Shown here: positions 1 to 64,000 of the stretch, piece by piece | How positions within the stretch are numbered: position 1 is the stretch's first letter | Layout of the letters: each line of letters opens with the position of its first letter | DNA from: a bacterium | Lineage (GTDB): Bacteria > SM23-31 > JAUVVT01 | NCBI GenBank assembly: GCA_030616165.1 | Contig: JAUWXV010000001.1 | Location: forward strand, 17,843 to 81,842 | Length of the DNA stretch: 64,000 nucleotides | Direction of reading: 5' to 3' | Notes under the pieces: model-generated | The model's database searches: none | What the model saw: the letters and a program-made list of their open reading frames with translations, nothing else | Told to the model about the DNA's origin: nothing | Translations under genes and position numbers: made by a program

Positions 1-121
1 CGAAAATTTTTTGGAAATTTTTTAAAAAAGTTGCTAATTTGAAAATCTGTCAATGGTTTGTGAAATAAAATAGTTACAGAATATATTAAATATTAATTTC
101 AAATTAAAATATCGATAAAAA

Positions 122-1096
122 ATGAGAGCAATAATACCTGCGGCTGGAGTCGGGTCAAGAATGAGACCTCATACTTATACCACAACAAAAATTCTTATAA
201 AGGTGGGTGAAAAGACAATTATTGATTACATATTCGAAAAACTTATAACTAACGGCATCGATGAAATCGCTATGATACTCAGTCCTGACGGCGATAGGGT
301 AAAATCATATATAAAAAACAGATATTCCGTAAAAACAAAGTTTTTTTTCCAATCCGAACTTAAAGGTATCGCCCACGCAGTGAGTATGGCATCAAATGAA
401 CTCAACAATGAACCAGTTTTGATAATTCTTGGAGATACTATATTTGAAGGTGATTTAAAAAAGTTACTAGAAAGTGAATACAGTAGTTTAGGTGTAAAAG
501 AAATAGAGAATCCAGAAAAATTCGGCGTAGCAGTTGTTGATGATAATGATTTTGTAAAAAGAGTTGAAGAAAAGCCCGATACTTTCGTTAGCAACCTTGC
601 TCTGATTGGAATATATTTTTTCAAAAATGGGGCTAAACTAAAAAATTCTATTAAATATTTGATTAAAAATAATATCACTACCAAAGGTGAATACCAGATT
701 ACAGATGCAATCCAAAATATGATTGAAAATGGTGAAAAAATCACTGCATTCAAAATCGAAGACTGGTATGATTGTGGAAATCCTAAAAACATTCTCTCAA
801 CAAACAGGTATATCCTTACAAAATATCCCAAAAAATCTTTCACAACTAATTCAGCAGTTATTGACCCATGTTATATTTCTCCAAATGCGGAAATCATTAA
901 TTCAGTTATTGGACCTTATGTAACAATCGGAGATGGAACAAAAGTTATTAATTCAATTATTAAAGACTCAATTGTTGGAGAGAATTCTCATATAGAATAT
1001 TTGATTCTTAAAGATTCAATCATAGGAAATAACGCATTCATAAAAAGTAAAGAATCATCACTAAATATAGGCGATACTACTAAAATTACTTTTTGA
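122..1096 (+). CDS. sugar-1-phosphate nucleotidyltransferase with C-terminal left-handed beta-helix (hexapeptide repeat) domain
   Basis: N-terminus MRAIIPAAGVGSRMRP is the canonical NTP-transferase G-x-G-x-R loop. The C-terminal third has I/V-G hexapeptide periodicity (IGPYVTIGDGTKVINSIIKDSIVGENS). Confidence 0.7.
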   Translation: MRAIIPAAGVGSRMRPHTYTTTKILIKVGEKTIIDYIFEKLITNGIDEIAMILSPDGDRVKSYIKNRYSVKTKFFFQSELKGIAHAVSMASNELNNEPVLIILGDTIFEGDLKKLLESEYSSLGVKEIENPEKFGVAVVDDNDFVKRVEEKPDTFVSNLALIGIYFFKNGAKLKNSIKYLIKNNITTKGEYQITDAIQNMIENGEKITAFKIEDWYDCGNPKNILSTNRYILTKYPKKSFTTNSAVIDPCYISPNAEIINSVIGPYVTIGDGTKVINSIIKDSIVGENSHIEYLILKDSIIGNNAFIKSKESSLNIGDTTKITF

Positions 1097-1172
1097 AAAA
1101 GTTTTTAAATACCAGAACATTTAAAAAAGATAATATTAAACAAACACCACCAAACTATTACAGGAGTGAACA

Positions 1173-2309
1173 ATGTCTTCATTTGTCTTTACTTCCGAAT
1201 CAGTAACTGAAGGACATCCAGACAAGATAGCGGATCAAATTTCAGATGGTGTTTTGGATGCTGTTCTAAAAGAGGACAGCTTCGGAAGAGTTGCCTGTGA
1301 AACTTTTGTCACAACAGGATTAGTTATGATTGGGGGAGAAATAACTACAAAAGCACATCTTGATATTTCAAAAATTGCAAGGGATATTATAAAAGATATT
1401 GGCTATACAAACGGAAAGTGGGGATTAGACTACGAAAGCTGTGCAATTATTCAGAGTATAAACCAACAATCTCCCGACATAGCATTAGGCGTTGACAAAG
1501 AGGGCGCAGGAGATCAAGGACTGATGTTTGGATATGCCACAGATGAAACCAGAGAACTTATGCCTCTTCCGATATTATTAGCCCATAAATTAGCAAAAAG
1601 ACTCTCGGTTGTGAGAAAAAATAAAATCATTCCATACCTCCGTCCAGATGGGAAAACCCAGCTCTCTATTCGATACCAGGATGATAAAGCAGTTCGTATA
1701 GAAAATGTCGTGATTGCTGCACAGCATGAACCAGATATTGACCAGGAGCAAATTCAAAAGGATATAAAAGAGAAGGTAATTTTTGAAATCCTTCCAAAAG
1801 ACCTTACAGGTGAAAATGAAGTAATTTGTCATATTAATTCAACGGGAAAATTTGTTATAGGAGGTCCTCAAGGTGATGCAGGTTTGACAGGCAGAAAAAT
1901 TATGGTTGATACTTATGGAGGATATGGCAGACATGGGGGAGGGTGCTTTTCTGGAAAAGATCCCACCAAAGTTGATAGGTCAGGCTCTTATGCTGCAAGA
2001 TGGGCTGCGAAAAACATCGTTGCAAGCGGACTCGCAAAAAAATGTGAACTCCAGATTGCCTATGTTATAGGGGAGAAAGAACCTGTTTCAATTATGGTTA
2101 ATACATACGGAACAGGTCTAATTAGCGATAGAGAAATTACAAATCTGGTTAAAAAAACATTTGATTTTACACCAGGAGGTATCATAGAAAGACTAAAACT
2201 TAGAAGACCCATATACCGGAAAACAGCCGTTTATGGACATTTCGGGAGAGAAGAAGAAGATTTCACCTGGGAGAAGACCGACCGAGTCGAAGACCTTAAA
2301 CACACATAA
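1173..2309 (+). CDS. metK: S-adenosylmethionine synthetase
   Basis: [21 protein letters not shown]-terminal signature and [16 protein letters not shown] motif; 378 aa; SD-like GGAG upstream. Confidence 0.95.
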
Positions 2310-2318
2310 CTCTTATAA

Positions 2319-3623
<1,305 letters not shown>

Positions 3624-3650
3624 TTTCTTTTTTAAATTATTACTAAAAAA

Positions 3651-3680
3651 AAAGAGAACATAAATGTTCTCTTTTTTTCA
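3651..3680 (+). terminator. Rho-independent terminator after ahcY
   Basis: agagaacat..atgttctct hairpin followed by a T7 run. Confidence 0.55.
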
Positions 3681-3724
3681 TTTTAAATTTCAAACTATCT
3701 CTTTCGTAAAAATAAGGAACTATA

Positions 3725-4525
3725 ATGGCAGAGTGTTTGTATATATTCGATAATCTTGAAGAAATATCAAGGAAAATAAAATCATCCGAAAAGATACTAT
3801 TAGGGATGGACCATGATGGGACTCTTGCAGAAATTATAACAACAATGCAGGAAGCAAGAATGACTGAACAAATGAAAAATGTTGTCCATTCTCTATGCAA
3901 AAATCCTAAAATACATATTGCAATTGTGAGCGGAAGGAAAATTAGTAATCTAAAAGATGTTGTAAAAATAGAAATTAAAAATATCTTTTACGTTGGGAAT
4001 CATGGTTTCGAGATTGAAGGATATGGAAAAGATTACACTTTTGAAGACAAAAGTATTTTAAAAAAAATAAAAAAAATTGCTCAAGATATAGAAAAACCAT
4101 TTAAGGATATTGATGGTTTTGATATAGAAAAAAAGGGATGTACAACCAGTTTTCATTTTAGAAAAGTAAAACCAGGAGACCAGGATTTTGTCAGAAATGA
4201 GATTTTAAGGGCACTTAAAAAATATAAAGATATCAGAATAGTCGAAGGCAAAAAACTATTCAATATCCGCCCTGATGTAAATATTAATAAAGGGATTGCT
4301 GTTAACATTATTGGTAATCATTTTTATAAAAATGATTGGAGAAAACACATTACCGTAATATATATCGGCGATGATAATTCCGATGAAGATGCATTCAAAA
4401 TCCTTGAAGATAAAGACATTGGAATAGTAGTTAATAAAAGCCCGCCAGAAGATACAAATGCAAAATATTACTTAAAAAGTGTAAAAGAGGTGGAAGATTT
4501 TCTTAAGTTGGTGAATGAAATTTAA
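3725..4525 (+). CDS. otsB: HAD-family trehalose-6-phosphate phosphatase-like hydrolase
   Basis: LLGMDHDGTL (DxDGT motif I) and IYIGDDNSDEDAF (motif IV) are typical of the T6PP subfamily. Confidence 0.6.
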   Translation: MAECLYIFDNLEEISRKIKSSEKILLGMDHDGTLAEIITTMQEARMTEQMKNVVHSLCKNPKIHIAIVSGRKISNLKDVVKIEIKNIFYVGNHGFEIEGYGKDYTFEDKSILKKIKKIAQDIEKPFKDIDGFDIEKKGCTTSFHFRKVKPGDQDFVRNEILRALKKYKDIRIVEGKKLFNIRPDVNINKGIAVNIIGNHFYKNDWRKHITVIYIGDDNSDEDAFKILEDKDIGIVVNKSPPEDTNAKYYLKSVKEVEDFLKLVNEI

Positions 4526-4531
4526 TGTTTT

Positions 4532-5476
4532 TTATTTTTGCTCTGGAGTTGTAATAAATTTATGTTCTAATTTAATAAATGCTTTTCCTTTATGATTTTC
4601 TATAATTTTAACTGCATCTGTACCTATGAATGTATGAGTAGTCGCGTGGAAAATAGATAGATATAAATCTTGGATTTTGGGATTGGATTCCAAATTTTCT
4701 ATTTTTAATTTCATTTCTTTTGCCTGTTCTCTAGATATATGGCGAGAATGACTTTTTAAATCAGACCGAGATAATTCTTCTGAAATTTCATTTGCCTTTT
4801 TTGATGCGTCTTTTTCACCCTTAAACATATAATTTTCTAACCAATTTTTTAATAAGTCTTTAGACAAATTTATTGCATTTTTACATTCCATTAATAATGA
4901 AGGACCATATTGAGGAAGAATTGGTATCCAAACCCCTAACATATCAGGATTTTTGCATTCTTCTACTGCAAAATTAAATTGATCTAATATAGCATTAGCT
5001 GGTACTAATATATTTCCAAATTGAGTAGGAATAACCATTTGTGGGTCTATAGGTCCAATAAATGAATGTTTGCCCATTATAATGATATCTGAACCACAGG
5101 CAAGCATTGTTGCAGCTGACATTGCTAAATTAGGTATAATAACTCGAATATGAGTATATTTTGTTCGTAAATAACTCAATATAGCTTCAGCAGACTCTGC
5201 GCTTCCTCCAGGACTGTGAATTATCAAATCTAAATTCGAGCCCTTTAAACCATGCATTACTTCCATTAATCCCTGAATATCTTCATCATTAATACTGATA
5301 AATTCAGGGTTGTCAACTTTACCTTGAGTAAATTTTGAAGCATAAAGAATTGTATCTCGTTTAGTCTCTCTGTAAACATTACTTAAGTATTTGCGTCTTA
5401 ATCTATCATATGGAGCTGGATCTTTATCATCTATTAATTTTTTAATTTCATTAAGAATTTCACTCCATGTTGGCAT
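4532..5476 (-). CDS. ClpP-fold serine protease of the S49/SDH (serine dehydrogenase proteinase) family
   Basis: IHSPGGSAESAEAI motif around the catalytic Ser, similar to the SppA/SDH families. Confidence 0.5.
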   Translation of the reverse strand: MPTWSEILNEIKKLIDDKDPAPYDRLRRKYLSNVYRETKRDTILYASKFTQGKVDNPEFISINDEDIQGLMEVMHGLKGSNLDLIIHSPGGSAESAEAILSYLRTKYTHIRVIIPNLAMSAATMLACGSDIIIMGKHSFIGPIDPQMVIPTQFGNILVPANAILDQFNFAVEECKNPDMLGVWIPILPQYGPSLLMECKNAINLSKDLLKNWLENYMFKGEKDASKKANEISEELSRSDLKSHSRHISREQAKEMKLKIENLESNPKIQDLYLSIFHATTHTFIGTDAVKIIENHKGKAFIKLEHKFITTPEQK

Positions 5477-5837
5477 CTATAATAAAATTCCTTATATTTA
5501 ATGAATAATATTTCAAATACCAAAAATCAGTTTTTATATGAAAATAATCTATTATTATGTTGAAGAAGAGTTTTGAATTCTAGATCTATTTTTATAATAT
5601 TGGTACATAATTTTAAAATAAGAATTATATTTAAAATTAATTTTAGAATATTTATTATAAATATCCATATAATCAGCAACACCCGGGTTTTTCATTGCCT
5701 CATCTAACATTCTTTCTTCTTCATTTTCTATTTTAGATTTAGTTATTTTATTTTTCATTTTAGACCTTTAATTAATTTTAATAATTTAAATTCAATAATT
5801 TAATATATTATAATATCGACAAAAATCAAAGAGTTTT

Positions 5838-6692
5838 TTAAAATTTTATAAAATAAGATTGAAAACTATGATTCAATTTCTTCATAAAAATCACCATGGT
5901 GCTGTACATAACATAACATTCAATTGCAAATACTGGAAATCCTAAATATCCAACAACCGGCATTTCAAAAATCTTAACATCGCCCCAATAAGGTACAGTG
6001 TAAATCCACTTTGTATACGCCCAGAAATTCCAGAACTCCCATAGTATCCCGCATATAATCCCTGCGGTGAAGTGTGTGAGAAATTTCTGACTGCTTCCAC
6101 TCTTTAACTCCCTTATAAAAGAACCTCCATTTAATAAATAATTGATAGGTTCAAGGAAAAATATAAAACCAGTCCAGACAATTGGTGCGTAATATTCAGA
6201 AGGATTTACAAATGGTAAAATAAGAAATATGAAACCAATAAAAATAATTACAATTAACCATAATCTTTTAGGTTCAAATTCACGGAAAGAACAATTCTTA
6301 AAAATACCAAAACTCTCAAGCAGGTCTCTTGTCTCAAATATGGCAGGATAAATAGTGGAAAATGACCAGCAGTAGCCAATATACCTTATAGGCAGATTTT
6401 CAGGAAGATTTACATAATGCCAGTTTTTAATAAAAAGATTGTATCCTTCAAATATAAGCCAGAATCCAACAGATAGAAAAAGCAGAATTACAAATTCTTT
6501 AAAATGATGTGATATAAAAGATTCCCCCTTATTTCTATATATTATACTGTCGATAAAAAGTATATATCCCGACCAAACCAATGGAGTAAACCAGACTCCA
6601 ATGATTTGATTATCAAAAAATAAAGCAATCTCGGCAAATATTATAATAAATAAACCAGCAAAACCGTAAATGTAAACAATCCTTTTTTTCAT
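5838..6692 (-). CDS. polytopic integral membrane protein (function unknown)
   Basis: Multiple hydrophobic helices and an aromatic-rich sequence. Lies 6 bp downstream of the kinase gene on the same strand. Confidence 0.45.
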   Translation of the reverse strand: MKKRIVYIYGFAGLFIIIFAEIALFFDNQIIGVWFTPLVWSGYILFIDSIIYRNKGESFISHHFKEFVILLFLSVGFWLIFEGYNLFIKNWHYVNLPENLPIRYIGYCWSFSTIYPAIFETRDLLESFGIFKNCSFREFEPKRLWLIVIIFIGFIFLILPFVNPSEYYAPIVWTGFIFFLEPINYLLNGGSFIRELKSGSSQKFLTHFTAGIICGILWEFWNFWAYTKWIYTVPYWGDVKIFEMPVVGYLGFPVFAIECYVMYSTMVIFMKKLNHSFQSYFIKF

Positions 6693-6697
6693 TTATC

Positions 6698-8059
6698 CTA
6701 TTTGATGTTTTTTTCCGCAGCCAGAATCAAGTTCTTAACAATCTTATTAGAGGGATCTTTTTCAAGCACGCTCTTCCATTCTCTAACCGCTTCACTGTAT
6801 ATATCAGCCTGAAAATACATTTTACCAAGGTTAATTTTATATTCTAAGTTATCTGGGTTAAGCCTGACCGCAATCTCCCAGGAAATTATGGATTTATCAA
6901 GCATTCCCAATTCAGAGTATATCCTACCAAGATAAGGATATGCCCTTGGATTATCCGGTTTGAGTTTTACTGCCTTTTCTAAAAATATTCTCGCCTGATT
7001 ATACTCTCCGTAACCTAAATTAAAAAGTTCCACACCCTTCTGTAGCAGTTCTTCCTGATTCTCACTCCTTTTGAAAAACTCTATACTTCTAAACCTCTGA
7101 TAAATACTTAAAAATTCATCCTTTTTCAAATATCCGATAGTAATGATAAAAACAAATAATAAAAAGGCAAAAGTAACTTTTAATGAAGTTCGAGATTTCT
7201 TAACTCTTTTTATTTTGAATTTTGAGATTTTGGATTTTTGGTAAAGTTTTTTCAAATCATTTTTTAACTGATTAATATCTTTATAGCGGGATGAAGGAAC
7301 GATTTCCGTCGATCTTTTTATAATATGAGTAAAATTCTCAGACCAGGGGCAATCTAAATATTTTTCAGGGAGTTCGGTTATCTGACCACCTGGTGGGGGC
7401 ACAATCTTGGTAATCGTTGTATAAATTGTTTTTCCAAGCGAGTATATATCGACCTGAGAGGTGATTGGTTTAGATTTGCTTATCTGTTCGGGGGCGGCGT
7501 ATGCAGGAGCTCCAACAACTGAAGAAATCATATCTTCATCAGAATAAAACTTTGCTATGCCGAAATCGACAATCTTAACAATCTTCCCCTCATACACAAG
7601 AATATTATCGGGTTTAATATCCCTGTGAATTATCTTATTTTTATGAAGAAATGCAAGCCCCTCACATACCTGAAGGCTGAAGTTTATATGCTGGTTGAAT
7701 GTATATTCTTTACTCAGAATATTACCATGAGGAATAAACTCAGTAATAAGATAAAAACTGGGCATACCATCTACGTCAACAATAGTTCCAAAATCCTCAA
7801 TCTTTATAATATACCTGTGATTAAGTTCCATCAATATTTTTATCTCAGCCTGAAAATCGTTTATAACCCTATCGAACTTTCTAATAATACTGGGTTTCAG
7901 AACCTTTACTGCAAATTTCTTTCTGGTCTTTGCCTTAACTGCAAGATATACCTCAGCAAAAGTATTTCTTATATCTCTACTCAGCGGTGTGCTTTTCAGT
8001 ATCATGTATTCGTCGTGCTCGCCAAATATAAATCCTGCTGGAAAATTTAACTCAGTCAT
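6698..8059 (-). CDS. Ser/Thr protein kinase (Hanks-type) with a transmembrane segment and C-terminal TPR repeats
   Basis: HRDIKPDNILV catalytic loop, DFGIAK, APE motif. TM helix FAFLLFVFIITIGYL, followed by TPR-like repeats (ARIFLEKAVKLKPDNPRAYPYLGRIYSELG...). Confidence 0.9.
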   Translation of the reverse strand: MTELNFPAGFIFGEHDEYMILKSTPLSRDIRNTFAEVYLAVKAKTRKKFAVKVLKPSIIRKFDRVINDFQAEIKILMELNHRYIIKIEDFGTIVDVDGMPSFYLITEFIPHGNILSKEYTFNQHINFSLQVCEGLAFLHKNKIIHRDIKPDNILVYEGKIVKIVDFGIAKFYSDEDMISSVVGAPAYAAPEQISKSKPITSQVDIYSLGKTIYTTITKIVPPPGGQITELPEKYLDCPWSENFTHIIKRSTEIVPSSRYKDINQLKNDLKKLYQKSKISKFKIKRVKKSRTSLKVTFAFLLFVFIITIGYLKKDEFLSIYQRFRSIEFFKRSENQEELLQKGVELFNLGYGEYNQARIFLEKAVKLKPDNPRAYPYLGRIYSELGMLDKSIISWEIAVRLNPDNLEYKINLGKMYFQADIYSEAVREWKSVLEKDPSNKIVKNLILAAEKNIK

Positions 8060-8081
8060 AAATATATTTTTTTAAAATCTT

Positions 8082-8801
8082 TTATTTATTATCAATTAGT
8101 TCAGGTTTGGGTGACTTTGAGATTACTTCAAATTCCCCGATAAAAAGGTATTCTCCCGTTTTTTCCTTATACTCTTCATGAATTACATTTTTCAATCCCA
8201 CAGATTTTTCCATTACTGTTAATCTCCTGAAATCTTTAATAAGATTAATATTTTTAAGGATTGTTTCTGATTCAAAACTAATTCCTGCCTGAATAGATGC
8301 ATTTTCTATAGCATTCCTGATTGCTTCATCTCTGTCTGCCATTCTGCCGTTTTTCCTTTCATCAGAATACCCCTTTGCAATAACAATTTTCACATTGTCA
8401 GTGGGCTCTTTGGTTAGAGAATGAATCTTCTTCTGATCTGTTGTGATGAGTTCCGAATCTCCTATAAAGGGGGTAAAATTTACGGTGCAGCCCTCGGGTG
8501 GGAACTTCAAACCTTTATGAAGGCATATCCCTTTTATTGTTTTTTCTACCGTCTGATTTGGTGGTATAATAACAAACCCAGCCCCTGATGTAATAATTAT
8601 ACTCTGATAATAAGAGGCATCAACCTTTGCTATCTCAAGAATTCTTCCTTTTTCGAGATTTAACTTTTTCCAGTTATTTGAGTTATTCTTAAATGTTATA
8701 GTCAGAGTAAAATCGGTTGCATGGATACCTTTTAAAGGGGAAAAAGACAATATAATAATTAAAATAAATATTTTTTTAAAAAACATATATGTTCCCTTCA
8801 T
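8082..8801 (-). CDS. secreted hypothetical protein
   Basis: N-terminal signal peptide (FFKKIFILIIILSFSPLKG). ATGA overlap with the upstream HEAT-repeat gene. Confidence 0.45.
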   Translation of the reverse strand: MKGTYMFFKKIFILIIILSFSPLKGIHATDFTLTITFKNNSNNWKKLNLEKGRILEIAKVDASYYQSIIITSGAGFVIIPPNQTVEKTIKGICLHKGLKFPPEGCTVNFTPFIGDSELITTDQKKIHSLTKEPTDNVKIVIAKGYSDERKNGRMADRDEAIRNAIENASIQAGISFESETILKNINLIKDFRRLTVMEKSVGLKNVIHEEYKEKTGEYLFIGEFEVISKSPKPELIDNK

Positions 8802-9757
8802 TTTAACACGACTTTATCGACGATGACATTTATTTCAACATCATCATCAATTTTATTAATAGCCTGATTTGCAGCCGAACTTTCTTTGAGACTGAATTTA
8901 ATCCTCATTGCAGAAAGGTTCGGAAAAATCAGTTTTTCCCCATCGGTCTCTAACTCCATTAAATCAACCCTGCGTTCCATATCAAGGGATATAAAATTAT
9001 GCTTTCTCCAGAATGCGAGTATTGTATTCATACCCGCTTTTTTGAATTCGGGAGCGGAATATACCCTGTAAGCAACTTCTCCGTAAGTATCTCCAAAAAA
9101 CGTAGGCAGACTAATAGTAGTAGGATATCTACTTTGAGCCCCATCTGGCAGAAGGTAATCCTTCTTAAAATCCTGAATACGCTTGATACGTTCCTTTATT
9201 AATTGATTAATCTTTTTAACTCCAGTAGAATATCCAGGAACAGTCTTAACTTTAAAAACAGGAGTTCCAAAATATACTATAAGTAATAAAGAAATAATAA
9301 ATAATAAAGAAATACCAATTATGACAAGCAGTGGTGATTTTTTCTGGTAAGGATAGAACTCCTCTTCAAGTAAATCTTCTGTTTTTTCTTTTTCAGGTAA
9401 CTCAATCTCCTTTTTATATACCTTTTCTATAATTTCGTTCTTGATTTTTGACTTCAATTCCTGATATGAAACCTTCTTAAAATTTTCAAAAGCAATAGAA
9501 GCAGCAACCCTCACACCTTTATCTTTATCAAATCCCTTTAACTTGCCTATTTTTTTAAGGGCTTTTTCATTTCCCATAACACCCAGTACCATTACCGCAT
9601 TTAATCTTACTTCGGGATTTTTATTTTTAAGGAGTGACATAACCTCCTTTACAAATTCAATTTCACTGCTTACACAAATTAAAGTTCCTGCCCTCTCCAT
9701 GGATTCTTTGTCTCCAGAGCCAAGTTCGTCCACCAAAAATTTAATTCTCTTATCCAT
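8798..9757 (-). CDS. HEAT-repeat (PBS-lyase-like) protein with a single TM helix
   Basis: NPEVRLNAVMVLGVMGNEKALKKI...DKDKGVRVAASIAF HEAT-like repeats; central hydrophobic helix LLVIIGISLLFIISLLLIVYF. Confidence 0.5.
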   Translation of the reverse strand: MDKRIKFLVDELGSGDKESMERAGTLICVSSEIEFVKEVMSLLKNKNPEVRLNAVMVLGVMGNEKALKKIGKLKGFDKDKGVRVAASIAFENFKKVSYQELKSKIKNEIIEKVYKKEIELPEKEKTEDLLEEEFYPYQKKSPLLVIIGISLLFIISLLLIVYFGTPVFKVKTVPGYSTGVKKINQLIKERIKRIQDFKKDYLLPDGAQSRYPTTISLPTFFGDTYGEVAYRVYSAPEFKKAGMNTILAFWRKHNFISLDMERRVDLMELETDGEKLIFPNLSAMRIKFSLKESSAANQAINKIDDDVEINVIVDKVVLK

Positions 9758-9857
9758 AATAATTTTCTTCCTTTTTAATTTTACTTTCTCTTGAAAAAGA
9801 ACCTGCTTTCTTTGAAAAAAAATAGGCTCCGCTTAAGGCGGATAAGAAACTTTATGC

Positions 9858-11177
9858 TCATTTCCTCAAGTACTCTTGTGATGAATGAGAAATGGTTAAA
9901 TTTTTTTCCATCTCAGAAGCAGCCATAATAAATCCAACCATAAAAGAGAAAGTCAGGTAAGCAAATCCTCCTTTACTTAAGAAGGGGAGTGGAATCCCTG
10001 TCAAAGGTATCAAATTTATCACACCTCCAATGTTAACAAAAGTTTGAATACCGATAATAATACTGAAACCCAAAACACAATACCTGACAAAATTATCACT
10101 GCATTTGAATCCTGTTATTAATCCCGAAATCAACAAAGAAAAATATATCAAAATTAAAGAAAGTGTTCCAATAAATCCTATTTCTTCTGCATGAACATAA
10201 TAAATGAAATCAGTGCTGGATTTCGGTTTTAAATCAGTATAACCCATCCCAAAACCGACTCCAAATAAGCCACCCGAATGAACCGCAAATAGAGAATTTA
10301 ACGGCTGATATATCCTGCTGAACCATTCAGTGGATGGAAATCCATTCCAGAAGTCAGTCCAGATTTCAAATCGTGCAACTACATATTCAGGCAAAAACCT
10401 GTATAAAAATGGAATTATATAAATAATAAAAAATATAAACAAAACACCACTAAAAAAATATACAAACTTTCCAGATACAGCAAAAAACAAAAATAAAATA
10501 AATAAACTAAATATTATAATCTGCCCCAAATCTCCCATCGCTATAAACAATATCTGTGGAATAATCCATAAAAGAAAAATAGGACAAATTATAATCAAAA
10601 TCAAAACAAAAAAATTGTTTTTCTTAATAAAAATTATCGAATATTCACTTAAAAACCCTCCTATTACAAAAACTATCGGAATCTTTGCAAGTTCCCAGGG
10701 CGTTCTCGAAAAAAGAAATTTTTCTCCGATTATATTGGAAATGATTGACCAAATAAATAAACACAAAATAGTTGTACCAAATAAAAGATAATATCTCCTT
10801 TTTAATTTTGCAATCCAATTATTTCTAAAATAAAAAATAATAATCGGTATAAATAAAATACCAAGAATCAGGGATATAATAAAAGTAGAAAATAATCGAG
10901 TGGATGGAGAAGATAGAGCAAATCTGTAATTTAATGAGAGATTTATTCCAGTTAAAAAAGATATCACAATTAATGGTATGTAATTACCTTTAAACTTCAT
11001 AACCTTTAAAACAGCATAGACAATTAAGAATAACAGCATTATTGAAATATTTCTTATAAAGGGCGGAGTGCTCGCGAAGTTCCCAGTCAGAAAGGCTGAA
11101 TAATAAATCTCAAAATGTGCGAGAACAGTCATCATAATCGAGAGTATAATTAAGTATAATTCACATCTGTTTTTCAT
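9858..11177 (-). CDS. SEDS-family peptidoglycan glycosyltransferase (FtsW/RodA/SpoVE)
   Basis: About 10 TM helices. Conserved SEDS block HSGGLFGVGFGMG...DFIYYVHAEEIGFIGT. Confidence 0.75.
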   Translation of the reverse strand: MKNRCELYLIILSIMMTVLAHFEIYYSAFLTGNFASTPPFIRNISIMLLFLIVYAVLKVMKFKGNYIPLIVISFLTGINLSLNYRFALSSPSTRLFSTFIISLILGILFIPIIIFYFRNNWIAKLKRRYYLLFGTTILCLFIWSIISNIIGEKFLFSRTPWELAKIPIVFVIGGFLSEYSIIFIKKNNFFVLILIIICPIFLLWIIPQILFIAMGDLGQIIIFSLFILFLFFAVSGKFVYFFSGVLFIFFIIYIIPFLYRFLPEYVVARFEIWTDFWNGFPSTEWFSRIYQPLNSLFAVHSGGLFGVGFGMGYTDLKPKSSTDFIYYVHAEEIGFIGTLSLILIYFSLLISGLITGFKCSDNFVRYCVLGFSIIIGIQTFVNIGGVINLIPLTGIPLPFLSKGGFAYLTFSFMVGFIMAASEMEKNLTISHSSQEYLRK

Positions 11178-11495
11178 ATTTTTAATTTTAAGTTTTCTTT
11201 GCCACTTTCTTTTTTAAAAGAAAGTAGCATATTTAATAAAAATTAACTAAAGTCTATTAATTTAATCAACAGAACTTTGATAAATTTCTACTGTAGATAA
11301 TTCGAAACATTCTGAAACAAATAAAGGCTGACTGTCATGCTGAATCCTGTGCTGAACTTGATTCAGTATTATTTCAGCATCTTAGCAATTAATAAACAAT
11401 AGATTCCGTCCCTTGTAGGGGCGGTTCGTGAACCGCCCTTACCTGTGCTTTTGTGAATTAATAGAACCAATATATTTACAAAAAATAACAATTTT

Positions 11496-13061
11496 TCAAA
11501 ATTTATCAGAGTTTTGTTTATCAAAATAACCCTGATTTTTAGCTTCGATTAAAATTTTTTTAGCAATTGAAGCAGCATCCTCACCGCCATACCCTCCATT
11601 CTCAACAACCACCGCAAGGGCAATTCGTGCATTATTATATGGAGCAAACGCAGTAAACCAACTGATATTTCCCATTCCCGCCTTTTCAGCGGTTCCAGTC
11701 TTTCCAGCAACCTCAAGACCAGAGATATTTACCCGAAAACCAGTTCCATTTTTCACAACATTTCTCAAAATATCTTGTAGCCTTTTCGCAGTAGATTTTT
11801 TAATTAACCTCCAACCTTTTTTATCTTTTTTATTTTTTTCGATTTTTGGATACACCAGAATCCCGTCATTTGCAATAGCGGCTGTAAAAAGTGCTACCTG
11901 CATTGGTGAAACAAGAACTCTTTGCTGACCGATAGATGCCCAGGCTAAATCAGATTCAGAAATATCTTCATACTCGGAGAAAAAACCCGTATTGATAGAA
12001 AAATCCTTTTTGAATAAATCATTAGTAGAATTCCATTTAAGTTTTTGGTTAAATCCGAATTTTTCTGCATACTTTTTAATAGTCTCTCTCCCAAGTGCAA
12101 CACCAAGTTTGGAAAAATATACATTGCTCGATTTTTCCATTGCACTCTCTAAATCCAAATATCCATGCCCTTTCCATATCTTTCCCTTTTTTTCATAAAT
12201 TCTCTTTTCAATGTCAAATATTCTTCTTTTCGTTCCAGATGGTAGATAGCCCTCTGGTGCACAGTAAAACCTTCTATTAAAATTATTTTCAATTGCAGCA
12301 GCGGCAGTTACAATTTTAAAAACCGATCCGGGGGGATATCTACCCTTCAAAGCCCTGTTAAACATTGGTGCTTCTTCTGAATTATTAATTATGCTCATCC
12401 AGGTCTGCTCATCGGAAATGTCATTCGTCGGAAAACCCGGAGAACTCACGAGACACAGCACTTCCCCGGTTTTTGGAATCAAAACAACAGCAGCCCCGCA
12501 CCTTTCTCCAAAAGAAGAATATGCCTCATGCTGAAGTTTACTATCTATTGTCAGATGGAGATCTTTTCCCTTTTGCTTTTTCATTGAAAAGTAGTTTAAA
12601 AAATTAAATTCTTTACCAACCAAAAAATCGTGATAACACCTTTCTATTCCTGCACCACCCCTCTCAATATCCCAATATCCAACAAGATGTGATGCCGCCT
12701 TACCTAATGGATATATTCTTTTCTTCTGATTATTAATCCTGATGCTTAATGCCAAATTTTCCCCCCCTGTTCTATCTAAAATTTTTCCCATTTCTACTCT
12801 TTCATCCTTGAGCCATTCCCTTCTGTCAAAAAGCCTGATGCTCTGATTCATCCTCTCGTCCTTGCAAAACAACTGCCACTTTGATTGATATATCAGAACG
12901 GATAAAAATAAAAGGAAAAAAAACAATGCGGTCGAAAAAAATATAATTCCTGATTTTACCTCTCTTGTTATATGTCTTGCAGTTGCAATTAAAATATTTA
13001 TACTTGCCACCGTCAATCCAAAAATATAAATGAATTTCAAAAATATGTATAATATCTTCAT
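11496..13061 (-). CDS. class B penicillin-binding protein (PBP2-type transpeptidase)
   Basis: N-terminal TM anchor. SxxK (GSVFK), SxN (KSSNVYF) and KTG(T) (AGKTGTAE) transpeptidase motifs. Confidence 0.85.
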   Translation of the reverse strand: MKILYIFLKFIYIFGLTVASINILIATARHITREVKSGIIFFSTALFFFLLFLSVLIYQSKWQLFCKDERMNQSIRLFDRREWLKDERVEMGKILDRTGGENLALSIRINNQKKRIYPLGKAASHLVGYWDIERGGAGIERCYHDFLVGKEFNFLNYFSMKKQKGKDLHLTIDSKLQHEAYSSFGERCGAAVVLIPKTGEVLCLVSSPGFPTNDISDEQTWMSIINNSEEAPMFNRALKGRYPPGSVFKIVTAAAAIENNFNRRFYCAPEGYLPSGTKRRIFDIEKRIYEKKGKIWKGHGYLDLESAMEKSSNVYFSKLGVALGRETIKKYAEKFGFNQKLKWNSTNDLFKKDFSINTGFFSEYEDISESDLAWASIGQQRVLVSPMQVALFTAAIANDGILVYPKIEKNKKDKKGWRLIKKSTAKRLQDILRNVVKNGTGFRVNISGLEVAGKTGTAEKAGMGNISWFTAFAPYNNARIALAVVVENGGYGGEDAASIAKKILIEAKNQGYFDKQNSDKF

Positions 13062-13143
13062 AAATCTCGCAAATTTTTATTTTCTATTTAAAATTTTTGT
13101 ATTGCAACTTTTTTGTAAAAAAAGTTGCGTAAAAAACTTTAAA

Positions 13144-13845
13144 CTATATTTCCATTAATTCCAGCACTACAGTTCTTTTTCTGCCGAGATATATCTTATC
13201 ACCTGGAATAATATAAACACCATTTTTTACAGGAATTAAGTCATCATTTAAATACGTTCCGTTTTTGCTTTTGCAGTCCGAAATCTTTATATCACCAGAA
13301 GAAGATAAAACCAAGTTTGCATGACATGCAGAAACATACGGATTATCAATGTGAATGTATGCCTCCATTTTTCTACCAATTTCATATTCCCCGGGTCCAT
13401 CAATTATCCACATTTTACCTTCCTCATTAAGAAGTTTTAAATAATAACTTTTTTCTTTAATTATTGTGTCTTCCTCATTTGAAGAAAAGCAGAGTAACTT
13501 AATTTCATAATCTTTCAAGTATGACAAAGGATAAAAATCTATTATAATTTTCTCATTTCTTAACCGACAGCCAAGAAATAAAAAATATTCTTCAATTTCC
13601 TTCTTTAAGCAAAATATCAGTATTTCTTTTTTCTTTTCTATCTTTCTATATGTTTTTTGACTCACACAAATCAAGAACCTATAAGGAACAGATTTAATAT
13701 CTTTTCTGTTGTTAACAAAAAAACTATTTATTTTTTCTACAATATGAAAGTATAATCTATCCTTATGGTCTGATGGAATCAAACACCAGAACGGAAAAGT
13801 CACTAAATTTTTAATTTTTTTATTTAAATTTGTTGTAATTCCCAT
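13144..13845 (-). CDS. FHA-domain protein
   Basis: C-terminal FHA signature EYEIGRKMEAYIHIDNPYVSACHANLV...KSKNGTYLND...IPGDKIYLG. Confidence 0.7.
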   Translation of the reverse strand: MGITTNLNKKIKNLVTFPFWCLIPSDHKDRLYFHIVEKINSFFVNNRKDIKSVPYRFLICVSQKTYRKIEKKKEILIFCLKKEIEEYFLFLGCRLRNEKIIIDFYPLSYLKDYEIKLLCFSSNEEDTIIKEKSYYLKLLNEEGKMWIIDGPGEYEIGRKMEAYIHIDNPYVSACHANLVLSSSGDIKISDCKSKNGTYLNDDLIPVKNGVYIIPGDKIYLGRKRTVVLELMEI

Positions 13846-13877
13846 CCTTACTTAAAAACCAGTTTTTTCAAAATTTA

Positions 13878-13990
13878 ACCACAGAGAACACCCACAGGGC
13901 AGGCAGAGTCCGACTGTGGCGGAAATATCAATGAGTTAAGGGAAATACTATTCTCTCCTCTCTGCCTGCCCTGTGGGTGGTCTCTGTGGT
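13878..13990. repeat. long near-perfect inverted repeat (about 32-bp arms, about 48-nt loop)
   Basis: aaccacagagaacacccacagggcaggcagag ... ctctgcctgccctgtgggtggtctctgtggtt. Located between the two FHA genes. Confidence 0.6.
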
Positions 13991-14028
13991 TTCATATTTT
14001 ATCCTCGTTTTTCATAGAACTTTTGACA

Positions 14029-14916
14029 CTACCTAAAAACCAATAATTTTAATTCGAAAGTATAATCTCCCATTTTAATCTGGTCTTTAATAAAAATTTC
14101 TCTTTTCTTTCCGAGTTCCAGCTTTTCTTCATTCAAATATGTACCATTAATCCCAAGGGGCATGACAAATATCTTGTCATTTTCCATGATTAATTCAATA
14201 TGCCTTCGAGAAATTTTATGGTCGGTGCTTTTAAGACAAATATCACATCTTTCACTTCTCCCAACAGTATAAACTCCATCCTCGAGGTCAATGTATTTTT
14301 CTTCATCATTATAAGAAATTTTCAAGATGTAAATCCTATTCTTGTCTTTATCAAAAGAGGTCTTGTTCTCTTGTATTATCTTTATTGCATCATCTGATAT
14401 CAGCGGCAAAAACTTCCTTTCCGCGTTCAACAAAGGATTATTATCATTTTCCAGGTCAAATTTGTCCTCGATTAATGTCTGCTGTAATGAACTAACTCTC
14501 TCCGAAAATTTATTTTCTCCCGTTTTTAAGATACTTCTGTCCAGTGAACATTCAATATAAAATTCTCCCGGCTTTAAATCGTCATCTGATTGGATTTCTA
14601 CATAAAAATGTTCTATATTACGATTATTCCATTCCTTAGAAAGATTGTATAATTCTTCTTCAAGTTCACTTTTCAGTATGTCTTCGATATCACGGCGCAT
14701 ATTTCTATCAAACTGGCTGAAAAATATCTCGAATCTATTCGGTATAACTACTTTTTTACCAATTTCATCGATGTTTTCTTCTATTGCACATTTTAGTTTT
14801 TGGGAAATCTTTGAAAATGGTATTTTTCTGCTTTTAGAAAATCCACTTTTATCGAAATTGGATAAATTAAGCAAAAAACTTTTGAATGCTTCAAAAAAAT
14901 TATTTAATGTCATCAT
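14029..14916 (-). CDS. FHA-domain protein (N-terminal uncharacterised domain plus C-terminal FHA)
   Basis: YTVGRSERCDICLKSTDHKISRRHIELI...LGINGTYLNEEKL...IKMGDYTFELK. Confidence 0.75.
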   Translation of the reverse strand: MMTLNNFFEAFKSFLLNLSNFDKSGFSKSRKIPFSKISQKLKCAIEENIDEIGKKVVIPNRFEIFFSQFDRNMRRDIEDILKSELEEELYNLSKEWNNRNIEHFYVEIQSDDDLKPGEFYIECSLDRSILKTGENKFSERVSSLQQTLIEDKFDLENDNNPLLNAERKFLPLISDDAIKIIQENKTSFDKDKNRIYILKISYNDEEKYIDLEDGVYTVGRSERCDICLKSTDHKISRRHIELIMENDKIFVMPLGINGTYLNEEKLELGKKREIFIKDQIKMGDYTFELKLLVFR

Positions 14917-14945
14917 AATTTCTCCAGGTTGTTTTTTTATAAATA

Positions 14946-15149
14946 TTATTGATTTTTTCTCATTTTTTCTTCAATTATCCTCTTGATTTCAGCAACATTT
15001 TCATCATTAAAAACCCTCCATCCCCTCCAATCCTTTTTTACTTTAGAAATCTTTCCCTCTTTTTCCCATGTAAATAGAGTCTTTTTGGTAACATCAAACA
15101 TTTTACAGATTTCGTGAGCAGTGTATTTCTTCTTATGTGCTTTTTCCAT
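14946..15149 (-). CDS. small MerR/excisionase-type HTH DNA-binding protein
   Basis: HEICKMFDVTKKTLFTWEKEGKI helix-turn-helix. Start chosen at internal ATG 15149, which is preceded by an AAGGAG RBS. The longer ORF-track N-terminus is AT-rich junk. Confidence 0.5.
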   Translation of the reverse strand: MEKAHKKKYTAHEICKMFDVTKKTLFTWEKEGKISKVKKDWRGWRVFNDENVAEIKRIIEEKMRKNQ

Positions 15150-15565
15150 TGATAAACTCCTTATATATAATAAAAATAATATAATAACTATAATTTCTAT
15201 AATTACTATAGTAAATATAATAATTAATTTTCTGTTTGTCAAGGAAAAAATTAATTTTTTGTAAATTTTTTTAATTTAGTTTAATTTTACATTATGGCAG
15301 GAGATATTCACAGAATTTTTATTGTAATATGTAGGGGCGGTTCTCGAACCGCCCTTATAAAAATTATATTATAATATTGTTTTGCTAATCATGGATTTGC
15401 TCACCAATTTTTTGGATTTTCCTTACCCGATTCCCATTCTAATGGACTATTAATGGGGCATTCGCGAATTAGGTGTAAGGACGAAGCATTTAACTAAATA
15501 GTTTTCAAAAAATTTACAGCATAGACAAAAAAATGCTTCGCCCTTACTGATTTTGGTTTCATTTA

Positions 15566-17005
15566 TTAGATATGGACAACCTTTATCCCTGCGAGCTCGC
15601 AGTATGCTTTGAATGGAATCTCCAGGTCGCTGTAAATAAAGAGCTGGTGGAATCCCTTCGTGTCACGGACATCAGGGACACCGTCCACCTCAATCTCCAT
15701 GGATGTACGGCAGCCACCTGCAGGTGGAGTATCGATATTGCGAAGTACCCGACCTGTGCCGAGAAGTATGGAATCTGGTCTGGTGAACTGCATTATTGTA
15801 ATCTTTTGGCCAACGCGCCAGAGAACCTGTGGTGAGACTCCGAGTTCAGACTCATTATGGTTGCGGAGGATGAAGGGCTCGTGGGACCTGTTAAAACCGT
15901 CGAGTCTGGTGGGGCTGGTGCAATGGGCAGCCATCAGTGTATTATTGACTGTGTTAGGCGCGGGATCTTGCATGAAGCCTGGTCGGTCGAAGAGAAGGCT
16001 CGTGAGACGCTGGGATATGGTGTGGTTCACGCTGGCTTCGCAGGTCCCGACATAGCCTTCGTCGAGGAGCCGTAGCAAGGCTATGCAGGGTGGACACGGG
16101 ATCTGGCGGTCACCAACCAAACCCAGGCAGTCCATTGAGATGCCATGGCAGTTCTCGGCTTCCATGATTCTGCGGGAAACAATGTAATTCTTCGCTGCAT
16201 TTATCCTGTCACCTCTGTTCGGCTCAACGATCCTCTCACTCCTGGATTCGTAGTAGTCGGCGATTGCTCGAATCTCTTCGGTTGTCTCCGTCTTTTTGAA
16301 TTCCTCTGAAAAGCGGTTGCGGGGGATATAGTGAATCGTCGTGCCGATGGTATCGAGCTGCCGGTCATAAGTCTTATTGCCTCGCATGATGCATATGCGG
16401 GTGTGTTTCATCTGCCATATGGTATTGAGCATCCGCATAGCGAAGTTGAGCCAGCTGACATCCTGAGTGGCACCAACCGTGACACCTGTGATATTTCGGG
16501 TTCCCTGGAGGTGTTGGGTAAAGGAAGTTCCCATCTGGCTGAACACAACCATCGGGATTTCTCCATGGTTCTCGGCAATGTGATTAATGTTACCCCAGGC
16601 TGGGTCGTTGAGGCTCATTGAGACAATCACGATGCCGTCTGGCGGAGCCTTCTCGAGGCTCTCGAGGAATGCGCTGATGGTATTGGAATCATGCAGTGGC
16701 GCCTCGATTATCTCAAGGTCAATTCCAAACTTCTTGGCAGCATCTGTCAGCACCTTCGTATACTGAACCTGGTGACCTTTAATGTCGAAGGAGGCTCCCG
16801 GCCAGCCCATCCAGTATTTCTCGACATCTGGACGAACAAATGCTGCCCGAACCAGAGGCTTCCTCGATGTCTTGACTTGCACAGCTGAGTTCGGCGCGTC
16901 GAAATCGACAAATCCTCTATCCAAATTTATCTTTGGCAGTACTGCAGCTGCACTTACACCAGCAGTAAACTTCTTTAAAACTTCTCTCCTTGTTATTTTC
17001 TTCAT
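15566..17005 (-). CDS. Tat-signal secreted protein of unknown function, on a GC-rich island
   Basis: MKKITRREVLKKFTAGVSAAAVL twin-arginine signal. The body is about 50% GC against about 33% in the surroundings. Flanked by palindromic repeats. Confidence 0.5.
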   Translation of the reverse strand: MKKITRREVLKKFTAGVSAAAVLPKINLDRGFVDFDAPNSAVQVKTSRKPLVRAAFVRPDVEKYWMGWPGASFDIKGHQVQYTKVLTDAAKKFGIDLEIIEAPLHDSNTISAFLESLEKAPPDGIVIVSMSLNDPAWGNINHIAENHGEIPMVVFSQMGTSFTQHLQGTRNITGVTVGATQDVSWLNFAMRMLNTIWQMKHTRICIMRGNKTYDRQLDTIGTTIHYIPRNRFSEEFKKTETTEEIRAIADYYESRSERIVEPNRGDRINAAKNYIVSRRIMEAENCHGISMDCLGLVGDRQIPCPPCIALLRLLDEGYVGTCEASVNHTISQRLTSLLFDRPGFMQDPAPNTVNNTLMAAHCTSPTRLDGFNRSHEPFILRNHNESELGVSPQVLWRVGQKITIMQFTRPDSILLGTGRVLRNIDTPPAGGCRTSMEIEVDGVPDVRDTKGFHQLFIYSDLEIPFKAYCELAGIKVVHI

Positions 17006-17148
17006 TTTAATTTTCCTTTCTATACTTTTATGAAATTATATTTTCTAACCTGAATAATTCATAAAATTCTTTATTTTATTAGGCATATTTTTGATATTAT
17101 TAAAATTGCTATAGAATTACCTTAAAACAATGTTGAGTGTCGCTACTA

Positions 17149-17260
17149 TTGTCATCCTTAACCCTGTGCTGAACTTGATTCAGTATTGTTTCAGGATCTA
17201 ATATTAAATCTGAAGATAGATTCCGAAGATCCTGAACATGTTTCAGGATCGGAATGACAG
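17149..17260. repeat. MITE-like element with TGTCAT terminal inverted repeats
   Basis: ttgtcatcc...ggaatgaca ends. The internal 30-bp core cctgtgctgaacttgattcagtatt.tttcag is also present at 11347-11378. Confidence 0.5.
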
Positions 17261-17481
17261 TCGGTGTTTCGGAATGATAAAAACAGGATTTACGAATAAA
17301 TCAGGCTAATTAATAGAAATATTTTTTACAAGGTTATGTTAAAATATAAAAAAAATATTACAATTTTCAAAAATATTTTCTAAAATTAAAAAATATTTTT
17401 CTCTTGACAAAGATTTTAAAAAAGGGTAAATTCCTAACACATTGAAAGTATTTTATTTATGGTTAAACAATTAAAGATAAA

Positions 17482-19044
17482 TTGAAAAAGGTAATTTTTA
17501 CAATTTTTTTATTTATAATAATTATCATCCCTATTAACGGGCAATACGTCAATCTACCAATTGACCATTGGGCATACCTTTTTCTTGATAGACTTGAAAC
17601 AAAAGGTTTTATTGATAATCTCTATTACCGTTCAAAACCTTTTACTAGAAGCGAGTTTTCTGAGATAATAATTCAAATTTCTAAGAAAATAGAAAGTGGT
17701 ATGATTCCACTTTCAGAAACAGATATGGCTCTTTTTGAAAAACTGAAAGGGGAATTCTTTGATGAGTTAAAAAATAAAAATATTGATATAAACTCCAAAG
17801 AAAGAGAACCGCACCTGTTTAGTTGGGGCGAAAAAAAGAGCATGTTGCATTATGACGGATATTTAATAGAAGATGCAAAGTATCTTCCTCAAAATGAAAA
17901 TTCCAATTATTCTTCAAGATTTACATTGGGTTCAATTATTAGAGGTGTAGTTGAGGATAAGATACACTTTTATCTTGACTTTAGAAACACCCTGATAAAA
18001 GGTGAAAAGGATTTGGAAAAAAATTACGACCCTTCGATGGGACCTCCCATTACTGTTGCTGGAAGAAACATTTACAGTGATCAGGCAACTGCATATTTTG
18101 TTTATAAATTTTCGTGGTGTGAATTCTCTGTGGGAAGGGACAATTTTAACTGGGGACCGGGATATCGGGGAAGTCTGGCACTTTCTAAAAACAGTGAAGT
18201 CATCGACATGTTCAGGATAAAAGTTGAATACAAACGATTTAAATTCATTGGGATGTCAGGTTTTTTGAATTCCGGATTGGGTAAAAAAAACATAGCCGCT
18301 CACAGAATAGAGGTCAGAATATTACCAAATTTAATACTTGGTGGAAATGAAACTGTTATTTATGGCAAAAGGGGACTTGAACTTATATATGTCAATCCCA
18401 TTATGCCGTATCATATAGCAGAACATTATCAGCAGGATAAAGATAATAATACTATGGGATTTGACCTCATCTATCTTCCTTTTAATAATATCAAGTTTTA
18501 CTCTGAACTTTTCATCGATGATTTTAACTCATCAAAAAATCCTTTTAAATACTACGGTAATAAATTTGCATTTCTTACAGGATTACATTGGACTGACCCG
18601 TTAAAAATAAAAGATACAGATTTCAGAGCAGAATACACAAGGATTGAACCTTATGTTTATACCCATACATATCCCATAAACATATACACCAACTACGACC
18701 GAATTATTGGACACTGGCTGGGTCCCAATTCAGATAACCTTTTCACAGAGTTCGCATACCAGTATAACCGGTATTTCAGAATTACAGCATCATTCGAACA
18801 GTTCAGAAGGGGGGAGGGAGATGTTAATACACCACATAAGGACGAAGACGGAGAAGAAAAGCATTTTCTCAATGGAATTGTTGAAAACAAAAAATCTTTC
18901 CGCTTGGGATTTTCTTATGAAATCAAAAGGGATGTCTATATTTCTCTCGATTATAAAATCACCCAGACAAAAAATACTGATAGAATCCTAAATAAAAATA
19001 ATAGAAATAATGAATTATATTTTATTTTCTGGATTAATAGATAA
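17482..19044 (+). CDS. putative outer-membrane beta-barrel protein (possibly Wzi-like)
   Basis: Signal peptide, followed by amphipathic beta-strand patterning throughout. The family assignment is tentative. Confidence 0.4.
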   Translation: MKKVIFTIFLFIIIIIPINGQYVNLPIDHWAYLFLDRLETKGFIDNLYYRSKPFTRSEFSEIIIQISKKIESGMIPLSETDMALFEKLKGEFFDELKNKNIDINSKEREPHLFSWGEKKSMLHYDGYLIEDAKYLPQNENSNYSSRFTLGSIIRGVVEDKIHFYLDFRNTLIKGEKDLEKNYDPSMGPPITVAGRNIYSDQATAYFVYKFSWCEFSVGRDNFNWGPGYRGSLALSKNSEVIDMFRIKVEYKRFKFIGMSGFLNSGLGKKNIAAHRIEVRILPNLILGGNETVIYGKRGLELIYVNPIMPYHIAEHYQQDKDNNTMGFDLIYLPFNNIKFYSELFIDDFNSSKNPFKYYGNKFAFLTGLHWTDPLKIKDTDFRAEYTRIEPYVYTHTYPINIYTNYDRIIGHWLGPNSDNLFTEFAYQYNRYFRITASFEQFRRGEGDVNTPHKDEDGEEKHFLNGIVENKKSFRLGFSYEIKRDVYISLDYKITQTKNTDRILNKNNRNNELYFIFWINR

Positions 19045-19300
19045 ATTATTGTTTTCTTTGAGAAATTATAAGACAGATAGTTTGTCAAGCGAATTTAAAT
19101 AAAGTTTTTGTTTTTGAAAAATGTAATTTTCATTATCAGATTCATCAGTAATATCCAAAACACAATGCCATTCAGTATTGAACGTGATTATAAATTCATC
19201 CTTTATTTTCTTTTTTTAGTGCATAAATTTTTTTTATTATTTTCAATTACAGACCTATTTTAAAATAAACTTTTTAAAAATTTGATTAAGAGGTTTTAAG

Positions 19301-21709
19301 ATGAAAAGAATAGTATTGTTATTCATTAATGTCTTATTTAGTATTCATTTTATAGTATTTCAGGTTTCTTTATTTGCAAGTGATGAATTTGCTACTGCTC
19401 TGCAAACTGACGAGTTGGAGATTCTGCAAGACACGAAACCTTTAACCTGGGAGGGTGACCTGTCGAAAAGAATGATGGACGGCGCCCATCGGTATATTGA
19501 GCGGAAAATCGACGAGTCAGTTACAGTCCGCCAGAAATACTGGAAGCGGGATCTCTCGTCACGAACTGCATATGAAAAATCCATCGAGCCGAACCGCAAG
19601 CGCTTCATGAAATGCATCGGTTTAGTGGGCGAGCGCGTGCCGGTTGTGATGCAGCGTCTTTGTGAAGATGCTAACCCAGAACTGGTTGCCGATACGGATA
19701 AATATAGCGTGTATCAGGTTCGCTGGTCGGTGCTGGATGGAGTGTTTGGCGAGGGGCTTTTGCTCGAGCCGAAGGTCAAGCCTACTGCTTATGTCGTGGC
19801 AGTTCCCGACGCGGGTCAGACTCCCGAACAAATTGTCGGCTTGGCAAGCGGCGTACCGAAAGAAGCACAGTATGCACGCCGCCTTGCCGAAAACGGCTTC
19901 CAGGTCGTGGTGCCGGTGATTATCAGCAGGTCTTCGGATTTTTCCGGGCACCAGGACCAGACACACCGTGAATGGATTTATCGCCAGGCGTTTCATATGG
20001 GCCGGCACATTATCGGCTACGAAATGCAGAAGGTGCTTGCAGTTGTGGACTGGTTCAAGAAAATAGCCGGAGAGGAGGCGAAGATAGGTGTTGTCGGATA
20101 CGGTGAGGGAGGATTGATAGCGTTTTATGCCGCGGCAGTGGACACACGGATAGATGCAGCACTGGTCAGCGGTTATTTCCAATCGCGTCAGGGTGTGTGG
20201 AATGAGCCGATATACCGTAATGTGTGGGCGCTGCTGCATGAGTTTGGAGATGCCGAAATCGCCACTCTGATTGCTCCACGTCCATTAGTAGTTGAATACA
20301 GCAGAGTGCCAGAGGTTGACGACTATGCAGAGAGGTTGCGGAGGAACCCTTATGTCACGAGTGGTTTTACTGTCGACGGGTATAAGGGCCAACTGCGCAC
20401 TCCGTCGTTTGAATCTGTCAGGGAGGAATTCAACCGAATTGACATACTGACGAAGCCGTCTTTTCAGCCGAAGAGCCTAATCAGCGGCAAGAACGGCTCT
20501 ACTGTGGCCCCCGGCTCGGTACAAGCGATGCGGGAATTTGCCCAATTGTTTGGAGTCCGATCGTCTATGACGCTGTCAATCGACCTGCCCATTGATCGCC
20601 GCAAGTCGCTCGATTCTGCCGAATTGCAACACCGGCAGCTCAAAGAGCTTGAATACCATGTGCAGCGGCTGATTCGCGATGCAGATTATGTCCGTGACCA
20701 ATTCTTCATGTACAAGGTGATGCCCGAATTTGCAAAAAAGAGGTGGAGCACCGCACAGCGACACGAGACATATCCATCGCAGAAGTTCATAGAAGGAACA
20801 AAGGAGTACCGTCAATACTTCTGGGAGGAAGTGATAGGTAAGTTCGATGAGCCAATGCTTCCGATGAATCCGCGAGCAAGGAAAATTTATGACGAACCGA
20901 AATGGGCAGGCTACGAAGTGGTGCTGGACGTGTTTCCGGATGTGTTTGCCTGGGGCATCCTGCTGGTTCCGAAAGACCTGAAAGCCGGTGAGAAGCGACC
21001 ATTGGTGGTATACCAGCACGGACGCAATGGTCTGCCCAGGAACTCCATCAAGGGAGGGCGGGAAGTTGCAGCGAAACTGGCTGACCGAGGATTTATCACC
21101 TTTTCACCGCACAACCTTTACCGTGGTGAGGATCGGTATCGCTTTCTTGACCGCAAGGCTAATGGAGTTAAGGCATCATTGTTTTCTTTCATCCTCGCTC
21201 AACACGAGCAGATTCTAAACTGGCTTGAAAAACTGCCGTTTGTGGATAGTAAGCGAGTAGGATTCTACGGGATTAGCTATGGGGGTGAGACGGCGGTGCG
21301 TGTGCCGCCGTTGCTTGAGCGATATTGTCTGTCAATCTGCTCAGCCGACTTTAACGACTGGGCGCGCAAGGTTGCCAGCACTCACCCTCAAGGCAGATAC
21401 AGTTTTATGTACACTATTGAATGGGAGATGCCGTACTTTGACATGGGCAGTACGTTCAACTATGCAGAGTTGGCATACCTGATGGTGCCGCGTCCGTTCA
21501 TGGTCGAGCGTGGCCACCACGACACTGTTGCACCTGATGAGTGGGTTGCTTATGAGTATGCAAAAGTGCGCTGGCTGTATGCACAACTGGGGCTTGCTGA
21601 TAAAACAGAAATAGAATACTTTAACGGCGGACACGCCATTAACTTCAGCGGTACATTCAAGTTTCTGCACAAACACCTGAACTGGCCGGAGCCTGCGGGG
21701 CAAGAATAA
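19301..21709 (+). CDS. secreted alpha/beta-hydrolase family protein (tandem hydrolase folds; esterase/peptidase-like)
   Basis: Signal peptide. GxSxG nucleophile elbows (VVGYGEGG and GISYGGE). GC-rich body. Confidence 0.5.
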   Translation: MKRIVLLFINVLFSIHFIVFQVSLFASDEFATALQTDELEILQDTKPLTWEGDLSKRMMDGAHRYIERKIDESVTVRQKYWKRDLSSRTAYEKSIEPNRKRFMKCIGLVGERVPVVMQRLCEDANPELVADTDKYSVYQVRWSVLDGVFGEGLLLEPKVKPTAYVVAVPDAGQTPEQIVGLASGVPKEAQYARRLAENGFQVVVPVIISRSSDFSGHQDQTHREWIYRQAFHMGRHIIGYEMQKVLAVVDWFKKIAGEEAKIGVVGYGEGGLIAFYAAAVDTRIDAALVSGYFQSRQGVWNEPIYRNVWALLHEFGDAEIATLIAPRPLVVEYSRVPEVDDYAERLRRNPYVTSGFTVDGYKGQLRTPSFESVREEFNRIDILTKPSFQPKSLISGKNGSTVAPGSVQAMREFAQLFGVRSSMTLSIDLPIDRRKSLDSAELQHRQLKELEYHVQRLIRDADYVRDQFFMYKVMPEFAKKRWSTAQRHETYPSQKFIEGTKEYRQYFWEEVIGKFDEPMLPMNPRARKIYDEPKWAGYEVVLDVFPDVFAWGILLVPKDLKAGEKRPLVVYQHGRNGLPRNSIKGGREVAAKLADRGFITFSPHNLYRGEDRYRFLDRKANGVKASLFSFILAQHEQILNWLEKLPFVDSKRVGFYGISYGGETAVRVPPLLERYCLSICSADFNDWARKVASTHPQGRYSFMYTIEWEMPYFDMGSTFNYAELAYLMVPRPFMVERGHHDTVAPDEWVAYEYAKVRWLYAQLGLADKTEIEYFNGGHAINFSGTFKFLHKHLNWPEPAGQE

Positions 21710-21776
21710 GAGGAAAAGGTATTTTTGATAAAATAATTTCACATTATCTCAATAGAACTACAATATTCTCTACATA

Positions 21777-23504
21777 TTAAAGCACGGGATGTTTTAAATG
21801 AAAATCGGTTGAATCCTGATAAACCTTTGCCAGAGCAAGCATTTCTGCCTCGCCGTAAAGTCTTCCAGTGAATGTGATGCTTGTAGGAGTGCCTTTTTTT
21901 GTAAATCCATTGGGCATAACTACAGCAGGATGTCCGGTCAGATTGGTTAAAAGAAGGTTGTTATTACCGCGAGTAGGTACCACGTAAACGTCAATATCAG
22001 ACATCAATTCAGCCATAGCCTTCATAATTATAGTGCGAAATCGATTGGCTTGAATATATTCAACAGCGGGAACCATTCGGGCAAGTCGGAAAGTATTTGG
22101 CCAGGCACCTCTATTTTGTCGAACAAGAAGGTCATCTTTGTTACTTCTCGTAAGTTCATCAAAGGCAGCAGCCGCTTCAACTCTTAAGATGAAGTTTATT
22201 GCATTGATAGGATAATCAGGTAACTCGATAGGTATGAGGTTGATACCAAGGGAACGCAGCTTTTCAAGAGTGGCTTTATCGTTTGCTTTCCATTCTTTGT
22301 CTTTTCGCTCATTCTCGAATGCGCTTTTTATATATCCTACACGCAAATTTTTTATACCTGAATTACTATCCCAGTTGAACGGGATGTCCACAACGGTTCC
22401 ATCTTTTCCATCTGGACCATAAATGGTGTTTAAAACCAGAGCGCAGTCTTCCACACTCCTGCACATAGGTCCGATTTTATCCATACTCCAACTCAAAGCC
22501 ATAGCACCATACCGACTTATCCGCCCGAATGTAGTGCGCAGTCCTGTAACACCACATCTGGTTGACGGGGAAATAATAGAACCCAAAGTTTCTGTTCCAA
22601 TGGAAAATCCAACTAAGCCTCCTGCTGTGGCTGCTCCCGGACCGGCTGAAGAACCGCTTGAACCCTGTTCGGGATTCCAGGGATTTTTCGTTTCGCCTCC
22701 AAACCATACATTTCCCATAGCGAGCGCACCGCTGGTTAATTTTGCAACTAACACCGCACCTGCCTCTTCAAGACGCTTGACGACTGTCGCATTATCATCG
22801 ATTACCTGGTCTTTGTAAGGCATTGCTCCCCATGTGGTTTTATATCCTTTCGTGGAAAAAAGGTCCTTAACTCCCCAGGGAATCCCGTGCAGTGCCCCTC
22901 GATACCGGCCTTTGGCAATTTCATCACCTGCTTTTTTCGCCTGCTCTATGGCTAATTCTTCTGTCAGAGTAACTATGCACTGGAGTTTGGGACCGTACTT
23001 TTTCAATCTCGACAGATACATTCTTGTAAGTTCTCCAGAACTTACCTTTCCTGATTTGATGAACCGAGATAAATGCGTTACTGGCAAAAAAGCCAGTTCT
23101 TCAAGATTTGAAGGAATTTGAGATATCTGTACATTGCTTATTTTAATAGGTTTAGATTTTTTCTCAAAAGACATTCCGGGCAAGATTGGATTAAACTGAA
23201 GAGCAGGAGCCACGCTGTTTCCTAATGGAATCTTTCGAAGTTCTTCATATTTTTTAAGGTAATCATTTAATCCATCAACCATTAATTCCCGCTCTTCGTC
23301 GGTAAATTCTAAACCGGCTAACCCTTCAGCCTCTTTAAGCATATTTTTGGTAATCTTCTCATCTTTCTTACCCTGACATCTTACAAAGAGTATGCCCGGA
23401 AGGAGAGTAGAAGACAATCCAATGCCGGTAAAATAAGACAGAAAGAGGCGGCGGGTTAAATCTCTGTCTTTAGATGAATTTTTTGATTGTAAAAGATTCG
23501 GCAT
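21777..23504 (-). CDS. amidase-signature-family amidase with Tat-like signal
   Basis: GSSGSSAGPGAATAGG...GTETLGSIISPS amidase signature; N-terminal TRRLFLSYFTGIGLS. Confidence 0.8.
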   Translation of the reverse strand: MPNLLQSKNSSKDRDLTRRLFLSYFTGIGLSSTLLPGILFVRCQGKKDEKITKNMLKEAEGLAGLEFTDEERELMVDGLNDYLKKYEELRKIPLGNSVAPALQFNPILPGMSFEKKSKPIKISNVQISQIPSNLEELAFLPVTHLSRFIKSGKVSSGELTRMYLSRLKKYGPKLQCIVTLTEELAIEQAKKAGDEIAKGRYRGALHGIPWGVKDLFSTKGYKTTWGAMPYKDQVIDDNATVVKRLEEAGAVLVAKLTSGALAMGNVWFGGETKNPWNPEQGSSGSSAGPGAATAGGLVGFSIGTETLGSIISPSTRCGVTGLRTTFGRISRYGAMALSWSMDKIGPMCRSVEDCALVLNTIYGPDGKDGTVVDIPFNWDSNSGIKNLRVGYIKSAFENERKDKEWKANDKATLEKLRSLGINLIPIELPDYPINAINFILRVEAAAAFDELTRSNKDDLLVRQNRGAWPNTFRLARMVPAVEYIQANRFRTIIMKAMAELMSDIDVYVVPTRGNNNLLLTNLTGHPAVVMPNGFTKKGTPTSITFTGRLYGEAEMLALAKVYQDSTDFHLKHPVL

Positions 23505-23583
23505 ATTGTTATCCTTTCTTATTATGATTTTATTAAAAGTCTGATTAAGAATAATAAATAATGTATTTAAATTGACATAAAGT

Positions 23584-23640
23584 TAATTTGTCATTGCGAG
23601 TGAAGTCTCCCGAGTACTCGGGGGATGAAGCGTGGCAATC
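23584..23640. repeat. partial copy of a TTTGTCAT-ended hairpin element
   Basis: Shares aatttgtcattgcgag and the tctcccgagtactcggggga palindrome with the element at 23778-23914. Confidence 0.45.
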
Positions 23641-23777
23641 TCAACAATTGAATATATTAGTGATTTAAATAAAAGATTTTAATTTTCAGAGTTTGCCAAA
23701 TTTATTTAATATAAAATATTAGTCAGTATTTTTCAATATAATTTATCTGACCTATTTATAAAATTTTAGAGTAGGAT

Positions 23778-23914
23778 AATTTGTCATTTCGACCGGAGTC
23801 TCCTGAGTACTCAGGGGACAAAGTGTCCTCCGAAGGCGGATCCGCCTTTGGCGGAGAGAAATCTCAAAAGACGAGATGTCTCGTCCCGACGGTTCGGGTT
23901 AAACATGACAAATT
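23778..23914. mobile_element. 137-bp MITE-like element with perfect 10-bp TIRs (AATTTGTCAT/ATGACAAATT) built from nested hairpins
   Basis: TIRs read directly from the sequence. Internal palindromes ctcctgagtactcagggga and ccgaaggcggatccgcctttggcgg. Confidence 0.55.
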
Positions 23915-24076
23915 GAGATATGCACAATTACTTGTATTTATACGAGTTCATGCAAGGCGAGGTGTTCTTCAAATCGCCACTTTCAAATTTTCAAGAAGTT
24001 TTAACTATTTTTTAAAAAACTGGAGGATATAATATTATGAGTTTGAATCGGCGAAATTCTTCTCATCCCATATCTC

Positions 24077-25489
24077 TTAATTTCCAAATCGGGGATTTAC
24101 AACATTGCTGTAAATAGACCCGAATGTGTATCTCAATCCTATTGAAAAATAGTAACTATATTGAGTGGCAAGTTGTTTCTGACGCAGCAGAATTTCCTCT
24201 TCCGTTGCACCCTTCTTGGGTAATGACAATTGGTCGTGAATCCTCGATGCGCTTCCTAATAAACTCAGGGAGAATCCTTCAAAGAGACGCAGGGATAAAT
24301 TACTAAATAATACTAATCTGTTTTTGCTGAAATCGTGAGAATAGTGTGAACCCGCTAATGTGGTACTCACAGAGCCCCATCTTTCCTTAACCTCATACGT
24401 AGCGGAAAGACTTTCACTAACTAAGTTCTCTCTGAGTTTTTCATAAATAGTTTCTTCGTCGTAGCGAATGTTAGTATTACCCACTCTGTAAAGAAAACGA
24501 AATTCTCTTCGTGTGGATTGAGCGTATGGAAATACATTGTATTCAATGGCAGGTGCAACATTGAAAGAAAATTTAGTATTAGTATAGATTGATGATAGTG
24601 CATCCCCATATACTCCAATCGACCAGTGTCCACCAAGACTTTTAACGAGTAACCCACGAAATGAGTGAGACCTTATAAAACTGGAGATTGTATTATCACC
24701 TATTTTGTAATTGGTTTCATTATAATTTGTACTAAAAGAAAGGCTTGTTTTCCAGTCGGGTGCTACTCTATCTGCAGAAACAGACCCATAAATCGACATA
24801 CTTTTTATGGATTCCTCTCCATTAAAAAAACCCCTGATACTGCTATTAAATACCCAGTAGTCCCATTTGTCCACCACAGCACCCGGGTCTGTCCTCTTCC
24901 TGTAATTAATAGAAATATATTCGGCAAGAGGAGTTTTAGATACATAAGGCATTAAGCCCATTTTAAGAATCCTCACAATCCCGCTCCTGCGGATTTCTTG
25001 TGTGTCTGTTTGTCTTGATACGTACTTTAGCGTATCATTCTGATTAACAAAGTTTTGCTGCCCGGTAAGAGTCAGTGTGTATTCTAATCCTCCGGCACCA
25101 GTCCTCTGAGTTGTCAGCATTATATAGACCTGTGCTTGTTTCCTGTCCCGCACGTAATTCACGAAAGGGATTTCCCTTTTAATGTGATCCTGATAGGAAG
25201 ACAATCTGTCGAGGAAGATTCTTACGGCACTCTCCTGCAGTTCTGTACTGTCACTTTCGACCTCTTGTGAATAAGATTGGGGAATTGAAATAAAACAAAT
25301 CAAAAATAGTATGGTGCTGAGATAAAGAAAAGTCAATGACAGGGCAGTTCTAAAGCGAGAAATGACTGCAGTCATTGAGGGGAATACCATCACAAAACGC
25401 TGTTTGTAGTTTTTATTCATACAACTAAGTGAGCGCTTTGAATTACCGAACAATACAAAACAAGAAAAAATGCGAATAAATTGATTCAT
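24077..25489 (-). CDS. predicted outer-membrane beta-barrel protein, paralog A
   Basis: Signal-anchor followed by alternating hydrophobic beta-strand pattern. About 75% identical to the downstream paralog. Confidence 0.5.
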   Translation of the reverse strand: MNQFIRIFSCFVLFGNSKRSLSCMNKNYKQRFVMVFPSMTAVISRFRTALSLTFLYLSTILFLICFISIPQSYSQEVESDSTELQESAVRIFLDRLSSYQDHIKREIPFVNYVRDRKQAQVYIMLTTQRTGAGGLEYTLTLTGQQNFVNQNDTLKYVSRQTDTQEIRRSGIVRILKMGLMPYVSKTPLAEYISINYRKRTDPGAVVDKWDYWVFNSSIRGFFNGEESIKSMSIYGSVSADRVAPDWKTSLSFSTNYNETNYKIGDNTISSFIRSHSFRGLLVKSLGGHWSIGVYGDALSSIYTNTKFSFNVAPAIEYNVFPYAQSTRREFRFLYRVGNTNIRYDEETIYEKLRENLVSESLSATYEVKERWGSVSTTLAGSHYSHDFSKNRLVLFSNLSLRLFEGFSLSLLGSASRIHDQLSLPKKGATEEEILLRQKQLATQYSYYFSIGLRYTFGSIYSNVVNPRFGN

Positions 25490-26019
25490 AGTGAATTACT
25501 CCCTGAGTTTATATTTAAAAGGTATTTCGACTAACTTGTTATTTAAGATGACACGGCAAAAAGTAAAAATTAAGGAGTTTAATGATGGGTTCAATAAATA
25601 AATTCTATTGTAAATTAAGAACTTATACACCAGACTGTCATTCCCGCGAAAGCGGGAATCCACCTTTTGCCGCTTCGTCATTTGAAGAATATGGATTATG
25701 ATAGTATATGTTCAATTTTTCAGTCCTATAAATATATGACTATCTAAATTTGTTAATAGTTTTACTAAATTTAATATGCGGAGTTCCTTATTAATACAAT
25801 GTTAGGACGGATTACGCTGGTGTTAATCTCTGTAGTTCTGTAATTTTTATAAAAAGGATTATAAGAAAAAAGACAATTATTCCCCCATCTAATCATTTTC
25901 CAATTTTTATTTCTTTTATATATTTAAATATAATAAAATCAAATAAATTAGTCAAGGTATTCTTTAAGTTTTATGTAAAAATTTATCACATTGAATATTA
26001 ATCAAAGAATAAAAAAGCC

Positions 26020-26060
26020 CATTGCATTAACAATCTGTAATGGGCAAAAATATTTGTTAT
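26020..26060 (-). terminator. putative terminator downstream of paralog B
   Basis: gcccatt...aatgggc hairpin with a T-run on the minus strand. Confidence 0.4.
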
Positions 26061-26145
26061 TATTTTATCAACTATTGGTGGAAGGGCCCTTTTTATTCGT
26101 ATTATAAATGCAGTCTGAACAACTTCTAATCCATGTCACTTAATC

Positions 26146-27603
26146 TCAACGAAATCCACCTCCTCCTCCACCCCCACCACCTCTACCTCGAGGACTTCCA
26201 AATCGAGGATTTACAACGTTGCTGTAAATAGACCCAAATGTGTATCTAAATCCCACTGAAACCATGTAGTCATATTGAGTGGCAAGTTGCCTCTGACGCA
26301 GCAAGATTTCCTCATCCGTTGCCTCCTCCATAGGTAATGATAATTGGTCATGAATCCAGGATACGTTTGCGAATATAGTTATGGAAAGTCCTTCAAAAAG
26401 GCGAAGGGATAAATTACTGCGTAATTCTAAACGCTTTTTCCTGAAATCGTGAAAGTAGTGTGAACCTTCCAATGTGGATGTCACAGAGCCCCATCTTTCC
26501 TTAACCTCATACGTAGCAGAAAGACTTTCATTAAATAAGTTCTCTCTGAGTTTTTCATAAACGGTTTCTTCGTCATAGCGAATGTTAGTATCGCCTATTC
26601 TGTAAAGAAAACGAAATTCCCTTCTCGTAGATTCAGCATAGGGGAACACATTGTATTCAATTGCAGGTGCCACACTGAAAGATAATTTAGTGTTAGCATA
26701 GATTGATGATAGTGCAGACCCATATCCTCCAATCGACCAATGTTCACCAAGACTTTTGACAATCAACCCCTGAAATCTCTGAGACCTTCTATAACTGAGA
26801 ATAGTACCGTCTTCTGTTACGTAACGGCCTTCATCATAGTCTGTGTCTATACCAAAGTTTATTTTCCAGTAAGGGGTTACACGGTCAATAGAAAAAGAGG
26901 CATCAATTGAATAGCTTTTTCTCTTCTCTTCTCCATTAGTGCGACCGCTGATATTGGTATTGAAAACCCAATAGTCCCACTTATCCACCACAGCAGTTGG
27001 CTCTGCCCTCAGCCTGTAATTAACAGAAATATAATCACCAAGCGGAGTTTTAGACACATAGCGTACCAAGCCCATCTTAAGAATCCGTACAAGCCCGCTC
27101 CGAATGATTTCCTGGGTATCTGCTTGTTTTGATACATACTTCAATGTATCGTTCATGCCGACAAAATTTTGCTGTCCGATGAGTGTTATTGTGTATTCCA
27201 TTCCTCCAGCGCCGGTCCTCTGCTGTGTTAGCATCACATAAACCTGCGCTTGTTTCCTGTCCCGAACATAATTCACGAAAGTAATCTCCCTTTTGACATG
27301 ATCTTGATAAAGACGCGATACGTCAAGGAAAATTTTTACGGCACTCTCTCGCAATGCTGTGGTATCACTTTTTGCTTCCTGAGAATAAGAGTGAGGAACC
27401 GAAATAAAACAAATCAAAAATAGTATGGCACCTAAATAAAGAAGGGTCAATGACAGGACAGTTTTAAAGCGAGAAATTGGTGCCGTCATTGAGGAAAATA
27501 CCATCAGAAAACGGTGTTTATAGTTTTTATTCATACAACTAAGTGAACGCTTTGGACCTCCGAACAATAAAAAACAAGATAAAATGCCAACAAATCGTTT
27601 CAT
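26146..27603 (-). CDS. predicted outer-membrane beta-barrel protein, paralog B, with C-terminal poly-Gly tail
   Basis: Same architecture as 24077-25489. Extra C-terminal SPRGRGGGGGGGGGFR encoded by a GGN repeat. Confidence 0.5.
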   Translation of the reverse strand: MKRFVGILSCFLLFGGPKRSLSCMNKNYKHRFLMVFSSMTAPISRFKTVLSLTLLYLGAILFLICFISVPHSYSQEAKSDTTALRESAVKIFLDVSRLYQDHVKREITFVNYVRDRKQAQVYVMLTQQRTGAGGMEYTITLIGQQNFVGMNDTLKYVSKQADTQEIIRSGLVRILKMGLVRYVSKTPLGDYISVNYRLRAEPTAVVDKWDYWVFNTNISGRTNGEEKRKSYSIDASFSIDRVTPYWKINFGIDTDYDEGRYVTEDGTILSYRRSQRFQGLIVKSLGEHWSIGGYGSALSSIYANTKLSFSVAPAIEYNVFPYAESTRREFRFLYRIGDTNIRYDEETVYEKLRENLFNESLSATYEVKERWGSVTSTLEGSHYFHDFRKKRLELRSNLSLRLFEGLSITIFANVSWIHDQLSLPMEEATDEEILLRQRQLATQYDYMVSVGFRYTFGSIYSNVVNPRFGSPRGRGGGGGGGGGFR

Positions 27604-28064
27604 TGTAGATCTCTCCTTAAGTTCAGGTTAAAGTGGATACTTATATAACTCGTTTATATTCAAGGTATTTCGGATTTCTATTACTGTAAATTTATTGTTT
27701 TCCTTATTATTTCATTATCTACTTGAGTTTTTAATCTTGCTTTATATACATTTTTTATCCAAAATAATTCAAAAAAGAATTTTATTTATTAAAAAATTTT
27801 GTTTTATATTAACTTAAGAATTAAAAAAAACAAAATCGGAGACTGGTGAAAAAGTTTTATGAAATAAGTTGAATCTGATTTTTAAAACGGAGAAATAACA
27901 TCAAATCATGTTCCACCATCTAATCATTTTCCAATTTTTATTACTTTTATATGCATAAATATAATAAATTCAAGGACATTAGTCAAGTTATTCTGAAAGT
28001 TTTATAAAATTTTTTTTTTTTAAAAATCTGGCATTTTTAATTTTGTAACCTGATAAAATTTTAA

Positions 28065-28111
28065 TAAAAAAGCCCATTAATAAAAATTATTAATGGGCTT
28101 GGGTGTTTTTT
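28065..28111. terminator. bidirectional Rho-independent terminator
   Basis: aagcccattaat..attaatgggctt 12-bp stem flanked by A-run and T-run. Confidence 0.55.
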
Positions 28112-28176
28112 ATTTCTGCAGAGTATGAATTATATTCCCCAACTATATATATTTACATAATTTTTATTTAAAAATA

Positions 28177-28602
28177 TCACTTATTAGATTCAGCGGTAGA
28201 AGTTTGACAACTTGGACAACTGCTTCCTGACTCAGCAGTCTTTGAATCCTGTAATTTCAAATCAGTGAAATTAACTTTTTTGGATACCGGGCAGATATAA
28301 CCGCTTACTTCTACATTTTTCCCCACATAATTCTCAAGAGTTGAAACTTTCTTTGCTTCTTCGTTAAAAAGATGGATTTTCCCATCTGATGTCTTAAGAG
28401 CATATTTATGATTACATGATTCACCTTCACTCTTCTCAGGATGGGTGGAAGCACAGTCGCCGCTGCATTCTTTTCCTTCTTCGTTAATAAGAACTACTGC
28501 TCCTTTTAACGACTTTGAGGAATCATCGGCTGCAATTGAAGTTGAGACAAAAAATAAAAATAACGCAAGAAACAATGACACTATCAAATTTTTTGAATTC
28601 AT
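28177..28602 (-). CDS. small secreted Cys-containing protein
   Basis: Signal peptide MNSKNLIVSLFLALFLFFVSTSIAA. Eight Cys including a CPSC pair. Confidence 0.4.
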   Translation of the reverse strand: MNSKNLIVSLFLALFLFFVSTSIAADDSSKSLKGAVVLINEEGKECSGDCASTHPEKSEGESCNHKYALKTSDGKIHLFNEEAKKVSTLENYVGKNVEVSGYICPVSKKVNFTDLKLQDSKTAESGSSCPSCQTSTAESNK

Positions 28603-28772
28603 AGCACACTCCTTAACTGTTAAAATGATTATTAAGTGCATTTCATATTTTTTGTATTAGAAAAACTGCGAGAAGTTTTAAATATCTAACATAAAATATT
28701 TTTTTAAAGTTCCCTCATCTAAAAAATTTATTAAAAAAAATTCGAAAAAGGGTATTCAGTCAGCGAAGGAAT

Positions 28773-29051
28773 TTATTTCTTATCTTTCCAGTTCCACCAT
28801 TTTAGAAGTTTCGGGTTGTGTTTTTTGTTGGATGCATAATAGACAGCACAGCGGAATACATAAAGCATACATCTGTCTATATGTGTGCCCTTTTGATGTG
28901 AAAGTTTGAAGTAAAGTTCTTCAGGGTTCCGGTTTTTAAAATCTTGAACTTAACGGAAACCCAGGTTCCACAAACCTTTGGCGATTTTTTTACCGACACC
29001 GGAAATCTGCTGTAAATCTTTCAATACGGATTGTTTTTTAGATTTTGTCAT
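28773..29051 (-). pseudogene. Cdd1/pathogenicity-locus-type helix-hairpin-helix small protein gene interrupted by an in-frame TAA
   Basis: Minus-strand translation MTKSKKQSVLKDLQQISGVGKKIAKGLWNLGFR*VQDFKNRNPEELYFKLSHQKGTHIDRCMLYVFRCAVYYASNKKHNPKLLKWWNWKDKK. HhH motif LQQISGVGKKIA. One frame throughout, with a stop at 28950-28952. Confidence 0.45.
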
Positions 29052-29062
29052 ATAATCCTGTA

Positions 29063-30046
29063 CTATATAAATTTCCAGTCGTTAAAGATAATTTCTTCTA
29101 TACTGGCAACTTCCCGTCCAGTTTCGCCGTTAACGGCAGGATTGTAGTCGTCAAGCACAGCCTGAGTAAAATCCTCAATTAAGGGCTGGTGAAAGTTTGC
29201 TTCAGGCGGGTGCTCTTCGGTGCGGTCTCCGGTTTGTGTCCTTACGGTCATATAACCTGCGTTAAGGACCGGAACATGAATTGAACCCTTATCGCCGAAT
29301 ATATCCATCGTGTCCTGAGGTTCGTATGCCGCATGAGTTATGTTCAAGATAGCGTTTGGTCCGGAGTTAAAAGAGAAAAATGCAGTAGATGTGTCTTCCA
29401 CTTCCCTATCAAAAAGAACTCTACTGATAAAGCCCTTTGTATATTTCACCGGACCAAATATGTTAAGCAGTACCTCTATACGATGGCATCCGAAATCAAA
29501 CATCGGACCTCCGCCTGCCTGTTCTTTCCTTAGGAACCAGTATTGGCTGTCGGTGGGTAGCGGATTGAAATACTCGAATGCATTTATCTGGGAGAAGACA
29601 ACTTGACCTATTTCACCGGAAGCGATGATTTCTTTTATGCGGTCGATGACAGGATAAAAATTACGGTAATATGCAATTCCAAGTTTAACGTTGTTGGCAC
29701 GGCAGGCAGATATCATCCTGTCGCACTCGGCAACTGTCAATGCCATTGGCTTCTCGCACAGCACTTGTTTGCCTGATTCTGCGGCGGCGATAGTCTGCGG
29801 GCAGTGAAGATTCACCGGCGTTGCTACATATACTGCGTCAATTTCATCATCGGTAACCAGTTCCTGCCAGGTTTTGTGCCATTTTCGGGCACCGAATTCA
29901 GAAGCAAAGGATTCAGCCAGTTCGTAATTTGCCCTGTTTATTGCAAAAAACTCGCAGTTGGGCAAATCTCTTAAAGCAGGCGCAACACGTTTTCTCGAGA
30001 TGTCCCCGCAGCCAATAAGTCCCCATTTTAGTTTTTTCATTGTCAA
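29063..30046 (-). CDS. Gfo/Idh/MocA-family NAD(P)-dependent oxidoreductase
   Basis: LKWGLIGCGDISRKRVAPAL Rossmann N-terminus; GC-rich. Confidence 0.85.
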   Translation of the reverse strand: MTMKKLKWGLIGCGDISRKRVAPALRDLPNCEFFAINRANYELAESFASEFGARKWHKTWQELVTDDEIDAVYVATPVNLHCPQTIAAAESGKQVLCEKPMALTVAECDRMISACRANNVKLGIAYYRNFYPVIDRIKEIIASGEIGQVVFSQINAFEYFNPLPTDSQYWFLRKEQAGGGPMFDFGCHRIEVLLNIFGPVKYTKGFISRVLFDREVEDTSTAFFSFNSGPNAILNITHAAYEPQDTMDIFGDKGSIHVPVLNAGYMTVRTQTGDRTEEHPPEANFHQPLIEDFTQAVLDDYNPAVNGETGREVASIEEIIFNDWKFI

Positions 30047-30147
30047 AGAAACTCCCCGAAAATATTAATAGATTTACTTGTACAAACAGAATAAATTAAA
30101 TATATTAATGGATAATATTAATGTCAATGTTTTAATTGGAAGAAAAG

Positions 30148-30177
30148 TAGGGGCGAAGCATTTTTTTGTCTATGCTC
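30148..30177. repeat. GTAGGGGCG-type palindromic repeat (copy of 15519-15548 in reverse orientation)
   Basis: gtaggggcgaagcatttttttgtctatgct matches the reverse complement of 15519-15548. Confidence 0.55.
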
Positions 30178-30405
30178 TGAATTTTTCGAAAACTCTTTAA
30201 TTGAATGCTTTGCCCACACTACTTTTTTTTAAACTCAAGCATTTTCTTAATTTATGATGCTTTTTTAAATACTCTTTAAAAAAATACTTGACAGGGAATT
30301 TTTGTTTTTGTATATTTCCTACTAATTTGATAGGAATAGTTGGAATAATATTTTGAATCAAGTATAAGTTTAAATTAAATATTCGGATAGAAGGGGTGAT
30401 GGCTA

Positions 30406-30849
30406 ATGATGAAACTTTCTACAAAAGGACGATATGGCGCGAGGTTAATGTTGGACCTTGCCATACACTATGATGATGGATTTGTTTTGTTAAAGGATAT
30501 TGCTAAAAGGCAGGATATATCTGAAGGATATATGGAGCATCTTCTTCCTCATCTCAAGGCGGCAGGACTGATAAATTCATTGCGAGGTGCACGAGGTGGT
30601 TATAAACTGGCTAAAGCCCCTTCTGAAATATCTCTTAAAGAAGTAGTTCAATCTCTGGAAGGACCATTAACTCCAGCAGAATGTGTTGTTGCTCCTTCTG
30701 TTTGTAAGAGAGTTAGTTTTTGTGTTACACGGGATATATGGAAAGAAGTAGGAGAAAAAATCTCTCAGACTTTAGAATCAGTAACTCTGAAAGATATGGT
30801 TGAGATGCAAAAGAATAAAGGAAAGGCATCTCTCACATATAACATTTAA
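30406..30849 (+). CDS. Rrf2-family (IscR/CymR-like) transcriptional regulator with three-Cys cluster ligands
   Basis: [18 protein letters not shown] winged-helix N-terminus; C-x6-C-x5-C ([14 protein letters not shown]). Confidence 0.85.
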
Positions 30850-30874
30850 CAATTTAAGAAAGGAGGATAATATA

Positions 30875-31711
30875 ATGAAAAGATTTATTAATGTTTCAGA
30901 AAAGCAGATTACAAGAGCGATTGTGAATGAATTTTGTAAGGATTTTCTTGATAATATCTACACAGAAGTTATCATTGTGGGTGCGGGGCCCAGTGGGCTT
31001 ATAGCTGGGAGAGAATTGGCAAAGGAAGGATTCAAAGTGCTAATTATAGAGGCTAACAACTATCTAGGTGGTGGCTTCTGGCTTGGTGGTTATTTGATGA
31101 ATGGACTTACGGTAAGAGAACCTGCGAATGAAGTGCTTGATGAATTAGCGATTCCTAATGAAAAAGTGGAAAAAGGCTTATATTTTGCAAATGGGCCCCA
31201 TGCTTGTTCAAAACTCATAGCTGCAACATGTGATGAGGGAGCAAAGATTTTGAATATGACTAAATTCGATGATGTTGTGCTCCGGGAAAATAATCGCGTA
31301 AGTGGGGTGGTAATTAATTGGACTCCAGTATCAAGTTTACCGAGGCAGATTACATGTGTGGACCCCGTTGCTCTTGAATCCAGAATTGTTATTGATGCTA
31401 CGGGACATGATGCGTGTGTAGCTAACTCCTTAGCACAGAGAAATCTACTTAAGATTAAAGGATTTGGGGGTATGTGGGTAGAAAAATCTGAGGATTTGGT
31501 GGTAGAAAAGACCGGTGAGGTTCACCCTGGCTTAATCGCTACGGGAATGGCTGTAGCAACTATCTTTGGAATCCCAAGAATGGGACCGACCTTTGGAGGA
31601 ATGCTGCTTTCAGGAAAGAAAGCTGCCGAGGAAGCAAAGAAACTGCTAACCAAGGAGAAAGTGGATTTAGAATCTTTAACTATTGAAATAAAAGAAGAAA
31701 TTGCAGTTTAA
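30875..31711 (+). CDS. Thi4-family thiazole synthase-like flavoprotein
   Basis: [28 protein letters not shown]...GGGFWLGG dinucleotide-binding motif typical of Thi4. Start at ATG 30875 with an AAGGAGG RBS. Confidence 0.65.
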
Positions 31712-31771
31712 AAGAGTTTTACTTTTTAATTTTTTAGCTATTTTAAATTTAACCAATATAGGAGTAAAAAA

Positions 31772-32704
31772 ATGGCAAAGATAGCGGATGATATAACAAA
31801 ATTAATAGGGAATACCCCATTAGTCAGGCTAAACAGAATAGGAACTGGGTTAGAAGCGACTCTAATAGCTAAACTTGAAAGTTTTAATCCTTTATCGAGT
31901 GTGAAGGATAGGATTGGAGTTTCTATGATTGAAGAAGCAGAAAAGGAAGGATTTATTAAAAAGGATACAGTAATCATAGAACCTACCAGCGGCAACACCG
32001 GGATATCACTGGCTTTTGTCTGTGCAGCAAAGGATTATCGTTTAATATTAACGATGCCGGATACTTTTTCAATTGAACGCAGACAACTATTATCAGTATT
32101 TGGAGCAGAGGTTGTCTTAACCCCTGGTCAGGAAGGGATGCCGGGAGCGGTGAGAAAGGCAGAAGAACTTTTAGAGAATACTCCTAATTCTTTTATGCCG
32201 CAGCAATTTAAAAATCCTGCAAATCCAAAGATACATAGGGAAACCACTGCGGAAGAAATATGGCAGGATACGGATGGCAAGGTAGATATTTTGGTGAGTG
32301 GTGTAGGTACGGGTGGCACAATCACAGGAGTTGCTGAAGTAATAAAAGAAAGGAAACCTGAGTTTAAGGCAATTGCTGTTGAACCTATAGATTCGCCTGT
32401 TCTTTCGGGAGGGCAACCTGGTTCACATAAGATTCAGGGAATTGGAGCAGGATTTATACCCGATGTTTTGAGAATGGAACTGGTTGATGAAGTAATAAAA
32501 GTTACTAATGATGACGCCGGAGAGTTTGCAAGGAGATTGGCAAAAGAGGAGGGAATACTCGCAGGTATATCCTCTGGTGCTGCTGTACGTGCGGCAGTTG
32601 AGGTGGCAAAAAGAAAAGAAAACAAAGATAAACTTATTGTAGTCGTTTTACCGGATACTGGTGAGCGATATCTAACTACCTGGCTCTTCCAGGAGCTTTA
32701 TTAG
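31772..32704 (+). CDS. cysK: cysteine synthase A (O-acetylserine sulfhydrylase)
   Basis: [25 protein letters not shown] (PLP lysine region), [10 protein letters not shown]. Confidence 0.9.
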
Positions 32705-32741
32705 GGAGCAACGGCTATATAAAAGGACAAAATGAATTTTA

Positions 32742-32963
32742 ATGGAGGATGACATAACAGGAGAACCAGAAATAAATGTTGATGAACTAAGAAAAAGTGG
32801 CGTAGTAAAACTAAAAGATAAAGATATGTTTTTCCTATGGATTAAAACAACGTGTTCTAATCTAAACTCAAAGTGGTTGAGGAAACTCGCTGATAATGTA
32901 AAAGAAGAACTTGGCGAAGTTTATTTATCATTAGACCGCTGTGATGTGAATAGGAAAAGATAG
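32742..32963 (+). CDS. small hypothetical protein
   Basis: 73-aa ORF between cysK and the sulfite reductase gene; no recognisable motif. Confidence 0.3.
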   Translation: MEDDITGEPEINVDELRKSGVVKLKDKDMFFLWIKTTCSNLNSKWLRKLADNVKEELGEVYLSLDRCDVNRKR

Positions 32964-33027
32964 TAAGTATGCTGAACAAACATTCATAATGAAATCAATA
33001 AAGTTAATTGAATAATCAGGAGGAGAA

Positions 33028-33984
33028 TTGGACGTAGAACAGAAACGAGAAGCTCGCCGTTTGAAGTTGGATTTTGAGGCACTCAAAAGCGGGGGATTTA
33101 TCAAACAAACCCAGGAGAACCTCTTTACGGTGAGGTTGCGATGCCCAGGTGGGAAATTGACATCACGACAATTGCGGAAGGCTGCCGAGCTTGCTGAGAA
33201 GTATGGGAAAGGAGAGATTCATAATTCGGTTCGACAGTCAATAGAAATCCCTTATGTTCACTATCAGTACTTCGATGATATTACGGACGAACTGAAGGAA
33301 ATTGGTTGGTTGGTCGCATCTTGTGGCCCTCGCATAAGGGTGCCAACTGCATGTGCTGGATGCACATGGAACCCTAATGGTCTTATGGATTCACAGTTAA
33401 TGTGTCAGATGGTAGATAAACGATATTTTGGAAGAACCACAGGTCACCATAAATTTAAAATTTCCTTTTCTGGGTGTCCAATAGATTGTGCCCGAACCAG
33501 GGGGATGGACTTGGGCTTTCAAGGAATTGCTGAGCCAGAATTAGTAGAGGAATTATGTAACGGATGTGGACTCTGTATTTCAAGCTGTAGTGAAAATGCA
33601 CTTACCTTAGTGAATGACCTCCCTGTAAGGGATTGCAGTAAGTGTATCTATTGTGGTGATTGTATCAAAGTCTGTCCGATAGATGCTATAGTGGTGGGGA
33701 GGAAGGGATGGCTCGTTCGTGTGGGTGGTAAGCATGGTAAACACCCTATCTATGCCTATGAGGTAGCTAAGTTCGTTTCTGATGAGAAATGTTTCCTACT
33801 TATTGAGAAAACCATGGAATGGTACCAGGTCAATGGTGAAGGTAGAGAAAGAATCGGAACAGCAATTGTTCGGTTAGGTCTCTCCAAATACCTTGATGAA
33901 GTTGTAAAACCATTGAGTCTGGAGATTATCGATAAGTCTGAAGAGAGAAGAAAGTTCTGGACTGAAGGGAACCTGTATGTCTGA
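33028..33984 (+). CDS. small sulfite reductase (NIR_SIR ferredoxin-like and sirohaem domains plus inserted 2x[4Fe-4S] ferredoxin; AsrC/Dsr-like)
   Basis: TTG start 7 nt after AGGAGGAG. Sirohaem/FeS Cys pattern (TACAGC...SGCPIDCA). Two CxxCxxCxxxCP ferredoxin motifs (CNGCGLCISSC, CIYCGDCIKVCP). Confidence 0.7.
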   Translation: MDVEQKREARRLKLDFEALKSGGFIKQTQENLFTVRLRCPGGKLTSRQLRKAAELAEKYGKGEIHNSVRQSIEIPYVHYQYFDDITDELKEIGWLVASCGPRIRVPTACAGCTWNPNGLMDSQLMCQMVDKRYFGRTTGHHKFKISFSGCPIDCARTRGMDLGFQGIAEPELVEELCNGCGLCISSCSENALTLVNDLPVRDCSKCIYCGDCIKVCPIDAIVVGRKGWLVRVGGKHGKHPIYAYEVAKFVSDEKCFLLIEKTMEWYQVNGEGRERIGTAIVRLGLSKYLDEVVKPLSLEIIDKSEERRKFWTEGNLYV

Positions 33985-34051
33985 TGAAGTTGCATATTGA
34001 GCGAAATATAGCTAATGATTATTATTAGAAAATATAAAAGGATTGTTAAAA

Positions 34052-34777
34052 ATGGAAAATAAAATTGAGCATGCCAAAAGATTGATTGAAGAGGCAATAA
34101 AAAACTATCCAAGGGTGGGGGTAGCATGCTCTTTTGGGAAAGACAGTATAGTAACGGTTCATCTGGCAAGAGAGGTAGACCCAAATATAGAGGTTTTCTC
34201 AATAATGACCCAGTACAAACCAAAAGAAACTTTTGAGTACCTCAGGTTAATGAATAAAAAGATGAATCTTAGAATCACTGTTTATATGGTAGCTGATAGC
34301 GTTCCGGAGGCTCTTAAGGATGGTTCTCTAAAAGTAAGACTGTTACCAACTGATGAATTTCACCAAAGAACATCTGAAATAAAGACTCAAACCGGCAAAA
34401 AAATTTATGAAATAAATCCGGATGAATGCTGCCGACTACTTAAAGTAGAGCCGGCCAAAGTAGCTGTGAGCAATCTTGACGCTTGGATATGTGGCTTAAG
34501 AAACACTGAAGGCAGAATAAGAGAAAATTATCAGGAAGTAGAAAATAAGGGTGGGCTTATCAAGATAAACCCAATTCTAACATTTACCGAAGCCGAGATA
34601 TGGAGATATATAGCCACCAGAGGTATTGAACCACATACCTGGTATAGGAAAGGTTATCGGTCTCTCGGCTGTGCGCCTTGCTCGCGAGCAGGAGGAGAAC
34701 TTGAGCGAGACGGTAGATGGAAAGATACAAGCAAATGTGGAGGGGAGTGCGGCATACACACTCAAATATTAAAATGA
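34052..34777 (+). CDS. cysH: phosphoadenosine-phosphosulfate (APS/PAPS) reductase
   Basis: PP-loop SFGKDS and C-terminal ...CGGECGIH (the CysH ECG[LI]H hallmark). Confidence 0.8.
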   Translation: MENKIEHAKRLIEEAIKNYPRVGVACSFGKDSIVTVHLAREVDPNIEVFSIMTQYKPKETFEYLRLMNKKMNLRITVYMVADSVPEALKDGSLKVRLLPTDEFHQRTSEIKTQTGKKIYEINPDECCRLLKVEPAKVAVSNLDAWICGLRNTEGRIRENYQEVENKGGLIKINPILTFTEAEIWRYIATRGIEPHTWYRKGYRSLGCAPCSRAGGELERDGRWKDTSKCGGECGIHTQILK

Positions 34778-35994
34778 TAAATCAAGAAAAATATTCAGAA
34801 AACAGAAGACAGGGTAAAGAATTAGACCATCAATTAAGGGTCTATTCTGATATAACACAACTAATAGCCAGTCCACAGAATCCGACACCATTAGTTAGAT
34901 TAAATAGAATCAACCCTGATAAGGATTTTCAAATTTATATTAAACTGGAAAGATATAATCCATTTGGTTCAGTTAAAGATAGGATTGTTTATGAAATGCT
35001 AAAGGCATTGGAAGTAAGGGATAGAACAGTGGTTGAGCCATCATCGGGAAATACGGGGATTGCGTTAGCTTGTGTTGCCAATGCATTGGGAATACCGGTT
35101 GAGATTGCTGTTCCAGAGAGAATTCCTGATGAAAAAAAGGTAATGCTAAAATTTTTAGGGGCTAAGGTAACAGAAGCTGATGACGCACTGTGCCCTTTAT
35201 TTCCTACTGAAGGAGCCAGGGGTTTAGTAAACGCCTTGATAAAAAGCCCGGCTACTAAAAATAGCTATGTTAGCCCCAATCAATACGAGAATGAATTGAA
35301 TGTTCAAGCCCATTACCAAACCACGGGACCAGAAATATGGAAGCAAACACAAGGTAAAATCGATTATTTCTTTGCTGGATTTGGCACCTGTGGCACAATA
35401 ACTGGTGTCGGTAGATATCTCAAAGAGCAAAATCCAAAAATAAAGATTATTGGCGTAGAACCTTCTTCCCCCAACCATAAATTGCCCGGGATGAAGAGAA
35501 TAACCGGGTTAGATGAGGAGTTTATACCGAAAATTCTAGACCGCTCATTAATCGATGATATCGTATCAGTAACCGATGAAGAAGGTTATAGAACTGCTAT
35601 AAAATTAGCCAGAAAAGATGGAATTCCTGTTGGTCCTACCACGGGGGCTATACTTTGTATTGCCTTAAATTATGCCAAACTAAATAGAGGTTTAGCTGTT
35701 GTTATATCACCTGATGACGCATTCAAATACGCAAGTTACTACAAGGTTATCTTGGAAACAGGATTCAGAGAAATTAAGGAAAAAGAGTATGATTTGTGTG
35801 GTTTAGTTTGCCCTCTATCAAAGATAAAAGCGATAGAATTATTAGATAATCTTGGTGAAGGAGAAACTGCAAGAGTAATACTAGGAGATAGCGAATCTCT
35901 CAAAAGCGTGGTGCAAGAATTAAAAACCAGAGGAATAAAACCAGGTTTTGAACAAGAGAGCGAAAGTAGATTTATATTGACTATTACTATATGA
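34774..35994 (+). CDS. cysteine synthase (CysM/CysK-fold PLP enzyme) fused to a C-terminal TusA-like sulfur-carrier domain
   Basis: SSGNTGIALACV and GFGTCGTITG PLP-fold motifs. C-terminal about 75 aa with CGLVCPLSKIKAIELL resembles the TusA CPxP motif. ATGA overlap with cysH stop. Confidence 0.7.
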   Translation: MINQEKYSENRRQGKELDHQLRVYSDITQLIASPQNPTPLVRLNRINPDKDFQIYIKLERYNPFGSVKDRIVYEMLKALEVRDRTVVEPSSGNTGIALACVANALGIPVEIAVPERIPDEKKVMLKFLGAKVTEADDALCPLFPTEGARGLVNALIKSPATKNSYVSPNQYENELNVQAHYQTTGPEIWKQTQGKIDYFFAGFGTCGTITGVGRYLKEQNPKIKIIGVEPSSPNHKLPGMKRITGLDEEFIPKILDRSLIDDIVSVTDEEGYRTAIKLARKDGIPVGPTTGAILCIALNYAKLNRGLAVVISPDDAFKYASYYKVILETGFREIKEKEYDLCGLVCPLSKIKAIELLDNLGEGETARVILGDSESLKSVVQELKTRGIKPGFEQESESRFILTITI

Positions 35995-36050
35995 TAAGAT
36001 TATATTAACAGAGCAAACAGAACTAAAAATAAATTTAAAAGTGGATTTGA

Positions 36051-36278
36051 ATGGAAAGCCACAAAAGAAGCATCATAAAAGCTATTACTTGGCGGGTTAT
36101 TGCTTCTCTAATTATATTCGTAATTGCTTATTTATTTACAAAAGAAGTAGTATTATCAGTGGGTATAGGCATTTCCGATACAATTGTAAAAATTGTTACT
36201 TATTACTTTCATGAAAGGATGTGGAATAAAATAGATTTTGGAAGAGAGAAAAGAGATGAAGAAGATTATTCGATATAA
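36051..36278 (+). CDS. small two-helix membrane protein (DUF2061-like)
   Basis: KAITWRVIASLIIFVIAYLFT...ISDTIVKIVTYYFHERMWN. Confidence 0.4.
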   Translation: MESHKRSIIKAITWRVIASLIIFVIAYLFTKEVVLSVGIGISDTIVKIVTYYFHERMWNKIDFGREKRDEEDYSI

Positions 36279-36332
36279 GGATTAAATCGAAATTGGTAGA
36301 GACTATTCGAATAATAAATACAGGAGAATAAA

Positions 36333-37001
36333 ATGAGAAGTCTTATGTTTAAGACATTGAAGGAAGATATTCAAACAGTTTTCAGTAAAGACCCGGCTGC
36401 CAAAAGCGTGATAGAGGTTATCTTTTGCTATCCTGGACTCCATGCCATTTGGATGAATAAAATTGCACATTTCTTCTGGATGCATAAGTTTCTCTTTATT
36501 GGAAGGTATATTTCCCATGTTAATCGCTGGCTGACGGGGATTGAGATTCACCCGGGAGCAAAGATTGGGAGAAGATTTTTTATTGACCATGGAATGGGAG
36601 TAGTAATAGGAGAAACTGCCGAGATTGGTGATGATGTTTTGCTTTATCAGGGCGTGGTTTTAGGTGGCAGAAGTTTCGAAAAGAAGAAACGGCATCCTAC
36701 TCTCGGAGATAATGTTGTTGTTGGAGCAGGGGCTGTTATTTTAGGTCCAGTAAATATCGGGGAAGGTGCAAAAATAGGGGCAGGGAGTGTGATACTTCAG
36801 GATGTTCCTTCGGGTGCAACAGCAGTTGGTGTTCCAGGGAAGATTAAAATGGGATTATCAGCTAAATTGATGGAGGATTTGGAACATGGGAAAATACCAG
36901 ACCCTATTTTCAGTACTATTCAGTTTATGATAGAGGAACAGGAAAAACTTGCAAAAAGGGTAAAAGTGTTAGAGTCTCAAGGCAGCAACTTTTCGAATTA
37001 G
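36333..37001 (+). CDS. cysE: serine O-acetyltransferase
   Basis: N-terminal SATase helical domain plus hexapeptide region [44 protein letters not shown]. Confidence 0.9.
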
Positions 37002-37074
37002 AAAAGAATTTGCAAAGAAAAAAAAAGGATAAAGAGAAGAAAAACTCTTAATAAAATAAAGTATCTGTATTATT

Positions 37075-37179
37075 GAGATTGCCACGCTTCATCCCCCCGC
37101 TGAAAGCAGGGGGACTTCGCTCAACACGATAAATTAACTGCAAAGAGAGGAGCGACGCCTGCGCAGGCGTGGCAATCTC
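37075..37179. mobile_element. about 105-bp MITE-like element with perfect 13-bp TIRs GAGATTGCCACGC/GCGTGGCAATCTC
   Basis: TIRs read directly. The right end GGGGGATGAAGCGTGGCAATCTC is shared with the 23584-23640 element. Confidence 0.55.
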
Positions 37180-37248
37180 ATACAAATTTGCAAATGTTTT
37201 GTAATTTAAAAAAATAACAAGGATTTTATCTTTTTAACAGACTAAATA

Positions 37249-38430
37249 ATGAAAGATAAATTGAAATCGTCAACCAGGTGTGTTCACTATGGTGAGAATA
37301 GAAAAGAACCGTATTATTCTGTTATCACACCAATTGTCAATTCGGCTCCATATAGATTTAGTTCCAGCAAAGAATTATTGGATTTTGTTACAGGTAAATC
37401 ATCAAGAACCCAGCCAGAATATGGGCGAATGGGAAATCCCACGGTTACATCCGTTCAGGAAAAACTTGCAAGGTTAGAGGGTGGGAAAAATGCACTGCTT
37501 TTTGCAAGTGGAATGTGTGCAATTACGACAGCATTATTTGTACTTTTGAAAAAGGGTGATCATATTGTCATAACCAATGATTCATACCGTCGGACAAGAG
37601 ACTTTGTTTTAAATTTTCTTCCAAAGTTCGGGATTAAATCAACAATAACAAAATCGACTTCATCTGATATTAAGAAAGCATTAAGGAAAACAACAAAAAT
37701 AATCTTTTCAGAATCCCCGACAAATCCTTACCTTCATGTTTTAGATTTGAAAGCAATTGCTGATATTGGAAAGCAGAATAATATTATAACTATTATAGAC
37801 AGCACTCTTGCCACTCCTGTAAACCAGAAGCCATTACAATATGGGATTGACCTTGTCATACACTCGGCTACAAAGTATTTGGGAGGGCATAACGACCTGA
37901 TTGCAGGCGTTTTAATTGGTTCAGATAAACTGGTTCAGCCGATTGCTGAATTATTAATGACCATAGGAGGTATTTGTGACCCCAATACGTCGTATTTAAT
38001 CGAAAGAGGTTTAAAAACGCTCGATTTGCGAGTAAAAAGACATAATGAAAATGGGCAAAAAGTAGCACAATTTCTTGAGAAGCATCCAAAAGTTTTAAAG
38101 GTTTTTTATCCGGGTTTAAAAAGCCATCCAGACCATAAGATTGCAAAACGTCAAATGAAAGGATTTGGAGGATTACTTTCTTTTTTACTCCAAACCGATT
38201 TTAAGGGAGCAATGAAATTTATTGATAGCTTAACAATTCCCCAGATTGCTCCAAGTTTTGGTGGACCCGAATCGCTTATTGAACAACCTGCGCTGATGTC
38301 TTTTATGGATATCAAAAAAAAGGAAAGGGAGAGAATAGGAGTTTTTGATAATTTAGTACGATTATCTCTCGGTCTTGAGGACAGTGAAGATATCATCGAA
38401 GACCTGAAGAGAGGTCTGGAAAAACTATAG
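37249..38430 (+). CDS. Cys/Met-metabolism PLP enzyme (cystathionine gamma-synthase/beta-lyase/O-acetylhomoserine sulfhydrylase family)
   Basis: IHSATKYLGGHNDLIAGVL (PLP-lysine motif), NPT N-terminal motif. Confidence 0.85.
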   Translation: MKDKLKSSTRCVHYGENRKEPYYSVITPIVNSAPYRFSSSKELLDFVTGKSSRTQPEYGRMGNPTVTSVQEKLARLEGGKNALLFASGMCAITTALFVLLKKGDHIVITNDSYRRTRDFVLNFLPKFGIKSTITKSTSSDIKKALRKTTKIIFSESPTNPYLHVLDLKAIADIGKQNNIITIIDSTLATPVNQKPLQYGIDLVIHSATKYLGGHNDLIAGVLIGSDKLVQPIAELLMTIGGICDPNTSYLIERGLKTLDLRVKRHNENGQKVAQFLEKHPKVLKVFYPGLKSHPDHKIAKRQMKGFGGLLSFLLQTDFKGAMKFIDSLTIPQIAPSFGGPESLIEQPALMSFMDIKKKERERIGVFDNLVRLSLGLEDSEDIIEDLKRGLEKL

Positions 38431-38653
38431 ATTTGCTTTTACTCTGCTGTTATTCGTTCTCACCTATATATACTATTAAGAAAAGCATATATCAATAATG
38501 CAGGATTTTTTAATAAATAATATTGTCATTAACCAAGTATAGATTATATAACAGTAGAAAAACAAGACATAGATTTATTTAAGATATTTTTCTCCTTTTC
38601 AATAAGGAATCATTTGAACTAATTTTAAATTAGACTAATAGGCGCGCATCGAA

Positions 38654-41254
38654 ATGGACTTATTTTTACAAGATGGGGCGAGGGTAGGAATTATAGGTGG
38701 GGGTCCCTCTGGGAGTTTTACGGCTATTCATTTATTGAGCATTGCAGCTTCGCTTAACAAAAAAATTAAGGTATTCATCTTTGATAAAAAAGATTTTACA
38801 TCTGGTTTAGGGTGTAATTTTTGTGCAGGCATTCTTTCTAATACACTAATTAAAGAGTTAGTCCAATATAATATTATTATCCCGCCAGAGATAATCCAAA
38901 GAGAGATTAAAGGATACTATTACGAGACGAGAGAGGGGACAGCATATTTCCCAAAGCCATCTACTTCATCAATTTTCAGTGTGTTCCGAGCAAATGGACC
39001 TTGCAGCTCAAAAGAATTATATAACGTTAGTTTTGACTATTTTCTTCTACAAGAAGCGATTAAAAGGGGAGCAAACAAAATAGACACCAATATCAATGAA
39101 GTCATTTTTCCTTCCACTCCACAGGATCGAGTATCACTTTACTCACAGGAGCAAAATACATATTATGAATTTGAACTGGTATTCGGTGCATTTGGAATAA
39201 ATACTCCTTTTATTAAAGAATTAGAAAAATCAGGAATCGGATACAAAGCCCCAAAATACCTGCATTCTGGTCAGGCTGAGATCCCCTACGATATATCTTT
39301 GAATAAAAAGTTTCATGACAATGTCACTGTTTTTCTTATTCCTCTCAGGAATTTATACTTCTTTTCCTTTACACCAAAAGCAGAGTATTTAACGGTTACC
39401 GCTATTGGTCCTCATGTTACAAAAGCAATGCTGGAGGAAATATTTACCATTCCGCAGGTTATGAAATATTTTCCAGACAAATGGCAGTTCCCATTGGAGT
39501 ATTGTCACTGTCATCCAAGAATATCTGTTACTATTGCGGAAAATTTCTTCTATCACCGTTTTGTGGTTGTCGGAGATGCTTGTTGGTCAAGGTATCTCAA
39601 GGATGGTATTGCATCTGCATTTTATACCTCAAAATTCGGAGTTGAATGTGCTTTCAAATATGGGATTTCACGTAATGCGTTCCGGGACAGATACTTTAGG
39701 GAAATTACTCGGATGGATAAAGATAATACTGTAGGAAAAATTTTATTTAAAATCCATAATAGATTGAAAAGGTCGCAGACTGTGCGGGGCTCTCTTTTTT
39801 CGATGACCAGAGATTACTATCATAAAACAATTCAGGAAAATGTACGATATATCCTATGGGGTTTATTTACAGGTGATTACTCTTATAAGAAGATAATGAG
39901 AAAATCTTTTAGGATTTCATTTATCGTGCCCTTTATTATAAATATTATTAATGCATACCTGAAGATTATCTTTAATAATCTGTCAAAAATTAATAAAAAA
40001 ACAAAATTAAGACCAATAAAAAATCAGAGCAGTAATGTAACAGTGTCAAATTTAGTAAACGGAGATACAATTATTGTTATTGGTGGGGGACCAGCAGGCA
40101 CTTCTTGTGCAATACATGCAAAAAAACTTGCTGTAAATAATAATATAGACTTGTCAGTCATATTAATCGAACCTAAAACTTTTAGCATACATTACAATCA
40201 GTGTGTTGGTGTTCTTTCCCCTAGGATAAAACAATTGATGGGAGATATAGGTATAGACTTCCCGGAACATTTAATTCAAACAAAAATTCCAGGGTATTAT
40301 TTGAATGCAAATGGTGAAGAAATATATCTTCCTTCTGATAAACATAACGATATTGGACTTGCTTTAAGGCGGAATGAGTTTGATGCTTTTATGATAGAGC
40401 AGGCTTTGCGGAACGGAGTACAAGTTGTCCGGGGAGAAGTTGTGACATTCGATTATTCAAAAAATGACAAAAAGAATAAATTCATTGTTTATTGCAATTC
40501 CGGCACTTATAAGTGCAATTTTATTGTAGGTGCTTTTGGTGTCGGGAATGGGATTGCCCTTGATTTTTTTAAAACTTTCCGGTACCGACCTCCACATATT
40601 CTTCAATCAATTGTTTCCAAAATTCATCCTCTGGATAATTTATATATTGATGAAATTTTTGGAAATAATATCCATACTTATCTCCCTAAATATAAAGCAA
40701 TTGAATTTGGAGCAATAACTCCAAAGGGCAACCATTTAACAGTCAATATCGCCGGTGAAAAAATCAGTTTTAAAGATATGGAATATTTTCTAATGATAGA
40801 TGAAGTAAAAAAATGGATTCCCCCCCATAAAGAACGAACTTACTTTAAAGGTCAATTCCCAACAAGTCCTGCACATCGATTCTATGGAGATAATTACTTG
40901 ATCATAGGTGATGCGGCTGGTTTAGTTCGGCCATTTAAAGGAAAAGGTGTAAATTCAGCAATTCTCTCAGGTAAAATTGCTGCTGAAACTATCGTGAATT
41001 ATGGCACAACGGCTCTTGCAATAAAACGAAACTTTGTACAACATCCACAGATACAAAAAATATTAATCGATTATAAATATGGAAAAATTATAAGAAAATT
41101 AACTATTCAGGCTTCACATCATAATCTTTTAAAATATATAATTAATTATGCAAAAAGAAATAAAACGTTCGAAACCGCTCTATATAATGCTGTCTCTGCT
41201 AACAGACTTTATAAGGATATTATTTTATGTACTTTAAGAAACTTAGTGAGTTAA
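38654..41254 (+). CDS. internally duplicated FAD-dependent oxidoreductase (two geranylgeranyl-reductase-like halves)
   Basis: Two GxGxxG dinucleotide motifs (VGIIGGGPSGSFTA at residue 10; IIVIGGGPAGTSCA at about residue 470), separated by a hydrophobic linker. Confidence 0.6.
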   Translation: MDLFLQDGARVGIIGGGPSGSFTAIHLLSIAASLNKKIKVFIFDKKDFTSGLGCNFCAGILSNTLIKELVQYNIIIPPEIIQREIKGYYYETREGTAYFPKPSTSSIFSVFRANGPCSSKELYNVSFDYFLLQEAIKRGANKIDTNINEVIFPSTPQDRVSLYSQEQNTYYEFELVFGAFGINTPFIKELEKSGIGYKAPKYLHSGQAEIPYDISLNKKFHDNVTVFLIPLRNLYFFSFTPKAEYLTVTAIGPHVTKAMLEEIFTIPQVMKYFPDKWQFPLEYCHCHPRISVTIAENFFYHRFVVVGDACWSRYLKDGIASAFYTSKFGVECAFKYGISRNAFRDRYFREITRMDKDNTVGKILFKIHNRLKRSQTVRGSLFSMTRDYYHKTIQENVRYILWGLFTGDYSYKKIMRKSFRISFIVPFIINIINAYLKIIFNNLSKINKKTKLRPIKNQSSNVTVSNLVNGDTIIVIGGGPAGTSCAIHAKKLAVNNNIDLSVILIEPKTFSIHYNQCVGVLSPRIKQLMGDIGIDFPEHLIQTKIPGYYLNANGEEIYLPSDKHNDIGLALRRNEFDAFMIEQALRNGVQVVRGEVVTFDYSKNDKKNKFIVYCNSGTYKCNFIVGAFGVGNGIALDFFKTFRYRPPHILQSIVSKIHPLDNLYIDEIFGNNIHTYLPKYKAIEFGAITPKGNHLTVNIAGEKISFKDMEYFLMIDEVKKWIPPHKERTYFKGQFPTSPAHRFYGDNYLIIGDAAGLVRPFKGKGVNSAILSGKIAAETIVNYGTTALAIKRNFVQHPQIQKILIDYKYGKIIRKLTIQASHHNLLKYIINYAKRNKTFETALYNAVSANRLYKDIILCTLRNLVS

Positions 41255-41320
41255 ATTTATCTACTAATAAAAAATCAGCATATGAATATAAAATTAAACT
41301 AATTTAAGGAAAATTTTATT

Positions 41321-42829
41321 ATGACAAGGAAATTGCCACCCTTATTGTTAAATCCTATTAGTTTAATAGGGATTCTTATTGCTTTGACCAGTTTCATTGC
41401 CATTATAATTCTCTTTTTTGCTCATATTTTTTTAGCACCTGATAATCCATATATTGGAATAGTCACTTACCTGATTTTCCCAATCTTTTTAATAATAGGA
41501 TTACTTATAATTCCCTTCGGTATGTTTATTGAGAGACGGCAACAATTAAAAAGAAAAGGAATAAAAGAACGGCGTCTTCCAATTATCGATTTTAACCAGC
41601 AAGATCAGAGAAACGCTTTTATACTCTTTTTGATAGTTTTAATTATTTTTATGATATTGAGTGCTGTTGGAAGTTACAGAGCTTATGTTTTCACCGATTC
41701 AGTAGTTTTTTGTGGGAAAATCTGCCATTCTATAATGCATCCTGAATATATTACTTACATGGAGAGCCCTCATGCCCGGGTGTCATGTGCTGAGTGTCAT
41801 GTTGGAACAGGAGCCAACTGGTATGCCAAATCAAAGCTTTCCGGTGCATATCAGGTTTATGCTACAATAGCACAAAAATATCCTAAGCCTATTCCAACAC
41901 CTATCAAAAATTTACGACCAGCTCAGGAAACCTGTGAGCAGTGTCACTGGCCAGGGCAATTTTTTGGTGGGAAACAGAAAATATTTACTTATTATTTAAG
42001 TGATGAAGAAAACACCAAGTATGAAATTAATATGTTAATGAAGGTTGGTGGCGGAAATCCAAAATCCAGTAGAACTTCGGGTATTCACTGGCATATGAAT
42101 ATTCAGAATAAGATAGAATTTATATCAACGGATAATAAAAACAAAATTATTCCTTGGATTCGTTCTACTAACCTATTAACTGGGGAAGTAAAAACATTTA
42201 CTGATGAAGAGAACCCACTATCAGAAGAATTATTGTCAAAGAGTAAGCCTCATGTAATGGATTGTATGGATTGTCATAACCGACCAACTCATATCTTTAA
42301 GTCTCCAAGTCTTTCCGTTAATGAAAAAATTCTATTAAATCGAATTAATAAATCATTACCTGAGGTTAAATATATATCTGTTGAACTTCTTTCAGATGAT
42401 TATGAAACAACTGATATTGCAGTGAACACAATTGCCGAAGAGATTTGGAAATTTTACAGAGAAAATTATCCCAAGGTTTTTGAAAAGGAAAGGGATAGTA
42501 TAAAACAATCAATCAGAGAATTGCAGGAGATTTATCAGAGGAATATTTTTCCAGAAATGGGTGTAAAGTGGTCAGTTTATCCTGACCACATTGGACATCT
42601 TGATTTCCCGGGTTGTTATAGATGTCATGATAATAAACATATTACGGAATACGGAGACCGACTGGCGAATGATTGTAATCAATGTCACACAATTTTGTCG
42701 CAGGAGTTTGGAGGCGAAAAAGAAGAGACTCTCGACCCAAAAGGAATAAAATTTAAACATCCAGTTGATATTGGAGATGACTGGAAATTAGTAGGATGCC
42801 ATGAATGTCATACAGGATTAAATCCTTAA
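41321..42829 (+). CDS. inner-membrane heptahaem c-type cytochrome, ImcH-like (NapC/NirT-related quinol dehydrogenase)
   Basis: Three N-terminal TM helices. Seven haem motifs (CGKICH, CAECH, CEQCH, CMDCH, CYRCH, CNQCH, CHECH). Confidence 0.7.
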   Translation: MTRKLPPLLLNPISLIGILIALTSFIAIIILFFAHIFLAPDNPYIGIVTYLIFPIFLIIGLLIIPFGMFIERRQQLKRKGIKERRLPIIDFNQQDQRNAFILFLIVLIIFMILSAVGSYRAYVFTDSVVFCGKICHSIMHPEYITYMESPHARVSCAECHVGTGANWYAKSKLSGAYQVYATIAQKYPKPIPTPIKNLRPAQETCEQCHWPGQFFGGKQKIFTYYLSDEENTKYEINMLMKVGGGNPKSSRTSGIHWHMNIQNKIEFISTDNKNKIIPWIRSTNLLTGEVKTFTDEENPLSEELLSKSKPHVMDCMDCHNRPTHIFKSPSLSVNEKILLNRINKSLPEVKYISVELLSDDYETTDIAVNTIAEEIWKFYRENYPKVFEKERDSIKQSIRELQEIYQRNIFPEMGVKWSVYPDHIGHLDFPGCYRCHDNKHITEYGDRLANDCNQCHTILSQEFGGEKEETLDPKGIKFKHPVDIGDDWKLVGCHECHTGLNP

Positions 42830-42910
42830 AGCAAGTTTTAATAAAAATATAATTTACAATTTTTTATAAATATTATATATCGGACTCGATGTTTATCTGT
42901 CAATTAGATT

Positions 42911-44137
42911 TTATTGAGAAGATTCCTTTGCAATAGAAGACAGAGGTGTTGTTGCAGCTTCAGGCCATGGCGGAAGGATTTTTATGATTATATACAATAC
43001 GAATAGTGGAAGAAATAATAATGCAATGGATATCAAAAGACCTTCGATTCCTAAAAGTTCCATCTTATAATGGGTTAGTCCTCGAAGGCTTTTCGAGAAT
43101 AATTGACCACCTATCACGACGTTCCACCTTGTGCTGAATATCCCAATTTGAACTAAAATTGCCGCTCCAAAATAGATTAACCTACGTAACTCATCGGGGA
43201 GCCGGAATAGTTTTACAGATGCTAATGAACCCAAAGGCAGTAAAGTTCCCAGGAGTATTTGAATTACAACAAGACTTATAAACAATTTTTGTGATATCAA
43301 CTGGCCTAAAATGTGGATGGATTCAACAGACTCATACATCCGGTGGATAAAATCCAGGGTCTCGAGAGAAATATCAAGTATCATCGCATACAGCAGAAAT
43401 GACGCCAGTTTGTCCATGCATGCCATATCGATTGGTTTCCAACGAAAAAGGGTTGTTACACCATATATCAGGATCATCAACGCGATTCCTGAAACAATAG
43501 CCGAAAACAGAAATACAATAGGCATCAACACGCTGCTCCACCAGGGATTTGCCTTCACGGAGCCAAAAATAAAACCTACATATCCATGCAGTAAAAATGC
43601 TGACGGGATACCGATTATGGTAATAAACTTTCCTGCTTTACGGTCAAATCGTATTGCCTTTTCGGACAGGTCCAGTGAGCCTAATGAAAGAAGATAGTAC
43701 ATATACTTTCGCCATCCTTTTTTACTCCGAGCCCAATAAACGATGTCCTTCCTATAATCAAACCATATTTCGAGCATTAACACTATCATCAAGTACCAGG
43801 CGTAAACAAATCCGAACATTGCCATTGCTGACTTTAATTGAGGAGTGAGAAAAATTTCAATTGACCGTTCGGGGTAACTAAGGTGTGCAAGGAGCGGAAG
43901 TGGGGCTATGATCAGAAATGCCAGCGCAGTCAACATAGACAGGCGGTATGTAGGTTGAACTTCTTTTACTTCAAAAACACGCTCCAGTGAAGCAAGGATG
44001 AATGCCCCTGCGACAAGCCCTGTGATATATGGATATACGACTATCAAAATCCCCCAATGGAGTTCCACCTCGTTTGGATAAATATACCCAACCACTTGTT
44101 TTAAGATTGGCTGTAGTTGTTCGATTAAATTTTCCAT
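42911..44137 (-). CDS. NrfD/PsrC-type polytopic quinone-interacting membrane subunit
   Basis: About 10 TM helices with NrfD-like organisation; 2 bp downstream of the FeS subunit gene. Confidence 0.75.
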   Translation of the reverse strand: MENLIEQLQPILKQVVGYIYPNEVELHWGILIVVYPYITGLVAGAFILASLERVFEVKEVQPTYRLSMLTALAFLIIAPLPLLAHLSYPERSIEIFLTPQLKSAMAMFGFVYAWYLMIVLMLEIWFDYRKDIVYWARSKKGWRKYMYYLLSLGSLDLSEKAIRFDRKAGKFITIIGIPSAFLLHGYVGFIFGSVKANPWWSSVLMPIVFLFSAIVSGIALMILIYGVTTLFRWKPIDMACMDKLASFLLYAMILDISLETLDFIHRMYESVESIHILGQLISQKLFISLVVIQILLGTLLPLGSLASVKLFRLPDELRRLIYFGAAILVQIGIFSTRWNVVIGGQLFSKSLRGLTHYKMELLGIEGLLISIALLFLPLFVLYIIIKILPPWPEAATTPLSSIAKESSQ

Positions 44138-44139
44138 AA

Positions 44140-44898
44140 TTATCTCACTTCCCCATCCAAGTTAGCGTAATAAATTTTTGGTTCCGTATTAAGATGAGGT
44201 TTCAGAACCTGGACTTTGTTGAAACGCATGAATCGGGCTAATAGGCTGCTGCGCAAACCGATCTCGCCAAATATCCTCGCTTCGGTTGGACAAACTTCAA
44301 CACAAGCGGGCTTTAGACCCCGGGATAAACGATGATAGCAGAATGTACATTTTTCCGCCGTACTGGTCACAGGGTTAAGAAACCTTGCTCCGTACGGACA
44401 TGCCTGAATACAATAACGACACCCGAGGCAGTAATCTTTATCGATCAATATCACTCCATCCTTAGTGATAAATGTAGCACCTACCGGACATACCTGCACG
44501 CATGGTGGATTAGCACACTGGTTGCACAATTTTGGCACAAAGAAGGTCCGCATGATCTCATTTTCGGCAACCATTTCAGGAAAACCCTCACTTCCCCCAT
44601 TTGGGCTATCAACCTGTGCTGTCCCATCAATAAGAATTATGTACCGCTCAACCCAAGTCCGGAAAAAGAATGGTTCACGAGGTACATCATTTTCCCGCTT
44701 ACATGCATCTACACACTGTCCACAACCGATGCACTTGTCGACCTGAATTCCCATCCCGTATTGATGTATTGGTTCATTATCATTTGATGAATCAGAATCT
44801 TCTGAAGCAGGAGACCCGAATAATAACAGTACGGTTCCTACAAGTGTGCTTTCCCGTAGAAACTCTCGGCGATTCATCAATTCACGTTTCTTTTTCAT
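44140..44898 (-). CDS. Tat-exported 4x[4Fe-4S] ferredoxin subunit (NrfC/PsrB/DsrO-like)
   Basis: MKKKRELMNRREFLRESTLVG Tat signal. Four CxxCxxCxxxCP clusters. Start set at ATG 44898 (ATGA overlap with the upstream cytochrome stop). Confidence 0.85.
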   Translation of the reverse strand: MKKKRELMNRREFLRESTLVGTVLLLFGSPASEDSDSSNDNEPIHQYGMGIQVDKCIGCGQCVDACKRENDVPREPFFFRTWVERYIILIDGTAQVDSPNGGSEGFPEMVAENEIMRTFFVPKLCNQCANPPCVQVCPVGATFITKDGVILIDKDYCLGCRYCIQACPYGARFLNPVTSTAEKCTFCYHRLSRGLKPACVEVCPTEARIFGEIGLRSSLLARFMRFNKVQVLKPHLNTEPKIYYANLDGEVR

Positions 44899-45764
44899 CA
44901 GCGCACCTCCGGATAATGTGGATAATGACATTGCCAGCACGCATGATCAGGCTCATGTGACTGAAGGTCCACCCGCGGTATTTCCCCGGCACTTTCTGCA
45001 TTTTCTCCATGACAACCACCGCAAAATGTTCTCTTCCGTGGTTTACTGGGACGAAATGACCGGGGATCTTTTTTATGTGCTTCAGGAGCAGAGTGACACT
45101 GGGTACACTCCAGGGCAGCATGGTGTGAGACAGCTTTTGTCCGCGCAATTTCCCCGTGACATGCTCCACATTCCTCAGGGGGTTGCGGAGGTTTGGGATC
45201 ATGGGGTTCGTGACAAGACATACAGGGTTCTAAAGGATTATGTGTGACTATATTAATTTGGGGGAATCCCGTTGGCTTGGACGCATTATATATATGACAG
45301 AGGGGACATAAACCCCGCTGACGTGGAGCCGAAGGAGTATTTTCGCTGGGATCCTCAACATGGTTTGCACCTGGCCCATGGCATACTTCGCAGGCAACAT
45401 TCTGATGATAAGATGTTTGTTTTAACGCTACATATTCATCGTGACACTCTGAACACGCTTCCTGCCCAGCATAATGGATTGGAAGAGCTAATATAGAATC
45501 TATGGCAGCTGCTCGGTAGTGTCCCTCTTTTACAAAGGTGGGCGGCATTAAGTAATTCCGGACGGTAATGAGCATTATCACTAAAATAATAAAAATAATA
45601 AGTAAGCGTTTTATTTGGTCTGGAAAAGGAATTGATTTCCAGCCCGGCATTCTTAATTCTGGACGAAATCGAAAATTTAACATGTTTTTTGTCTGAATCA
45701 GCTTTTTAATATCAATTAAGTAATGAAAAACGAGATAATGAAAAATTTCATGGAATTTTAACAA
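44898..45764 (-). CDS. membrane-anchored octahaem c-type cytochrome
   Basis: TM helix LLIIFIILVIMLITV. Eight CxxCH motifs (CSECH, CEVCH, CPLCH, CMSCH, CGACH, CTQCH, CGGCH, CWQCH). The true start is probably an internal Met. Confidence 0.8.
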   Translation of the reverse strand: MLKFHEIFHYLVFHYLIDIKKLIQTKNMLNFRFRPELRMPGWKSIPFPDQIKRLLIIFIILVIMLITVRNYLMPPTFVKEGHYRAAAIDSILALPIHYAGQEACSECHDEYVALKQTSYHQNVACEVCHGPGANHVEDPSENTPSAPRQRGLCPLCHIYNASKPTGFPQINIVTHNPLEPCMSCHEPHDPKPPQPPEECGACHGEIARTKAVSHHAALECTQCHSAPEAHKKDPRSFRPSKPRKRTFCGGCHGENAESAGEIPRVDLQSHEPDHACWQCHYPHYPEVR

Positions 45765-46047
45765 ATTCAGTAAAATGAGAAAATCTATACGAATTTGGAA
45801 CTTATATCACTTGACTATTGTTAATCATTTGAAATTGTAATTTTCAATAAAAGATTTATATTTTGAAAAAAATATGGAGAAATTTTGAAAATTGTTAAAA
45901 AATTTGACATACAACCCCAAATGAAAATATGTATTATCAATCCCTTTTTATAATTGTATAAATTATATAAATAATATAAAATATTTTAAATTAAATATCA
46001 ATAATTTTTTTATTAATATTTTTTATAATTTATATATTTTATTTATC
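45765..46047. promoter_or_regulatory. AT-rich divergent intergenic region between two respiratory operons
   Basis: About 280 bp at under 20% GC, with multiple TATAAT-like and TTGACA/TTGACT hexamers in both directions. Confidence 0.35.
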
Positions 46048-46110
46048 TTGACTTTTTTAAAAAAAAATTATATTATTAAGAAAAATTTCATACTTAATAA
46101 CCAAACGATA

Positions 46111-46551
46111 ATGGAAGAGAGAAACACATCAAGAAAGAGTTTTATTAATTACCTGTTAGGCGGTGGTTTTACTCTTGTCGCAGCTTCTTTCTTATATCCA
46201 ATAGTGAGGTTCGTGCTCCCTCCAAAATCGACCGAAGCAGAACCTATGGCAGTATCTGCTGGCAAGGTTGGCGAGATGCATTTAAATTCTGGGAAGATAT
46301 TTAAATTTGGAAGAAAACCTGGTCTGCTTATTTATACAGAACAGGGTGAATATCAGGCATTTATGGCAACCTGTACACATCTTGACTGCATTGTGCAATT
46401 CCGAAATGATTCTGAAAGCATCTGGTGTGCTTGCCATAATGGATATTATGACCTTAATGGAAATAATATATCTGGTCCGCCCCCAAGACCCTTAGAAAGA
46501 CTGAATGTTTTTATAAAAGATGATGATATAATGGTTTCAAAAATTACTTAA
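46111..46551 (+). CDS. Rieske [2Fe-2S] iron-sulfur protein
   Basis: CTHLDC...CACHNG Rieske boxes and N-terminal TM/Tat-like anchor. Start at ATG 46111. Confidence 0.85.
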
Positions 46552-46552
46552 A

Positions 46553-47626
46553 ATGAAGACCTACACAACCAATCTCATTAATTGGCTTGATAAAAGATAC
46601 AACATAAAAGAAATAATAGGATTTATTACAGAAAAGAAGGTCCCTATTTACAAACACACTATCTGGTATTATATGGGAGGGATAACCCTTCTTTTTTTTA
46701 TCATTCAGGTTTTAACTGGCATACTTCTTCTTCTCTATTACCGACCTACTCCTGAGGAGGCATTTGAAAGTGTTCAATTTATTATGACACAGGTTCACTA
46801 CGGATGGCTTATCCGCTCTATTCACAGTTGGTCAGCAAATCTTATGATTCTTTTTGCATTTATACATATGTTCAGTGTATTACTCCTGAAATCTTACAGA
46901 CCTCCACGTGAACTAACATGGGTAACCGGTGTGCTGTTAATGTATATATCTCTTGCTTTTGGCTTCACGGGTTATCTCCTTCCGTGGAATGAATTGTCCT
47001 TTTTTGCCACAAAAGTTGGTACTGACATAGCGGGAGTTATTCCTTTTATTGGAAAATTCATTATTAGATTCCTGAGAGGTGGAGAAGACGTTACAGGAGC
47101 GACCTTGACGAGACTCTTTGGATTTCATGTTGCTGTCCTTCCAGGAGTAATCATTGTGATTTTGGTTATACATTTATTGATGGTTCAACGACAGGGAATG
47201 AGCAAACCGATAGGCTTAAAAGAAGTGAAGAAGGGGATGCTATTTTTCCCGGACTTTTTTTTAAGAGACCTTTTAGGATGGCTATTTGCAGTTGGGATTC
47301 TTGCAGCTCTGGCTGCTATCTTTCCCTGGGAACTGGGGCAGAAGGCAGACCCATTTTCATCTGCTCCAGAAGGCATCGCGCCTGAATGGTATTTTTTATT
47401 TATGTTTCAAACATTAAAATTCTTCCCCGCAAGAATATTAATTTTAGACGGCGAAGTGATTGCAGTCTTTATTTTCGCAGCACTCGGAATATTCTGGATT
47501 CTAATCCCATTTCTTGATACTAAAGCCAGAAGGGAACAAAAAAGCCCGATATTTACAACTATAGGTATTTTTGCAATTCTATACGTGGGGATAATTACTA
47601 TACTTTCTTATTTTGTATTTAAGTAA
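46553..47626 (+). CDS. cytochrome b (fused b6/subunit IV-type) of a Rieske/cyt b complex
   Basis: [38 protein letters not shown] (haem-ligating His helices), PEW motif region. Confidence 0.9.
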
Positions 47627-48933
47627 TGTATTCGCATAATCTTATGAAAAATATTATTAGACATTTCAACATTATTTACATACTATTTTTATTTATTTTT
47701 CTCTTCCCCGCTATATATTTATTTCCACAAGAAAGGCACAATAATTGTATCGAATGCCACAGTAAATTCGAAGAAGAAGAGACATCGCCAACCATTGAAT
47801 TTAAAAATGATATCCATAATACAAGTGGTATGTTATGTTCTGACTGTCATGGTGGAGACCCGGAAATAAATGCAGGTGGAAATCAAGAACTTGCTATGAA
47901 TCCTAAAAAAGGATATAAACCACCTCCGGGTCATAACGAAATCCCCGAATTCTGTGCAAGATGCCATTCTGATTTTGAATATATGAAAAAATTTAATCCC
48001 AATATAAGAGTAGACCAATATGAAAATTATTTAACAAGTCAACACGGGAAATTACTGGCAAAGGGAGATGATAAAGTAGCTAATTGTGTTAGTTGTCATA
48101 AAACCCACGGGATTCGAAAAAAAACAAACCCTGCCTCAGCCGTTTTTGCAAACAAAATTCCGGAAACTTGTAGTAAATGCCACTCAGACCCGGAATATAT
48201 GAAGGAATATAAAATCCTGACTAACCAGTTGGAAATGTATAAAAAAAGTGTTCACGGGGAATTTTTATTGGAAAAAGGGGACTTAAATGCTCCTGCTTGC
48301 AATGACTGCCACGGAAATCACGGTGCCGCTCCCCCGGGTGTCGAATCTGTACACAATGTCTGCGGAGTATGTCACTCAGGAAATAATCAGTTGTTCTTAA
48401 AAAGTTCTCATAAAAAATACTTTGATGAATTTGGCTTTCCAGAATGTGCATCATGTCATGAACATCATTTAATAAAAAAACTTACAGAAGAATCTCTCGG
48501 GGTTGGAGACCAATCTGTTTGCGGAATTTGTCATACACAAGAAGATGAAGGAGGTATAATCGCTGTTGAAATGAAAAATATTATCGAAAATTTTTCTGCA
48601 CTGCGGGATACTTGCCAAATATTGTCCGAAGAGGTAGAAAGGAAGGGTATGCCCGTTAATGAAATAAAATACCAGATGAACAATGTTGACTCTGAACTGT
48701 TAAAAGCAAGAAATATAGTGCATAGTTTTTCTCTGGAAAATATAAAACAAATAACTGAAGAAGGAACAAAACTTGCCATCTCTGTAAAAAAAATGGCAAA
48801 TGATGAATTAAAAGAATATCAAATTAGGAGAATAGGACTGGCTGTCTCGCTTTTCTTTATTTTTTTAGCGGGAACCGCCCTCTATTTGAAAATCAAGAAG
48901 ATAGACAAAAAAAATATAATAAATTCTTTTTAA
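47626..48933 (+). CDS. nonahaem c-type cytochrome with N- and C-terminal membrane anchors (cytochrome c subunit of the Rieske/cyt b complex)
   Basis: Nine CxxCH motifs. C-terminal TM IGLAVSLFFIFLAGTALYL. 1-bp overlap with the cyt b stop. Confidence 0.8.
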   Translation: MYSHNLMKNIIRHFNIIYILFLFIFLFPAIYLFPQERHNNCIECHSKFEEEETSPTIEFKNDIHNTSGMLCSDCHGGDPEINAGGNQELAMNPKKGYKPPPGHNEIPEFCARCHSDFEYMKKFNPNIRVDQYENYLTSQHGKLLAKGDDKVANCVSCHKTHGIRKKTNPASAVFANKIPETCSKCHSDPEYMKEYKILTNQLEMYKKSVHGEFLLEKGDLNAPACNDCHGNHGAAPPGVESVHNVCGVCHSGNNQLFLKSSHKKYFDEFGFPECASCHEHHLIKKLTEESLGVGDQSVCGICHTQEDEGGIIAVEMKNIIENFSALRDTCQILSEEVERKGMPVNEIKYQMNNVDSELLKARNIVHSFSLENIKQITEEGTKLAISVKKMANDELKEYQIRRIGLAVSLFFIFLAGTALYLKIKKIDKKNIINSF

Positions 48934-49298
48934 CTATAAATTGATGGTATAACAAATTTAAAAATAAAATCTTAAAATTTTGTGCACTTAATCAGAGATG
49001 CAATATATAAGTTTCAGAAAAAATATTTGACAATTAAAAATATTTTGTTATATTATCATAATATATAATTAATATAATTATTATAATCAATATATTTTAT
49101 ATCTTTTCAATACCTAAATCGAATAATTTTAATTATTTATATAAATATTTCTTTCTGGTATAAATATGATAAAAATGCTGAAATAATATGCGTAAATACC
49201 TAATTCTCTGTTCTTCTATTACCTATTTTTTTAATCCAAATTCTCATATAAAATAATTTTTATAAATATGAGAATAGAATTTTTATTAGGAGGATTCA

Positions 49299-52076
49299 AT
49301 GAAATCAAGACTTTTAGCTTTAATTGCGATAAGTATTCTCAGTATGTTTATAATCAAAATATTAATTGCCCAAAGTTCTGAACCAACTGCAAAGATTAAA
49401 CTCGATTTTGTTACCTCGCATAAGATTGACGTTGATACGGCTTTGACATCCACAGGGAAAGCCTCAGGGCTGAATAATGTAGGTGTCGGTGAAACTGTTT
49501 ATCCGGTGGGTGTTGCTACCGGTACGAATATTACTTATCAGTGGTCTATTGATGGACCGACAGGTTCTTCAGCAACTTTAAGCAGTACTATCGAAGACAG
49601 TATACACTTTCAGCCGGACGTAGAAGGGATTTATATATTAACTCTCACGGTTACTGCTGATGAAGGAACAGCAACTTCCTCAATCAAGGTTCAGGCGGCG
49701 AAATATATAGGTGTTGGAAAAATTGATGGTCTTAAGTCTGAATTTCCTCAGTGTGGCATAGGATGCCATTATACTATTTATGACAAATGGATTCAAACAG
49801 GACATGCTACAGCATTCAGCAGGAAACTGGATGAAGAAGGCGGACATTTCGGTTCAAATTGTATAGATTGTCATTCAATAGGTTATAATACACTTACTAA
49901 TGCGGTTAATAATGGATTTGATGATATAGCAAGTAGCCTTGGATGGACCTTCCCTGATACCTTAAAATCGGGAAATTGGCAGAATATGATAAACAATTAT
50001 CCCTCACTTGCCCAGAGAGCAAATATACAATGTGAAAATTGCCATGGTCCAGGCAGCGGTCATAATTTTAAAGATGGTCCAATTGAAGAATCCGGTATCG
50101 GTAAGACCTATGAGCCTGGTATTTGTGCATATTGTCATGATGCTCCTACTCACCATGTGTATTTTCCTGAGTGGGAAAAAAGCGGTCATAATACAGTAGA
50201 TGATCACATGAATAGTTCATCATGTGCCAAATGCCATACAGGGAAGGGTTTTGTAATCCAAAATATAAGAGGTGAGGCATCTGAAGCACCTTATGTTGAG
50301 GGTGCGGCTGTTACTTGTGCAGCCTGTCATGACCCTCACGATGCTACAAATGAACATCAATTACGGAAAGTTTCGAATGTTACACTTAATGATGAAACAA
50401 CAGTGGTTTCTGAAGGAGGATTGGGAAAACTTTGTATGAACTGCCATCTTTCAAGAAGAGATGCAGAAGAATATGTAACTAAATATCATAGTCATTTTGG
50501 CCCTCATCACTCGAATCAAACAGATATGTTAGTTGGTGCAAATGCTATAGAGTTCGGGCTCTCCATGCCGGAGACTGGACATATCAAAGCAGTTGAAGAT
50601 GCTTGTGTCACATGTCACATGGCAGAACAGCCAAAAGAAAATAAAGATGAAGGTATATCCAAGGTTGGTTCGCATACTTTCAGTATGGTTAGCACCGTTG
50701 GAACTGATACAACTTACAATGTTGAGATATGTCAGGGCTGTCACGGCAGTGAAATTGAAAAATTTGAAGATGTAAAAGCATCTTCGGATTATGATGGTGA
50801 TGGCACGATAGAAGGAGCTGTAGCGGAAGTTGAAGGTTTAATGCATCAATTGGGAATGCTTCTTCCACCATTAGATGAGCCTGGAGTTTCTGTAGCTAAA
50901 GATTATACTCCTGTACAGCTTAAGGCTGCGTATAACTATGAATTCGTTGATGATGATGCAAGCCATGGAGTTCACAATACATCTTATACAGTTGCAATTT
51001 TGAAGGCTGCAATTCAGGCAATTTCTACTGGAGATATTGGAGCGGGCAGTATTATAGCAATTGATGATGTTCCTAACGACCAGGGGAAACAGGTACGAAT
51101 ACGTTGGAATCGTTTTTCGGGAGATGGAAAATTAGACAATCCTATTGGGAAGTACGGAATATGGCGGCGTATCGATGATATGAGTTTGGCAAAGAATGCT
51201 AATACTGTTTCATCTTATGAGGATATGTTCAATAGTCTGGAAAAAATTTCTGAAGGAAGTCAATTCGTGGTCACTGAAAGCGGAGAACTCTGGGATTTTG
51301 AAAAAGAAGTCTCTGCAGTCGGGGAAGACAAGTACAGCACAATTACTGCTACGCTTTTTGATTCTACAATTACAGATGGCATGCACTGGTCTGTTTTTTA
51401 CATTTCTGGTCATTCACTCGAAGGTGGATTAGTTGTGAAATCTGCTGTGGACAGTGGTTATTCAGTTGATAATTTGGCACCTGCAGTACCTGTTCTAAAG
51501 ATAGCATCAAAAACAGCCGGTATGGTTACTGTAGAATGGGATGCTCCTGTGGATGAGGACTTCAAATACTTCAATGTATATCGGGGAACAGAGCAGGGGT
51601 TTGACCCTGCGACTGTTGAGCCAATTTTGAGAAGGGTAGATGCTGAATTCACCGAAAATCTTTCTGCTGTTGGTGAAAAATATTATTACAGGATTAGTGC
51701 TGTGGATTTCAGTGGGAACGAATCAGGATTTTCACTGGAAATTTCTGAGGATAACGTAATAACCAGTCTTGAACTTGGTAATATCAGTAGTATCCCAGGA
51801 AAGTTCGCTCTGGAACAGAATTATCCGAACCCATTTAACCCGATAACACATATACGTTATCAACTGCCAAAAAGTACTAATGTCACTCTACATATATATG
51901 GTATCACCGGTAATCTGATTCGTACTCTTGTCAGCGAATACCAGCACCAAGGTTTTATAGAGGTTGAATGGAATGGAAAGGATGATTTTGGTAGCTCGGT
52001 AGCATCTGGAATTTATATTTATAGAATTACAGCAGGGAAGTTCTCGGATAGCAGAAAAATGATTCTCATAAAATAA
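49299..52076 (+). CDS. secreted nonahaem c-type cytochrome with beta-sandwich region and T9SS C-terminal sorting domain
   Basis: Signal peptide. Nine haem motifs (CGIGCH, CIDCH, CENCH, CAYCH, CAKCH, CAACH, CMNCH, CVTCH, CQGCH). C-terminus LEQNYPNPFNPITHIRYQLPKSTNVTLHIYGITGNLIRTLV...GIYIYRITAGKFSDSRKMILIK matches the Por/T9SS CTD consensus. AGGAGG RBS. Confidence 0.8.
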   Translation: MKSRLLALIAISILSMFIIKILIAQSSEPTAKIKLDFVTSHKIDVDTALTSTGKASGLNNVGVGETVYPVGVATGTNITYQWSIDGPTGSSATLSSTIEDSIHFQPDVEGIYILTLTVTADEGTATSSIKVQAAKYIGVGKIDGLKSEFPQCGIGCHYTIYDKWIQTGHATAFSRKLDEEGGHFGSNCIDCHSIGYNTLTNAVNNGFDDIASSLGWTFPDTLKSGNWQNMINNYPSLAQRANIQCENCHGPGSGHNFKDGPIEESGIGKTYEPGICAYCHDAPTHHVYFPEWEKSGHNTVDDHMNSSSCAKCHTGKGFVIQNIRGEASEAPYVEGAAVTCAACHDPHDATNEHQLRKVSNVTLNDETTVVSEGGLGKLCMNCHLSRRDAEEYVTKYHSHFGPHHSNQTDMLVGANAIEFGLSMPETGHIKAVEDACVTCHMAEQPKENKDEGISKVGSHTFSMVSTVGTDTTYNVEICQGCHGSEIEKFEDVKASSDYDGDGTIEGAVAEVEGLMHQLGMLLPPLDEPGVSVAKDYTPVQLKAAYNYEFVDDDASHGVHNTSYTVAILKAAIQAISTGDIGAGSIIAIDDVPNDQGKQVRIRWNRFSGDGKLDNPIGKYGIWRRIDDMSLAKNANTVSSYEDMFNSLEKISEGSQFVVTESGELWDFEKEVSAVGEDKYSTITATLFDSTITDGMHWSVFYISGHSLEGGLVVKSAVDSGYSVDNLAPAVPVLKIASKTAGMVTVEWDAPVDEDFKYFNVYRGTEQGFDPATVEPILRRVDAEFTENLSAVGEKYYYRISAVDFSGNESGFSLEISEDNVITSLELGNISSIPGKFALEQNYPNPFNPITHIRYQLPKSTNVTLHIYGITGNLIRTLVSEYQHQGFIEVEWNGKDDFGSSVASGIYIYRITAGKFSDSRKMILIK

Positions 52077-52127
52077 AAAGATCTTGAAAATTTTGCCATA
52101 ACATAATGAATAACAACAGTTTGTTAA

Positions 52128-52164
52128 AAAGAAAACAGTTCTTTGTGAGCTGTTTTCTTTTATT
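52128..52164 (+). terminator. Rho-independent terminator
   Basis: gaaaacag/ctgttttc 8-bp stem followed by TTTTATT. Confidence 0.5.
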
Positions 52165-52184
52165 AAGAAAGTAAAAATATCATA

Positions 52185-53288
52185 ATGAGTACGAATAAAT
52201 TACGAAAGTTATTACTGTGTATCTCATTAATAGGATTAGGAGCATTCTCATGCAGTGAGTTAGATATTAATAATCCTTTAACATATATAAATGATAAAAT
52301 ATCTTATGAAAAAGATATAAAACCTATTTTTGCGAATAGATGTATAGATTGTCATAGTGGAAGTTCGCCTGCAGGAAATTATAACCTTTCTTCCATATTA
52401 ACGATTATGGGGAACGGTACAGACTTGAAACCGAATGTAATTATCGGAAGTCCATATAGTCTTCTTCTGATGAAGATTATTATAGGGGACGATAACCACC
52501 GTGAGTGGATAGGCTCTGAAGAAAACACTCAAAAATTGTATAAATGGATAGTTGAGGATAGTTTGAGCATCAGTGAGCCGATTGTGCATCTTGCTGGACC
52601 TATGGATGTGGATTCACCAAATTTTCATGGACAGGATATTAGAAATAAAGCGTGGTCTATGGAATCATGTAAGCTCTGTCATGGAACTGACTATAATGGG
52701 GGTTCCTCAGAGGGTTCCTGTAACAAATGTCACGATCCAAACCCGGAGGAATGCACTACTTGTCATGGTTTTGGTATGCTTGATAATCATTTGGGAGCAC
52801 CACCTCCTGATCTGAGTAACAACATCGAGACTTCTTTTAGAGGAGTTGGCGCTCACACAATACACATGACAGAGGGCGATAATTCCGATGGTATTGAATG
52901 TGAATCCTGTCACATTGTTCCCCAAAATTTGTACGATGATGGTCATATTTTTTCTGAAGAGCCTGCAGAAGTTGTTTTTAGTTATCTTGCACATAATTTA
53001 GGAGCAGAACCAATCTGGGACACTGAAACCCTGACCTGTAAAGATGTTTACTGTCATGGAAATTTCCCTTCAGGAAACAAGGAGAATGCTCCAAAATGGA
53101 CTGGCTTTGATCCGAATCCACCGAGTTGTTCTCCTGCCTGCCACCAGTTTCCTCCTGTTGGTAAAACACGAACCGGTTTTAAACACTCTCCCAGTGTTTC
53201 TCAATGCTGGTACTGCCATTCCAATCTTGATAATAAATATAATTTTATTGATAAGTCAACTCATATTAATGGAATTATTGAAAGATGA
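52185..53288 (+). CDS. octahaem c-type cytochrome, probable lipoprotein (OmaB-like periplasmic component)
   Basis: Signal peptide ending GAFSC. Eight haem motifs including CxxxCH/CxxxxCH variants (CIDCH, CKLCH, CNKCH, CTTCH, CESCH, CKDVYCH, CSPACH, CWYCH). Confidence 0.7.
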   Translation: MSTNKLRKLLLCISLIGLGAFSCSELDINNPLTYINDKISYEKDIKPIFANRCIDCHSGSSPAGNYNLSSILTIMGNGTDLKPNVIIGSPYSLLLMKIIIGDDNHREWIGSEENTQKLYKWIVEDSLSISEPIVHLAGPMDVDSPNFHGQDIRNKAWSMESCKLCHGTDYNGGSSEGSCNKCHDPNPEECTTCHGFGMLDNHLGAPPPDLSNNIETSFRGVGAHTIHMTEGDNSDGIECESCHIVPQNLYDDGHIFSEEPAEVVFSYLAHNLGAEPIWDTETLTCKDVYCHGNFPSGNKENAPKWTGFDPNPPSCSPACHQFPPVGKTRTGFKHSPSVSQCWYCHSNLDNKYNFIDKSTHINGIIER

Positions 53289-54580
53289 ATAAACTCATAA
53301 GTGTTAAAATTATTTTGTTATATTTAATCTTTACAATTCTGCCATTATATGAGAATTATGGTCAGGTTATTACGGGAAGAGTGTCATCGTATATGTACAG
53401 CTGGCAAATTCAGGACCAACAGTCAGGTTCCTCTGAACATATTCGTTTGTATCAAACCCTTGTTATGAATGTTAAAAATGTTGGGAGCCCAAAAGTCTCT
53501 TTGCATACCAATATACGCTATACGAAGGACTTCATTAATGATAGCGATTACAATCACAATTGGAAATTTCAATATTTTTATGGACAGGTAAAAAAGGTTC
53601 TTCAAGTAGCAGATATTAAATTTGGTCGGCATTATGTATATTCTGGCGTTGGCAATGGTTCAATTGACGGGATTTCTACAAAGATAAAAGTAAAAGAAAT
53701 TGCTGATTTTGAATTTTATGGCGGAATGCCTGTTTCATGGTATCATGAAATAAAGGTCCAGAAATGGAACGAGAGTAGAATGTATGGATTACGAATACAG
53801 CCGAGAATGTTCTTGAATACATTGGTGAGTATAAGTTATGTTCAAAAAAAGATGAATCCCCTCCCTTATAAGATTCCTGGGAAGTTTACTTTCAAAAAAT
53901 GGGATATAACTTCTGATGCAGTGGAATTTGTTGGATTGGATTTCTATACTCAATGGTCTGAAAAAACGAGCGCGTATGGCCGCCTCGATTGGGATATGAC
54001 GTATGATGACATTTATCGGATAAATTTTTATTATAACAGGTCGCTCTTCAATAAATTTTCTCTCAGTGCTGAATACTACTATAGAAAACCGCGGATTTAT
54101 AATAATTCGATTTTTAGTGTGTTTGCTCAGCACGATAACCGAGAATACTGGTTTCGAATTTATTATAATATTAAAGAAAATCTGTCTGTATCCGGCGGAA
54201 CATCAATTGTTATTTATTCGGGAGATAAGGGATATCGACATAATGTAAGTATATATTCAAATCGTTTTAGTATTGGCTATAATCATACAAGCGGTTACAG
54301 CGGTAGATTGGATGGATTAACAGGAAGCGTTAATTATCCGATAAGAAATAATATATGGCTGAAGGGCGGTACAAATATTTCACGATACAAGCTGTTTGAA
54401 CATCTTGAAGACTTTGAAAATGTGTTAAGTACGTTTGCAGGAATTTCAATAATGCCCAAAAAAACTTGTACGCTGGATATCGAAGGGCAGGGATTACATA
54501 ATTATAATCACAGCAGTGATTTTCGGATACTTTTGAGAGCTAACTGCTGGTTTTCATTTGGTAAAATACGGAAAAATTAA
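53285..54580 (+). CDS. outer-membrane beta-barrel (porin-like) protein embedded between cytochrome genes
   Basis: Signal peptide. Dyad-repeat beta-strand pattern, aromatic girdle residues, no Cys/haem motifs. 4-bp overlap with the upstream cytochrome gene. Confidence 0.55.
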   Translation: MNKLISVKIILLYLIFTILPLYENYGQVITGRVSSYMYSWQIQDQQSGSSEHIRLYQTLVMNVKNVGSPKVSLHTNIRYTKDFINDSDYNHNWKFQYFYGQVKKVLQVADIKFGRHYVYSGVGNGSIDGISTKIKVKEIADFEFYGGMPVSWYHEIKVQKWNESRMYGLRIQPRMFLNTLVSISYVQKKMNPLPYKIPGKFTFKKWDITSDAVEFVGLDFYTQWSEKTSAYGRLDWDMTYDDIYRINFYYNRSLFNKFSLSAEYYYRKPRIYNNSIFSVFAQHDNREYWFRIYYNIKENLSVSGGTSIVIYSGDKGYRHNVSIYSNRFSIGYNHTSGYSGRLDGLTGSVNYPIRNNIWLKGGTNISRYKLFEHLEDFENVLSTFAGISIMPKKTCTLDIEGQGLHNYNHSSDFRILLRANCWFSFGKIRKN

Positions 54581-54592
54581 GGTGTTTATTAC

Positions 54593-55771
54593 ATGACACA
54601 TGTGAAAATAATCAAAACTGTTAAATGGGTTTTTTTCTTTTTTATTGTTTATTATGGAAGTTATTACTCTATAATTGCTGCTCAAAAAAATTCTATTATT
54701 TTTTCTCATAAACTGCATATCGAAGATATAGGAGCAGAATGTGTTGATTGTCATTCAACCATCCCGGAAAGTCAGGAAATGGATGATAAAAATCTACCAA
54801 AACATGAAGAATGCTTTATGTGTCATGATGATGATATAGCATCTCAAAAATGCGGTACTTGTCATTCTGATCCGGATAATCCCGAACCGTTGGAAAATCC
54901 AATTCGTGAATTTTATTTCAACCATGTATTTCATATCAAGGAACAAAATATGGAATGCGATAATTGTCATCAGGGATTGGAAAAAGTTGACTATGCACAG
55001 AAAGAAAATCTCCCGAGTATGGAACAATGTTATCAATGTCATGATGGTGTGACAGCATCGCAAAGATGTGAAGATTGTCATACACCTACAGCTCGCCTGA
55101 TTCCAATGACTCACACCCCTGACTGGAAATTAATTCATAAGCATTCATCAAATTTAATAGAATCAGAATGCATGACATGCCACCAAGAGAATTATTGTGA
55201 AGATTGTCATACGGGAACACGATTGCTGGAAATTGGAAATGAAGATAAAGACTATGTTAATCCCAACATTCCTTCGAGTGAAGGGAAAAAGAATATGGTT
55301 CTTCAAAGGGTGCATGAACTTAATTATCGTTACACACATGGAATTGATGCTAACGATAAAAAACTGAATTGTTCTTTTTGCCATCAAGAAACACAATTTT
55401 GCGTTAGATGTCATCAAGAAGAAGAAAAGATAAATATTTTAAAACCTTCCTGGCATTCAGGACCGGAATGGGGTGCTATTGTTGAAGCAGTGGGTTCAGG
55501 GGGAGGAAGGCATGCTCGGCTTGCCAGGAGAGACATTGAAAGATGTGCAGCCTGCCATGATTCACAGGGAGAAGACCCTGTTTGTCTTATGTGTCATAGA
55601 GATTTTCTTCCAGGAAGAGGAAATGATTTAAGAACACATTTTATAGGAATGTTTTCTGGGGCAGGAGAGGGAGCATGGCATGTTGATGAAGGTTCTATAT
55701 GTTTTAATTGCCATGTAAATTCTATGACACCCGGTGTGGGATTTTGCGGATACTGTCATAGCATCAAATGA
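54593..55771 (+). CDS. 14-haem c-type cytochrome (OmcB-like outer component)
   Basis: N-terminal signal/anchor; 14 CxxCH motifs in 392 aa. Confidence 0.8.
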   Translation: MTHVKIIKTVKWVFFFFIVYYGSYYSIIAAQKNSIIFSHKLHIEDIGAECVDCHSTIPESQEMDDKNLPKHEECFMCHDDDIASQKCGTCHSDPDNPEPLENPIREFYFNHVFHIKEQNMECDNCHQGLEKVDYAQKENLPSMEQCYQCHDGVTASQRCEDCHTPTARLIPMTHTPDWKLIHKHSSNLIESECMTCHQENYCEDCHTGTRLLEIGNEDKDYVNPNIPSSEGKKNMVLQRVHELNYRYTHGIDANDKKLNCSFCHQETQFCVRCHQEEEKINILKPSWHSGPEWGAIVEAVGSGGGRHARLARRDIERCAACHDSQGEDPVCLMCHRDFLPGRGNDLRTHFIGMFSGAGEGAWHVDEGSICFNCHVNSMTPGVGFCGYCHSIK

Positions 55772-55897
55772 TGACACACATTAGATAATGAAGATAATAT
55801 TATAGATTTTATAGGATTTATCATAAACGGCTCATTTGTAATTTATTTAAAAGGATTGTTTAATTGGGATAAATATAAAAAGTAAAGGAATAACATT

Positions 55898-57559
55898 ATG
55901 AAATTAAGCACCTCTAAATCAAAAAAGAAAGCAGATGCAGAAGATAGTCAAATTGAAATTTTTGGTAAAATGCTTACAGCAATAGAATATATTGAAAGAT
56001 GCCACGAATTTGCAAGTCTTATTCCTGAGGTAAGGAGTAATTTGGTTTATGCAAAACTAAATCCGCAGTCGCCTGAAGACGTTGCAGGGATTGATGGACG
56101 TATAACTGTAGTTAATGATAAGCCATATCCTGCAGGAAGACCTAAATTTGGTGCATCGAGCCATATGGCACGGCTTATAATCGAAATAAGAAAAATAGAT
56201 CCAAAAATTCGTGCAGGTATTAATTTTGTATGTAATCCTGAACTGGAAAAGTGGTTGGAGAATTACTGCAGAGAAAAAGGATGGATATTCAGTAAGATTG
56301 ACCGCTCAAAAGAGCCGGAAAAGGTTACAAAGAGAGAGGGAGCATCGATGCCCTGGAAGATAAACGAAGCTGTAAAATCTGCCGGCAATAAAGTACCGAA
56401 GATTTTTTATGAGACGGGAGCTGTAGGAAAAGAAGAAGTTGCGGTACTTATAGGAGAAGACCCGGTCGAGGTTGCAAAGGAAGTTTGTGAGATTGCAAGG
56501 TTATATATCCAGAGTCAACACCCAAAACCTAAAGTAGGTAAGGTGGATCTTGATACTTTTGAATCATTTATCCAACCCCGCCTTGGTAAAAAAGATAAGA
56601 CTGTTATTGTTCCGCCATTTACCGGGATTGATGCTGGTGTTATTGCTGTAGATGATAAAAAGGTACTAATCATTGCAGAAGACCCGATATTTTCTATACC
56701 AAAACAACCGTTAGAAATGTTCGGCTGGTATGCTGTTCACATTGGAGCAAGTGATGTTGCCGTGATGGGTGTCAAGCCGAGATATATGACATATACCCTT
56801 TTAATGCCGCCTGAAACACCCGAAAAACATTTCCGGAGTATTATCGAATCTATTCATAGAACAGCATCTGAACTCGAAATAGCAATAGTCGGAGGACATA
56901 CAGGATATTATCCCGGATTCGCGGCACCCACGATTGGAGGCATAACTGTATTTTCATTCGCCGATAAGCAGAGTTACGTCACTCCGGGTGGCGCAAAACC
57001 GGGTGACGATGTTATCCTTACAAAAGGTCCTGCGATAGAGACTGCGGGGATATTAGCGGTTCTACGTGAAAAAGAACTTCTTGAAAAATATCCTTCAACA
57101 CTTGTTGAAAAGGCAAAATCTCTTTGTAAACAAATGACCGTGGTAGAAGATGCCTTGACTGCAATGGAAGCAGGTGGTGTTACTGCAATGCATGATGCGA
57201 CTGAAGGGGGTGTTATGGGAGGACTCTTTGAAGTTGCGAATGCCAGTGGTGTCGGTATGGAAATTAATGAAAATTCTTTCATCTATCCTGAAGAGGTTAA
57301 AGTAGTCTGCGAAACATTCAACATTGACACGGTGAAAGCAATTGCTGAAGGTTCTCTGATTATCACTGCAAAATCAACTAATTCAAATCAGATAATACGC
57401 AAGTTGAAAGAAAGAGGTATTAATGCGTCTGTTATAGGTAAAGTTACCGGCAATCCTGATAAAAGGACGATAAAAAGACTTAACGGTAAAACTATTCCAT
57501 TAGCCATTCCTGAACAGGACCCATTCTGGCAAATTTTCTTTGAAAGCCTGGAGAGTTAA
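55898..57559 (+). CDS. PurM-like (AIR-synthase-related; ThiL/HypE/SelD superfamily) protein with an N-terminal uncharacterised domain
   Basis: C-terminal half contains FTGIDAGVIAVDDKKVLIIAEDP and GGHTGYYPG, MHDATEGG PurM-fold motifs. Confidence 0.5.
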   Translation: MKLSTSKSKKKADAEDSQIEIFGKMLTAIEYIERCHEFASLIPEVRSNLVYAKLNPQSPEDVAGIDGRITVVNDKPYPAGRPKFGASSHMARLIIEIRKIDPKIRAGINFVCNPELEKWLENYCREKGWIFSKIDRSKEPEKVTKREGASMPWKINEAVKSAGNKVPKIFYETGAVGKEEVAVLIGEDPVEVAKEVCEIARLYIQSQHPKPKVGKVDLDTFESFIQPRLGKKDKTVIVPPFTGIDAGVIAVDDKKVLIIAEDPIFSIPKQPLEMFGWYAVHIGASDVAVMGVKPRYMTYTLLMPPETPEKHFRSIIESIHRTASELEIAIVGGHTGYYPGFAAPTIGGITVFSFADKQSYVTPGGAKPGDDVILTKGPAIETAGILAVLREKELLEKYPSTLVEKAKSLCKQMTVVEDALTAMEAGGVTAMHDATEGGVMGGLFEVANASGVGMEINENSFIYPEEVKVVCETFNIDTVKAIAEGSLIITAKSTNSNQIIRKLKERGINASVIGKVTGNPDKRTIKRLNGKTIPLAIPEQDPFWQIFFESLES

Positions 57560-58084
57560 AGAAGTTGGCAGGCAGGCAAACAAGACTATTAAATTATAAT
57601 TGGTTTTATCTCATTGAAGCGGAAAAATAAATTTTGGGTCTTTCTGATTTTTTGTGATAATTAACTAATTTCATTTAAGAATTTTTTATTTATATAAAAT
57701 TCTAATACAATTTTCAAGATTTAAATTACCCTGATAATTTCCAATCCCCGCTTTAATATATAAAATTAACAATATTTGTCAAACAAAATCGAATTGAACA
57801 ATTAAGAGAGCAAATACAAGAATGTAAAAAACTACACCCTAATCCCAATCAATTTTTGCTGTTTGAAGGACAATAATTTTTTTTCCGGAGAAAATAATAC
57901 TTGACCTTCATTTTTAAAAAATTATATTATATGTTAAATTGTTGATGAATAACTTTATCAAATTATAACTATAGGTTCTTTTCATATTTACCTGAAGCAG
58001 TATTTTCATCGACTAAGTTCGAATAACTCGCGGAGTTTTTCTTCTCTGAAATTGTTTAATATTATTAAATATGGAGGTTTACAA

Positions 58085-59512
58085 ATGCATTTTTATTTTA
58101 AAGGAATTTGTGTTGAGTATATTTTTCTAATGGGATTCGCCTTTATTTTTTTCTTCGCTGGCTGTGAGCGCGGTGATGTGAGTGATACATCTCGGAGCAT
58201 AGAGGGGAAACAAGCCCTGCACCGCTTCATGGTTATGGACCCGGGACATTTCCATGCAGCCCTGGTATTTAATCGTCCGGGTTATGAAGGGGTCTCGTCC
58301 GATGTAGGGATTTATGCTCCTATTGGTGATGATTTTGTTGACCACATGAGCAGGGTAGTTCCTTTCAATACTCGGAAGGAGAATCCTGCCTCCTGGAACT
58401 ACCATATACGCCTTGGTCCTGACTATCAGGAACGCATGTTTGAGGAAAGATTCGGAGATGTGGTTGTTCTTTCTGGGCAAAATCAACTGAAGATCGATAG
58501 AATTTTGGCTTGCGTGCGCGCAGGTTTCAACGTGTTTTCAGACAAGCCCCTGGTCATCGATCCTGAGAAATTTAATACTTTGGAGTCAGCATTAAGTGAA
58601 GCCGAGAAGGCTGGGCTTATAGTCTTGGATTTTATGACTGAGCGATACGAAATCACATCTATTTTACAAAGGTTGATTGTAGCCGAGGAGTCCATTTTCG
58701 GAAAGATAACCAGCGGGACACCTGAAGACCCTGCTGTTATTAAGGAAAGTGTACACCATTTTTACAAACTCGTTGCAGGTCGTCCCAATAAAAGGCCATG
58801 GTGGTATTTTGATACCTCTGTTCAAGGAGAGGGTCTTGTAGATGTTACCACTCATTTGGTAGACCTGGCTTTCTGGATACTATATCCGGAGCGTCCTATC
58901 GACTACAAAAAGGATACGAAAGTGCTTTCCGCAAACCACTGGCCCACGCTCATTGATCCTCAACAGTTTGAAAAGGTAACCGGGTTTAGTGAATTCCCTC
59001 CGCAGTTCGAATTGAATAAACAGGGGAAATTTCCTTGTTACAGCAATGGAGAAATTGTCTTTCTTGTGGACGATGTCAATGTCAAGGTTAGTGTAGTGTG
59101 GAACTTCCAGGCACCAGAAGGTGGGGGAGACACTCACTACTCTATTATTAAAGGTACAAGGGCTAATGTTATTATACTTCAGGGAAAAGAACAGGGTTAC
59201 AAGCCCGAACTTTATTTGGAACCCGCATCAGGTACTGACTTTCAGGCATTGGGAACAGCGCTTACTTCATTTATCAACAATCTTGCCAGCGGTGAATATC
59301 CTGGACTTACAGTCTCAAAAGAAGGAAAATACTGGAAAATTGAAATTCCAGATCGATACCGTGTAGGACACGAGGCTCACTTCGGACAGGTGACCGATGC
59401 ATTCCTGGAGTATCTCGGAGGCAAACCCTTACCTCGATGGGAACAACCTAACATGCTTGCCAAATACTATGTTACTACTCGTGCACTTGAGATATGTAAG
59501 CAGGGAAATTAA
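58085..59512 (+). CDS. lipoprotein, putative NAD-binding oxidoreductase-like protein
   Basis: Start at ATG 58085 with a GGAGG RBS. Lipobox FFFAGC. LHRFMVMDPGHFHAALV motif. Confidence 0.4.
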   Translation: MHFYFKGICVEYIFLMGFAFIFFFAGCERGDVSDTSRSIEGKQALHRFMVMDPGHFHAALVFNRPGYEGVSSDVGIYAPIGDDFVDHMSRVVPFNTRKENPASWNYHIRLGPDYQERMFEERFGDVVVLSGQNQLKIDRILACVRAGFNVFSDKPLVIDPEKFNTLESALSEAEKAGLIVLDFMTERYEITSILQRLIVAEESIFGKITSGTPEDPAVIKESVHHFYKLVAGRPNKRPWWYFDTSVQGEGLVDVTTHLVDLAFWILYPERPIDYKKDTKVLSANHWPTLIDPQQFEKVTGFSEFPPQFELNKQGKFPCYSNGEIVFLVDDVNVKVSVVWNFQAPEGGGDTHYSIIKGTRANVIILQGKEQGYKPELYLEPASGTDFQALGTALTSFINNLASGEYPGLTVSKEGKYWKIEIPDRYRVGHEAHFGQVTDAFLEYLGGKPLPRWEQPNMLAKYYVTTRALEICKQGN

Positions 59513-59761
59513 AATCAACATACTGTTCCTTATTAACTGTCAGGTTATTAAATATGATAAAAGCCCTTTATGACCAACTTGTCGTAAAGGGCTTATTGCT
59601 TTCCGTTTCAATTTATAAAGTATTTCCCATATACTCCGAACAGTGCAATTTTTTAAAATTAATTTCTTTACACTATAATTGTATCTTTAAAGTGTGTTGA
59701 TGACAACACCAGCTCAAAGGGCAAGCACACAACATACTTTTCTTGGTTAGTGCGAAAGTGA

Positions 59762-60703
59762 TTATTTTTCAGTTTTGGCTGACCTTGGGAAAAAGACCCA
59801 CACATTCGGATGCATGGTATAAAGCCTGTATTGTGTTCCGTCATGTACCAGGATACCGCTGGACTTATCACCTCCACTAACAATAGGGTTTTTCGGATAT
59901 TTTTTCCAGTGAATCAGGTCATTAGAAACTGCAACATTAGTAGTCCAGTCGCTCCATGGCTGGTTAGAACAAGCATGGTAATTGCAGTAATACCTGCCTT
60001 TGTATTTTATAATCTGGTTCATCGCAACAGCTTCTTTGTCGTATTGTTCTGGTCCCCTAACAATTACGGGGTCGTTCTGAACGTTGGTCCAGATTTTAAG
60101 GTCTGTAGAGGTAGCCAACCAGATGCCACGGTCACTGCGTTCGTAAAAAAGGAACCATTTTTCATCTTCAATCCAGATTGTAGGGGTGCCGTAAGGGCCC
60201 GGGCTTAGTGATTCGCCGTTTGTGTAGCGGATATCAAGACTTCCATGGTCTTTCCAATGGATTCGGTCTTTGGAGGTCATCATATGGGCAATATCGTTTA
60301 GCCCTTCGGCAAACATGTAATAAGTATCGCCATGCTTGATAACGCACATATCCTCGACCCAGGATTCAGTAAATATGGGATTGTCGGGATAGCGGGTCCA
60401 GTTGAAACCATCTTGTGATGTCCCGTATCCCAGATACAATGTCCTTGATAGTTTTCTGTTATAACCTGTATACCAAATATGATATATGTCACCTTCCCGA
60501 AGAATGTATCCCCGCTCGCGGATGTTTCTATCCCATGTATCCGTACCAGTCCCTGCAAAGACCGGATTATTCTCATACGGAACAAAGTCCACCATTTCGG
60601 GAGGAAATTCTTCTAAGATAGTTTTGTCCACTTCCCTGCCGGGTGCCTCTTTTTTACTGCATCCCACTGCTGTGGCTAATAACGATATCATCAGAATATA
60701 CAA
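59762..60703 (-). CDS. lipoprotein, five-bladed beta-propeller glycoside hydrolase-like (GH43/GH32/GH130 clan)
   Basis: Lipobox LLATAVGC. Repeated W/Y-rich blade motifs (DIYHIWYTGY, DTYYMFAEG, EKWFLFYER). Confidence 0.45.
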   Translation of the reverse strand: MYILMISLLATAVGCSKKEAPGREVDKTILEEFPPEMVDFVPYENNPVFAGTGTDTWDRNIRERGYILREGDIYHIWYTGYNRKLSRTLYLGYGTSQDGFNWTRYPDNPIFTESWVEDMCVIKHGDTYYMFAEGLNDIAHMMTSKDRIHWKDHGSLDIRYTNGESLSPGPYGTPTIWIEDEKWFLFYERSDRGIWLATSTDLKIWTNVQNDPVIVRGPEQYDKEAVAMNQIIKYKGRYYCNYHACSNQPWSDWTTNVAVSNDLIHWKKYPKNPIVSGGDKSSGILVHDGTQYRLYTMHPNVWVFFPRSAKTEK

Positions 60704-60787
60704 TGCCTTTTACATTCATAATTCTCCCATATTTATTGTAGATAATTAAACTGTATTTTTCATATGGATATTTTAATGAATTTTCAT

Positions 60788-60958
60788 TTCAACCAAATGT
60801 GGGGGCGAACCCGTGTGTTCGCCCTCTTTATTTTCTTCCTTGCCCTTCGGGTCTGCGTCCTTGCCATTTGAATCTGCGGTTTATTATAATTGTTTTAATT
60901 TTTTTCTTTAGCCAAATGTAGGGGCGAACCCGTGTGTTCGCCCTCTTTGTTTTCCAAC
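60788..60958. repeat. two direct copies of a GTAGGGGCGAACCCGTGTGTTCGCCCTC hairpin repeat
   Basis: 60797-60830 and 60915-60947 are nearly identical. A related copy lies at 61575-61602. Confidence 0.6.
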
Positions 60959-60973
60959 AACTAACATCTGCAT

Positions 60974-61441
60974 TTAAGCCAATATGTTCGGAGTGACCAT
61001 CCAGCGGATTGACCAACTGCCCGATTTCTCCGTTCCGAGACAGACAATACTGCCCATCTGAAATTCAACCACCTCCTTATCTGCATCTTGACATAGCAGA
61101 AGTGCGGCCAATTTACTTAGGTGGGGGAGATGACCCACTAATATAATGTCTTCGGTTCGATTAGCCAGGCGTTCCGCCCAGATAGATGGCTCGTCCAGAG
61201 GTTTTAGGCCTTCGGTTTCGCCGATTTCAATTGAAGAACTCAACTGCTCAGCCAGTACTTCGACTGTCTGTTTTGCCCTCGTCTTTCCACTATGAAAGAT
61301 ATCTTTCACACTGATATCGCCTTTTTGGGCAATAAAATCTGCCACTTTTTTAATATCTGACCATCCCTTTTCAGAGAGAGGCCTTTCCGGGTCTTCTTGT
61401 TCCGTTTTTGCCTGAGCATGCTGTACCAAATATACATTCAT
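60974..61441 (-). CDS. sixA: phosphohistidine phosphatase SixA-like (histidine phosphatase family)
   Basis: VYLVQHAQA (RHG-type motif variant) and ...ILVGHLPHLS. Confidence 0.7.
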   Translation of the reverse strand: MNVYLVQHAQAKTEQEDPERPLSEKGWSDIKKVADFIAQKGDISVKDIFHSGKTRAKQTVEVLAEQLSSSIEIGETEGLKPLDEPSIWAERLANRTEDIILVGHLPHLSKLAALLLCQDADKEVVEFQMGSIVCLGTEKSGSWSIRWMVTPNILA

Positions 61442-62001
61442 ATATAGTACCTCACTTAATATATTCCTTTAATGCAACCAGCCTGTCAATTTTCATATCC
61501 TCCACCTTATAAACCACAAACATCCCACCTTCACCAAGTGTAGGGTTTTGCCAATCATATAGATAAACCTGTTTTTAAATTACCGTAGGGGCGAATGGCA
61601 TTCGCCCTATTTATTATATTATTTTTTTTTGCCGACTTGTCCGCCGTCTTTTTGGAGGATCATTTTTCCAACCCCGCTTTTTTCAGCAGCGCCTTAAACC
61701 TCGGTTCATCAGGAATACGCCAGCTATCAATTGGAAAGACTCTAAACCAAGGGATAAACCTTTTCCAACTCTCGTTCCCAAACTCTGTTTGGGAACGAGA
61801 GTGGCTGAGAAACTCCGTTTCTCAAAAACTTCGATTAAACTAATATCTCATCTATTTTTATATAACTCTAAAATAAAGAAAGTATTTTAATCTTTACCCG
61901 CATTATTTTGGATTAGTCCTTAAATTATTAAATGAGCAATTAAAAAATTCATCATTCGTAAATCGTAAATCGTAAAGTTAATATGGAACAATAATACTAT
62001 T

Positions 62002-62274
62002 TTATTCTTTCCCCCAGAATTCATCGGCTTCTTTTTCCATCTTTTCAAGTCTGTCATAGTAATCTGGAAACTCATTTAAATGTGCCAGGGCAATTTTACC
62101 AGTCATTATTGAATCATCATTTGTAACGTTAGTAACTTCATCATGTGTGCCATGTTCTAACTCCACATTTATACCTATCATAAACTGATTCACATCAAAT
62201 TTATCCCATTTAATCCCCAATTTTTCGCCGATTTCTTTTGCTTCTTCTTCAGTAATATTTTTTTTAATTTCCAT
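62002..62274 (-). CDS. small hypothetical protein
   Basis: 90-aa acidic ORF; no recognisable domain. Confidence 0.35.
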   Translation of the reverse strand: MEIKKNITEEEAKEIGEKLGIKWDKFDVNQFMIGINVELEHGTHDEVTNVTNDDSIMTGKIALAHLNEFPDYYDRLEKMEKEADEFWGKE

Positions 62275-62872
62275 TTTTATAACTCCTGAATCTAATAATT
62301 AAATAAGTCTTAATTATGGTTGAAACTCCTTTTTATTATGACCTTGGTCATCTCATGTCAAAATATATTATTTCATAAAGTTCCTATCAATAAATCAATT
62401 TTTATTTAAAGGTATAAATAAATACTCCGATAATCAACTAAAAAATAAAATTAATTATAAATCATATCTCTCATATTAACAATAAAAAAGCCCTGGGGAA
62501 TTCCCTTCTGGTCTTTATGTACATTAGATTGGATTCGAAATATAAACTTGTGTTTAACAATCTATAAATTTGTTAAAAAAATACAGACAGGGGGTCATTT
62601 AATTTTCTCTTTGATTAAATTTTACTTGCTTTTATATAGATTATTTATTACCTATTTTATATATAAACTTCTTTACTTACAATAGTATCCGTTTTATATC
62701 CCCAGAAGATACTGTTTGCTTTTTTGCAATTGACCAGTGCCATGTTAAATAACATATATTCTTTTTTGTAATTTTTATAAAAAAAGTTGACCGGAGTTAA
62801 GCACTTTTTTAATGAGAAAATAAAAAAGTTACTTAATTTTTATATTTGTATAATTTTCAAAAATATGTTAAC

Positions 62873-62971
62873 GGACAGAACATTGCCTGCACACTGTGTT
62901 CTATCCCCACATAATAATCATTTGTGATTAAATATATTGTAGGGACAGGACATTGTCCTGTCCTTCTGTTC
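62873..62971. repeat. pair of GTAGGG-type hairpins upstream of the sulfatase gene
   Basis: ggacagaacattgcctgcacactgtgttctatcccc and gtagggacaggacattgtcctgtcc. Confidence 0.5.
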
Positions 62972-63126
62972 TTATTATTTCTCTATTTCAAGAAATGTCA
63001 GGAAAATATATATCGTTTATTATTTAACAAGGCACAGGTTAGGACCGAAAAAAGAAACTCAAGAACAAATGTAAGCAAAAGGGTGGGAAAGCCCGAATAG
63101 GATTGAATGAACGAAAGGAGTAATTT

Positions 63127-64000
63127 ATGAATCGACGCAATTTTATAAAAACCGTTGGCTTGGGTACAGCATCGCTGGCAATACCCGGATACATGAGCGT
63201 CCCTCAACTGTTTGCAGGGGAAACACTCGAGAATAACCCCAACATCGTCTTTATCCTCGCGGACGACCTTGGCTGGAAGGACGTGGGTTATCATGGCAGT
63301 GATATCAAGACGCCCAACATCGATAGGCTCGCATCTGAGGGAACGAGGCTTGAACAGTTCTATGTTCAACCAGTCTGCTCGCCGACTCGTTCGAGCCTGA
63401 TGACAGGAAGATATCCAATACGTTACGGATTGCAAGTAGGCGTAGTCCGACCATGGGCAAAACATGGGCTGCCTTTAGAAGAACGAACACTGGCGCAGGC
63501 ACTCAGGGAAGTGGGCTACGTCACGGCTGTCCACGGCAAATGGCACCTCGGTCACCTGAGCTCTGAATACCTGCCTACTTCCAGGGGTTTTGTTCATCAG
63601 TATGGTCACTACAACGGTGCGCTCGATTACTTTACCCATATTCGCGATGGTGGGTTGGACTGGAACCGGGATGATAAACCGCTGCGTGAAGATGGCTACA
63701 CGACCAACCTGATTGGCAGCGAGTCCGTGCGCCTCATCGAACAGCACGACGTCTCCAGACCACTGTTCCTGTACGTATCTTTCAACGCTCCGCACTCACC
63801 GTTTCAGGCACCGCAGCCGTACCTGGACATGTACGCACACATCAAAGTCAAAAATCGGCGCGCATATGCCGCTATGGTTACGTGCATGGACGATGCAATC
63901 GGGCGGATCATCGCGGCACTGGACAAACGCAGCATGAGGCGCAGCACCCTTATCATTTTCTGCTCAGACAACGGCGGTGCGGAAAGGGTAGCAAACAACA
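63127..64000 (+). CDS. arylsulfatase (formylglycine-dependent), 5' portion; continues beyond the window
   Basis: Tat signal MNRRNFIKTVGLGTASLAIPG. IVFILADDLGWKDVGYHG. CSPTRSSLMTGR formylglycine motif. GC-rich. Absent from the ORF track because no stop falls inside the window. Confidence 0.85.
   Translation, partial: MNRRNFIKTVGLGTASLAIPGYMSVPQLFAGETLENNPNIVFILADDLGWKDVGYHGSDIKTPNIDRLASEGTRLEQFYVQPVCSPTRSSLMTGRYPIRYGLQVGVVRPWAKHGLPLEERTLAQALREVGYVTAVHGKWHLGHLSSEYLPTSRGFVHQYGHYNGALDYFTHIRDGGLDWNRDDKPLREDGYTTNLIGSESVRLIEQHDVSRPLFLYVSFNAPHSPFQAPQPYLDMYAHIKVKNRRAYAAMVTCMDDAIGRIIAALDKRSMRRSTLIIFCSDNGGAERVANN

Follow-up and report, generated by a model that had tools for sequence, protein, structure and literature searches.

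A co-oriented MerR, FHA, PBP, SEDS and Ser/Thr kinase gene cluster in candidate division KSB1 and its relationship to the actinobacterial fhaA-pknB locus

Do the co-oriented genes at positions 6698-15242 of a 64,000-nucleotide stretch of bacterial DNA (the window) encode a peptidoglycan synthase with its own pThr control, and does their resemblance to the fhaA-fhaB-pstP-rodA-pbpA-pknA-pknB locus of Actinobacteria reflect homology or merely shared domain names? The host belongs to candidate division KSB1, an uncultured, diderm group of the FCB superphylum, and not to Ignavibacteria/Chlorobi, which the original prediction named for comparison. The gene content and order given there for the minus strand (HTH, FHA, FHA, PBP, SEDS, HEAT, secreted protein and kinase) are borne out by the open reading frames and their Pfam domains, and a ninth co-oriented gene lies at 5838-6692, 5 nt past the kinase gene. 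All features located below lie on this strand, except for a palindrome that is given without a strand. The GC content is 32% in the cluster versus 37% in the window. A scan of the window against Rfam detects no known RNA, and no account of such a cluster in KSB1 or Calditrichota was found in the literature.

Proteins encoded by the cluster

The PBP (11496..13061) has two N-terminal hydrophobic segments and a Transpeptidase domain (PF00905, E 2e-60), and its SxxK (S246, K249), SSN (311-313) and KTG (454-456) motifs are invariant. It is a class B PBP (D,D-transpeptidase), as predicted, but PbpA-type rather than the canonical PBP2/MrdA that had been proposed: PBP_dimer_2 (PF21922) is matched with 28.5 bits versus a cutoff of 27, the pedestal domain PF03717 is absent by Pfam, and TIGR03423 scores 260 bits versus a cutoff of 455. 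The best match of solved structure is 4MNR (E 1.6e-52); M. tuberculosis PBPA (3LO7/3UN7) is matched with E 8e-31 and the best MrdA structure with E 1.7e-29, which is a small margin. The SEDS-family peptidoglycan glycosyltransferase (FtsW/RodA family; 9858..11177) matches FTSW_RODA_SPOVE (PF01098, E 1e-41) and scores 126 bits for RodA and 148 bits for FtsW, both under the equivalog cutoffs of about 337. In the alignment with E. coli MrdB (8TJ3), the Asp of its 'sstDFiy' motif falls at the TDF. The canonical elongasome pair MrdA/MrdB was rejected as an identification of these two proteins on the TIGR03423 score, on that of NF008060 (81 bits versus 590) and on the lack of PF03717. Neither mreBCD nor rlmH is found near the cluster.

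Profile searches for FHA, DUF3662, PASTA and PP2C, which the original prediction proposed, detect FHA and FhaA_N, but neither PASTA nor PP2C. The FhaA-like protein (14029..14916) consists of FhaA_N (PF12401, 36.3 bits, cutoff 25), a disordered linker and a C-terminal FHA domain (PF00498, 55 bits, E 1e-14), and its GR/SRRH/NGT/N pThr-binding residues and linker Thr147 (T147) are invariant. In several Actinomycetota loci, its N-domain alone matches the ORF that occupies the fhaA position ahead of PP2C-SEDS-PBP-STK (E 1e-4 to 2e-6), and its top Foldseek match is the FHA domain from M. tuberculosis FhaA (2LC1). Only the FHA domain is matched in this way; the AF2 model (pLDDT 58) is too poor for comparison of the N-domain with 2LC0. 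An exact-sequence look-up with the FhaA of the window gives no match, and a GTDB scan with the FhaA alignment finds no relative. The second FHA protein, FHA2 (13144..13845; PF00498, E 9e-13), has a short linker and no TM, no hydrophobic segment being found, and its pThr-binding residues are intact, as are those of FhaA. Alignment of FHA2 with the FhaA alignment by hhalign gives 98% probability over 184 columns, N-domain included. FHA2 is a full-length FhaA paralogue and not FhaB; the FhaB/FipA model NF049868 scores 33 bits versus a cutoff of 125.

The Hanks-type Ser/Thr kinase (6698..8059; Pkinase PF00069, E 2e-44) has one TM (293-311) and a C-terminal TPR region predicted to be periplasmic. 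As proposed originally, TPR families are matched by Pfam and PASTA is absent; the PASTA-kinase model NF033483 scores 147 bits versus a cutoff of 450. This is the single kinase of the cluster. Its K52, E72, HRDIKPDN, DFG and APE are conserved, but its Gly-rich loop is replaced by a conserved NTFAEVY, and its activity is only putative because this loop is degenerate. The predicted lack of a PP2C phosphatase also holds: Pfam detects none in the cluster proteins, and tblastn of a Calditrichota PP2C against the whole 64-kb window gives nothing below E=1. The HEAT-repeat protein (8798..9757; HEAT_2 PF13646) has one TM (143-161) and a 160-aa C-terminal domain of no recognised fold, which the positive-inside rule would put in the cytoplasm, although the topology is ambiguous. 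Only about 20 full-length relatives of this HEAT-TM protein are found among 1.84 billion representatives. It is followed by a secreted two-domain protein of 239 aa (8082..8801) that has a signal peptide and no Pfam match and is specific to KSB1 clusters. The ninth gene (5838..6692) encodes a multi-TM protein of 284 aa with no Pfam or NCBIfam match. It is confined to the window and the lineage of the related locus L003, in which the orthologue is 74% identical and overlaps the kinase gene; no homologue exists in L004, and none is detected in L089 or L090. Membership of this protein in the system is uncertain.

Promoter, junctions and conservation of the cluster

The leading gene (14946..15149) encodes a stand-alone MerR-type HTH protein (MerR_1 PF13411, E 5e-9) without an effector domain. 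The small HTH protein was predicted correctly, but its length is probably not 98 aa: the ORF first called at 14946-15242 most likely starts at the ATG at 15149, giving 67 aa, and the orthologues are 66-70 aa long. At 15242, the supposed TTG start is in fact the -35 hexamer (TTGACA) of a sigma-70-type promoter (15214..15242; TTGACA, 17-nt spacer, TATATT), which matches the consensus at 11 of 12 positions; the HTH gene lies ~65 nt downstream of this promoter. Four TATAG(Y)AA(W)TATA-like motifs with 9-nt spacing (15180..15219) overlap the -10 hexamer and continue past it, forming a candidate MerR operator. This motif has eight matches in the window versus 0.95 expected, half of them in the promoter cluster. 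TTGACA-17-TATATT is also present upstream of the orthologous gene in loci L003/L001, L089 and L022, and four lineages share an identical -35, spacer and -10 together with the repeated motifs; as judged by eye, L003, L089, L022 and L004 each have two copies of the motif after the promoter. The HTH protein is 61-76% identical to the product of the first cluster gene in L003, L004 and L089. It weakly matches structures of BldC (6AMK/6AMA), a MerR-like developmental regulator of Streptomyces, but membership in the BldC family was rejected (NF033787, 21.6 bits versus a cutoff of 77), the likeness being confined to size and architecture.

The junctions from the HTH gene to the 284-aa protein gene are 29, 183, 82, 318, 100, -4, 22 and 5 nt. 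Therefore, only half of the eight are tight or overlapping, as all had been described, and the other four (183, 82, 318 and 100 nt) are not. Stable hairpins are located in three wide gaps of the window (183, 318 and 100 nt); the two that were checked in relatives are both absent there. The perfect-stem hairpin of 129 nt in the FhaA/FHA2 gap (13870..13998; 39-nt arms, -72 kcal/mol, z = -10) is a lineage-specific insertion; this gap measures 183 nt in the window, -20 to 13 nt among the relatives with loci of KSB1 type, and 71 nt in L005. The 318-nt PBP/SEDS gap contains a GC-rich palindrome of 28 nt (11415..11442), of which a second copy lies at about 15331-15358. It is absent from L003 and other KSB1 loci, and was rejected as the MerR operator because the relatives lack it but retain the TATAG repeats. 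The three gap hairpins might terminate or attenuate transcription in the window, and therefore the nine genes may not share a single mRNA there. In L004, L089 and L002, neighbouring genes either overlap or are separated by less than 25 nt, and the FHA genes overlap the PBP gene. Thus, separate promoters or terminators for each gene are not what the relatives display; their genes overlap behind one conserved promoter.

At least seven independent contigs share this gene order, with PBPs that are as little as 39-41% identical, and therefore the arrangement is not due to chance. The order MerR-FhaA-FHA2-PBP-SEDS is kept in L001-L004, L022, L089, L090 and L091, and this five-gene core is also present in "bacterium SM23_31", as far as its contig reaches. 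The Calditrichota loci L005 and L006 have FhaA-FHA2-PBP-SEDS without MerR. Identity of the core proteins among the KSB1, SM23_31 and Calditrichota relatives goes down to about 40%. The core stays the same in altered surroundings (L090, L091), and the 3' module is variable, consisting of HEAT/secreted protein/kinase or of a PP2C phosphatase. The HEAT-TM orthologue directly follows SEDS in L003, L004, L089 and L090. The 3' end is always a kinase (five loci) or a PP2C (two distinct loci, since L005 and L006 share one sequence), and therefore the core is tied to Ser/Thr signalling. The variants in which PP2C replaces the kinase (L005/L006 and the KSB1 locus L091) have the same FhaA-FHA2-PBP-SEDS core, with MerR in L091, and PBPs of the same clade, but lack the HEAT-TM and secreted proteins; in L091, FGE-sulfatase-domain and FtsK_4TM proteins take their place. 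The AdoHcyase, MetK and NTP-transferase flanks are conserved along with the cluster in L003, L004 and L089. In the NJ tree, the KSB1, Calditrichota and SM23_31 PBPs form their own clade beside Kiritimatiellia, apart from the Actinomycetota/Chloroflexota/Clostridia group. Identity within KSB1 is 41% for the PBP versus 61% for MetK. A GTDB scan with the PBP alignment, which was used for outgroup synteny, gives at least 600 matches; those listed are mostly from Actinomycetota, Clostridia and Chloroflexota, and no KSB1 genome is among them.

Proposed mechanism and alternative explanations

These genes probably form one conserved KSB1 operon, which encodes a dedicated SEDS and PbpA-type transpeptidase (a peptidoglycan polymerase) with its own pThr control circuit. 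Gene content, catalytic and pThr-binding motifs, synteny and promoter footprint are demonstrated here; from this point we infer who phosphorylates whom, how the operator functions and what the physiological role is. The membrane kinase would sense a periplasmic cue via its TPR region, possibly with the HEAT-TM and secreted 239-aa proteins, and would phosphorylate Thr on cytoplasmic targets. Candidates are Thr147 in the FhaA linker, the juxtamembrane region of the kinase itself and, in the PBP and SEDS, the short cytoplasmic loop or tails. The two FhaA-type proteins, presumably cytoplasmic, would use their intact FHA domains to dock on pThr, and would recruit the synthase or gate it. The MerR-like protein would bind the TATAGYAAWTATA repeats of the one promoter that precedes the operon, and set operon expression.

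A recent horizontal gain from a Gram-positive donor (Actinomycetota or Clostridia), leaving an "actinobacterial island" without an integrated role in the diderm host, is most unlikely. PMC12516126 reports PbpA-type PBPs chiefly from Actinomycetota and Bacillota, and the match to 4MNR and the low GC content of the cluster point the same way, but the separate position of the KSB1/Calditrichota/SM23_31 PBP clade, the identity of only 30-37% to Gram-positive PBPs, a PBP-then-SEDS order that is the reverse of that in Gram-positive loci, and the flanks conserved with the cluster all argue against it. Divergence of the PBP relative to MetK within KSB1 likewise indicates long vertical residence. It is highly improbable that the genes are neighbours without shared function, with the FHA proteins and kinase serving another pathway (T6SS/T3SS-type Fha, or a MADS-like anti-phage system to which the HTH protein and kinase would belong) and SEDS/PBP acting as the housekeeping elongasome. 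The weak matches to TagH (TIGR03354, 34.8 bits), Yop-YscD_cpl (44.7 bits) and, in PADLOC, mad1 (28.9 bits) and mad6 (187 bits) span only a generic FHA, HTH or kinase domain and lie far below the cutoffs where these exist (TagH 120, MAD6 460). T6SS Fha was rejected, as the TagH match is confined to the FHA domain, and no T6SS gene is found among the window ORFs scanned, nor any T3SS or further MADS gene. The MADS anti-phage system (mad1-mad8, including a methyltransferase) was also rejected: PADLOC matches only the HTH protein and the kinase domain, with nothing for the remaining seven cluster proteins or the protease beside them, and NCBIfam MAD6 scores 107 bits. The large hairpin-bearing gaps of the window would suit unlinked genes, but the FHA-PBP overlaps in relatives, the invariance of the core amid changing surroundings, the lack of mreBCD/rlmH nearby and the PBP and SEDS scores below the MrdA and RodA equivalog cutoffs would not.

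A stage-specific synthase like SpoVE/SpoVD, which would make a wall of a specialised kind, as in a cyst, resting cell or filament septum, in a developmental switch under the BldC-like HTH protein rather than serve vegetative growth, is rather unlikely, and is compatible with the operon described above, refining its role and not its mechanism. The HTH protein of BldC size and weak BldC resemblance, the non-canonical SEDS/PBP pair, the FtsK_4TM protein inside L091 and the similarity of SEDS/bPBP genes flanked by kinase and phosphatase to spoVD-spoVE contexts (PMC12516126) are consistent with such a role. The missed BldC cutoff and the lack of further developmental genes adjacent to the cluster are not.

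Significance and comparison with known systems

To our knowledge, nearly everything established about control of peptidoglycan synthesis by Ser/Thr kinases and FHA proteins comes from Actinobacteria and Firmicutes, in which PASTA domains sense muropeptides. A homologous FhaA/SEDS/PbpA-type core is now found in uncultured diderm phyla, with a TPR sensor and new envelope partners. It is possible, but only tentatively proposed, that the FhaA/FHA-SEDS-PbpA module of KSB1 and Calditrichota is ancient, has been inherited vertically, and possesses both a transcription factor of its own and a unit for periplasmic sensing that does not depend on PASTA (TPR kinase, HEAT-TM and the secreted protein specific to KSB1). 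In that case, regulation of a dedicated SEDS-bPBP synthase by pThr would not have originated with Gram-positive bacteria; it would predate the monoderm/diderm divide or have crossed it early, and the cis-encoded signalling enzyme would be exchangeable between kinase and phosphatase. The cluster bears on the age of the regulated SEDS-bPBP module, is a natural experiment on the sensing that takes the place of PASTA where an outer membrane exists, and corrects the impression of recent surveys that PbpA-type PBPs are essentially Gram-positive. It also provides small, conserved, testable parts: the 67-aa regulator with its candidate operator, and the two FHA readers with the conserved Thr147.

Among known systems, that of Pedobacter ginsengisoli, likened here by its published description alone, also places a non-canonical synthase beside Ser/Thr signalling in an FCB diderm, which also retains its canonical SEDS/transpeptidase pairs (PMC12516126, Fig. 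7C). It is, however, a giant SEDS-SEDS-transpeptidase fusion flanked by a Ser/Thr kinase and a phosphatase, and no FHA protein is reported for it. In the clostridial triplet (for example, Fonticella tunisiensis L008 and Thermoanaerobacterium L010), FHA lies directly upstream of SEDS and a PBP_dimer_2 PBP with 34-37% identity, but the single FHA protein is 140 aa long without FhaA_N, SEDS precedes PBP, and a kinase, a phosphatase, MerR, HEAT and a secreted protein are all missing from the cluster.

The actinobacterial locus, which is Rv0020c-Rv0014c in M. tuberculosis, shares with the KSB1 cluster co-oriented genes for FhaA_N plus FHA, SEDS, PbpA-type PBP (PBP_dimer_2) and a membrane Hanks kinase, with catalytic and pThr-binding motifs intact. 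In mycobacteria, FhaA has a part in the synthesis of peptidoglycan at the poles, and it binds MviN and CwlM, substrates of PknB, in their phosphorylated form (PMC11898655). The originally proposed resemblance thus stands for FhaA, PbpA-type PBP, SEDS and kinase, but fails for FhaB, PstP, PASTA, the second kinase and the gene order. The second FHA protein is an FhaA paralogue in KSB1 and a small FhaB/FipA in Actinobacteria; PP2C is missing from the kinase-type KSB1 clusters, whereas the actinobacterial locus has PstP; the single kinase of KSB1 has TPR as its ectodomain and an atypical Gly-rich loop, whereas Actinobacteria have two kinases, with PASTA in PknB; and PBP precedes SEDS in KSB1, whereas rodA precedes pbpA in Actinobacteria. 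The leading MerR-like HTH gene, the HEAT-TM protein, the secreted 239-aa protein and the diderm host further distinguish the KSB1 cluster from that locus. Sequence comparison supports the conclusion that the resemblance rests on homology and not merely on shared domain names, and by the same comparison the KSB1 system is seen as homologous to the actinobacterial locus in four components, but rearranged and equipped with a different sensor and accessory set.

Gene organization of the cluster

The ORF listing and the Pfam/NCBIfam scans give nine co-oriented genes on the minus strand, from 5838 to 15149. In the 5' to 3' direction, they encode a MerR-type HTH protein (14946-15149; PF13411, E 5e-9), a FhaA-like protein (14029-14916; FhaA_N 36.3 bits at a cutoff of 25, FHA E 1e-14), a second FHA protein, FHA2 (13144-13845; FHA E 9e-13), a class B PBP (11496-13061; Transpeptidase E 2e-60) with a PbpA-type PBP_dimer_2 domain and without the classical pedestal domain, a SEDS protein of the FtsW/RodA family (9858-11177; PF01098, E 1e-41), a HEAT-repeat protein with one TM segment (8798-9757), a 239-aa protein with a signal peptide and no family match (8082-8801), a Hanks kinase with one TM segment followed by TPR repeats (6698-8059; Pkinase E 2e-44), and a 284-aa multi-TM protein without family match (5838-6692). 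These results bear out the gene content and order of the original prediction, in which the cluster was described as an Actinobacterial-style FHA-FHA-PBP2-SEDS-kinase locus. Its proposal that PP2C is absent and that TPR takes the place of PASTA also holds, because the scans detect neither PASTA nor PP2C among the cluster proteins and tblastn with a Calditrichota PP2C as a query gives no PP2C match in the entire 64-kb window. The junctions are 29, 183, 82, 318, 100, -4, 22 and 5 nt in the 5' to 3' direction. Thus, half of them are tight or overlapping as proposed, but the other half (183, 82, 318 and 100 nt) are not.

Conservation in relatives and source organism

The cluster was compared with contigs encoding homologues and with GTDB loci. 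Locus L003 (GCA_004196255.1) contains all nine genes and the flanks (trehalose phosphatase, AdoHcyase, MetK and NTP-transferase) in the window order. Loci L004 (KSB1 GCA_042576465.1) and L089 (a 3.78-Mb contig) contain MerR-FhaA-FHA2-PBP-SEDS-HEAT-secreted protein at the 5' side, followed by an ion-channel/pentapeptide protein, two secreted proteins and then the kinase, with junctions that mostly overlap or are shorter than 25 nt. L090 has the same arrangement plus one gene. L001, L002 and L022 (bacterium SM23_31) contain the 5' part of the cluster up to the contig limits. The Calditrichaeota loci L005 and L006, which are one sequence, are arranged as FhaA-FHA2-PBP-SEDS-PP2C, and L091 (KSB1 MAG GCA_042562205.1) as MerR-FhaA-FHA2-PBP-SEDS, followed by FGE-sulfatase-domain, 204-aa, FtsK_4TM and PP2C proteins (13167-16749). 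The FtsK N-terminal domain in L091 is a hint of a connection with the site of division. Thus, the invariant core is MerR-FhaA-FHA2-PBP-SEDS. The 3' module contains the kinase in five loci and PP2C in two distinct loci (L005/L006 counted once), and the two occur together in none of the relative loci compared.

The identities of the window proteins to those of L004/L089 are 61-63% for MerR, 51% for the secreted protein, 41% for PBP, 39-40% for the kinase, 37-39% for SEDS, 31-32% for the HEAT protein and 27-31% for FhaA; those of the flanking MetK and AdoHcyase are 61% and 71%. Because of these identities, the MerR-like regulator and the secreted protein are regarded as the most constrained parts of the cluster. 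Full-length relatives of the HEAT-TM protein number only about 20 in a set of 1.84 billion representative proteins.

The secreted protein has 33 homologues (identity up to 77%), and all those with a phylum name are from candidate division KSB1. The closest PBPs come from MAGs of KSB1 and Calditrichaeota. Therefore, Ignavibacteria/Chlorobi, the groups originally named for comparison, are close at the superphylum level but wrong in phylum. A T9SS C-terminal sorting domain is present on one multihaem cytochrome in the window, and the outer-membrane protein Wzi is encoded by an adjacent gene; as sequence features, these fit an FCB-group diderm. P0012, a PBP fragment with 86% identity to the window PBP, is labelled 'Candidatus Helarchaeota archaeon' by NCBI and lies on a 2.6-kb contig, which is almost certainly KSB1 sequence misbinned into an archaeal MAG. 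L009, a 5.4-kb contig of a 'Chromatiaceae' MAG, also looks misplaced.

Elsewhere in the window, genes for multihaem c-type cytochromes form a large cluster at 41321-57559, together with cytochrome b and an NrfD/4Fe-4S module. One of the products (49299-52076) is MtrC/MtrF-like and carries FlgD-Ig as well as a T9SS sorting tail, which suggests extracellular electron transfer via a T9SS-exported cytochrome. The region at 30800-38430 contains sulfur-assimilation and cysteine/methionine genes, encoding a Thi4-like protein, two PALP enzymes (one a TusA fusion), a sulfite reductase-like protein, PAPS reductase, a hexapeptide transferase and a Cys/Met PLP enzyme. Two further stretches (15566-17005 and 19301-21709) stand out for a protein of 479 aa that bears a twin-arginine-like signal (MKKITRREVLKK...) and matches no Pfam family, and for a markedly higher GC content, 49.5% at 20 to 22 kb versus about 36% for the window.

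Promoter and elements in the gaps

The position 15242, previously taken as the start of the HTH ORF, is the -35 hexamer of a promoter, TTGACA-17-TATATT, and not a start codon. Judging from the sequence, the MerR-like gene most likely starts at ATG 15149 and encodes a product of 67 aa, as in the orthologues. CTTGACA, exactly 17 nt and TATATT are common to the window, L003/L001, L089 and L022 at the 5' side of this gene, and there is good sequence evidence for a single conserved promoter upstream of it. At least two copies of TATAG(Y)AA(W)TATA lie 3' of the promoter in all of these loci, as compared by eye; a MAFFT alignment is uninformative. This motif occurs eight times in the window, versus 0.95 expected, with four copies stacked at 15180-15219. 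The TATAGYAAWTATA repeats are suggestive of an operator, which would most economically be that of the MerR-like protein of the first gene.

Hairpin elements are present in three of the four wide gaps. The FhaA/FHA2 gap, which is only -20 to 13 nt in KSB1-type relatives, contains a 129-nt hairpin (13870-13998; 39-nt arms, -72 kcal/mol, z = -10). The hairpin is an insertion between the two genes, and could be an attenuator or a mobile element made of inverted repeats. Exactly two copies of a GC-rich palindrome of 28 nt (TAAGGGCGGTTCnnGAACCGCCCCTAC) are present in the 64-kb window, one in the PBP/SEDS gap (11415-11442) and the other at about 15331-15358. Both are intergenic and within the cluster, while none is expected by chance, and no copy is found in any relative locus compared. 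The palindrome may be an element of the window's lineage similar to REP or MITE. A small terminator-like stem lies 3' of the SEDS gene (9828-9842). The genes of the 284-aa membrane protein and the trehalose phosphatase, which adjoin in L003, are separated in the window by a segment of 27% GC (4532-5758). This segment contains a 67-aa ORF and the gene of a ClpP-like serine protease of the SDH type (PF01972/NF047768, below cutoff), and is probably a recent insertion.

Protein features, proposed mechanism and known systems

The FHA domains of FhaA and FHA2 both retain the pThr-binding residues GR, SxxH, NG(T) and N. FHA2 aligns with FhaA across the N-domain (hhalign 98%), and therefore the two proteins are FhaA paralogues, not FhaA and FhaB. 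Thr147 in the FhaA linker is invariant (QxTLIE in the close group; aligned also in L004 and L005). As the linker of mycobacterial FhaA is phosphorylated, Thr147 is, by analogy, a candidate phospho-acceptor. The SxxK, SSN and KTG motifs of PBP are invariant. In its residues 1-57, the usual single anchor is replaced by two N-terminal hydrophobic segments with a short basic loop between them, and this double segment is present in all ten aligned KSB1 and Calditrichota homologues. When aligned to E. coli MrdB, the SEDS protein retains the TDF-motif Asp. In the kinase, K52, E72, HRDIKPDN, DFG and APE are intact, but a glycine-free 'PLSxxxxNTFAEVY' (residues ~26-39) replaces the glycine-rich ATP-binding loop; this replacement shows strict conservation among the KSB1 orthologues, and NTFAEVY is shared by L003 and L004. 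The kinase is probably active.

Mycobacterial FhaA binds the phosphorylated PknB substrates MviN and CwlM, and takes part in polar peptidoglycan synthesis (PMC11898655). By homology with this system, the TPR kinase would phosphorylate Thr sites in the cytoplasm, to which the two FhaA-type readers would bind so as to recruit or gate the SEDS-PbpA synthase, and the MerR-like protein would set transcription of the operon. Sister clusters carry either a kinase or PP2C, and this exchange argues for a core under pThr regulation that can obtain its writer or eraser in trans. An operon-encoded SEDS-PbpA synthase under pThr readers, a kinase and a MerR-like regulator is considered the likely explanation. 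Beside a core that recurs in the relative loci, it is improbable that these genes are unrelated neighbours, such as T6SS Fha or MADS defence genes. Recent transfer of the cluster from Gram-positives is unlikely as well. A developmental, SpoVD/E-like role is also given a low probability; it would refine the role of the synthase rather than contradict the preferred explanation.

A 2025 survey assigns PBPA_dimer PBPs mainly to Actinomycetota and Bacillota, gives as one FCB case a Pedobacter SEDS-transpeptidase fusion with a kinase and a phosphatase on its flanks, and does not describe this cluster (PMC12516126); no description is found in the literature searched. In a midpoint-rooted NJ distance tree of PBPs, which is indicative only, KSB1, Calditrichota and SM23_31 form one clade beside Kiritimatiellia, apart from the Gram-positive/Chloroflexota group. 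The 80 GTDB loci with the nearest PBPs among the matches listed were scanned with the window proteins. The Actinomycetota loci have the classical order (STK)-FhaA-FhaB-PP2C-SEDS-PBP-STK-STK, and in several of them the ORF at the fhaA position is matched by the window FhaA_N segment alone. The order in the Clostridia loci is small FHA protein-SEDS-PBP, that in the Chloroflexota loci SEDS-PBP, and that in the Kiritimatiellia loci PBP-SEDS, with nothing more of the cluster. PBP precedes SEDS in the diderm clade, whereas SEDS precedes PBP in the other groups. The cluster is real and conserved; it belongs in rearranged form to a known functional theme and is not a new principle.

Follow-up and report, generated by a model that had tools for sequence, protein, structure and literature searches.

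The 64,000-nucleotide stretch of DNA analysed here (the window) contains two families of hairpin elements, A and B. Family A probably consists of GTAG-tagged REPs of the TnpA_REP/RAYT subclass 2.4 type, and family B of units of the CGTC/TGTC-tagged REP superfamily. This assignment is supported directly by the anatomy of the units, their excess over chance, their extragenic location, the features that mark membership of each superfamily, the link elsewhere between the A5/A6 sequence and RAYT genes, and the turnover of the elements in close relatives. Both families are further members of two REP superfamilies that have already been described, an ordinary and well documented case.

Family A has eight copies in the 64 kb, all intergenic, and is made up of six short GTAG-tagged REP hairpins and two 'double-foot' units of 73-76 nt; a remnant arm of the long form is listed with them.

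A1, 11415-11442, + strand: GTAG REP, near double-foot, GTAGGGGCGGTTC GT GAACCGCCCTTAC; dG -11.1, z -5.3
A2, 15331-15357, + strand: GTAG-tagged REP, stem GGGCGGTT
A3L, 15475-15547, - strand: 73-nt double-foot, REPIN-like, arms GTAAGGGCGAAGCAT / ATGCTTCGTCCTTAC; z -5.4
A4L, 30147-30222, + strand: second long double-foot copy; right arm decayed, ATGCTTTGCCCacaCTAC
A5, 60799-60826, + strand: GTGG-tagged REP, GTGGGGGCGAAC CCGTGT GTTCGCCC
A6, 60918-60945, + strand: REP GTAGGGGCGAAC CCGTGT GTTCGCCC; exact instance of the multi-phylum motif
Remnant, 61540-61556: arm of a long double-foot element, GTAGGGTTTTGCCAATC, near A7
A7, 61585-61611, + strand: short GTAG REP, GGGCGAATG G CATTCGCCC
A8, 62939-62965, + strand: GTAG REP, different stem, GGACAGGAC ATT GTCCTGTCC

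Stems in this family are 8-12 bp long, with dG of -8.7 to -11.1 kcal/mol and DNA-fold z of -3.3 to -5.4. Three G-C pairs (GGG...CCC) form the stem bottom in A1, A2, A5, A6, A7, A3L, and A4L, and the double foot GT[AG]G...C[TC]AC is seen in A1, A3L, and A4L; in the long double-foot form, inverted arms GTARGGGCGAAGCAT / ATGCTTCGCCCYTAC flank a conserved spacer. A5 and A6, together with their flanks, constitute a 66-nt local duplication with 82% identity. Several elements have the appearance of decaying relics rather than of active copies. An earlier note on this DNA had described family A as GTAGGG(G)CG followed by a hairpin; GTAG is indeed the tag, but GGGCG already belongs to the hairpin, as the 5' arm of its stem. 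The described motif is present at every site that was listed there, although some boundaries were off: 15519-15548 and 30148-30177 are each just one end of the long elements A3L and A4L, and the REP placed at 61575-61602 is A7, at 61585-61611.

The units exceed what is expected by chance. In the window, GTAGGGGCG with at most one mismatch occurs 10 times, versus 3.4 +/- 1.9 in shuffled sequences, and none of 100 shuffles reaches 10. A strict scan, which required GT[AG]G to abut a stem of 8 bp or longer with a loop of 3-8 and no more than one G.T pair, yields seven matches, versus 0.45 +/- 0.70 (maximum 3) in shuffles; these seven are the six short A units plus B5 read on its reverse strand. 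The exact sequence GTAGGGGC occurs five times, always between genes, with spacers constituting 15.6% of the window.

The nearest known system for family A is that of the GTAG REPs/REPINs and RAYT subclass 2.4 (Nunvar 2010; Bertels & Rainey 2011; Di Nocera 2013, PMC3733652; Quentin 2018, PMC6006769), for which PMC6006769 describes a stem bottom of three G-C pairs and 'double foot' REPs. Like those REPs, family A has an unpaired GT[AG]G at the hairpin foot and three G-C pairs at the stem bottom, occurs in short and 'double-foot' forms, is extragenic, and lacks target-site duplications. Unlike them, its units are mostly singletons rather than inverted pairs, and neither this window nor the contigs of relatives yielded a RAYT.

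The connection to a RAYT is seen in other genomes. The A5/A6 sequence, GTAGGGGCGAAC-N6-GTTCGCCC, is present across many phyla. The motif GTAGGGGCGAACNNNNNNGTTCGCCC, with a loop consensus of CYRYGT, occurs in 23 viral contigs and in at least 119 genome stretches from Firmicutes, Bacteroidota, Chloroflexi, Cyanobacteria, Beggiatoaceae, Nitrospirota, candidate phyla, and others. At 13 of the 119 genome loci fetched for this motif, one recurrent protein of 180-250 aa is encoded, which matches Pfam Y1_Tnp PF01797 above threshold and has as its best NCBIfam match NF047646 (REP-associated tyrosine transposase), under the equivalog cut-off. The 26-nt motif lies in frame within the RAYT (Y1/HuH) gene at 11 of these 13 loci and 60-85 nt away at the other two; flanking copies are present as well at one locus (L138). 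These RAYT-with-REP loci (L028, L037, L096, L101, L138, L140, and others) belong to other genomes only. In these proteins NH[IFV]H, WQ, and YIxNNP motifs are present and the REP pair lies between HuH and Y, an arrangement that matches the description of subclass 2.4 in PMC6006769 (Table 1). Within the window, only A5 and A6 are exact matches to the sequence embedded in the RAYT genes; the remaining A units have the tag and the GGGC stem start with other stem sequences. The earlier proposal that family A is REP-like, with an IS200/IS605-type TnpA (RAYT) as its cognate enzyme, is supported by the tag, the hairpin, the extragenic position, and this 26-nt sequence in or beside RAYT genes elsewhere. 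A search for the cognate transposase within the 64-kb window itself gave neither a RAYT nor any other transposase, nor did about 60 kb of the relatives' fetched DNA. A RAYT may act, or may have acted, in the source lineage.

An inverted partner REP lies within 160 nt at 31 of 137 motif instances. Loci in other bacteria pair CGAAC/GTTCG and CAGAC/GTCTG hairpins in inverted orientation, in the manner of the E. coli BIMEs with their alternating REPs Y, Z1, and Z2; the two hairpins are related but distinct, each keeping its own complementarity. Unlike BIMEs, they have different stem sequences, and this window contains no alternating clusters.

The nearest known system for family B, with which its units agree in full or in part, is the CGTC/TGTC-tagged REP superfamily (Di Nocera et al. 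2013, PMC3733652), which includes Neisseria dRS3 and Rickettsia RPE-4/RPE-6. That paper describes these REPs as having a tag of CGTC, TGTC, or CCTC, a stem of 8-9 bp starting A-T, T-A, a loop of 4-5 nt, a tail of approximately CCA, and no known transposase. The elements of family B are as follows.

B1, 11333-11382, + strand: TGTC-tagged, outer stem ATGCTGAA/TTCAGCAT around nested hairpin GCTGAACTTGATTCAGT
B2, 17149-17260, both strands: inverted dimer, tags outward, of TGTC units at 17150-17199 (+) and about 17212-17259 (-), each with nested inner hairpins
B3, 23589-23642, + strand: TGTC-ATTGC-GAG...CGTG-GCAAT-CTC, inner hairpin TCCCGAGTACTCGGGGG
B4, 23778-23914, no single strand: composite inverted dimer, tags outward; unit 1 is TGTC-ATTTC-GAC...GAAAT-CTC with two nested hairpins, unit 2 is degenerate; z -4.3
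B5, 25636-25663, + strand: canonical CGTC-1 type, TGTC ATTCCCGC GAAA GCGGGAAT CCA (dRS3-like)
B6, 37075-37179, no single strand: inverted dimer of ATTGC...GCAAT units, tails outward, GAGATTGCC...GGCAATCTC; z -4.5

Like the CGTC REPs, family B has the tag TGTC (a listed variant of CGTC), a stem that begins AT, inverted dimers, and no associated transposase: among 119 B-motif loci no RAYT homologue was found, and the only gene-neighbour clustering there is of phage structural genes. On the transposase these findings are purely negative evidence. TGTC heads are present in B1, both B2 units, B3, both B4 units, and B5; in the window both heads of B6 have decayed (AACTGCAAAGA, ATCGTGTTGAG), and in relatives TGTC is intact on the right-hand unit only. 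The family is heterogeneous, with at least three stem types. A stem of 8-9 bp starting A-T, T-A is seen in B5, B1, and B2 (ATTCCCGC, ATGCTGAA, ATCCTTAA); in B3, B4, and B6 the stem starts AT, but the outer stem is 5 bp and is followed by an internal loop. B5, with its 8-bp stem, 4-nt GAAA loop, and CCA tail, is a textbook unit and the only one in the window with a 4-5 nt loop and a tail of about CCA. Unlike typical CGTC REPs, most units have a second, nested hairpin (17-60 nt) in place of the short loop, and their tails are CTC, CTT, or CTA; units other than B5 are best called CGTC-like variants. The ATTGC...GCAAT-CTC type also differs in its 5-bp outer stem, its conserved internal loop (GAG / CGWRG), and its hypervariable inner stem, and its consensus does not appear in the text of PMC3733652. 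(The outer pattern of the B3 type is present in more than 120 IMG/VR contigs.) DNA-fold z values in family B run from -2.7 to -4.5, except for B3 (-0.8). The 30-bp core that had been noticed in common between 11347-11378 and 17163-17194 is real and in fact longer, since 11333-11382 and 17150-17199 are 90% identical over 50 nt.

The earlier note had taken family B to be MITEs with TGTCAT terminal inverted repeats. In its classical form, as deletion derivatives of an IS with a DDE transposase, this origin is highly improbable. The inverted ends of B2, B4, and B6 (8-14 nt) and their lengths (105-137 nt) would suit it, but B1, B3, and B5 are single units without a second end, and the flanks of B2, B4, and B6 have no direct repeat of 3 nt or more that could be a target-site duplication. 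Each 'end' is instead a tag plus a hairpin of CGTC-REP form, so the apparent terminal inverted repeats are the tags and stems of inverted dimers; in B6 the tags even point inward and the tails outward, and the window holds no matching IS. The hexamer TGTCAT is not enriched in spacers: of its 74 copies in the window, 12 lie between genes, and 28 encode, in frame, the Cys-His of CXXCH haem motifs. Family B is defined only by tag and hairpin together.

Comparison with relatives that are about 92-94% identical reveals that some of these REPs are in place, some have been exchanged for another REP variant, and some are decayed or absent; in a more distant relative, both of the sites compared are missing. 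At the locus L263, A1 is missing and a different GTAG REP is present in the same spacer, B1 is absent, A3L is about 95% conserved, and the A2 flanks are conserved around a 27-nt slot that holds a different intact REP with its GTAG on the opposite strand. In L273 and L274, A4L is in the inverse state, with its left arm decayed and its right arm intact. A5 has degenerated in both L265 and L271, has been largely deleted from L270, and is absent in L267; the A7 site has an intact long double-foot element in L265, L270, and L271; and A8 is present in L270 with two stem-breaking changes. At the B2 site, the L263 contig ends inside a simple unit, TTGTC ATTCTGAA CTCG TTTCAGGA, which has the CGTC loop/tail form up to the contig end, where the tail and the final base of the stem are cut off. 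The B6 site is more intact in L273, L274, and L276 and is absent in L277, and its inner hairpin differs in every lineage. Relatives' contigs break inside B2 and A4L, as is expected for multicopy repeats.

This turnover bears on whether the elements, although REPs by origin, are now inert, being ancestral or horizontally carried relics on which no enzyme acts in this lineage. Such a history is possible, though we consider it less probable than not. It would account for the lack of a RAYT in the window and in the relatives' loci, for the decayed arms in A4L, the A7 remnant, the B6 heads, and A5 and A8 in relatives, and for the weak association with GC-rich neighbour genes; REPtron loss in other species, which is documented in PMC3733652, counts in the same direction. 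Against it, one intact REP has been cleanly exchanged for a different intact variant at the 27-nt slot of A2 in L263, the A5/A6 cores are identical and intact where those of relatives are decayed, and inner hairpins differ between strains that are 99.3% identical. These three observations speak for recent activity, or else for gene conversion.

In close relatives, several elements have kept their position, which the earlier note would have read as a sign of regulatory sites rather than mobile repeats. That criterion is too simple: the same orthologous sites show swapping, decay, or deletion rather than conservation, and the families recur at unrelated sites and genomes. Nor do other features make it anything but unlikely that the hairpins are selected regulatory structures of the host (intrinsic terminators or insulators) instead of mobile-element-like products. 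All six short A units, in a departure from known GTAG REP/RAYT systems, have the same orientation, antisense to the flanking genes, with a T-rich 3' flank in five; these five are terminator-like on the GTAG (+) strand, with a G+C-rich hairpin and a T-rich tail, and four of the eight A units are found within 55 nt past a stop codon (A1 is 54 nt downstream of the stop of a PBP gene on the opposite strand). However, since the genes that flank the short units are all on the - strand, the hairpin and T tail would terminate antisense transcripts only. Furthermore, the evident terminators of the window have a different build of A-tract, hairpin, and T-tract (28066-28104, 59557-59594, 52123-52161), and in many phyla the same sequence occurs within the coding regions of RAYT genes. 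The repeats could have a REP origin and still have a host role, e.g. in transcription termination or insulation.

By analogy with E. coli TnpA_REP and IS200/IS605, REPs of the family A kind could move as follows. The G+C-rich hairpins of this family have a stem that starts GGG, with an unpaired 5' GT[AG]G directly at its foot; a TnpA_REP-type enzyme would recognise the folded hairpin plus GTAG on single-stranded DNA, cleave it, and then rejoin it, and such cleavage and rejoining may spread, replace, or delete units without target-site duplications. In family B, the TGTC tag precedes a stem beginning AT, and the units are single or form inverted dimers, here often with a second hairpin nested in the loop.

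It is also conceivable, though rather doubtful, that the TGTC-tagged units are actively processed at a fixed internal position by a putative single-strand DNA enzyme. Between the conserved GAG and CGWRGCAAT, the window, L273, and L274 each have a small hairpin of their own, with L273 and L274 otherwise being 99.3% identical. The right-hand unit of B6 in the window has a perfect 12-nt palindrome, GCCTGCGCAGGC, where relatives are seven bases shorter and have no palindrome; the bases preceding it also differ from those of relatives. In B1 and B2, a REP-like hairpin is nested in the loop of another REP, and a relative has the simple form at the B2 site. If site-specific cleavage and repair, occurring repeatedly, or insertion targeted to the loop lies behind this variation, strain pairs of this kind could reveal the way in which CGTC-type REPs move.

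Rfam covariance models gave no gathering-level match; at E <= 1 there is a single sub-threshold match, of a miRNA model to the hairpin at 13884-13984. As for neighbouring genes, the elements had been said to lie almost only beside compositionally foreign ones. Only a weak trend toward GC-rich neighbours is observed, and three of the spacers with elements are bordered by genes of ordinary composition. When spacers are scored for contact with a gene whose GC content is 42% or more, 7 of 10 that bear elements touch such a gene versus 8 of 24 others (Fisher p = 0.07), and a one-sided Mann-Whitney test gives p = 0.008.

The repeat signal of the two families is real, with corrections, and the motifs of the earlier note are present at all of the sites that it listed. 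The sequence GTAGGGGCG, with at most one mismatch, occurs 10 times in the window against 3.4 ± 1.9 times in shuffles, and a strict scan for GT[AG]G with an immediately adjoining stem of at least 8 bp (no more than one G.T pair, loop of 3-8) returns seven sites against 0.45 ± 0.70 (shuffle maximum 3). Six of these seven belong to family A, the GTAG-tagged hairpins; the seventh is B5, a unit of the TGTC-tagged family B, which is counted on the reverse strand because its tail, CCAC, reads GTGG there. (A looser hairpin scan, superseded by the strict one, tolerated G.T pairs, one mismatch and a loop of up to 60; it gave 105 matches against 83 ± 9, with no discrimination for family A.) Exact copies of GTAGGGGC are intergenic in all five cases, the intergenic share of the window being 15.6%, and the family A units, folded as single-stranded DNA, have z-scores of -3.3 to -5.4. 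The two shuffle comparisons rule out a chance origin of the family A signal; a CRISPR-like array or tandem repeat is rejected because the spacing of the window copies is not regular. The elements are as follows.

From 11415, from 15331: A1 and A2, short GTAG hairpins
15475-15547: A3L, long double-foot GTAG element
30147-30222: A4L, long double-foot GTAG element
From 60799, from 60918: A5 and A6, short GTAG hairpins
61585-61611: A7, short GTAG hairpin
From 62939: A8, short GTAG hairpin
From 11333, from 17149: B1 and B2, TGTC units with a nested hairpin
From 23589, from 23778, from 37075: B3, B4 and B6, TGTC units with a variable inner hairpin
25636-25663: B5, TGTC ATTCCCGC GAAA GCGGGAAT CCA

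Family A had been described as GTAGGG(G)CG followed by a hairpin; the motif stands but its division does not, the tag being GTAG and GGGCG the 5' arm of the stem. Similarly, the motif was rightly seen at 15519-15548 and 30148-30177, but these are each one end of an element of 73-76 nt (A3L and A4L), and the REP placed at 61575-61602 exists but lies slightly downstream, as A7. The long elements have arms GTARGGGCGAAGCAT / ATGCTTCGCCCYTAC with a conserved AT-rich spacer between them, and together with the relatives' copies they align at 84% identity across three independent genomic sites. In the viral collection the long double-foot arms were found in a single contig.

Searches of public collections with the A6 motif, GTAGGGGCGAACNNNNNNGTTCGCCC with the loop left free, indicate the class to which family A belongs. 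The motif is present in 23 viral contigs and, among the matches listed, in more than 119 genome stretches, whose sources include Oscillospiraceae, Bacteroidota, Chloroflexi, Cyanobacteria, Beggiatoaceae, cable bacteria, Nitrospirota, several candidate phyla and others; its loop, though free in the query, is conserved as CYRYGT. Among ORFs lying no more than 1.2 kb from the motif, clustering shows one protein family that recurs across unrelated taxa. This protein of 180-250 aa has the motifs MPNH[IFV]H, LWQRNYYEHIIR and YIxNNP, scores above the Pfam Y1_Tnp threshold, and has 'REP-associated tyrosine transposase' (RAYT) as its best NCBIfam match. It is encoded at 13 of 119 A6-motif loci among the matches listed. 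At 11 of the 13 the motif lies within the RAYT coding region, and at the remaining two, and additionally at locus L138, there are copies 60-485 nt outside the gene. The search for a cognate IS200/IS605-type transposase, proposed by the earlier note, has thus succeeded at A6-motif loci elsewhere but not in the window, where no RAYT was found and no transposase is present among the ORFs taken as genes (80 aa or longer).

The RAYT genes carry an in-frame inverted REP pair (GTAGGGGCAGAC..GTCTGCCC, spacer, GGGCGAAC..GTTCGCCCCTAC) between the HuH and Tyr motifs, which is translated as VGADLRVCP...GEHxGSPLH. They agree exactly with the features of TnpA_REP subclass 2.4 of Quentin et al. 2018 (PMC6006769), whose features, given as unique to this subclass, are in-frame REPs inside tnpA_REP, three G-C pairs at the bottom of the REP stem, 'double foot' forms, and an abundance in Cyanobacteria and Bacteroidetes with patchy occurrence elsewhere. 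Given this agreement and the wider GTAG superfamily defined by Di Nocera et al. 2013 (PMC3733652), family A consists of GTAG REPs of known type, and the earlier reading of it was right.

By analogy with E. coli TnpA_REP and the IS200/IS605 model, which is established and summarised in PMC6006769, a RAYT would process the GTAG hairpins on single-stranded DNA; the lack of target-site duplications and the in-situ REP swaps are both consistent with such processing. It is also possible that the hairpins have a role at the level of the host, for example as intrinsic terminators, which five of the six short units resemble on the GTAG strand, but all six are antisense to their flanking genes (two-sided p ~0.03) and so could only stop antisense transcription. 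Their common orientation might instead arise from selection against orientations that would cause termination, or from a bias tied to the replication strand.

Two further observations concern GTAG-type hairpins. Viral contig L023 has five GTAG REP copies at 2419-2996, four of them with flanks at an exact period of 110 nt: a REP cluster reiterated in tandem. In the window, a REP-like G+C-rich hairpin at 21285-21312 (GACGGCGGTGCGTGTGCCGCCGTT), with a CYRYGT-like loop and no GTAG tag, lies inside the GC-rich gene 19301-21709; it could be what remains of an intragenic REP, or could be due to chance.

The proposal that family B is a set of TIR MITEs is not supported: each apparent TIR is the tag and stem of one unit in an inverted pair, and a test for target-site duplications at these elements revealed none. 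TGTCAT does occur at the sites that it was taken to mark, but the hexamer alone is little informative, with 12 of its 74 occurrences in the window intergenic and 28 representing in-frame Cys-His codons of CXXCH motifs. The core claimed to be common to B1 and B2 stands, and is longer than claimed (50 nt, 90% identity). Di Nocera et al. 2013 (PMC3733652) also define a second, CGTC/TGTC-tagged REP superfamily, which includes Neisseria dRS3 and Rickettsia RPE-4 and RPE-6, whose units are mostly inverted dimers and for which there is no associated transposase. B5 has every feature of this class. In B1 and B2 there are the tag and an 8-bp stem beginning with AT, and the loop contains a nested hairpin; the B3, B4 and B6 type is TGTC-ATTGC-GAG-(variable hairpin)-CGWR-GCAAT-CTC, B4 being an ATTTC/GAAAT variant. 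This outer pattern is present in more than 120 IMG/VR contigs among the matches listed, with highly variable inner stems. The tags face outward in B2 and B4 and the tails in B6. B5 is assigned here to the CGTC class, and the other units are filed as CGTC-like variants; both families, A and B, are within published REP superfamilies.

Clustering of neighbour genes at 119 B-motif loci from the viral collection gave no candidate enzyme and no RAYT homologue; only phage structural proteins were recovered, because the collection is viral. Searches of full-text literature with the motif strings matched only primers and unrelated sequences. A reading that seems rather unlikely is that an enzyme is actively processing the TGTC units at specific sites, its record being their hypervariable or nested hairpins at fixed positions. 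In the viral loci (L144-L262, IMG/VR) a TGTC-ATTGCGAG...GCAATCTC hairpin occurs in more than 120 stretches among the matches listed, and a single contig can have as many as 6 copies. Often a ribosome-binding site with its start codon follows closely downstream, and often a 5' half-unit precedes the hairpin ~12-16 nt off; the minimal inner part, GCGAAGC, is a very stable DNA mini-hairpin.

Relatives permit a comparison site by site. Metagenome contig L263 (~92% nucleotide identity) spans window 14-17162, and the other relatives jointly span ~30.0-30.4, 36.3-39 and 59.7-62.9 kb; of these, L265, L266, L270, L271 and L273-L276 have 92-94% protein identity to the window, and L267 and L277 are more distant (77-83%). 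(Sources are JGI 3300027893, 3300028917 and 3300009034, ENA ERZ27275847 and ERZ27275891 and, more distant, NCBI GCA_004196255.1.) L263 is without B1 and A1; at another place in that spacer it has a double-foot REP of its own, GTAGGAGCAACCCCATGGTTGTCCCTAC. At the A2 site it keeps the flanks, but the 27-nt slot is occupied by another REP, also intact, whose GTAG is on the opposite strand; its A3L is ~95% conserved, and at the B2 site it has the simple form TTGTC ATTCTGAA CTCG TTTCAGGA. A4L is present in relatives with the opposite arm decayed. A5 and A6, a local 66-nt duplication in the window, correspond to one intact and one decayed unit in L271 and one decayed unit in L265; the site is mostly lost in L270 and has no unit in L267. 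At the A7 site a long double-foot element is intact in three relatives, whereas the window has a short REP and a remnant arm, and A8 is present in L270 with two changes that break the stem. Relatives have B6 in a more intact state, except for L277, which lacks it, and the left unit of B6 has an inner hairpin that is different in the window, in L273 and in L274. In particular, L273 and L274 share 99.3% identity across 7.18 kb, yet ~40% of their differences fall within the 100-nt B6 spacer, and the inner hairpin of one TGTC unit (L273 2856-2869; window 37092-37116) is wholly different. Two relatives' contigs stop inside elements, as expected of multicopy repeats, and in the more distant relative the elements are absent at both comparable sites.

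Conservation at orthologous positions had been put forward as a sign of regulatory sites. The comparison instead shows dispersed repeats which, over short distances, are for the most part passed on at the same position, but which are also replaced, decay and are lost. This behaviour fits the published picture of REPINs as populations that are long-lived and vertically inherited.

As a discovery this carries little weight, the RAYT link having already been described, including REPs inside the RAYT gene. Its use is in extending known REP types to a low-GC, uncultured lineage and in providing clean orthologous comparisons of REP replacement, decay and deletion over ~6-8% sequence divergence. The widespread TGTC-ATTGC...GCAAT-CTC hairpin, with its hypervariable inner stem, offers a tractable way into the question of how CGTC-type REPs are mobilised. 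In annotation, REP sequences account for contig breaks and for spurious small ORFs, for example those encoding the peptides 'GEHxGSPL' and 'VIASEAKQS'.

The window has 36.7% G+C. No tRNA genes were found in it, and Rfam gave no match at the gathering level and, at E <= 1, nothing relevant to its REP-type hairpins. Its genes include a minus-strand fhaA-fhaB-PBP-FtsW-kinase cluster, genes of sulphur and thiamine metabolism, numerous multihaem cytochromes and one protein with a T9SS sorting domain, from which the lineage probably belongs to the FCB group. GC skew tracks gene orientation; the cumulative skew has a broad minimum at 15-30 kb, where orientation turns from the minus to the plus strand, which could be a replication origin or a mere reflection of coding-strand composition. 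The placement of elements near compositionally foreign genes, claimed earlier, is a trend only (7/10 versus 8/24 spacers, Fisher p = 0.07). Genes 15566-17005, 19301-21709 and 63475-63795, with 51-55% G+C (GC3 0.56-0.63) against a genome background of 37%, were probably acquired horizontally; the first is also in L263, at 83.5% identity versus 90-94% for neighbouring genes.

Tandem paralogues of ~470-485 aa each (24077-25489 and 26146-27603), with no Pfam match, form with their upstream stretches a 2.1-kb tandem duplication; their 3'-terminal 300 nt (a tool-reported repeat) are 81% identical and the 95-nt upstream regions (25880-25974 and 27911-28005) 87%. Gene content differs from L263 at 4537-5878 and 8209-9546: compared with close relatives, the window has an additional ClpP-like SDH-protease gene and an additional 1.3 kb that takes in the greater part of the HEAT-repeat gene (8798-9757) as well as the 5' end of 8082-8801. 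At 30.8-36 kb it has Thi4 and a sulphite-reductase/PAPS-reductase/PALP-TusA block, both missing from L273 between Rrf2 and a hexapeptide transferase.

A third repeat family is represented at 13870-13998 by a 129-nt hairpin with 39-nt arms, AAACCACAGAGAMCACCCACAGGGCAGGCAGAG (dG -43 kcal/mol, z -10), which had no matches in viral contigs and, in Rfam, only a sub-threshold match to a miRNA model. It lies in a 171-nt segment (~13860-14030) that L263 lacks; the segment is bordered by the direct repeat TAAAAACC, which could be a target-site duplication or the trace of a deletion between microhomologies. One arm recurs in L271 (~480-515) at the A8 site, where the window has a remnant at 62873-62910. 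Finally, 61764-61806 form a perfect hairpin (CTCTCGTTCCCAAAC...GTTTGGGAACGAGAG) whose stem has at least 14 bp and which is outside families A and B; another hairpin, at 61802-61829, comes immediately after it. The perfect hairpin is missing in L271 and kept in L265 and L270.

Follow-up and report, generated by a model that had tools for sequence, protein, structure and literature searches.

Gene content of the locus

The analysed window was a 64-kb stretch of the host genome. The ten open reading frames listed in the initial annotation were all recovered at the same coordinates on the plus strand, and their family assignments held with Pfam and NCBIfam models. The following features were found:

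30288..30316, plus strand: sigma-70-like promoter TTGACA-17-TATATT upstream of rrf2 (11/12 matches)
30317..30335, plus strand: candidate Rrf2 operator TCCTA-N9-TAGGA, a palindrome abutting the −10 box
30406..30849, plus strand: Rrf2-family regulator (Pfam Rrf2, E 5e-38)
30875..31711, plus strand: Thi4 thiazole synthase (TIGR00292, 245 bits; cut-off 148)
31772..32704, plus strand: CysK, O-acetylserine sulfhydrylase A (TIGR01139, 475 bits; cut-off 351)
32742..32963, plus strand: sORF73 (73 aa; HMM of Sir orthologues, 17.9 bits, E 7e-8)
33028..33984, plus strand: Sir318 (318 aa; NIR_SIR_ferr and NIR_SIR domains, two inserted CxxCxxCxxxC motifs)
34052..34777, plus strand: CysH (NF002537, 166 bits; cut-off 154)
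34771..35994, plus strand: CysK/CysM-family PLP enzyme with a C-terminal TusA domain (PALP, E 2e-67; TusA, E 8e-9)
36051..36278, plus strand: DUF2061 small membrane protein (Pfam DUF2061, E 3e-19)
36333..37001, plus strand: CysE, serine O-acetyltransferase (TIGR01172, 243 bits; cut-off 211)
37074..37180, plus strand: structured, GC-rich element between cysE and metB/C (RNA fold −49.7 kcal/mol, z = −6.1)
37249..38430, plus strand: Cys_Met_Meta_PP enzyme of the cystathionine gamma-synthase/lyase family (Pfam, E 3e-134)

The intergenic spacers measured 25–64 bp, except for 323 bp 5' of the reductase gene and 247 bp 5' of the last gene. The CysH reading frame opens at TTG 34043; its orthologues begin at ATG 34052, which is most likely the start. 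The fusion gene most likely starts at 34771. CysH belonged to the thioredoxin-type APS reductases, having CC...CxxC as its Fe-S motif and ECGIH at its C-terminus. Its best solved relatives were the APS reductases 7lhr (M. tuberculosis) and 2goy (P. aeruginosa), with which the Cys motifs aligned. The fusion protein scored under both the CysM and the CysK equivalog cut-offs of NCBIfam, and its TusA domain carried the active-site Cys within VCPLS. CysK was 92% identical to the CysK of close relatives and 68–80% identical to the adjacent CysK in Dehalococcoidales loci. The Cys_Met_Meta_PP enzyme remained under every NCBIfam equivalog cut-off; it was 94% identical to the copy of close relatives and is native to the host lineage. 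The 64-kb window contained no genes for ATP sulfurylase, APS kinase, a sulfate transporter or sirohaem synthesis, so the source of APS is not visible there. No electron-donor gene was found near Sir318.

The small ORF upstream of the reductase gene was present as initially annotated and turned out to be a decayed piece from the 5' end of a reductase gene. Its HMM match spanned model positions 6–56, with the catalytic Arg pair substituted, and its Smith-Waterman score was 79 (shuffles: 33 ± 4.6, maximum 55). It formed a singleton cluster, with a counterpart only in a short contig of the same organism (L080). We interpret sORF73 as a degenerate, probably non-functional remnant of a Sir-family gene, corresponding to its first ~50 residues.

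The predicted sirohaem reductase Sir318

The TTG start of Sir318 with its strong SD sequence (AGGAGG at 33018–33023) was borne out, and the orthologues begin at the same residue. [quoted passage not shown] The AF2 model (pLDDT 93) resembled Fsr with a TM of 0.82–0.83 and DsrA/B with a TM of 0.68–0.72. Among the key residues (R36, R69, R104, K142 and K144), R36, R104, K142 and K144 correspond to the sulfite ligands of Fsr, all four being kept, and R69 matches Arg388, the hallmark of assimilatory enzymes that is replaced by Thr in DsrA. The cluster ligands were C109-x2-C112 ... C150-x3-C154. The sirohaem-cluster motif of the clade, C-x2-C…NPNG, departs from the canonical C-x5-C spacing that is found in every characterised sulfite/nitrite reductase; because of this departure, binding of the sirohaem-[4Fe-4S] cofactor is assumed.

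By its features, Sir318 is a Dsr-LP of group IIId, predicted to be a sirohaem-[4Fe-4S] sulfite reductase, and carries a 2x[4Fe-4S] ferredoxin domain as an insertion. An identity as CysI was rejected, the features being those of a group-IIId 'Dsr-like protein'. The order of ferredoxin-like half-domain, sirohaem domain and inserted 2x[4Fe-4S] ferredoxin is the same as in the Fsr C-terminal half and group IIId Dsr-LP (Susanti & Mukhopadhyay 2012, PMC3448663; 7NP8/7NPA), and Sir318 has kept the sulfite-binding Arg/Lys (4/4) and the assimilatory Arg. In contrast to Fsr (about 31% identity), Sir318 is bacterial and free-standing, lacks the F420H2-oxidase half, has C-x2-C as its first ligand pair, the canonical second Cys being replaced by Asn, and is set in a putative cysteine operon beside CysH and TusA. 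Ferredoxin, and not F420H2, presumably supplies its electrons. In M. maripaludis, a Dsr-LP of group IIId works in vivo as a sulfite reductase. Domains, sulfite-binding residues, fold and gene linkage thus agree with the initial proposal that a small Dsr-like ferredoxin-sirohaem enzyme fills the sulfite step, and Sir318 did not cluster with nitrite reductases.

Promoter and regulator

A single strong promoter precedes the genes, at rrf2; its score was the joint best of the region, and a TTGACA box was also found upstream of rrf2 in orthologous loci, at the equivalent place. The palindrome TCCTA-N9-TAGGA was the sole match to its pattern in the window, with a chance match in 28 of 100 shuffles. 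Two Nitrospirota loci (L038, L068) carried a CCTA-N9-TAGG palindrome positioned as in the host, and the Dehalococcoidales loci had another palindrome at this position. The host palindrome is a predicted Rrf2 operator.

As in the control of cysteine metabolism by CymR/IscR, a putative Rrf2 repressor heads cysK, cysE and transsulfuration genes and a palindromic site, here the predicted operator, overlaps the promoter. In contrast to those systems, the host Rrf2 scored under both equivalog cut-offs (CymR: 131 vs 195; IscR: 120 vs 208). It has three Cys (Cys93/100/106), as do Fe-S-binding Rrf2 members, and is likely of this type.

The structured element at 37074..37180 did not match any Rfam family and may separate transcription units. 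A partial second copy of it lies near 23.6 kb.

Conservation and gene neighbourhoods

Sir318 belonged to a tight bacterial clade from Dehalococcoidales, Nitrospirota, Brocadiales, Thermodesulfobacteriota and Geobacterales. A TusA gene was present in 62 of 77 related loci, directly 3' of Sir in 47 of them; in orthologous loci TusA was either fused or an adjacent gene. Of 17 Dehalococcoidales-type loci, 12 had CysH close to Sir, as did all five actinobacterial loci; the DUF2061 gene comes after TusA in Dehalococcoidales-type clusters. Many of the 77 loci contained CysH, ThiS/JAB/ThiF, CysM or MetY, and some contained Sat or sulfate transporters. Linkage of Sir to CysH, CysK/CysM and TusA extended across at least six phyla, with Sat or sulfate transporters in distant relatives. 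Because the gene order is kept in many genomes, the arrangement is far beyond chance. Domain content, residues, fold and recurrent linkage support the Rrf2-headed assimilatory sulfur/cysteine cluster that had been read from the locus.

A sulfite reductase, a PAPS/APS reductase, SirA/TusA and a PLP sulfhydrylase also occur together in the sulfur-carrier-linked operon type '4e' (Iyer, Burroughs & Aravind 2006; PMC1779556) and in G. sulfurreducens GSU1350-1352 (PMC3495685). The Sir318 orthologues of Geobacterales and Thermodesulfobacteriota sit in clusters of exactly this kind. In contrast to the sulfur-carrier operons, the host window lacks a ThiS/MoaD carrier, a JAB protease, an E1, ATP sulfurylase and a transporter, and the host TusA is fused to a CysM-like enzyme. 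The HcyS/HcyF/HcyD/MetY/Sir pathway of W. succinogenes, reportedly described by Krishnamoorthy and Begley in 2011, is said to be a comparable sulfur-carrier-linked system.

Thi4 lies inside the cysteine cluster as initially annotated. Its Cys161 (in ITCVDP) aligned with a His of the archaeal sulfide-dependent Thi4 (4y4n, 6hk1, 4y4m), so the enzyme is of the Cys ('suicide') type and not of the sulfide-dependent type that had been hinted at. Cys-type Thi4 likewise occurs with CysK, CysE, CysM and a sulfite reductase in Thi4-centred sulfur-relay clusters (Oliveira-Filho et al., bioRxiv 10.1101/2025.09.23.678117). The nearest Sir relatives were located in an Rrf2-ThiF-CysK-Sir-...-NifS-NifU-Thi4-DUF6775-MnmA supercluster. 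In contrast to these clusters, the host Thi4 is relocated to directly 3' of Rrf2 and the window lacks ThiF, NifS/NifU and DUF6775.

The nearest named MetK relatives were from KSB1, Zixibacteria and Calditrichota (67–69%), and the host looks like a bacterium of the FCB superphylum. The core CysK-Sir-CysH-CysM::TusA was 76–86% identical to Dehalococcoidales; with an FCB-like host, inter-phylum exchange of these four genes between the FCB-like lineage and Dehalococcoidales is therefore probable. Three independent contigs of close relatives (85–92% nucleotide identity) had Rrf2-CysK-CysE-MetB/C. The same three contigs lacked the segment 32692–36344 (Sir-CysH-CysM::TusA-DUF2061) and thi4, which was deleted down to a 5' relic. 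Being absent from sister populations, this segment and thi4 are dispensable; the populations without the Sir segment presumably live on reduced sulfur.

Proposed pathway and alternatives

We consider it likely that the genes from rrf2 to cysE, possibly together with metB/C, form a single Rrf2-repressed operon that turns oxidised sulfur into cysteine, with Sir318 in charge of the sulfite step. CysH, the Fe-S APS reductase, would produce sulfite, and Sir318, probably a homodimer, would reduce it to sulfide with six electrons. These low-potential electrons would pass, probably from ferredoxin, through the two inserted [4Fe-4S] clusters to the sirohaem-[4Fe-4S] site. CysE would supply O-acetylserine, and CysK and the CysM-like::TusA fusion would use the sulfur to make cysteine. 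The fused TusA domain, the conserved partner of the reductase clade, most likely serves as a carrier of Cys-bound sulfur linking the reductase with the PLP enzyme, or else brings in sulfur derived from thiosulfate or persulfide. The Cys-type Thi4 would tap the same sulfur pool.

It is possible, if rather unlikely, that the sulfur source of the module is thiosulfate or free sulfite instead of sulfate, with CysH as an accessory branch. TusA would then handle thiosulfate as the TusA-like YeeD/TsuB do, the fused CysM-like domain would receive the sulfane sulfur, and Sir318 would reduce the sulfite set free. YeeD/TsuB proteins bind or cleave thiosulfate and enterobacterial CysM-type enzymes use it, which is consistent with this route, as are the lack of Sat, CysDN and a sulfate transporter in the window and in the 16–20 kb Dehalococcoidales-type loci, and the fact that TusA is a steadier neighbour of Sir than CysH (62/77 vs about 21/76 loci). 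However, a CysH with intact APS-reductase motifs is kept directly 3' of Sir, no YeeE/TsuA-type thiosulfate importer was seen, and distant orthologous clusters hold Sat, CysDN and a sulfate symporter (Sat with a Na:sulfate symporter in L054, CysD/CysNC in L016). A mechanism like that of DsrAB with DsrC appears quite improbable; here Sir318 would reduce sulfite partially, and zero-valent sulfur would pass to the TusA Cys and be made into cysteine by the PLP domain, with no free sulfide. Arg69 is the assimilatory hallmark and not the Thr of DsrA, Fsr as the closest structure has a buried sirohaem and gives off sulfide, and a separate CysK, a user of free sulfide, lies directly upstream. These points are set against the strong conservation of the Sir-TusA pair, the fusion of TusA to a cysteine synthase in the host, a Sir318 fold that resembles Dsr more than it does the assimilatory sulfite reductases, and the non-canonical cluster motif (in DsrB, motif differences follow catalytic style).

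Fsr and the M. maripaludis Dsr-LP guard against sulfite, and Fsr also reduces nitrite, group II Fsr being a nitrite reductase. Nevertheless, we regard it as very improbable that Sir318 serves chiefly in sulfite detoxification or nitrite reduction with an incidental position in the cluster: it keeps all four sulfite-binding residues, two of which are altered in group II Fsr, its gene is repeatedly linked, in different phyla, to genes for cysteine synthesis and APS reduction, and nearby there are no nitrogen-assimilation genes. Of the initial label 'Dsr/AsrC-like', the Dsr-like part held; the likeness to AsrC (Salmonella, Clostridium) lay in size and the inserted di-cluster ferredoxin architecture only, as Sir318, with 130 bits, stays below the AsrC cut-off (324) and has an assimilatory context without AsrA/AsrB. 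The common architecture and the automatic JGI labels of homologues ('anaerobic sulfite reductase subunit C', 'dissimilatory sulfite reductase alpha/beta subunit') would fit the catalytic subunit of an AsrABC- or DsrAB-type dissimilatory sulfite reductase. This identity is virtually untenable, being already contradicted by the scores (the DsrA and DsrB models gave 80 bits), by the branching (a true AsrC in L078, with 473 bits, is 29% identical to Sir318 and on another branch) and by the absence of asrA/asrB, a second subunit, dsrC and dsrMK from the window.

The kind of operon that we favour, leading from oxidised sulfur to cysteine, had already been noticed by comparative genomics in 2006 and is not new. 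The host operon is a useful example of this known kind of system, in which the sulfite step would rest on a small, widespread enzyme that is related to archaeal and dissimilatory sulfite reductases and known from sequences.

Operon structure and transcription

The initial annotation described ten open reading frames (ORFs) on the plus strand at 30406–38430. All ten were found, and Pfam and NCBIfam backed their families, apart from a 73-aa ORF (sORF73) that matched no family.

Genes of the operon in order of transcription (all on the plus strand), with the supporting family assignment
Rrf2 regulator: Rrf2 superfamily, score 133 against a cut-off of 73 (NCBIfam)
30875–31711, Thi4: TIGR00292, 245 bits, above cut-off
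CysK: TIGR01139, 475 bits
32742–32963, sORF73, 73 aa: without Pfam or NCBIfam family
33028–33984, TTG start at 33028, Sir318, 318-aa protein of the sirohaem sulfite reductase family: NIR_SIR_ferr/NIR_SIR, two inserted 4Fe-4S motifs
CysH: NF002537, 165.9 bits against a cut-off of 154
CysM-like::TusA fusion: PALP::TusA (Pfam/NCBIfam)
DUF2061 protein: Pfam/NCBIfam
CysE: Pfam/NCBIfam
MetB/C: Cys_Met_Meta_PP enzyme (Pfam/NCBIfam)

The TTG start with a strong Shine–Dalgarno sequence claimed for sir was borne out: AGGAGG lies four bases before TTG 33028, and the orthologues have the same start residue. The sole strong promoter on the plus strand was TTGACA-17-TATATT (30288–30316), abutted by a palindrome (TCCTA-N9-TAGGA, 30317–30335) that occurs once in the window and is a candidate Rrf2 operator. 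Nitrospirota loci carry a CCTA-N9-TAGG palindrome at the equivalent position 5' of their rrf2, and Dehalococcoidales a different palindrome at that position. A search for a second such operator candidate 5' of cysK, sir or metB/C found none. The Rrf2 protein contains Cys93, Cys100 and Cys106 and scored below the equivalog cut-offs of both CymR (131 vs 195) and IscR (120 vs 207.6). The short spacers were consistent with a single transcript reaching at least to cysE.

The AT-rich cysE–metB/C spacer (247 bp) contains a stable GC-rich structured element (37074–37180, plus strand; −49.7 kcal/mol, z = −6.1), in which a 13-bp outer stem (GAGATTGCCACGC / GCGTGGCAATCTC) encloses hairpins. Rfam gave no riboswitch or known RNA for the whole window at gathering thresholds and no match in a relaxed search of this spacer, and no tRNA was detected. 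A partial second copy of the element, whose inner hairpin shows compensatory changes, lies at about 23575–23645 on the minus strand, between an amidase gene and the next gene. Possible identities of the element are a REP/MITE-like repeat and a small RNA.

Identity of the reductase Sir318

Among solved structures, Sir318 was nearest in sequence to the F420-dependent sulfite reductase Fsr, in its C-terminal half (7np8, E = 5e-40, about 31% identity). An AlphaFold (AF2) model built from a diverse alignment had a pLDDT of 93.3; a shallow alignment of 74–84% identical sequences gave a pLDDT of 55, and the fold comparison rests on the former model. In Foldseek it was closest to Fsr (7npa/7np8, TM 0.82–0.83), followed by DsrA/B (0.68–0.72), with NirA and SiRHP lower. 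The residues that bind sulfite in Fsr (Arg355, Arg423, Lys460 and Lys462) align with R36, R104, K142 and K144 of Sir318, which are kept in all orthologues. Fsr Arg388, a hallmark of assimilatory enzymes that is replaced by Thr in DsrA, corresponds to Arg69, which does not vary among close homologues and is conserved to at least 90% across a diverse set of 64. The cysteines of the predicted sirohaem-[4Fe-4S] centre (C109, C112, C150 and C154) were invariant in 31 close homologues; among the 64 diverse homologues C109 and C150 were invariant and C154 was at least 90% conserved. The inserted ferredoxin domain has two further sets of cysteines (C177/180/183/187 and C206/209/212/216), with matches to Pfam Fer4.

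The enzyme had initially been called 'Dsr/AsrC-like'. A small Dsr-like enzyme it is; the AsrC identity did not hold. On the AsrC model TIGR02912, Sir318 scored 130.5 bits against a cut-off of 324.1, compared with 473 bits for a true AsrC at one of the related loci (L078), which branched elsewhere in the tree, and asrA and asrB are absent from the operon and the window. DsrAB was rejected in view of the single gene, scores of 80 bits on the DsrA and DsrB models (cut-offs 393 and 341), Arg69 at the position of the DsrA Thr, and a separate clade in the tree. A CysI/Sir/NirA-type haemoprotein would be a pseudo-dimer of about 500–570 aa, as opposed to 318 aa here, and models of that type gave 30–50 bits, far under their cut-offs of 457–594.

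On its sequence, Sir318 is assigned to the group-IIId Dsr-like proteins (Dsr-LP) in the feature-based scheme of Susanti & Mukhopadhyay (2012; PMC3448663). It shares with that group the cysteines of the coupled centre, the inserted [4Fe-4S] clusters, the four sulfite-binding Arg/Lys residues and the Fsr-C/Dsr-like fold, but lacks the canonical C-x5-C ... C-x3-C spacing. The IIId class was described as biochemically uncharacterised in literature of 2018 and 2022, and in vivo work on an archaeal member later demonstrated both detoxification and assimilation of sulfite. Reduction of sulfite to sulfide by Sir318 is predicted by analogy with that archaeal protein, whose activity in vivo is the sole one supporting it.

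A clade with a variant sirohaem-cluster motif

Sir318 had more than 1000 homologues, and a scan of all 50%-identity representatives returned 125 clusters at E ≤ 1e-30. The closest 120 homologues (73–84% identity) were almost all exactly 318 aa long and were labelled merely '4Fe-4S binding protein' or bore automatic AsrC or DsrAB names. The phylogeny that had been proposed as a check, a neighbour-joining tree of database representatives, placed Sir318 in a clade with proteins of Dehalococcoidales, Nitrospirota, Brocadiales, Thermodesulfobacteriota and Geobacterales (58 of 60 bootstraps), with Fsr-C branching elsewhere.

Every clade member has the motif AC(A/G)GCxxNPNG, in which Cys109-x2-Cys112 is followed by Asn (+6) replacing the canonical second cysteine; Cys112 is the putative, inferred cluster ligand. 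The C-x5-C spacing is kept by actinobacterial relatives, AsrC and Fsr, and a few sequences have both cysteines. All characterised sulfite and nitrite reductases have C-x5-C, except for CC in DsrB.

A TusA-like gene was present in 62 of 77 loci, and in 47 of them it lay immediately 3' of sir on the same strand. We regard it as a long shot that TusA is the obligatory partner of the C-x2-C clade, such that sulfite sulfur would reach cysteine or a ThiS-type carrier in protein-bound form and not as free sulfide. Such a system would be a minimal assimilatory counterpart of DsrAB–DsrC, with the moved ligand (Cys +3, Asn +6) as the enabling adaptation and CysM::TusA as its most compact form.

Other proteins of the operon

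CysH has the PAPS_reduct domain and the CC...CxxC and C-terminal ECGIH motifs of Fe-S APS reductases. Its best matches were the APS reductases of M. tuberculosis (7lhr, motifs aligned) and P. aeruginosa, so APS kinase would not be required. The PLP part of the CysM-like::TusA fusion has a generic O-acetylserine sulfhydrylase fold and scored under the CysK and CysM equivalog cut-offs.

The initial annotation alluded to sulfide-dependent Thi4 proteins. Membership of the wider Thi4 family held; the sulfide-dependent type did not, as Cys161 occupies the sulfur-donor position, aligned with the His of the sulfide-dependent archaeal enzymes (4y4n, 6hk1 and 4y4m), which makes this Thi4 one of the Cys ('suicide') type. 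According to a recent preprint (bioRxiv 10.1101/2025.09.23.678117), Cys-type Thi4 clusters with CysK, CysE, CysM, sulfite reductase, NifS/U and DUF6775. The window also encodes a ThiN::ThiL fusion (55898–57559, plus strand), which with this Thi4 makes a set of archaeal-style thiamin biosynthesis genes in an FCB-like bacterium.

sORF73 matched a profile of the Sir N-terminus over roughly the first 50 residues of Sir (17.9 bits, E = 7e-8), with the catalytic residues lost; a plain BLASTP search of sORF73 against Sir318 did not detect the relationship. A counterpart was found solely in L080, a short contig from the window's own organism. A small partner protein or ferredoxin was rejected on this Sir match, the lack of a Pfam or NCBIfam match and the single counterpart. 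In sORF73 the 5' end of a sir gene survives in decayed form, the scar of a duplication or recombination at this junction; the remnant is too degraded to be assigned to a Sir clade.

Conservation of the gene neighbourhood

Scanning species-representative genomes returned 79 loci. The Dehalococcoidales order Rrf2-(ThiF)-CysK-Sir-CysH-CysM-TusA-DUF2061-CysE-MetB/C was colinear with the window, with identities of 68–80% for CysK, 70–82% for Sir, 71–82% for CysH and 73–86% for CysM::TusA. The closest Sir relatives (81–84%) belong to a larger supercluster, which extends into genes for a Thr-synthase-like enzyme, a NIL protein, NifS, NifU, Thi4, DUF6775 and MnmA. The Thr-synthase-like PLP enzyme has a Cys-rich N-terminal segment (L086, 15398–16921; L085, 7145–8667; L054, 6643–7896). 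It stood beside Sir clusters in 19 of the 34 loci of the 55–59% clade, in many cases with a gene for a small NIL-domain protein next in order; we take this pair to recall O-phosphohomoserine-dependent homocysteine synthesis with a NIL sulfur carrier.

Neighbours of the reductase in more distant clades were ThiS, JAB, ThiF, a CysM-like gene, a Na:sulfate symporter, CysH and Sat (L054); MetY, ThiF, a JAB::Sir ORF, TusA, CysD and CysNC (L016); and Rrf2, TusA and CysH (L038). The L016 ORF (7542–8960, from a Spirochaetes MAG) joins a JAB (Mec/HcyD-like) domain and a Sir-family reductase in 472 aa; it may be a true fusion or may result from read-through between neighbouring genes.

With the type 4e operon of Iyer et al. 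(2006), the window shares SirA/TusA, sulfite reductase, PAPS/APS reductase and a PLP sulfhydrylase, but the ThiS/MoaD carrier, JAB protease and E1 are absent from it. These were present next to orthologues in L054, L016, L037 and L045. A G. sulfurreducens example, adjoining a sulfate transporter, is annotated 'sulfite reductase, sulfur carrier protein, thiocarboxylate synthase'; the literature on GSU1350-type proteins yielded nothing past one annotation remark. Such a sulfur-carrier-linked pathway has reportedly been reconstituted biochemically from Wolinella. Comparative genomics has known this kind of system since 2006 and 2012, and the window holds a further member.

Host, exchange between phyla and loss of the module

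The nearest named proteins to MetK were from KSB1, Zixibacteria, Calditrichota and LCP-89 (67–69%), and the respiratory genes of the window include one for a T9SS-tailed multihaem cytochrome. From MetK and this cytochrome we infer that the host is an uncultured bacterium of the FCB superphylum. The core CysK-Sir-CysH-CysM::TusA was 76–86% identical to Dehalococcoidales genes, exceeding the identity of MetK to named members of the host's own superphylum. This sequence comparison points to probable exchange of the core between phyla, in either direction. Recent transfer was unsupported by composition (GC3 of the module genes 0.22–0.40, inside the host range).

Close relatives were represented by contigs from four samples (85–92% nucleotide identity to the window). 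Three contigs spanning the junction read GFO-Rrf2-CysK-CysE-MetB/C-FAD proteins and lacked both thi4 and a 3.65-kb module (32692–36344: sORF73, Sir, CysH, CysM::TusA and DUF2061); thi4 and the Sir module were thus missing from the same populations. Their Rrf2–CysK spacer (L081, 5154–5291; also L082 and L084) retains about 75 nt of the 5' end of thi4 with an in-frame stop. This remnant is a deletion scar: these populations have lost at least thi4, and the arrangement in the window is the older one. The 133-bp cysK–cysE spacer of the relatives contained no remnant of the Sir module above chance; loss of the module is the more parsimonious reading, not a proven one.

Downstream of the operon, an 866-aa double FAD-binding protein is encoded by one ORF (38654–41254, plus strand), the counterpart of separate genes for 457 and 403 aa in close relatives. 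Its distant homologues (28–34%) lie a few kb from Sir-CysK at Planctomycetota/Brocadiales loci (L025, L034 and L077). Respiratory genes are dense farther downstream (41321–48933 and 49299–55771): a NapC/NirT-like multihaem cytochrome, an NrfD/4Fe-4S/cytochrome c7 module, Rieske/cytochrome b and a T9SS-sorted MtrC-like cytochrome, a set that suggests extracellular electron transfer in the host lineage. An ORF for an 802-aa dienelactone hydrolase/S9 peptidase (19301–21709, plus strand; GC 0.51; GC3 0.56, where the background GC3 is about 0.30) is a compositional island that may have been acquired recently.

Pathway and implications

We read the locus as an Rrf2-controlled operon for converting oxidised sulfur to cysteine, with Sir318 as the sulfite-reducing step. 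The 64-kb window contained no sat, cysDN, cysC, sulfate transporter, cysIJ or sirohaem-synthesis genes and no obvious electron donor, so that the pathway is incomplete here and the basis of the reading is conservation of linkage and residues. The assimilatory sulfur/cysteine cluster proposed initially is supported once three corrections are made: the enzyme is not AsrC, Thi4 belongs to the Cys type and sORF73 is a relic.

Three features deserve experiments: a bacterial Dsr-LP clade with a relocated putative cluster ligand, its near-universal TusA partner, fused here to a cysteine synthase, and the polymorphism of the module. Handles are offered by the natural presence or absence of Sir-CysH-CysM::TusA-DUF2061 between close populations, by cultured organisms with orthologues (Geomonas and Citrifermentans) and by the conserved variant sirohaem-cluster motif, which is open to mutagenesis. 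Many abundant anaerobes, among Dehalococcoidia, anammox Brocadiales, Nitrospirota, Geobacterales and Thermodesulfobacteriota, have neither CysIJ nor Sir. They frequently count as incapable of sulfate assimilation, or are mistakenly credited with 'AsrC' or 'DsrAB'. Should this clade provide their assimilatory sulfite reductase, it would need a separate category in metabolic reconstructions and in sulfur-cycle gene surveys.

What the first reader, a model, noticed from the sequence alone, without database searches (positions are those of the whole stretch)
34774..35994. Cysteine-synthase-fold enzyme fused to a TusA-like sulfur-carrier domain, translationally coupled to cysH
The PLP domain (SSGNTGIALAC, GTCGTITG) is followed by about 75 residues containing CGLVCPLSKIKAIELL, reminiscent of the TusA CPxP active site. 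Such a fusion would deliver persulfide or thiocarboxylate sulfur directly to a CysM-type synthase, analogous to CysO-CysM but on a TusA scaffold. It uses an ATGA overlap with cysH.
Basis: inference. Interest (0 to 1): 0.5.

Follow-up and report, generated by a model that had tools for sequence, protein, structure and literature searches.

The report
Cysteine synthase paralog carrying TusA sulfur-carrier
A second cysteine-synthase-like enzyme in a Dehalococcoidia sulfur-assimilation operon really is fused to a TusA sulfur-carrier domain, and relatives in several phyla pair the same enzyme type with TusA, rhodanese or DsrE, which suggests an untested route that makes cysteine from protein-bound sulfur rather than free sulfide.

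Summary
ORF 34774..35994 (+) encodes 406 aa: a PLP fold-type II CysK/CysM-family domain (Pfam PALP, 228 bits) and a C-terminal TusA domain (PF01206, 36-39 bits against a cut-off of 28.6). An AF2 model of the tail has the beta-alpha-beta-alpha-beta-beta fold and superposes on YeeD and TusA structures. The ATG overlaps the cysH stop as ATGA.

The fusion is neither unique nor fixed. Of 32 related genome loci, 20 are fused and 12 split into adjacent, often ATGA-overlapping genes, and the two states are interleaved on the tree. Three Dehalococcoidales relatives carry a rhodanese at the same junction. Planctomycetota put the same CPL[NS]-type TusA on the C-terminus of the upstream sulfite reductase. 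Woeseiaceae and a Neomarinimicrobiota MAG place DsrE2 and TusA, and in three Woeseiaceae loci a rhodanese, beside the unfused ortholog.

The PLP domain belongs to a distinct subfamily. It has an inserted loop with an invariant Cys140, and an acidic D-E-E where CysK has G-A-G and CysM has R-R-W.

Best reading (about 0.5): TusA Cys346 carries sulfane sulfur to the synthase, in parallel with the sulfide-using CysK of the same operon. This is a new variant of a known kind, and it is untested biochemically.

The parts
34774..35994 (+). PALP-TusA fusion gene (406 aa plus stop). The ATG overlaps the cysH stop as ATGA.
   Evidence: Identical to database protein P0001 and 70-97% identical to more than 120 PALP+TusA proteins.
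34876..35691 (+). PLP fold-type II (CysK/CysM-family) domain, residues 35-306. Key residues: Schiff-base Lys68 (34975-34977), SSGNTG 90-95, Gln170, GTC206GT, TT289-290.
   Evidence: Pfam PALP 228.5 bits. TIGR01136 cysKM 268.9 bits, below its cut-off of 344. Alignment with E. coli CysK and CysM. Foldseek matches to OASS structures.
35179..35223 (+). Subfamily-specific inserted loop 'DDALC140PLFPTEGARG' (residues 136-150; Cys140 codon at 35191-35193). It is absent from CysK and CysM.
   Evidence: Cys140 is invariant in 84 fused proteins. It is also present in unfused Planctomycetota and Gammaproteobacteria orthologs and in more distant D-x-L-C-P relatives. pLDDT is below 50 at residues 141-144, so the loop is probably flexible.
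35512..35520 (+). Asp247-Glu248-Glu249, aligned with CysK Gly230-Ala231-Gly232, the segment the cited review equates with CysM Arg210-Arg211-Trp212 and says sets the size of the sulfur donor.
   Evidence: Gap-free alignment with E. coli CysK. Equivalence to CysM and role of the segment from PMC9547175; the MAFFT alignment itself puts the CysM triplet about three columns upstream.
35737..35781 (+). Inter-domain linker, residues 322-336. In split relatives this is where a stop codon and a new ATG occur.
   Evidence: pLDDT below 50 at residues 332-335. Junction analysis of 32 loci.
35782..35988 (+). TusA-type sulfur-carrier domain, residues 337-405. The candidate active Cys346 (35809-35811) lies in a C-P-L-S motif at the N-terminus of helix 1.
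   Evidence: PF01206 at 35.8 and 39.4 bits. Cys346 conserved in 99% of 120 homologs and Pro347 in 100%. AF2 and Foldseek matches to YeeD and TusA. Alignment with E. coli TusA and TsuB.
34043..34777 (+). cysH (sulfonucleotide reductase). It has CC...CxxC...ECGIH cysteines, which I recognise from my own knowledge as the APS-reductase type.
   Evidence: PF01507 138.9 bits; NF002537 165.9 bits, above its cut-off of 154. The overlap with the downstream gene recurs in relatives.
33028..33984 (+). Small siroheme-type sulfite reductase (318 aa) with a 2x[4Fe-4S] ferredoxin insert.
   Evidence: NIR_SIR 83.6 bits, NIR_SIR_ferr 66.8 bits, Fer4. A sulfite-reductase-like gene lies within about 5 kb upstream of the PALP gene in almost all Dehalococcoidia-type loci that have enough upstream flank (two such loci gave no hit).
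31772..32704 (+). Canonical cysK, a sulfide-dependent O-acetylserine sulfhydrylase. It is 37% identical to the PLP domain of the fusion.
   Evidence: TIGR01139 cysK 475 bits, above its cut-off of 351. Alignment.
30406..30849 (+). Rrf2-family regulator at the head of the gene cluster.
   Evidence: Recognised by me as Rrf2-type from its translation; no family search was run on it. Homologous ORFs at about 50% identity lie upstream of the cluster in many related loci.
36051..36278 (+). DUF2061 small membrane protein, recurrently next to cysH or the PALP-TusA gene.
   Evidence: PF09834 69.6 bits. Synteny.
36333..37001 (+). Probable cysE (serine acetyltransferase).
   Evidence: Named from its translation and my own knowledge; no family search was run on it. 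Homologous ORFs at 59-65% identity lie downstream in relatives.
37249..38430 (+). Cystathionine gamma-synthase / methionine gamma-lyase family PLP enzyme.
   Evidence: NF006097 377 bits and TIGR01328 371 bits, both below their cut-offs. Conserved downstream in relatives.

Best explanation
The gene encodes a two-module enzyme. The N-terminal module is an intact but divergent CysK/CysM-family PLP beta-replacement enzyme. It should form the usual aminoacrylate intermediate from O-acetyl- or O-phospho-serine. The C-terminal module is a TusA-type carrier whose Cys346 holds sulfane sulfur as a persulfide, or possibly as a thiosulfonate.

I propose that the carrier is the dedicated sulfur donor of this synthase. 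Cys346-S-S(-) attacks the aminoacrylate, probably across the homodimer. Cysteine is then released by thiol-disulfide exchange or reduction, and the subfamily-invariant Cys140 in the inserted loop is a candidate resolving residue. Alternatively, the persulfide is reduced at the mouth of the active site.

This would give the operon a second route into cysteine that uses protein-bound sulfur, alongside the free-sulfide route of the co-encoded CysK. The co-encoded sulfite reductase deals with sulfite, whether that sulfite comes from cysH or is left after a thiosulfate-type donor gives up its sulfane sulfur.

Shown: the domain identities, the catalytic residues, the conservation of the cysteines, the fusion/split/swap pattern and the gene neighbourhoods.
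Inferred: the direction of sulfur flow, the chemical species carried, the role of Cys140 and the source that loads TusA.
For: 1. Both modules look functional. Lys68, the Asn loop, Gln170 and the phosphate loop are present. The TusA fold and the Cys at the helix-1 N-terminus are present. Cys346 is 99% conserved and the tail has 67-78% mean column identity, so it is under constraint.

2. The two modules behave as an obligate pair. Of 32 genome loci, 20 are fused and 12 split. Each split form has its own ATG, and four of them overlap as ATGA. Many stand-alone 70-72 aa TusA proteins exist (the 120 best hits listed) that are 67-84% identical to the tail. Fused and split states are interleaved on the PLP-domain tree.

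3. The carrier module can be swapped. Dehalococcoidales L027, L035 and L036 have PLP domains 74-79% identical to the window's, fused at the same junction to a rhodanese with a catalytic-loop Cys. A large actinobacterial PALP-rhodanese family shares the D-x-L-C-P insertion.

4. Unfused orthologs sit beside sulfurtransferases in other phyla:
- Planctomycetota: a sulfite reductase with a C-terminal CPLN-type TusA lies directly upstream in 6 of 6 loci.
- Woeseiaceae: DsrE2, TusA, a Mo-type sulfite-oxidase-like enzyme, (rhodanese) and then PALP, as a full set in 6 loci and partly visible in a seventh, short contig.
- A Neomarinimicrobiota MAG: PALP, DsrE2, TusA.

5. The subfamily differs from CysK and CysM exactly at the active-site entrance: an inserted loop with invariant Cys140, and D-E-E in the donor-specificity segment. 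This fits a macromolecular donor rather than a small one.

6. No ThiS, JAB or E1 gene lies in the 64-kb window or near three other fused loci, so a CysO-like intermediate carrier is not encoded locally.

7. TusA-family cysteines are known to carry persulfide and -S-SO3 forms (PMC11073785; PMC4175335, abstract).
Against: - There is no biochemical evidence for any member, and I found no paper on this architecture.
- The model coordinates and PAE were not available, so I could not check whether Cys346 can reach the PLP site or where Cys140 lies. The linker is short (about 15 residues).
- A persulfide attack yields a mixed disulfide that needs a reductant, and no dedicated reductase was identified in the operon.
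- The operon already holds a complete sulfite-to-sulfide-to-CysK route, so a carrier route is not obviously needed.
- In Planctomycetota the TusA sits on the sulfite reductase and the cluster has ThiS, E1 and JAB. Many Dehalococcoidia loci have an E1-like gene. Both facts favour a thiocarboxylate relay.
- The source that loads TusA is unknown. No YeeE, CysPUWA, TauE or PF03601 homolog was found in the window.
- One fused locus (L022) lies in an unrelated context.
Confidence: 0.5

Rival explanations
1. Thiocarboxylate relay of the CysO-CysM or HcyS-MetY type. TusA acts like the rhodanese domain of MoeZ. It passes persulfide sulfur to an E1-adenylated ThiS-like carrier encoded elsewhere, and that carrier's thiocarboxylate is the real substrate of the PLP domain.
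For: - Planctomycetota orthologs lie in clusters of MetY-like, ThiS (GGG plus a short tail), E1 without rhodanese, JAB, sulfite reductase-TusA and PALP genes.
- Iyer et al. 2006 describe this neighbourhood type and predict a rhodanese-like role for SirA/TusA (PMC1779556).
- At least 14 Dehalococcoidia loci have a 336-aa MoeB/ThiF-family E1 between Rrf2 and cysK.
- MoeZR rhodanese sulfurates CysO in mycobacteria (PMC3227635, listed).
Against: - No ThiS, JAB or E1 was found in the 64-kb window or within 10 kb of the gene in L086, L087 and L088.
- A ThiS HMM hits only the Planctomycetota loci.
- This model does not explain why TusA is tethered to the synthase rather than to the E1.
- M. tuberculosis CysM is not among the 60 best PDB sequence matches.
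- The rhodanese-fused actinobacterial relative has no ThiS or JAB neighbour.
Confidence: 0.2
2. Thiosulfate / S-sulfocysteine route. The PLP domain condenses thiosulfate with O-acetylserine to give S-sulfocysteine, as CysM does. TusA Cys346 then acts downstream as the thiol that strips off the sulfonate group as sulfite. Sulfite reductase reduces that sulfite to sulfide for CysK.
For: - The tail is structurally closest to YeeD/TsuB, the thiosulfate-handling TusA relative. YeeD carries -S-SO3 and persulfide forms and decomposes thiosulfate.
- The model explains why two cysteine synthases, a sulfite reductase and TusA are encoded together, and why TusA can be tethered to either enzyme.
- Aerobic Woeseiaceae pair the ortholog with a sulfite-oxidase-like enzyme and a rhodanese.
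Against: - The segment where CysM has Arg210, which the cited review says most likely binds thiosulfate, is acidic (D-E-E) here. That argues against a dianionic donor.
- No thiosulfate transporter homolog is present in the window.
- The window's context, and the sulfonate-type ABC transporter and arylsulfotransferase in L039, point to sulfate or sulfonate rather than thiosulfate.
Confidence: 0.15
3. Sulfur mobilisation in the reverse direction. The PLP domain acts as a cysteine or cystine desulfhydrase that loads TusA Cys346 with sulfane sulfur for cofactor or tRNA thiolation pathways.
For: - TusA classically receives sulfur from a desulfurase (the IscS-TusA complex 3lvj is among the fold matches).
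- The operon or its relatives include sulfur-consuming enzymes: Thi4 in the window, a ThiF-like E1 in relatives, and MnmA 4.5 kb downstream in L039.
- CysK-family enzymes can run beta-elimination (my own knowledge).
Against: - The context is assimilatory: cysH, sulfite reductase, cysE and cysK.
- Fold-type II elimination yields sulfide, not a persulfide, unless cystine is the substrate.
- The model does not explain the constant link with sulfite-processing enzymes.
Confidence: 0.1
4. The TusA domain is not a sulfur carrier here. It serves as a regulatory, redox-sensing or docking module, for example one that binds sulfite reductase or modulates the synthase.
For: The canonical CPxP motif is altered to CPLS. 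One homolog (P0096) has Tyr in place of the Cys. Pfam scores are only moderately above the cut-off.
Against: Cys346 and Pro347 are conserved in 99-100% of homologs. The module is swapped for a catalytically competent rhodanese. DsrE2 and canonical TusA sit beside orthologs in other phyla.
Confidence: 0.05

Closest known systems
M. tuberculosis CysO-CysM-Mec-MoeZ pathway (protein-thiocarboxylate-dependent cysteine synthesis)
   Same: A CysK/CysM-family PLP enzyme that takes sulfur from a small dedicated carrier protein instead of free sulfide. A persulfide-carrying sulfurtransferase module takes part. Unfused orthologs of the window enzyme in Planctomycetota sit in ThiS/E1/JAB clusters.
   Different: The carrier here is a TusA fold with a Cys side chain, not a beta-grasp protein with a Gly-Gly thiocarboxylate. 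No ThiS, JAB or E1 is present in the window. The PLP domain is not close to M. tuberculosis CysM. It has its own Cys140 loop and a D-E-E segment.
Sulfur-assimilation neighbourhoods with SirA/CCD1 ('type 4e' of Iyer, Burroughs and Aravind 2006, PMC1779556), including the Wolinella HcyS-HcyF-HcyD-Sir-MetY system (Krishnamoorthy and Begley 2011, cited in PMC5764234)
   Same: A SirA/TusA-type protein is encoded with sulfite reductase, PAPS/APS reductase and a sulfhydrylase. It was predicted to stand in for rhodanese as the sulfur donor. The Planctomycetota loci fit this type.
   Different: In the window the ThiS, JAB and E1 parts are missing and TusA is fused to a cysteine-synthase paralog. In the text passages I read, that paper does not mention a SirA fusion to cysteine synthase or to sulfite reductase; it does report ThiS fused to sulfite reductase. 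Details of the Wolinella pathway rest on my memory because the paper was not held.
E. coli CysM with the YeeE/YeeD (TsuA/TsuB) thiosulfate route
   Same: A second OASS isoform alongside CysK. A TusA-family protein whose single Cys handles thiosulfate-derived sulfur. YeeD is the best structural match of the tail (PMC11073785).
   Different: No YeeE homolog is present in the window. The CysM Arg210-Arg211-Trp212 segment is D-E-E here. NCBIfam cysM scores 245 bits against a cut-off of 394.
TusA / DsrE / rhodanese sulfur relays of sulfur oxidisers (for example DsrE3A-TusA, PMC4175335)
   Same: The same carrier families occur next to orthologs of this synthase (DsrE2-TusA in Woeseiaceae and in a Neomarinimicrobiota MAG). 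They too are linked to a sulfite-converting enzyme.
   Different: Those relays feed dissimilatory oxidation through Dsr or sHdr. Here the apparent end point is a biosynthetic PLP enzyme.
PALP-rhodanese fusion proteins of Actinobacteria (JGI name 'cysteine synthase/rhodanese-related sulfurtransferase')
   Same: The same D-x-L-C-P CysK/CysM subfamily with a C-terminal persulfide-carrier domain. The same swap occurs inside Dehalococcoidales.
   Different: The carrier fold differs, the PLP domains are only about 38-45% identical, and the gene context differs. As far as my searches show, this family is also uncharacterised.

Membership tests
CysK/CysM O-acetylserine sulfhydrylase family (fold-type II PLP) | Pfam PALP domain above the gathering score | tested here: met
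   228.5 bits against a cut-off of 35
CysK/CysM O-acetylserine sulfhydrylase family (fold-type II PLP) | Schiff-base Lys in S-V-K-D-R, (T/S)SGNTG substrate loop, active-site Gln, G-T-x-G-T phosphate loop | tested here: met
   Lys68, SSGNTG 90-95, Gln170 and GTC206GT all align with E. coli CysK and CysM
CysK/CysM O-acetylserine sulfhydrylase family (fold-type II PLP) | Score above the curated NCBIfam cut-off for cysKM, cysK or cysM | tested here: not met
   cysKM 268.9 (cut-off 344), cysM 245 (394), cysK 242.7 (351). It is a family member by fold and residues, but not an equivalog of either isoform.
CysK/CysM O-acetylserine sulfhydrylase family (fold-type II PLP) | Donor-specificity segment: small G-A-G in CysK or R-R-W plus a 3-residue insertion in CysM | tested here: not met
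   D247-E248-E249 in the CysK register with no insertion
CysK/CysM O-acetylserine sulfhydrylase family (fold-type II PLP) | Cysteine formation from OAS or OPS and a sulfur donor | not testable with these tools
   Needs an enzyme assay
TusA/SirA family (PF01206) | Profile score above the gathering cut-off | tested here: met
   35.8 bits in the whole protein and 39.4 bits on the tail, against 28.6. Some homologs fall just below, for example P0121 at 26.3 bits.
TusA/SirA family (PF01206) | Two-layer beta-alpha-beta-alpha-beta-beta fold | tested here: met
   AF2 tail model with pLDDT 91.8. Foldseek TMq 0.78-0.86 to YeeD, 3hz7 and E. coli TusA.
TusA/SirA family (PF01206) | Conserved Cys at the N-terminus of helix 1 | tested here: met
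   Cys346 is conserved in 99% of homologs and aligns with the Cys of E. coli TusA and TsuB
TusA/SirA family (PF01206) | Strict C-P-x-P motif | tested here: not met
   C-P-L-S here (Ser349 conserved in 99%) and C-P-L-N in the Planctomycetota sulfite reductase-TusA fusions. Canonical relatives have C-P-x-P.
TusA/SirA family (PF01206) | Carries a persulfide or thiosulfonate on the Cys | not testable with these tools
   Needs mass spectrometry
CysO-CysM type thiocarboxylate system | ThiS-like carrier with a Gly-Gly C-terminus encoded with the synthase | tested here: not met
   No hit in the window by tblastn or by a ThiS HMM. Found only in the Planctomycetota loci.
CysO-CysM type thiocarboxylate system | JAB (Mec-type) peptidase and an E1-like adenylyltransferase nearby | tested here: not met
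   Neither is in the 64-kb window. An E1-like gene is present in at least 14 related Dehalococcoidia loci, but JAB is in none of them.
YeeE/YeeD (TsuAB) thiosulfate uptake pair | A YeeE-type membrane partner encoded next to the TusA-like protein | tested here: not met
   No tblastn hit of E. coli TsuA in the window

The most novel reading that the evidence does not exclude
Sulfide-free assimilation. The sulfite reductase does not release sulfide. Instead it hands a partly reduced, zero-valent sulfur to TusA Cys346, as DsrAB does to DsrC. The resulting protein persulfide is consumed directly by the tethered PLP enzyme, and Cys140 resolves the mixed disulfide. The floating TusA module, found on the reductase in Planctomycetota and on the synthase in Dehalococcoidia, would then be an assimilatory counterpart of DsrC, and this enzyme subfamily would be a protein-persulfide-dependent cysteine synthase.
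Probability: 0.12. Interest if true: 0.8.

Novelty: new variant of a known kind. Interest (0 to 1): 0.55.

Why it matters
Cysteine synthesis is the entry point of sulfur into biomass. Textbook routes use free sulfide (CysK), thiosulfate (CysM) or, in actinobacteria, a protein thiocarboxylate (CysO).

This finding points to a distinct and widespread CysK/CysM subfamily, seen in Chloroflexota, Planctomycetota, Gammaproteobacteria, Actinobacteria and a Neomarinimicrobiota MAG. It is repeatedly tethered to, or encoded beside, persulfide carriers (TusA, rhodanese, DsrE2) and sulfite-converting enzymes. If the carrier is the donor, this would be a fourth, protein-persulfide-dependent way to make cysteine. 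That is relevant to abundant sediment and subsurface Dehalococcoidia, which live with sulfide, polysulfide and thiosulfate.

The idea is directly testable with one recombinant protein and three point mutants. The natural fused, split and swapped variants provide ready-made controls.

Tried and rejected
- **Single-sequence PDB search with the tail.** The top hits were designer PPR repeat proteins made of many sub-threshold repeats. I rejected them as spurious. The profile search and the fold search gave TusA-family hits instead.
- **'CysM-type' assignment.** I first read K241/R242 as the equivalents of CysM Arg210/Arg211. I dropped this after checking the register against E. coli CysK and the review's structural equivalence. 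The higher target-normalised TM-score to CysM may only reflect the shorter chain, so I do not use it.
- **Local CysO-like system.** tblastn with Planctomycetota ThiS, ThiF and JAB and a ThiS HMM found nothing in the window.
- **Thiosulfate, sulfate and sulfite transporters in the window** (TsuA, CysPUA, CysZ, TauE, PF03601). No hits.
- **Inter-domain geometry.** Model coordinates and PAE are not exposed, so distances between Cys346, the PLP site and Cys140 could not be measured.
- **Resources that were unavailable.** The afdb50 fold search was not installed. The exact-sequence contig look-up for the window protein found nothing on record. The Wolinella paper PMC3089676 is not held.
- **Literature.** Six of the nine searches run targeted the fusion or its carrier-synthase pairing, and they found no paper describing a PALP-TusA or PALP-rhodanese cysteine synthase. 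Most subscription journals are not covered.
- **Cysteate synthase reading.** NCBIfam CapA scores 178 bits against a cut-off of 600. I did not pursue it.


Full report
**1. The observation.** ORF 34774..35994 (+) is real. Two further in-frame ATGs (34717, 34735) lie inside the upstream gene. The 34774 start agrees with relatives whose gene is not preceded by cysH, for example L001, which begins 'MNQDSF...'.

The upstream gene is a CysH-family sulfonucleotide reductase: PF01507 at 139 bits and NF002537 at 166 bits against a cut-off of 154. Its CC...CxxC...ECGIH cysteines are, from my own knowledge, those of the Fe-S type APS reductases.

The product is 406 aa. Pfam finds PALP at residues 35-306 (228.5 bits) and TusA (PF01206) at residues 337-405. 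TusA scores 35.8 bits in the whole protein and 39.4 bits on the isolated tail, against a gathering score of 28.6.

**2. The TusA domain is genuine.**
- An AF2 model of the tail, built on 52 homologs, has pLDDT 91.8 and the beta-alpha-beta-alpha-beta-beta order.
- Its best PDB fold matches are YeeD/TsuB in the YeeE-YeeD structures (TMq 0.85-0.86, rmsd 1.4 A), the SirA-like protein 3hz7 (0.80) and E. coli TusA (3lvj 0.80; 1dcj 0.78).
- In the full-length model (pLDDT 83, pTM 0.72), Cys346 sits immediately before helix 348-358, the position of the active Cys in TusA.
- Cys346 and Pro347 are conserved in 99-100% of 120 homologs. The neighbouring Cys342 is conserved in only 65%.
- The motif is C-P-L-S rather than the canonical C-P-x-P of E. 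coli TusA, TsuB, 3hz7 and TM0983.
- A single-sequence PDB search gave only spurious designer-repeat hits. A profile of the tail gave weak but correctly aligned TusA-family hits.

**3. The PLP domain is intact but is neither CysK nor CysM.** Lys68 (SVKDR), SSGNTG 90-95, Gln170 and the GTC206GT loop align with E. coli CysK and CysM. The best solved relatives are plant and bacterial OASS at about 36-38% identity. NCBIfam scores for cysKM, cysM and cysK (269, 245 and 243 bits) are all below their cut-offs. The gene at 31772..32704 in the same operon is a canonical cysK (475 bits against 351) and is only 37% identical.

Two features set this subfamily apart:
- **An inserted loop.** A four-residue insertion creates 'DDALC140PLFPTEGARG'. 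Cys140 is invariant in 84 fused proteins. It is also present in unfused orthologs and in more distant D-x-L-C-P relatives. The loop has low pLDDT.
- **An acidic specificity segment.** One review singles out a segment as deciding the size of the sulfur donor: CysK Gly230-Ala231-Gly232 and CysM Arg210-Arg211-Trp212 (PMC9547175). Here it is Asp247-Glu248-Glu249, in a gap-free CysK register.

I first took K241/R242 for the CysM arginines and withdrew that. By secondary-structure order, the Cys140 loop lies between strand 131-135 and helix 147-157. From memory, this is the movable N-terminal subdomain at the active-site entrance of OASS. I could not check this in three dimensions because coordinates are not exposed.

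**4. How common is the fusion, and is it fixed?** More than 120 database clusters at 70-97% identity carry PALP plus TusA. Sources name them 'pyridoxal-phosphate dependent enzyme', 'cysM 1' or 'cysteine synthase/TusA-related sulfurtransferase', from Chloroflexota and Dehalococcoidales MAGs. At 50% clustering the family collapses to one full-length representative, so it is one tight clade.

In one genome per species, matches covering both domains are almost all Dehalococcoidia, including a complete Dehalogenimonas MAG. A few have odd bin labels.

The fusion is polymorphic. Of 32 loci holding both parts, 20 are fused and 12 are split into adjacent genes. Each split gene has its own ATG exactly at the start of the TusA domain, and four overlap as ATGA. 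In Dehalogenimonas the TusA gene has an AAGGAGG sequence about 8 nt upstream of its ATG and overlaps the synthase gene by 11 nt. A profile search with the tail returned 399 proteins, and its 120 best hits are stand-alone TusA proteins, almost all 70-78 aa long and 67-84% identical to the tail. On a neighbour-joining tree of the PLP domain, fused and split forms are interleaved. This implies repeated fusion and fission, although some splits could be assembly frameshifts.

**5. The carrier module is exchangeable.** Three Dehalococcoidales loci (L027, L035, L036) have PLP domains 74-79% identical to the window's. They continue after the same 'FYKDVLEAE' junction into a single-domain rhodanese (64-66 bits) with a C-x-x-G-E-R-S loop.

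A large actinobacterial family (Propionicimonas, Micropruina, Cellulomonas, Microbacterium) has the same PALP-rhodanese design and shares the D-x-L-C-P insertion. One member has no ThiS, JAB or E1 neighbour.

**6. Unfused orthologs also keep sulfurtransferase company.**
- **Planctomycetota.** All six loci have a 740-770 aa sulfite reductase whose C-terminus is a TusA domain with a C-P-L-N motif, directly upstream of the 62-68% identical unfused PALP gene. cysK follows in four of them. Further upstream lie MetY-like, ThiS-like (GGG plus a short tail), E1 without rhodanese, JAB and C92 peptidase genes.
- **Woeseiaceae.** Six loci have DsrE2, canonical TusA, (PF03601), a Mo-type sulfite-oxidase-like enzyme, a 135-aa ORF, (rhodanese) and then PALP; a seventh, short contig shows part of the same set.
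- **A Neomarinimicrobiota MAG.** It has PALP, DsrE2, TusA, YCII and a YgaP-like TM protein.
- **Other Gammaproteobacteria.** L061 shows no such context.

**7. The window's operon.** On the + strand the order is:
1. an Rrf2-type regulator (my reading of its translation; no family search was run on it)
2. a sulfide-dependent thiazole synthase Thi4 (245 bits)
3. cysK
4. a 73-aa ORF
5. a small sulfite reductase with a ferredoxin insert
6. cysH
7. the PALP-TusA gene
8. DUF2061
9. a probable cysE (also my reading of the translation)
10. a cystathionine gamma-synthase family enzyme

. The core of this order (sulfite reductase, cysH, PALP-TusA, DUF2061) recurs across Dehalococcoidia loci, with cysK, cysE and the gamma-synthase gene in varying positions. 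At least 14 loci have a 336-aa MoeB/ThiF-family E1 at the position of Thi4.

No ThiS, E1 or JAB is detectable in the window, and the same holds within 10 kb in L086, L087 and L088. No YeeE, CysPUA, CysZ, TauE or PF03601 homolog is in the window, although L087 and L088 have TauE and PF03601 between cysH and the fusion gene. One fused locus (L022) is in an unrelated context.

**8. Interpretation.** A TusA module alternates between fused and adjacent states, is replaced by rhodanese, and travels with DsrE2. This behaviour fits a persulfide-type carrier partnered with this synthase subfamily. It does not fit a passive tail. TusA-family cysteines carry persulfide and thiosulfonate forms (PMC11073785; PMC4175335).

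I therefore favour (about 0.5) direct delivery of sulfane sulfur from Cys346 to the aminoacrylate of the PLP domain. Cys140 would be a possible resolving thiol, and the acidic entrance would be a docking surface for the lysine-rich helix after Cys346 (K350, K352). Those last two points are inference only. The constant neighbour, a sulfite-converting enzyme (a reductase in anaerobes and an oxidase-like enzyme in Woeseiaceae), suggests that sulfite is a co-substrate or by-product of the pathway.

The main rival (0.2) is the thiocarboxylate relay predicted for SirA-containing assimilation clusters by Iyer et al. 2006 (PMC1779556) and known from CysO-CysM (PMC3227635). It fits the Planctomycetota but lacks its carrier in the window. 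The other rivals are an S-sulfocysteine route (0.15), reverse sulfur mobilisation (0.1) and a non-carrier role (0.05).

**9. Novelty and limits.** The architecture is in public databases under generic names, and I found no paper describing it. The library lacks most subscription journals. Conceptually it is a new variant of carrier-dependent cysteine synthesis.

Nothing here shows catalysis, the species carried or the direction of flow. The domain geometry could not be measured. The afdb50 library was unavailable.

Noticed in passing
window 32742..32963 (+): This 73-aa ORF between cysK and the sulfite reductase is 39-49% identical to the N-terminus of the first subunit of a two-gene (A/B-like) small sulfite reductase found in other loci (L003, L004, L013, L029, L030, L034, L037). 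It looks like a relic of that subunit in a genome that now has the single 318-aa form.
   Followed up: partly
window 30875..31711 (+): A sulfide-dependent thiazole synthase Thi4 (TIGR00292, 245 bits) sits between Rrf2 and cysK. At least 14 related loci have a 336-aa MoeB/ThiF-family E1 (PRK12475-like) at that position and carry Thi4 further downstream.
   Followed up: partly
window 36051..36278 (+); also L002, L005, L023, L042, L047, L086: A DUF2061 two-helix membrane protein is repeatedly encoded next to cysH or the PALP(-TusA) gene in Dehalococcoidia, and in one Planctomycetota locus (L042) and one unclassified bacterial locus (L047). This suggests an unrecognised role in sulfur assimilation.
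   Followed up: partly
window 41321..45764 (both strands) and 46553..47626: A module of multihaem cytochromes c, a 4Fe-4S protein and an NrfD-like membrane subunit lies next to a cytochrome b gene. A similar cytochrome / Fer4 / NrfD module lies just downstream of the PALP-TusA gene in L087 and L088.
   Followed up: partly
window 38654..41254 (+): An 866-aa protein with two geranylgeranyl-reductase-like FAD regions (the second matching TIGR02032 at residues 473-780, the first more weakly) directly follows the sulfur operon.
   Followed up: no
window 24077..25489 (-) and 26146..27603 (-): Two long ORFs (470 and 485 aa) have no Pfam match at E <= 1e-5.
   Followed up: no
L040, L042, L044, L049, L051, L065 (for example L051 3769..5979): Planctomycetota encode ferredoxin-type sulfite reductases of about 740-770 aa with a C-terminal TusA domain that carries a C-P-L-N motif. 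Where the upstream flank is held (four loci), they sit in MetY / ThiS / E1 / JAB clusters; a C92 peptidase gene is present in five of the six. In the literature I could search, I found no description of a sulfite reductase-TusA fusion.
   Followed up: partly
L067 1758..6951 and L063, L072-L075, L079: Woeseiaceae have a conserved cluster: DsrE2, TusA, (PF03601 transporter-like), a Mo-cofactor sulfite-oxidase-like enzyme, a 135-aa ORF, (rhodanese), and then the unfused ortholog of the window's PLP enzyme.
   Followed up: partly
L027 797..2077, L035 4819..6132, L036 946..2289; P0137 and P0391-P0509: PALP-rhodanese fusion proteins occur in Dehalococcoidales at the same junction as the TusA fusion. 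They also form a large actinobacterial family that shares the D-x-L-C-P loop.
   Followed up: partly
L039 1823..5950: In Dehalogenimonas sp. XYDCF, an NMT1/SsuA-like ABC transporter and an arylsulfotransferase lie between the sulfite reductase and the split PALP and TusA genes. An MnmA tRNA thiouridylase gene lies 4.5 kb downstream.
   Followed up: no
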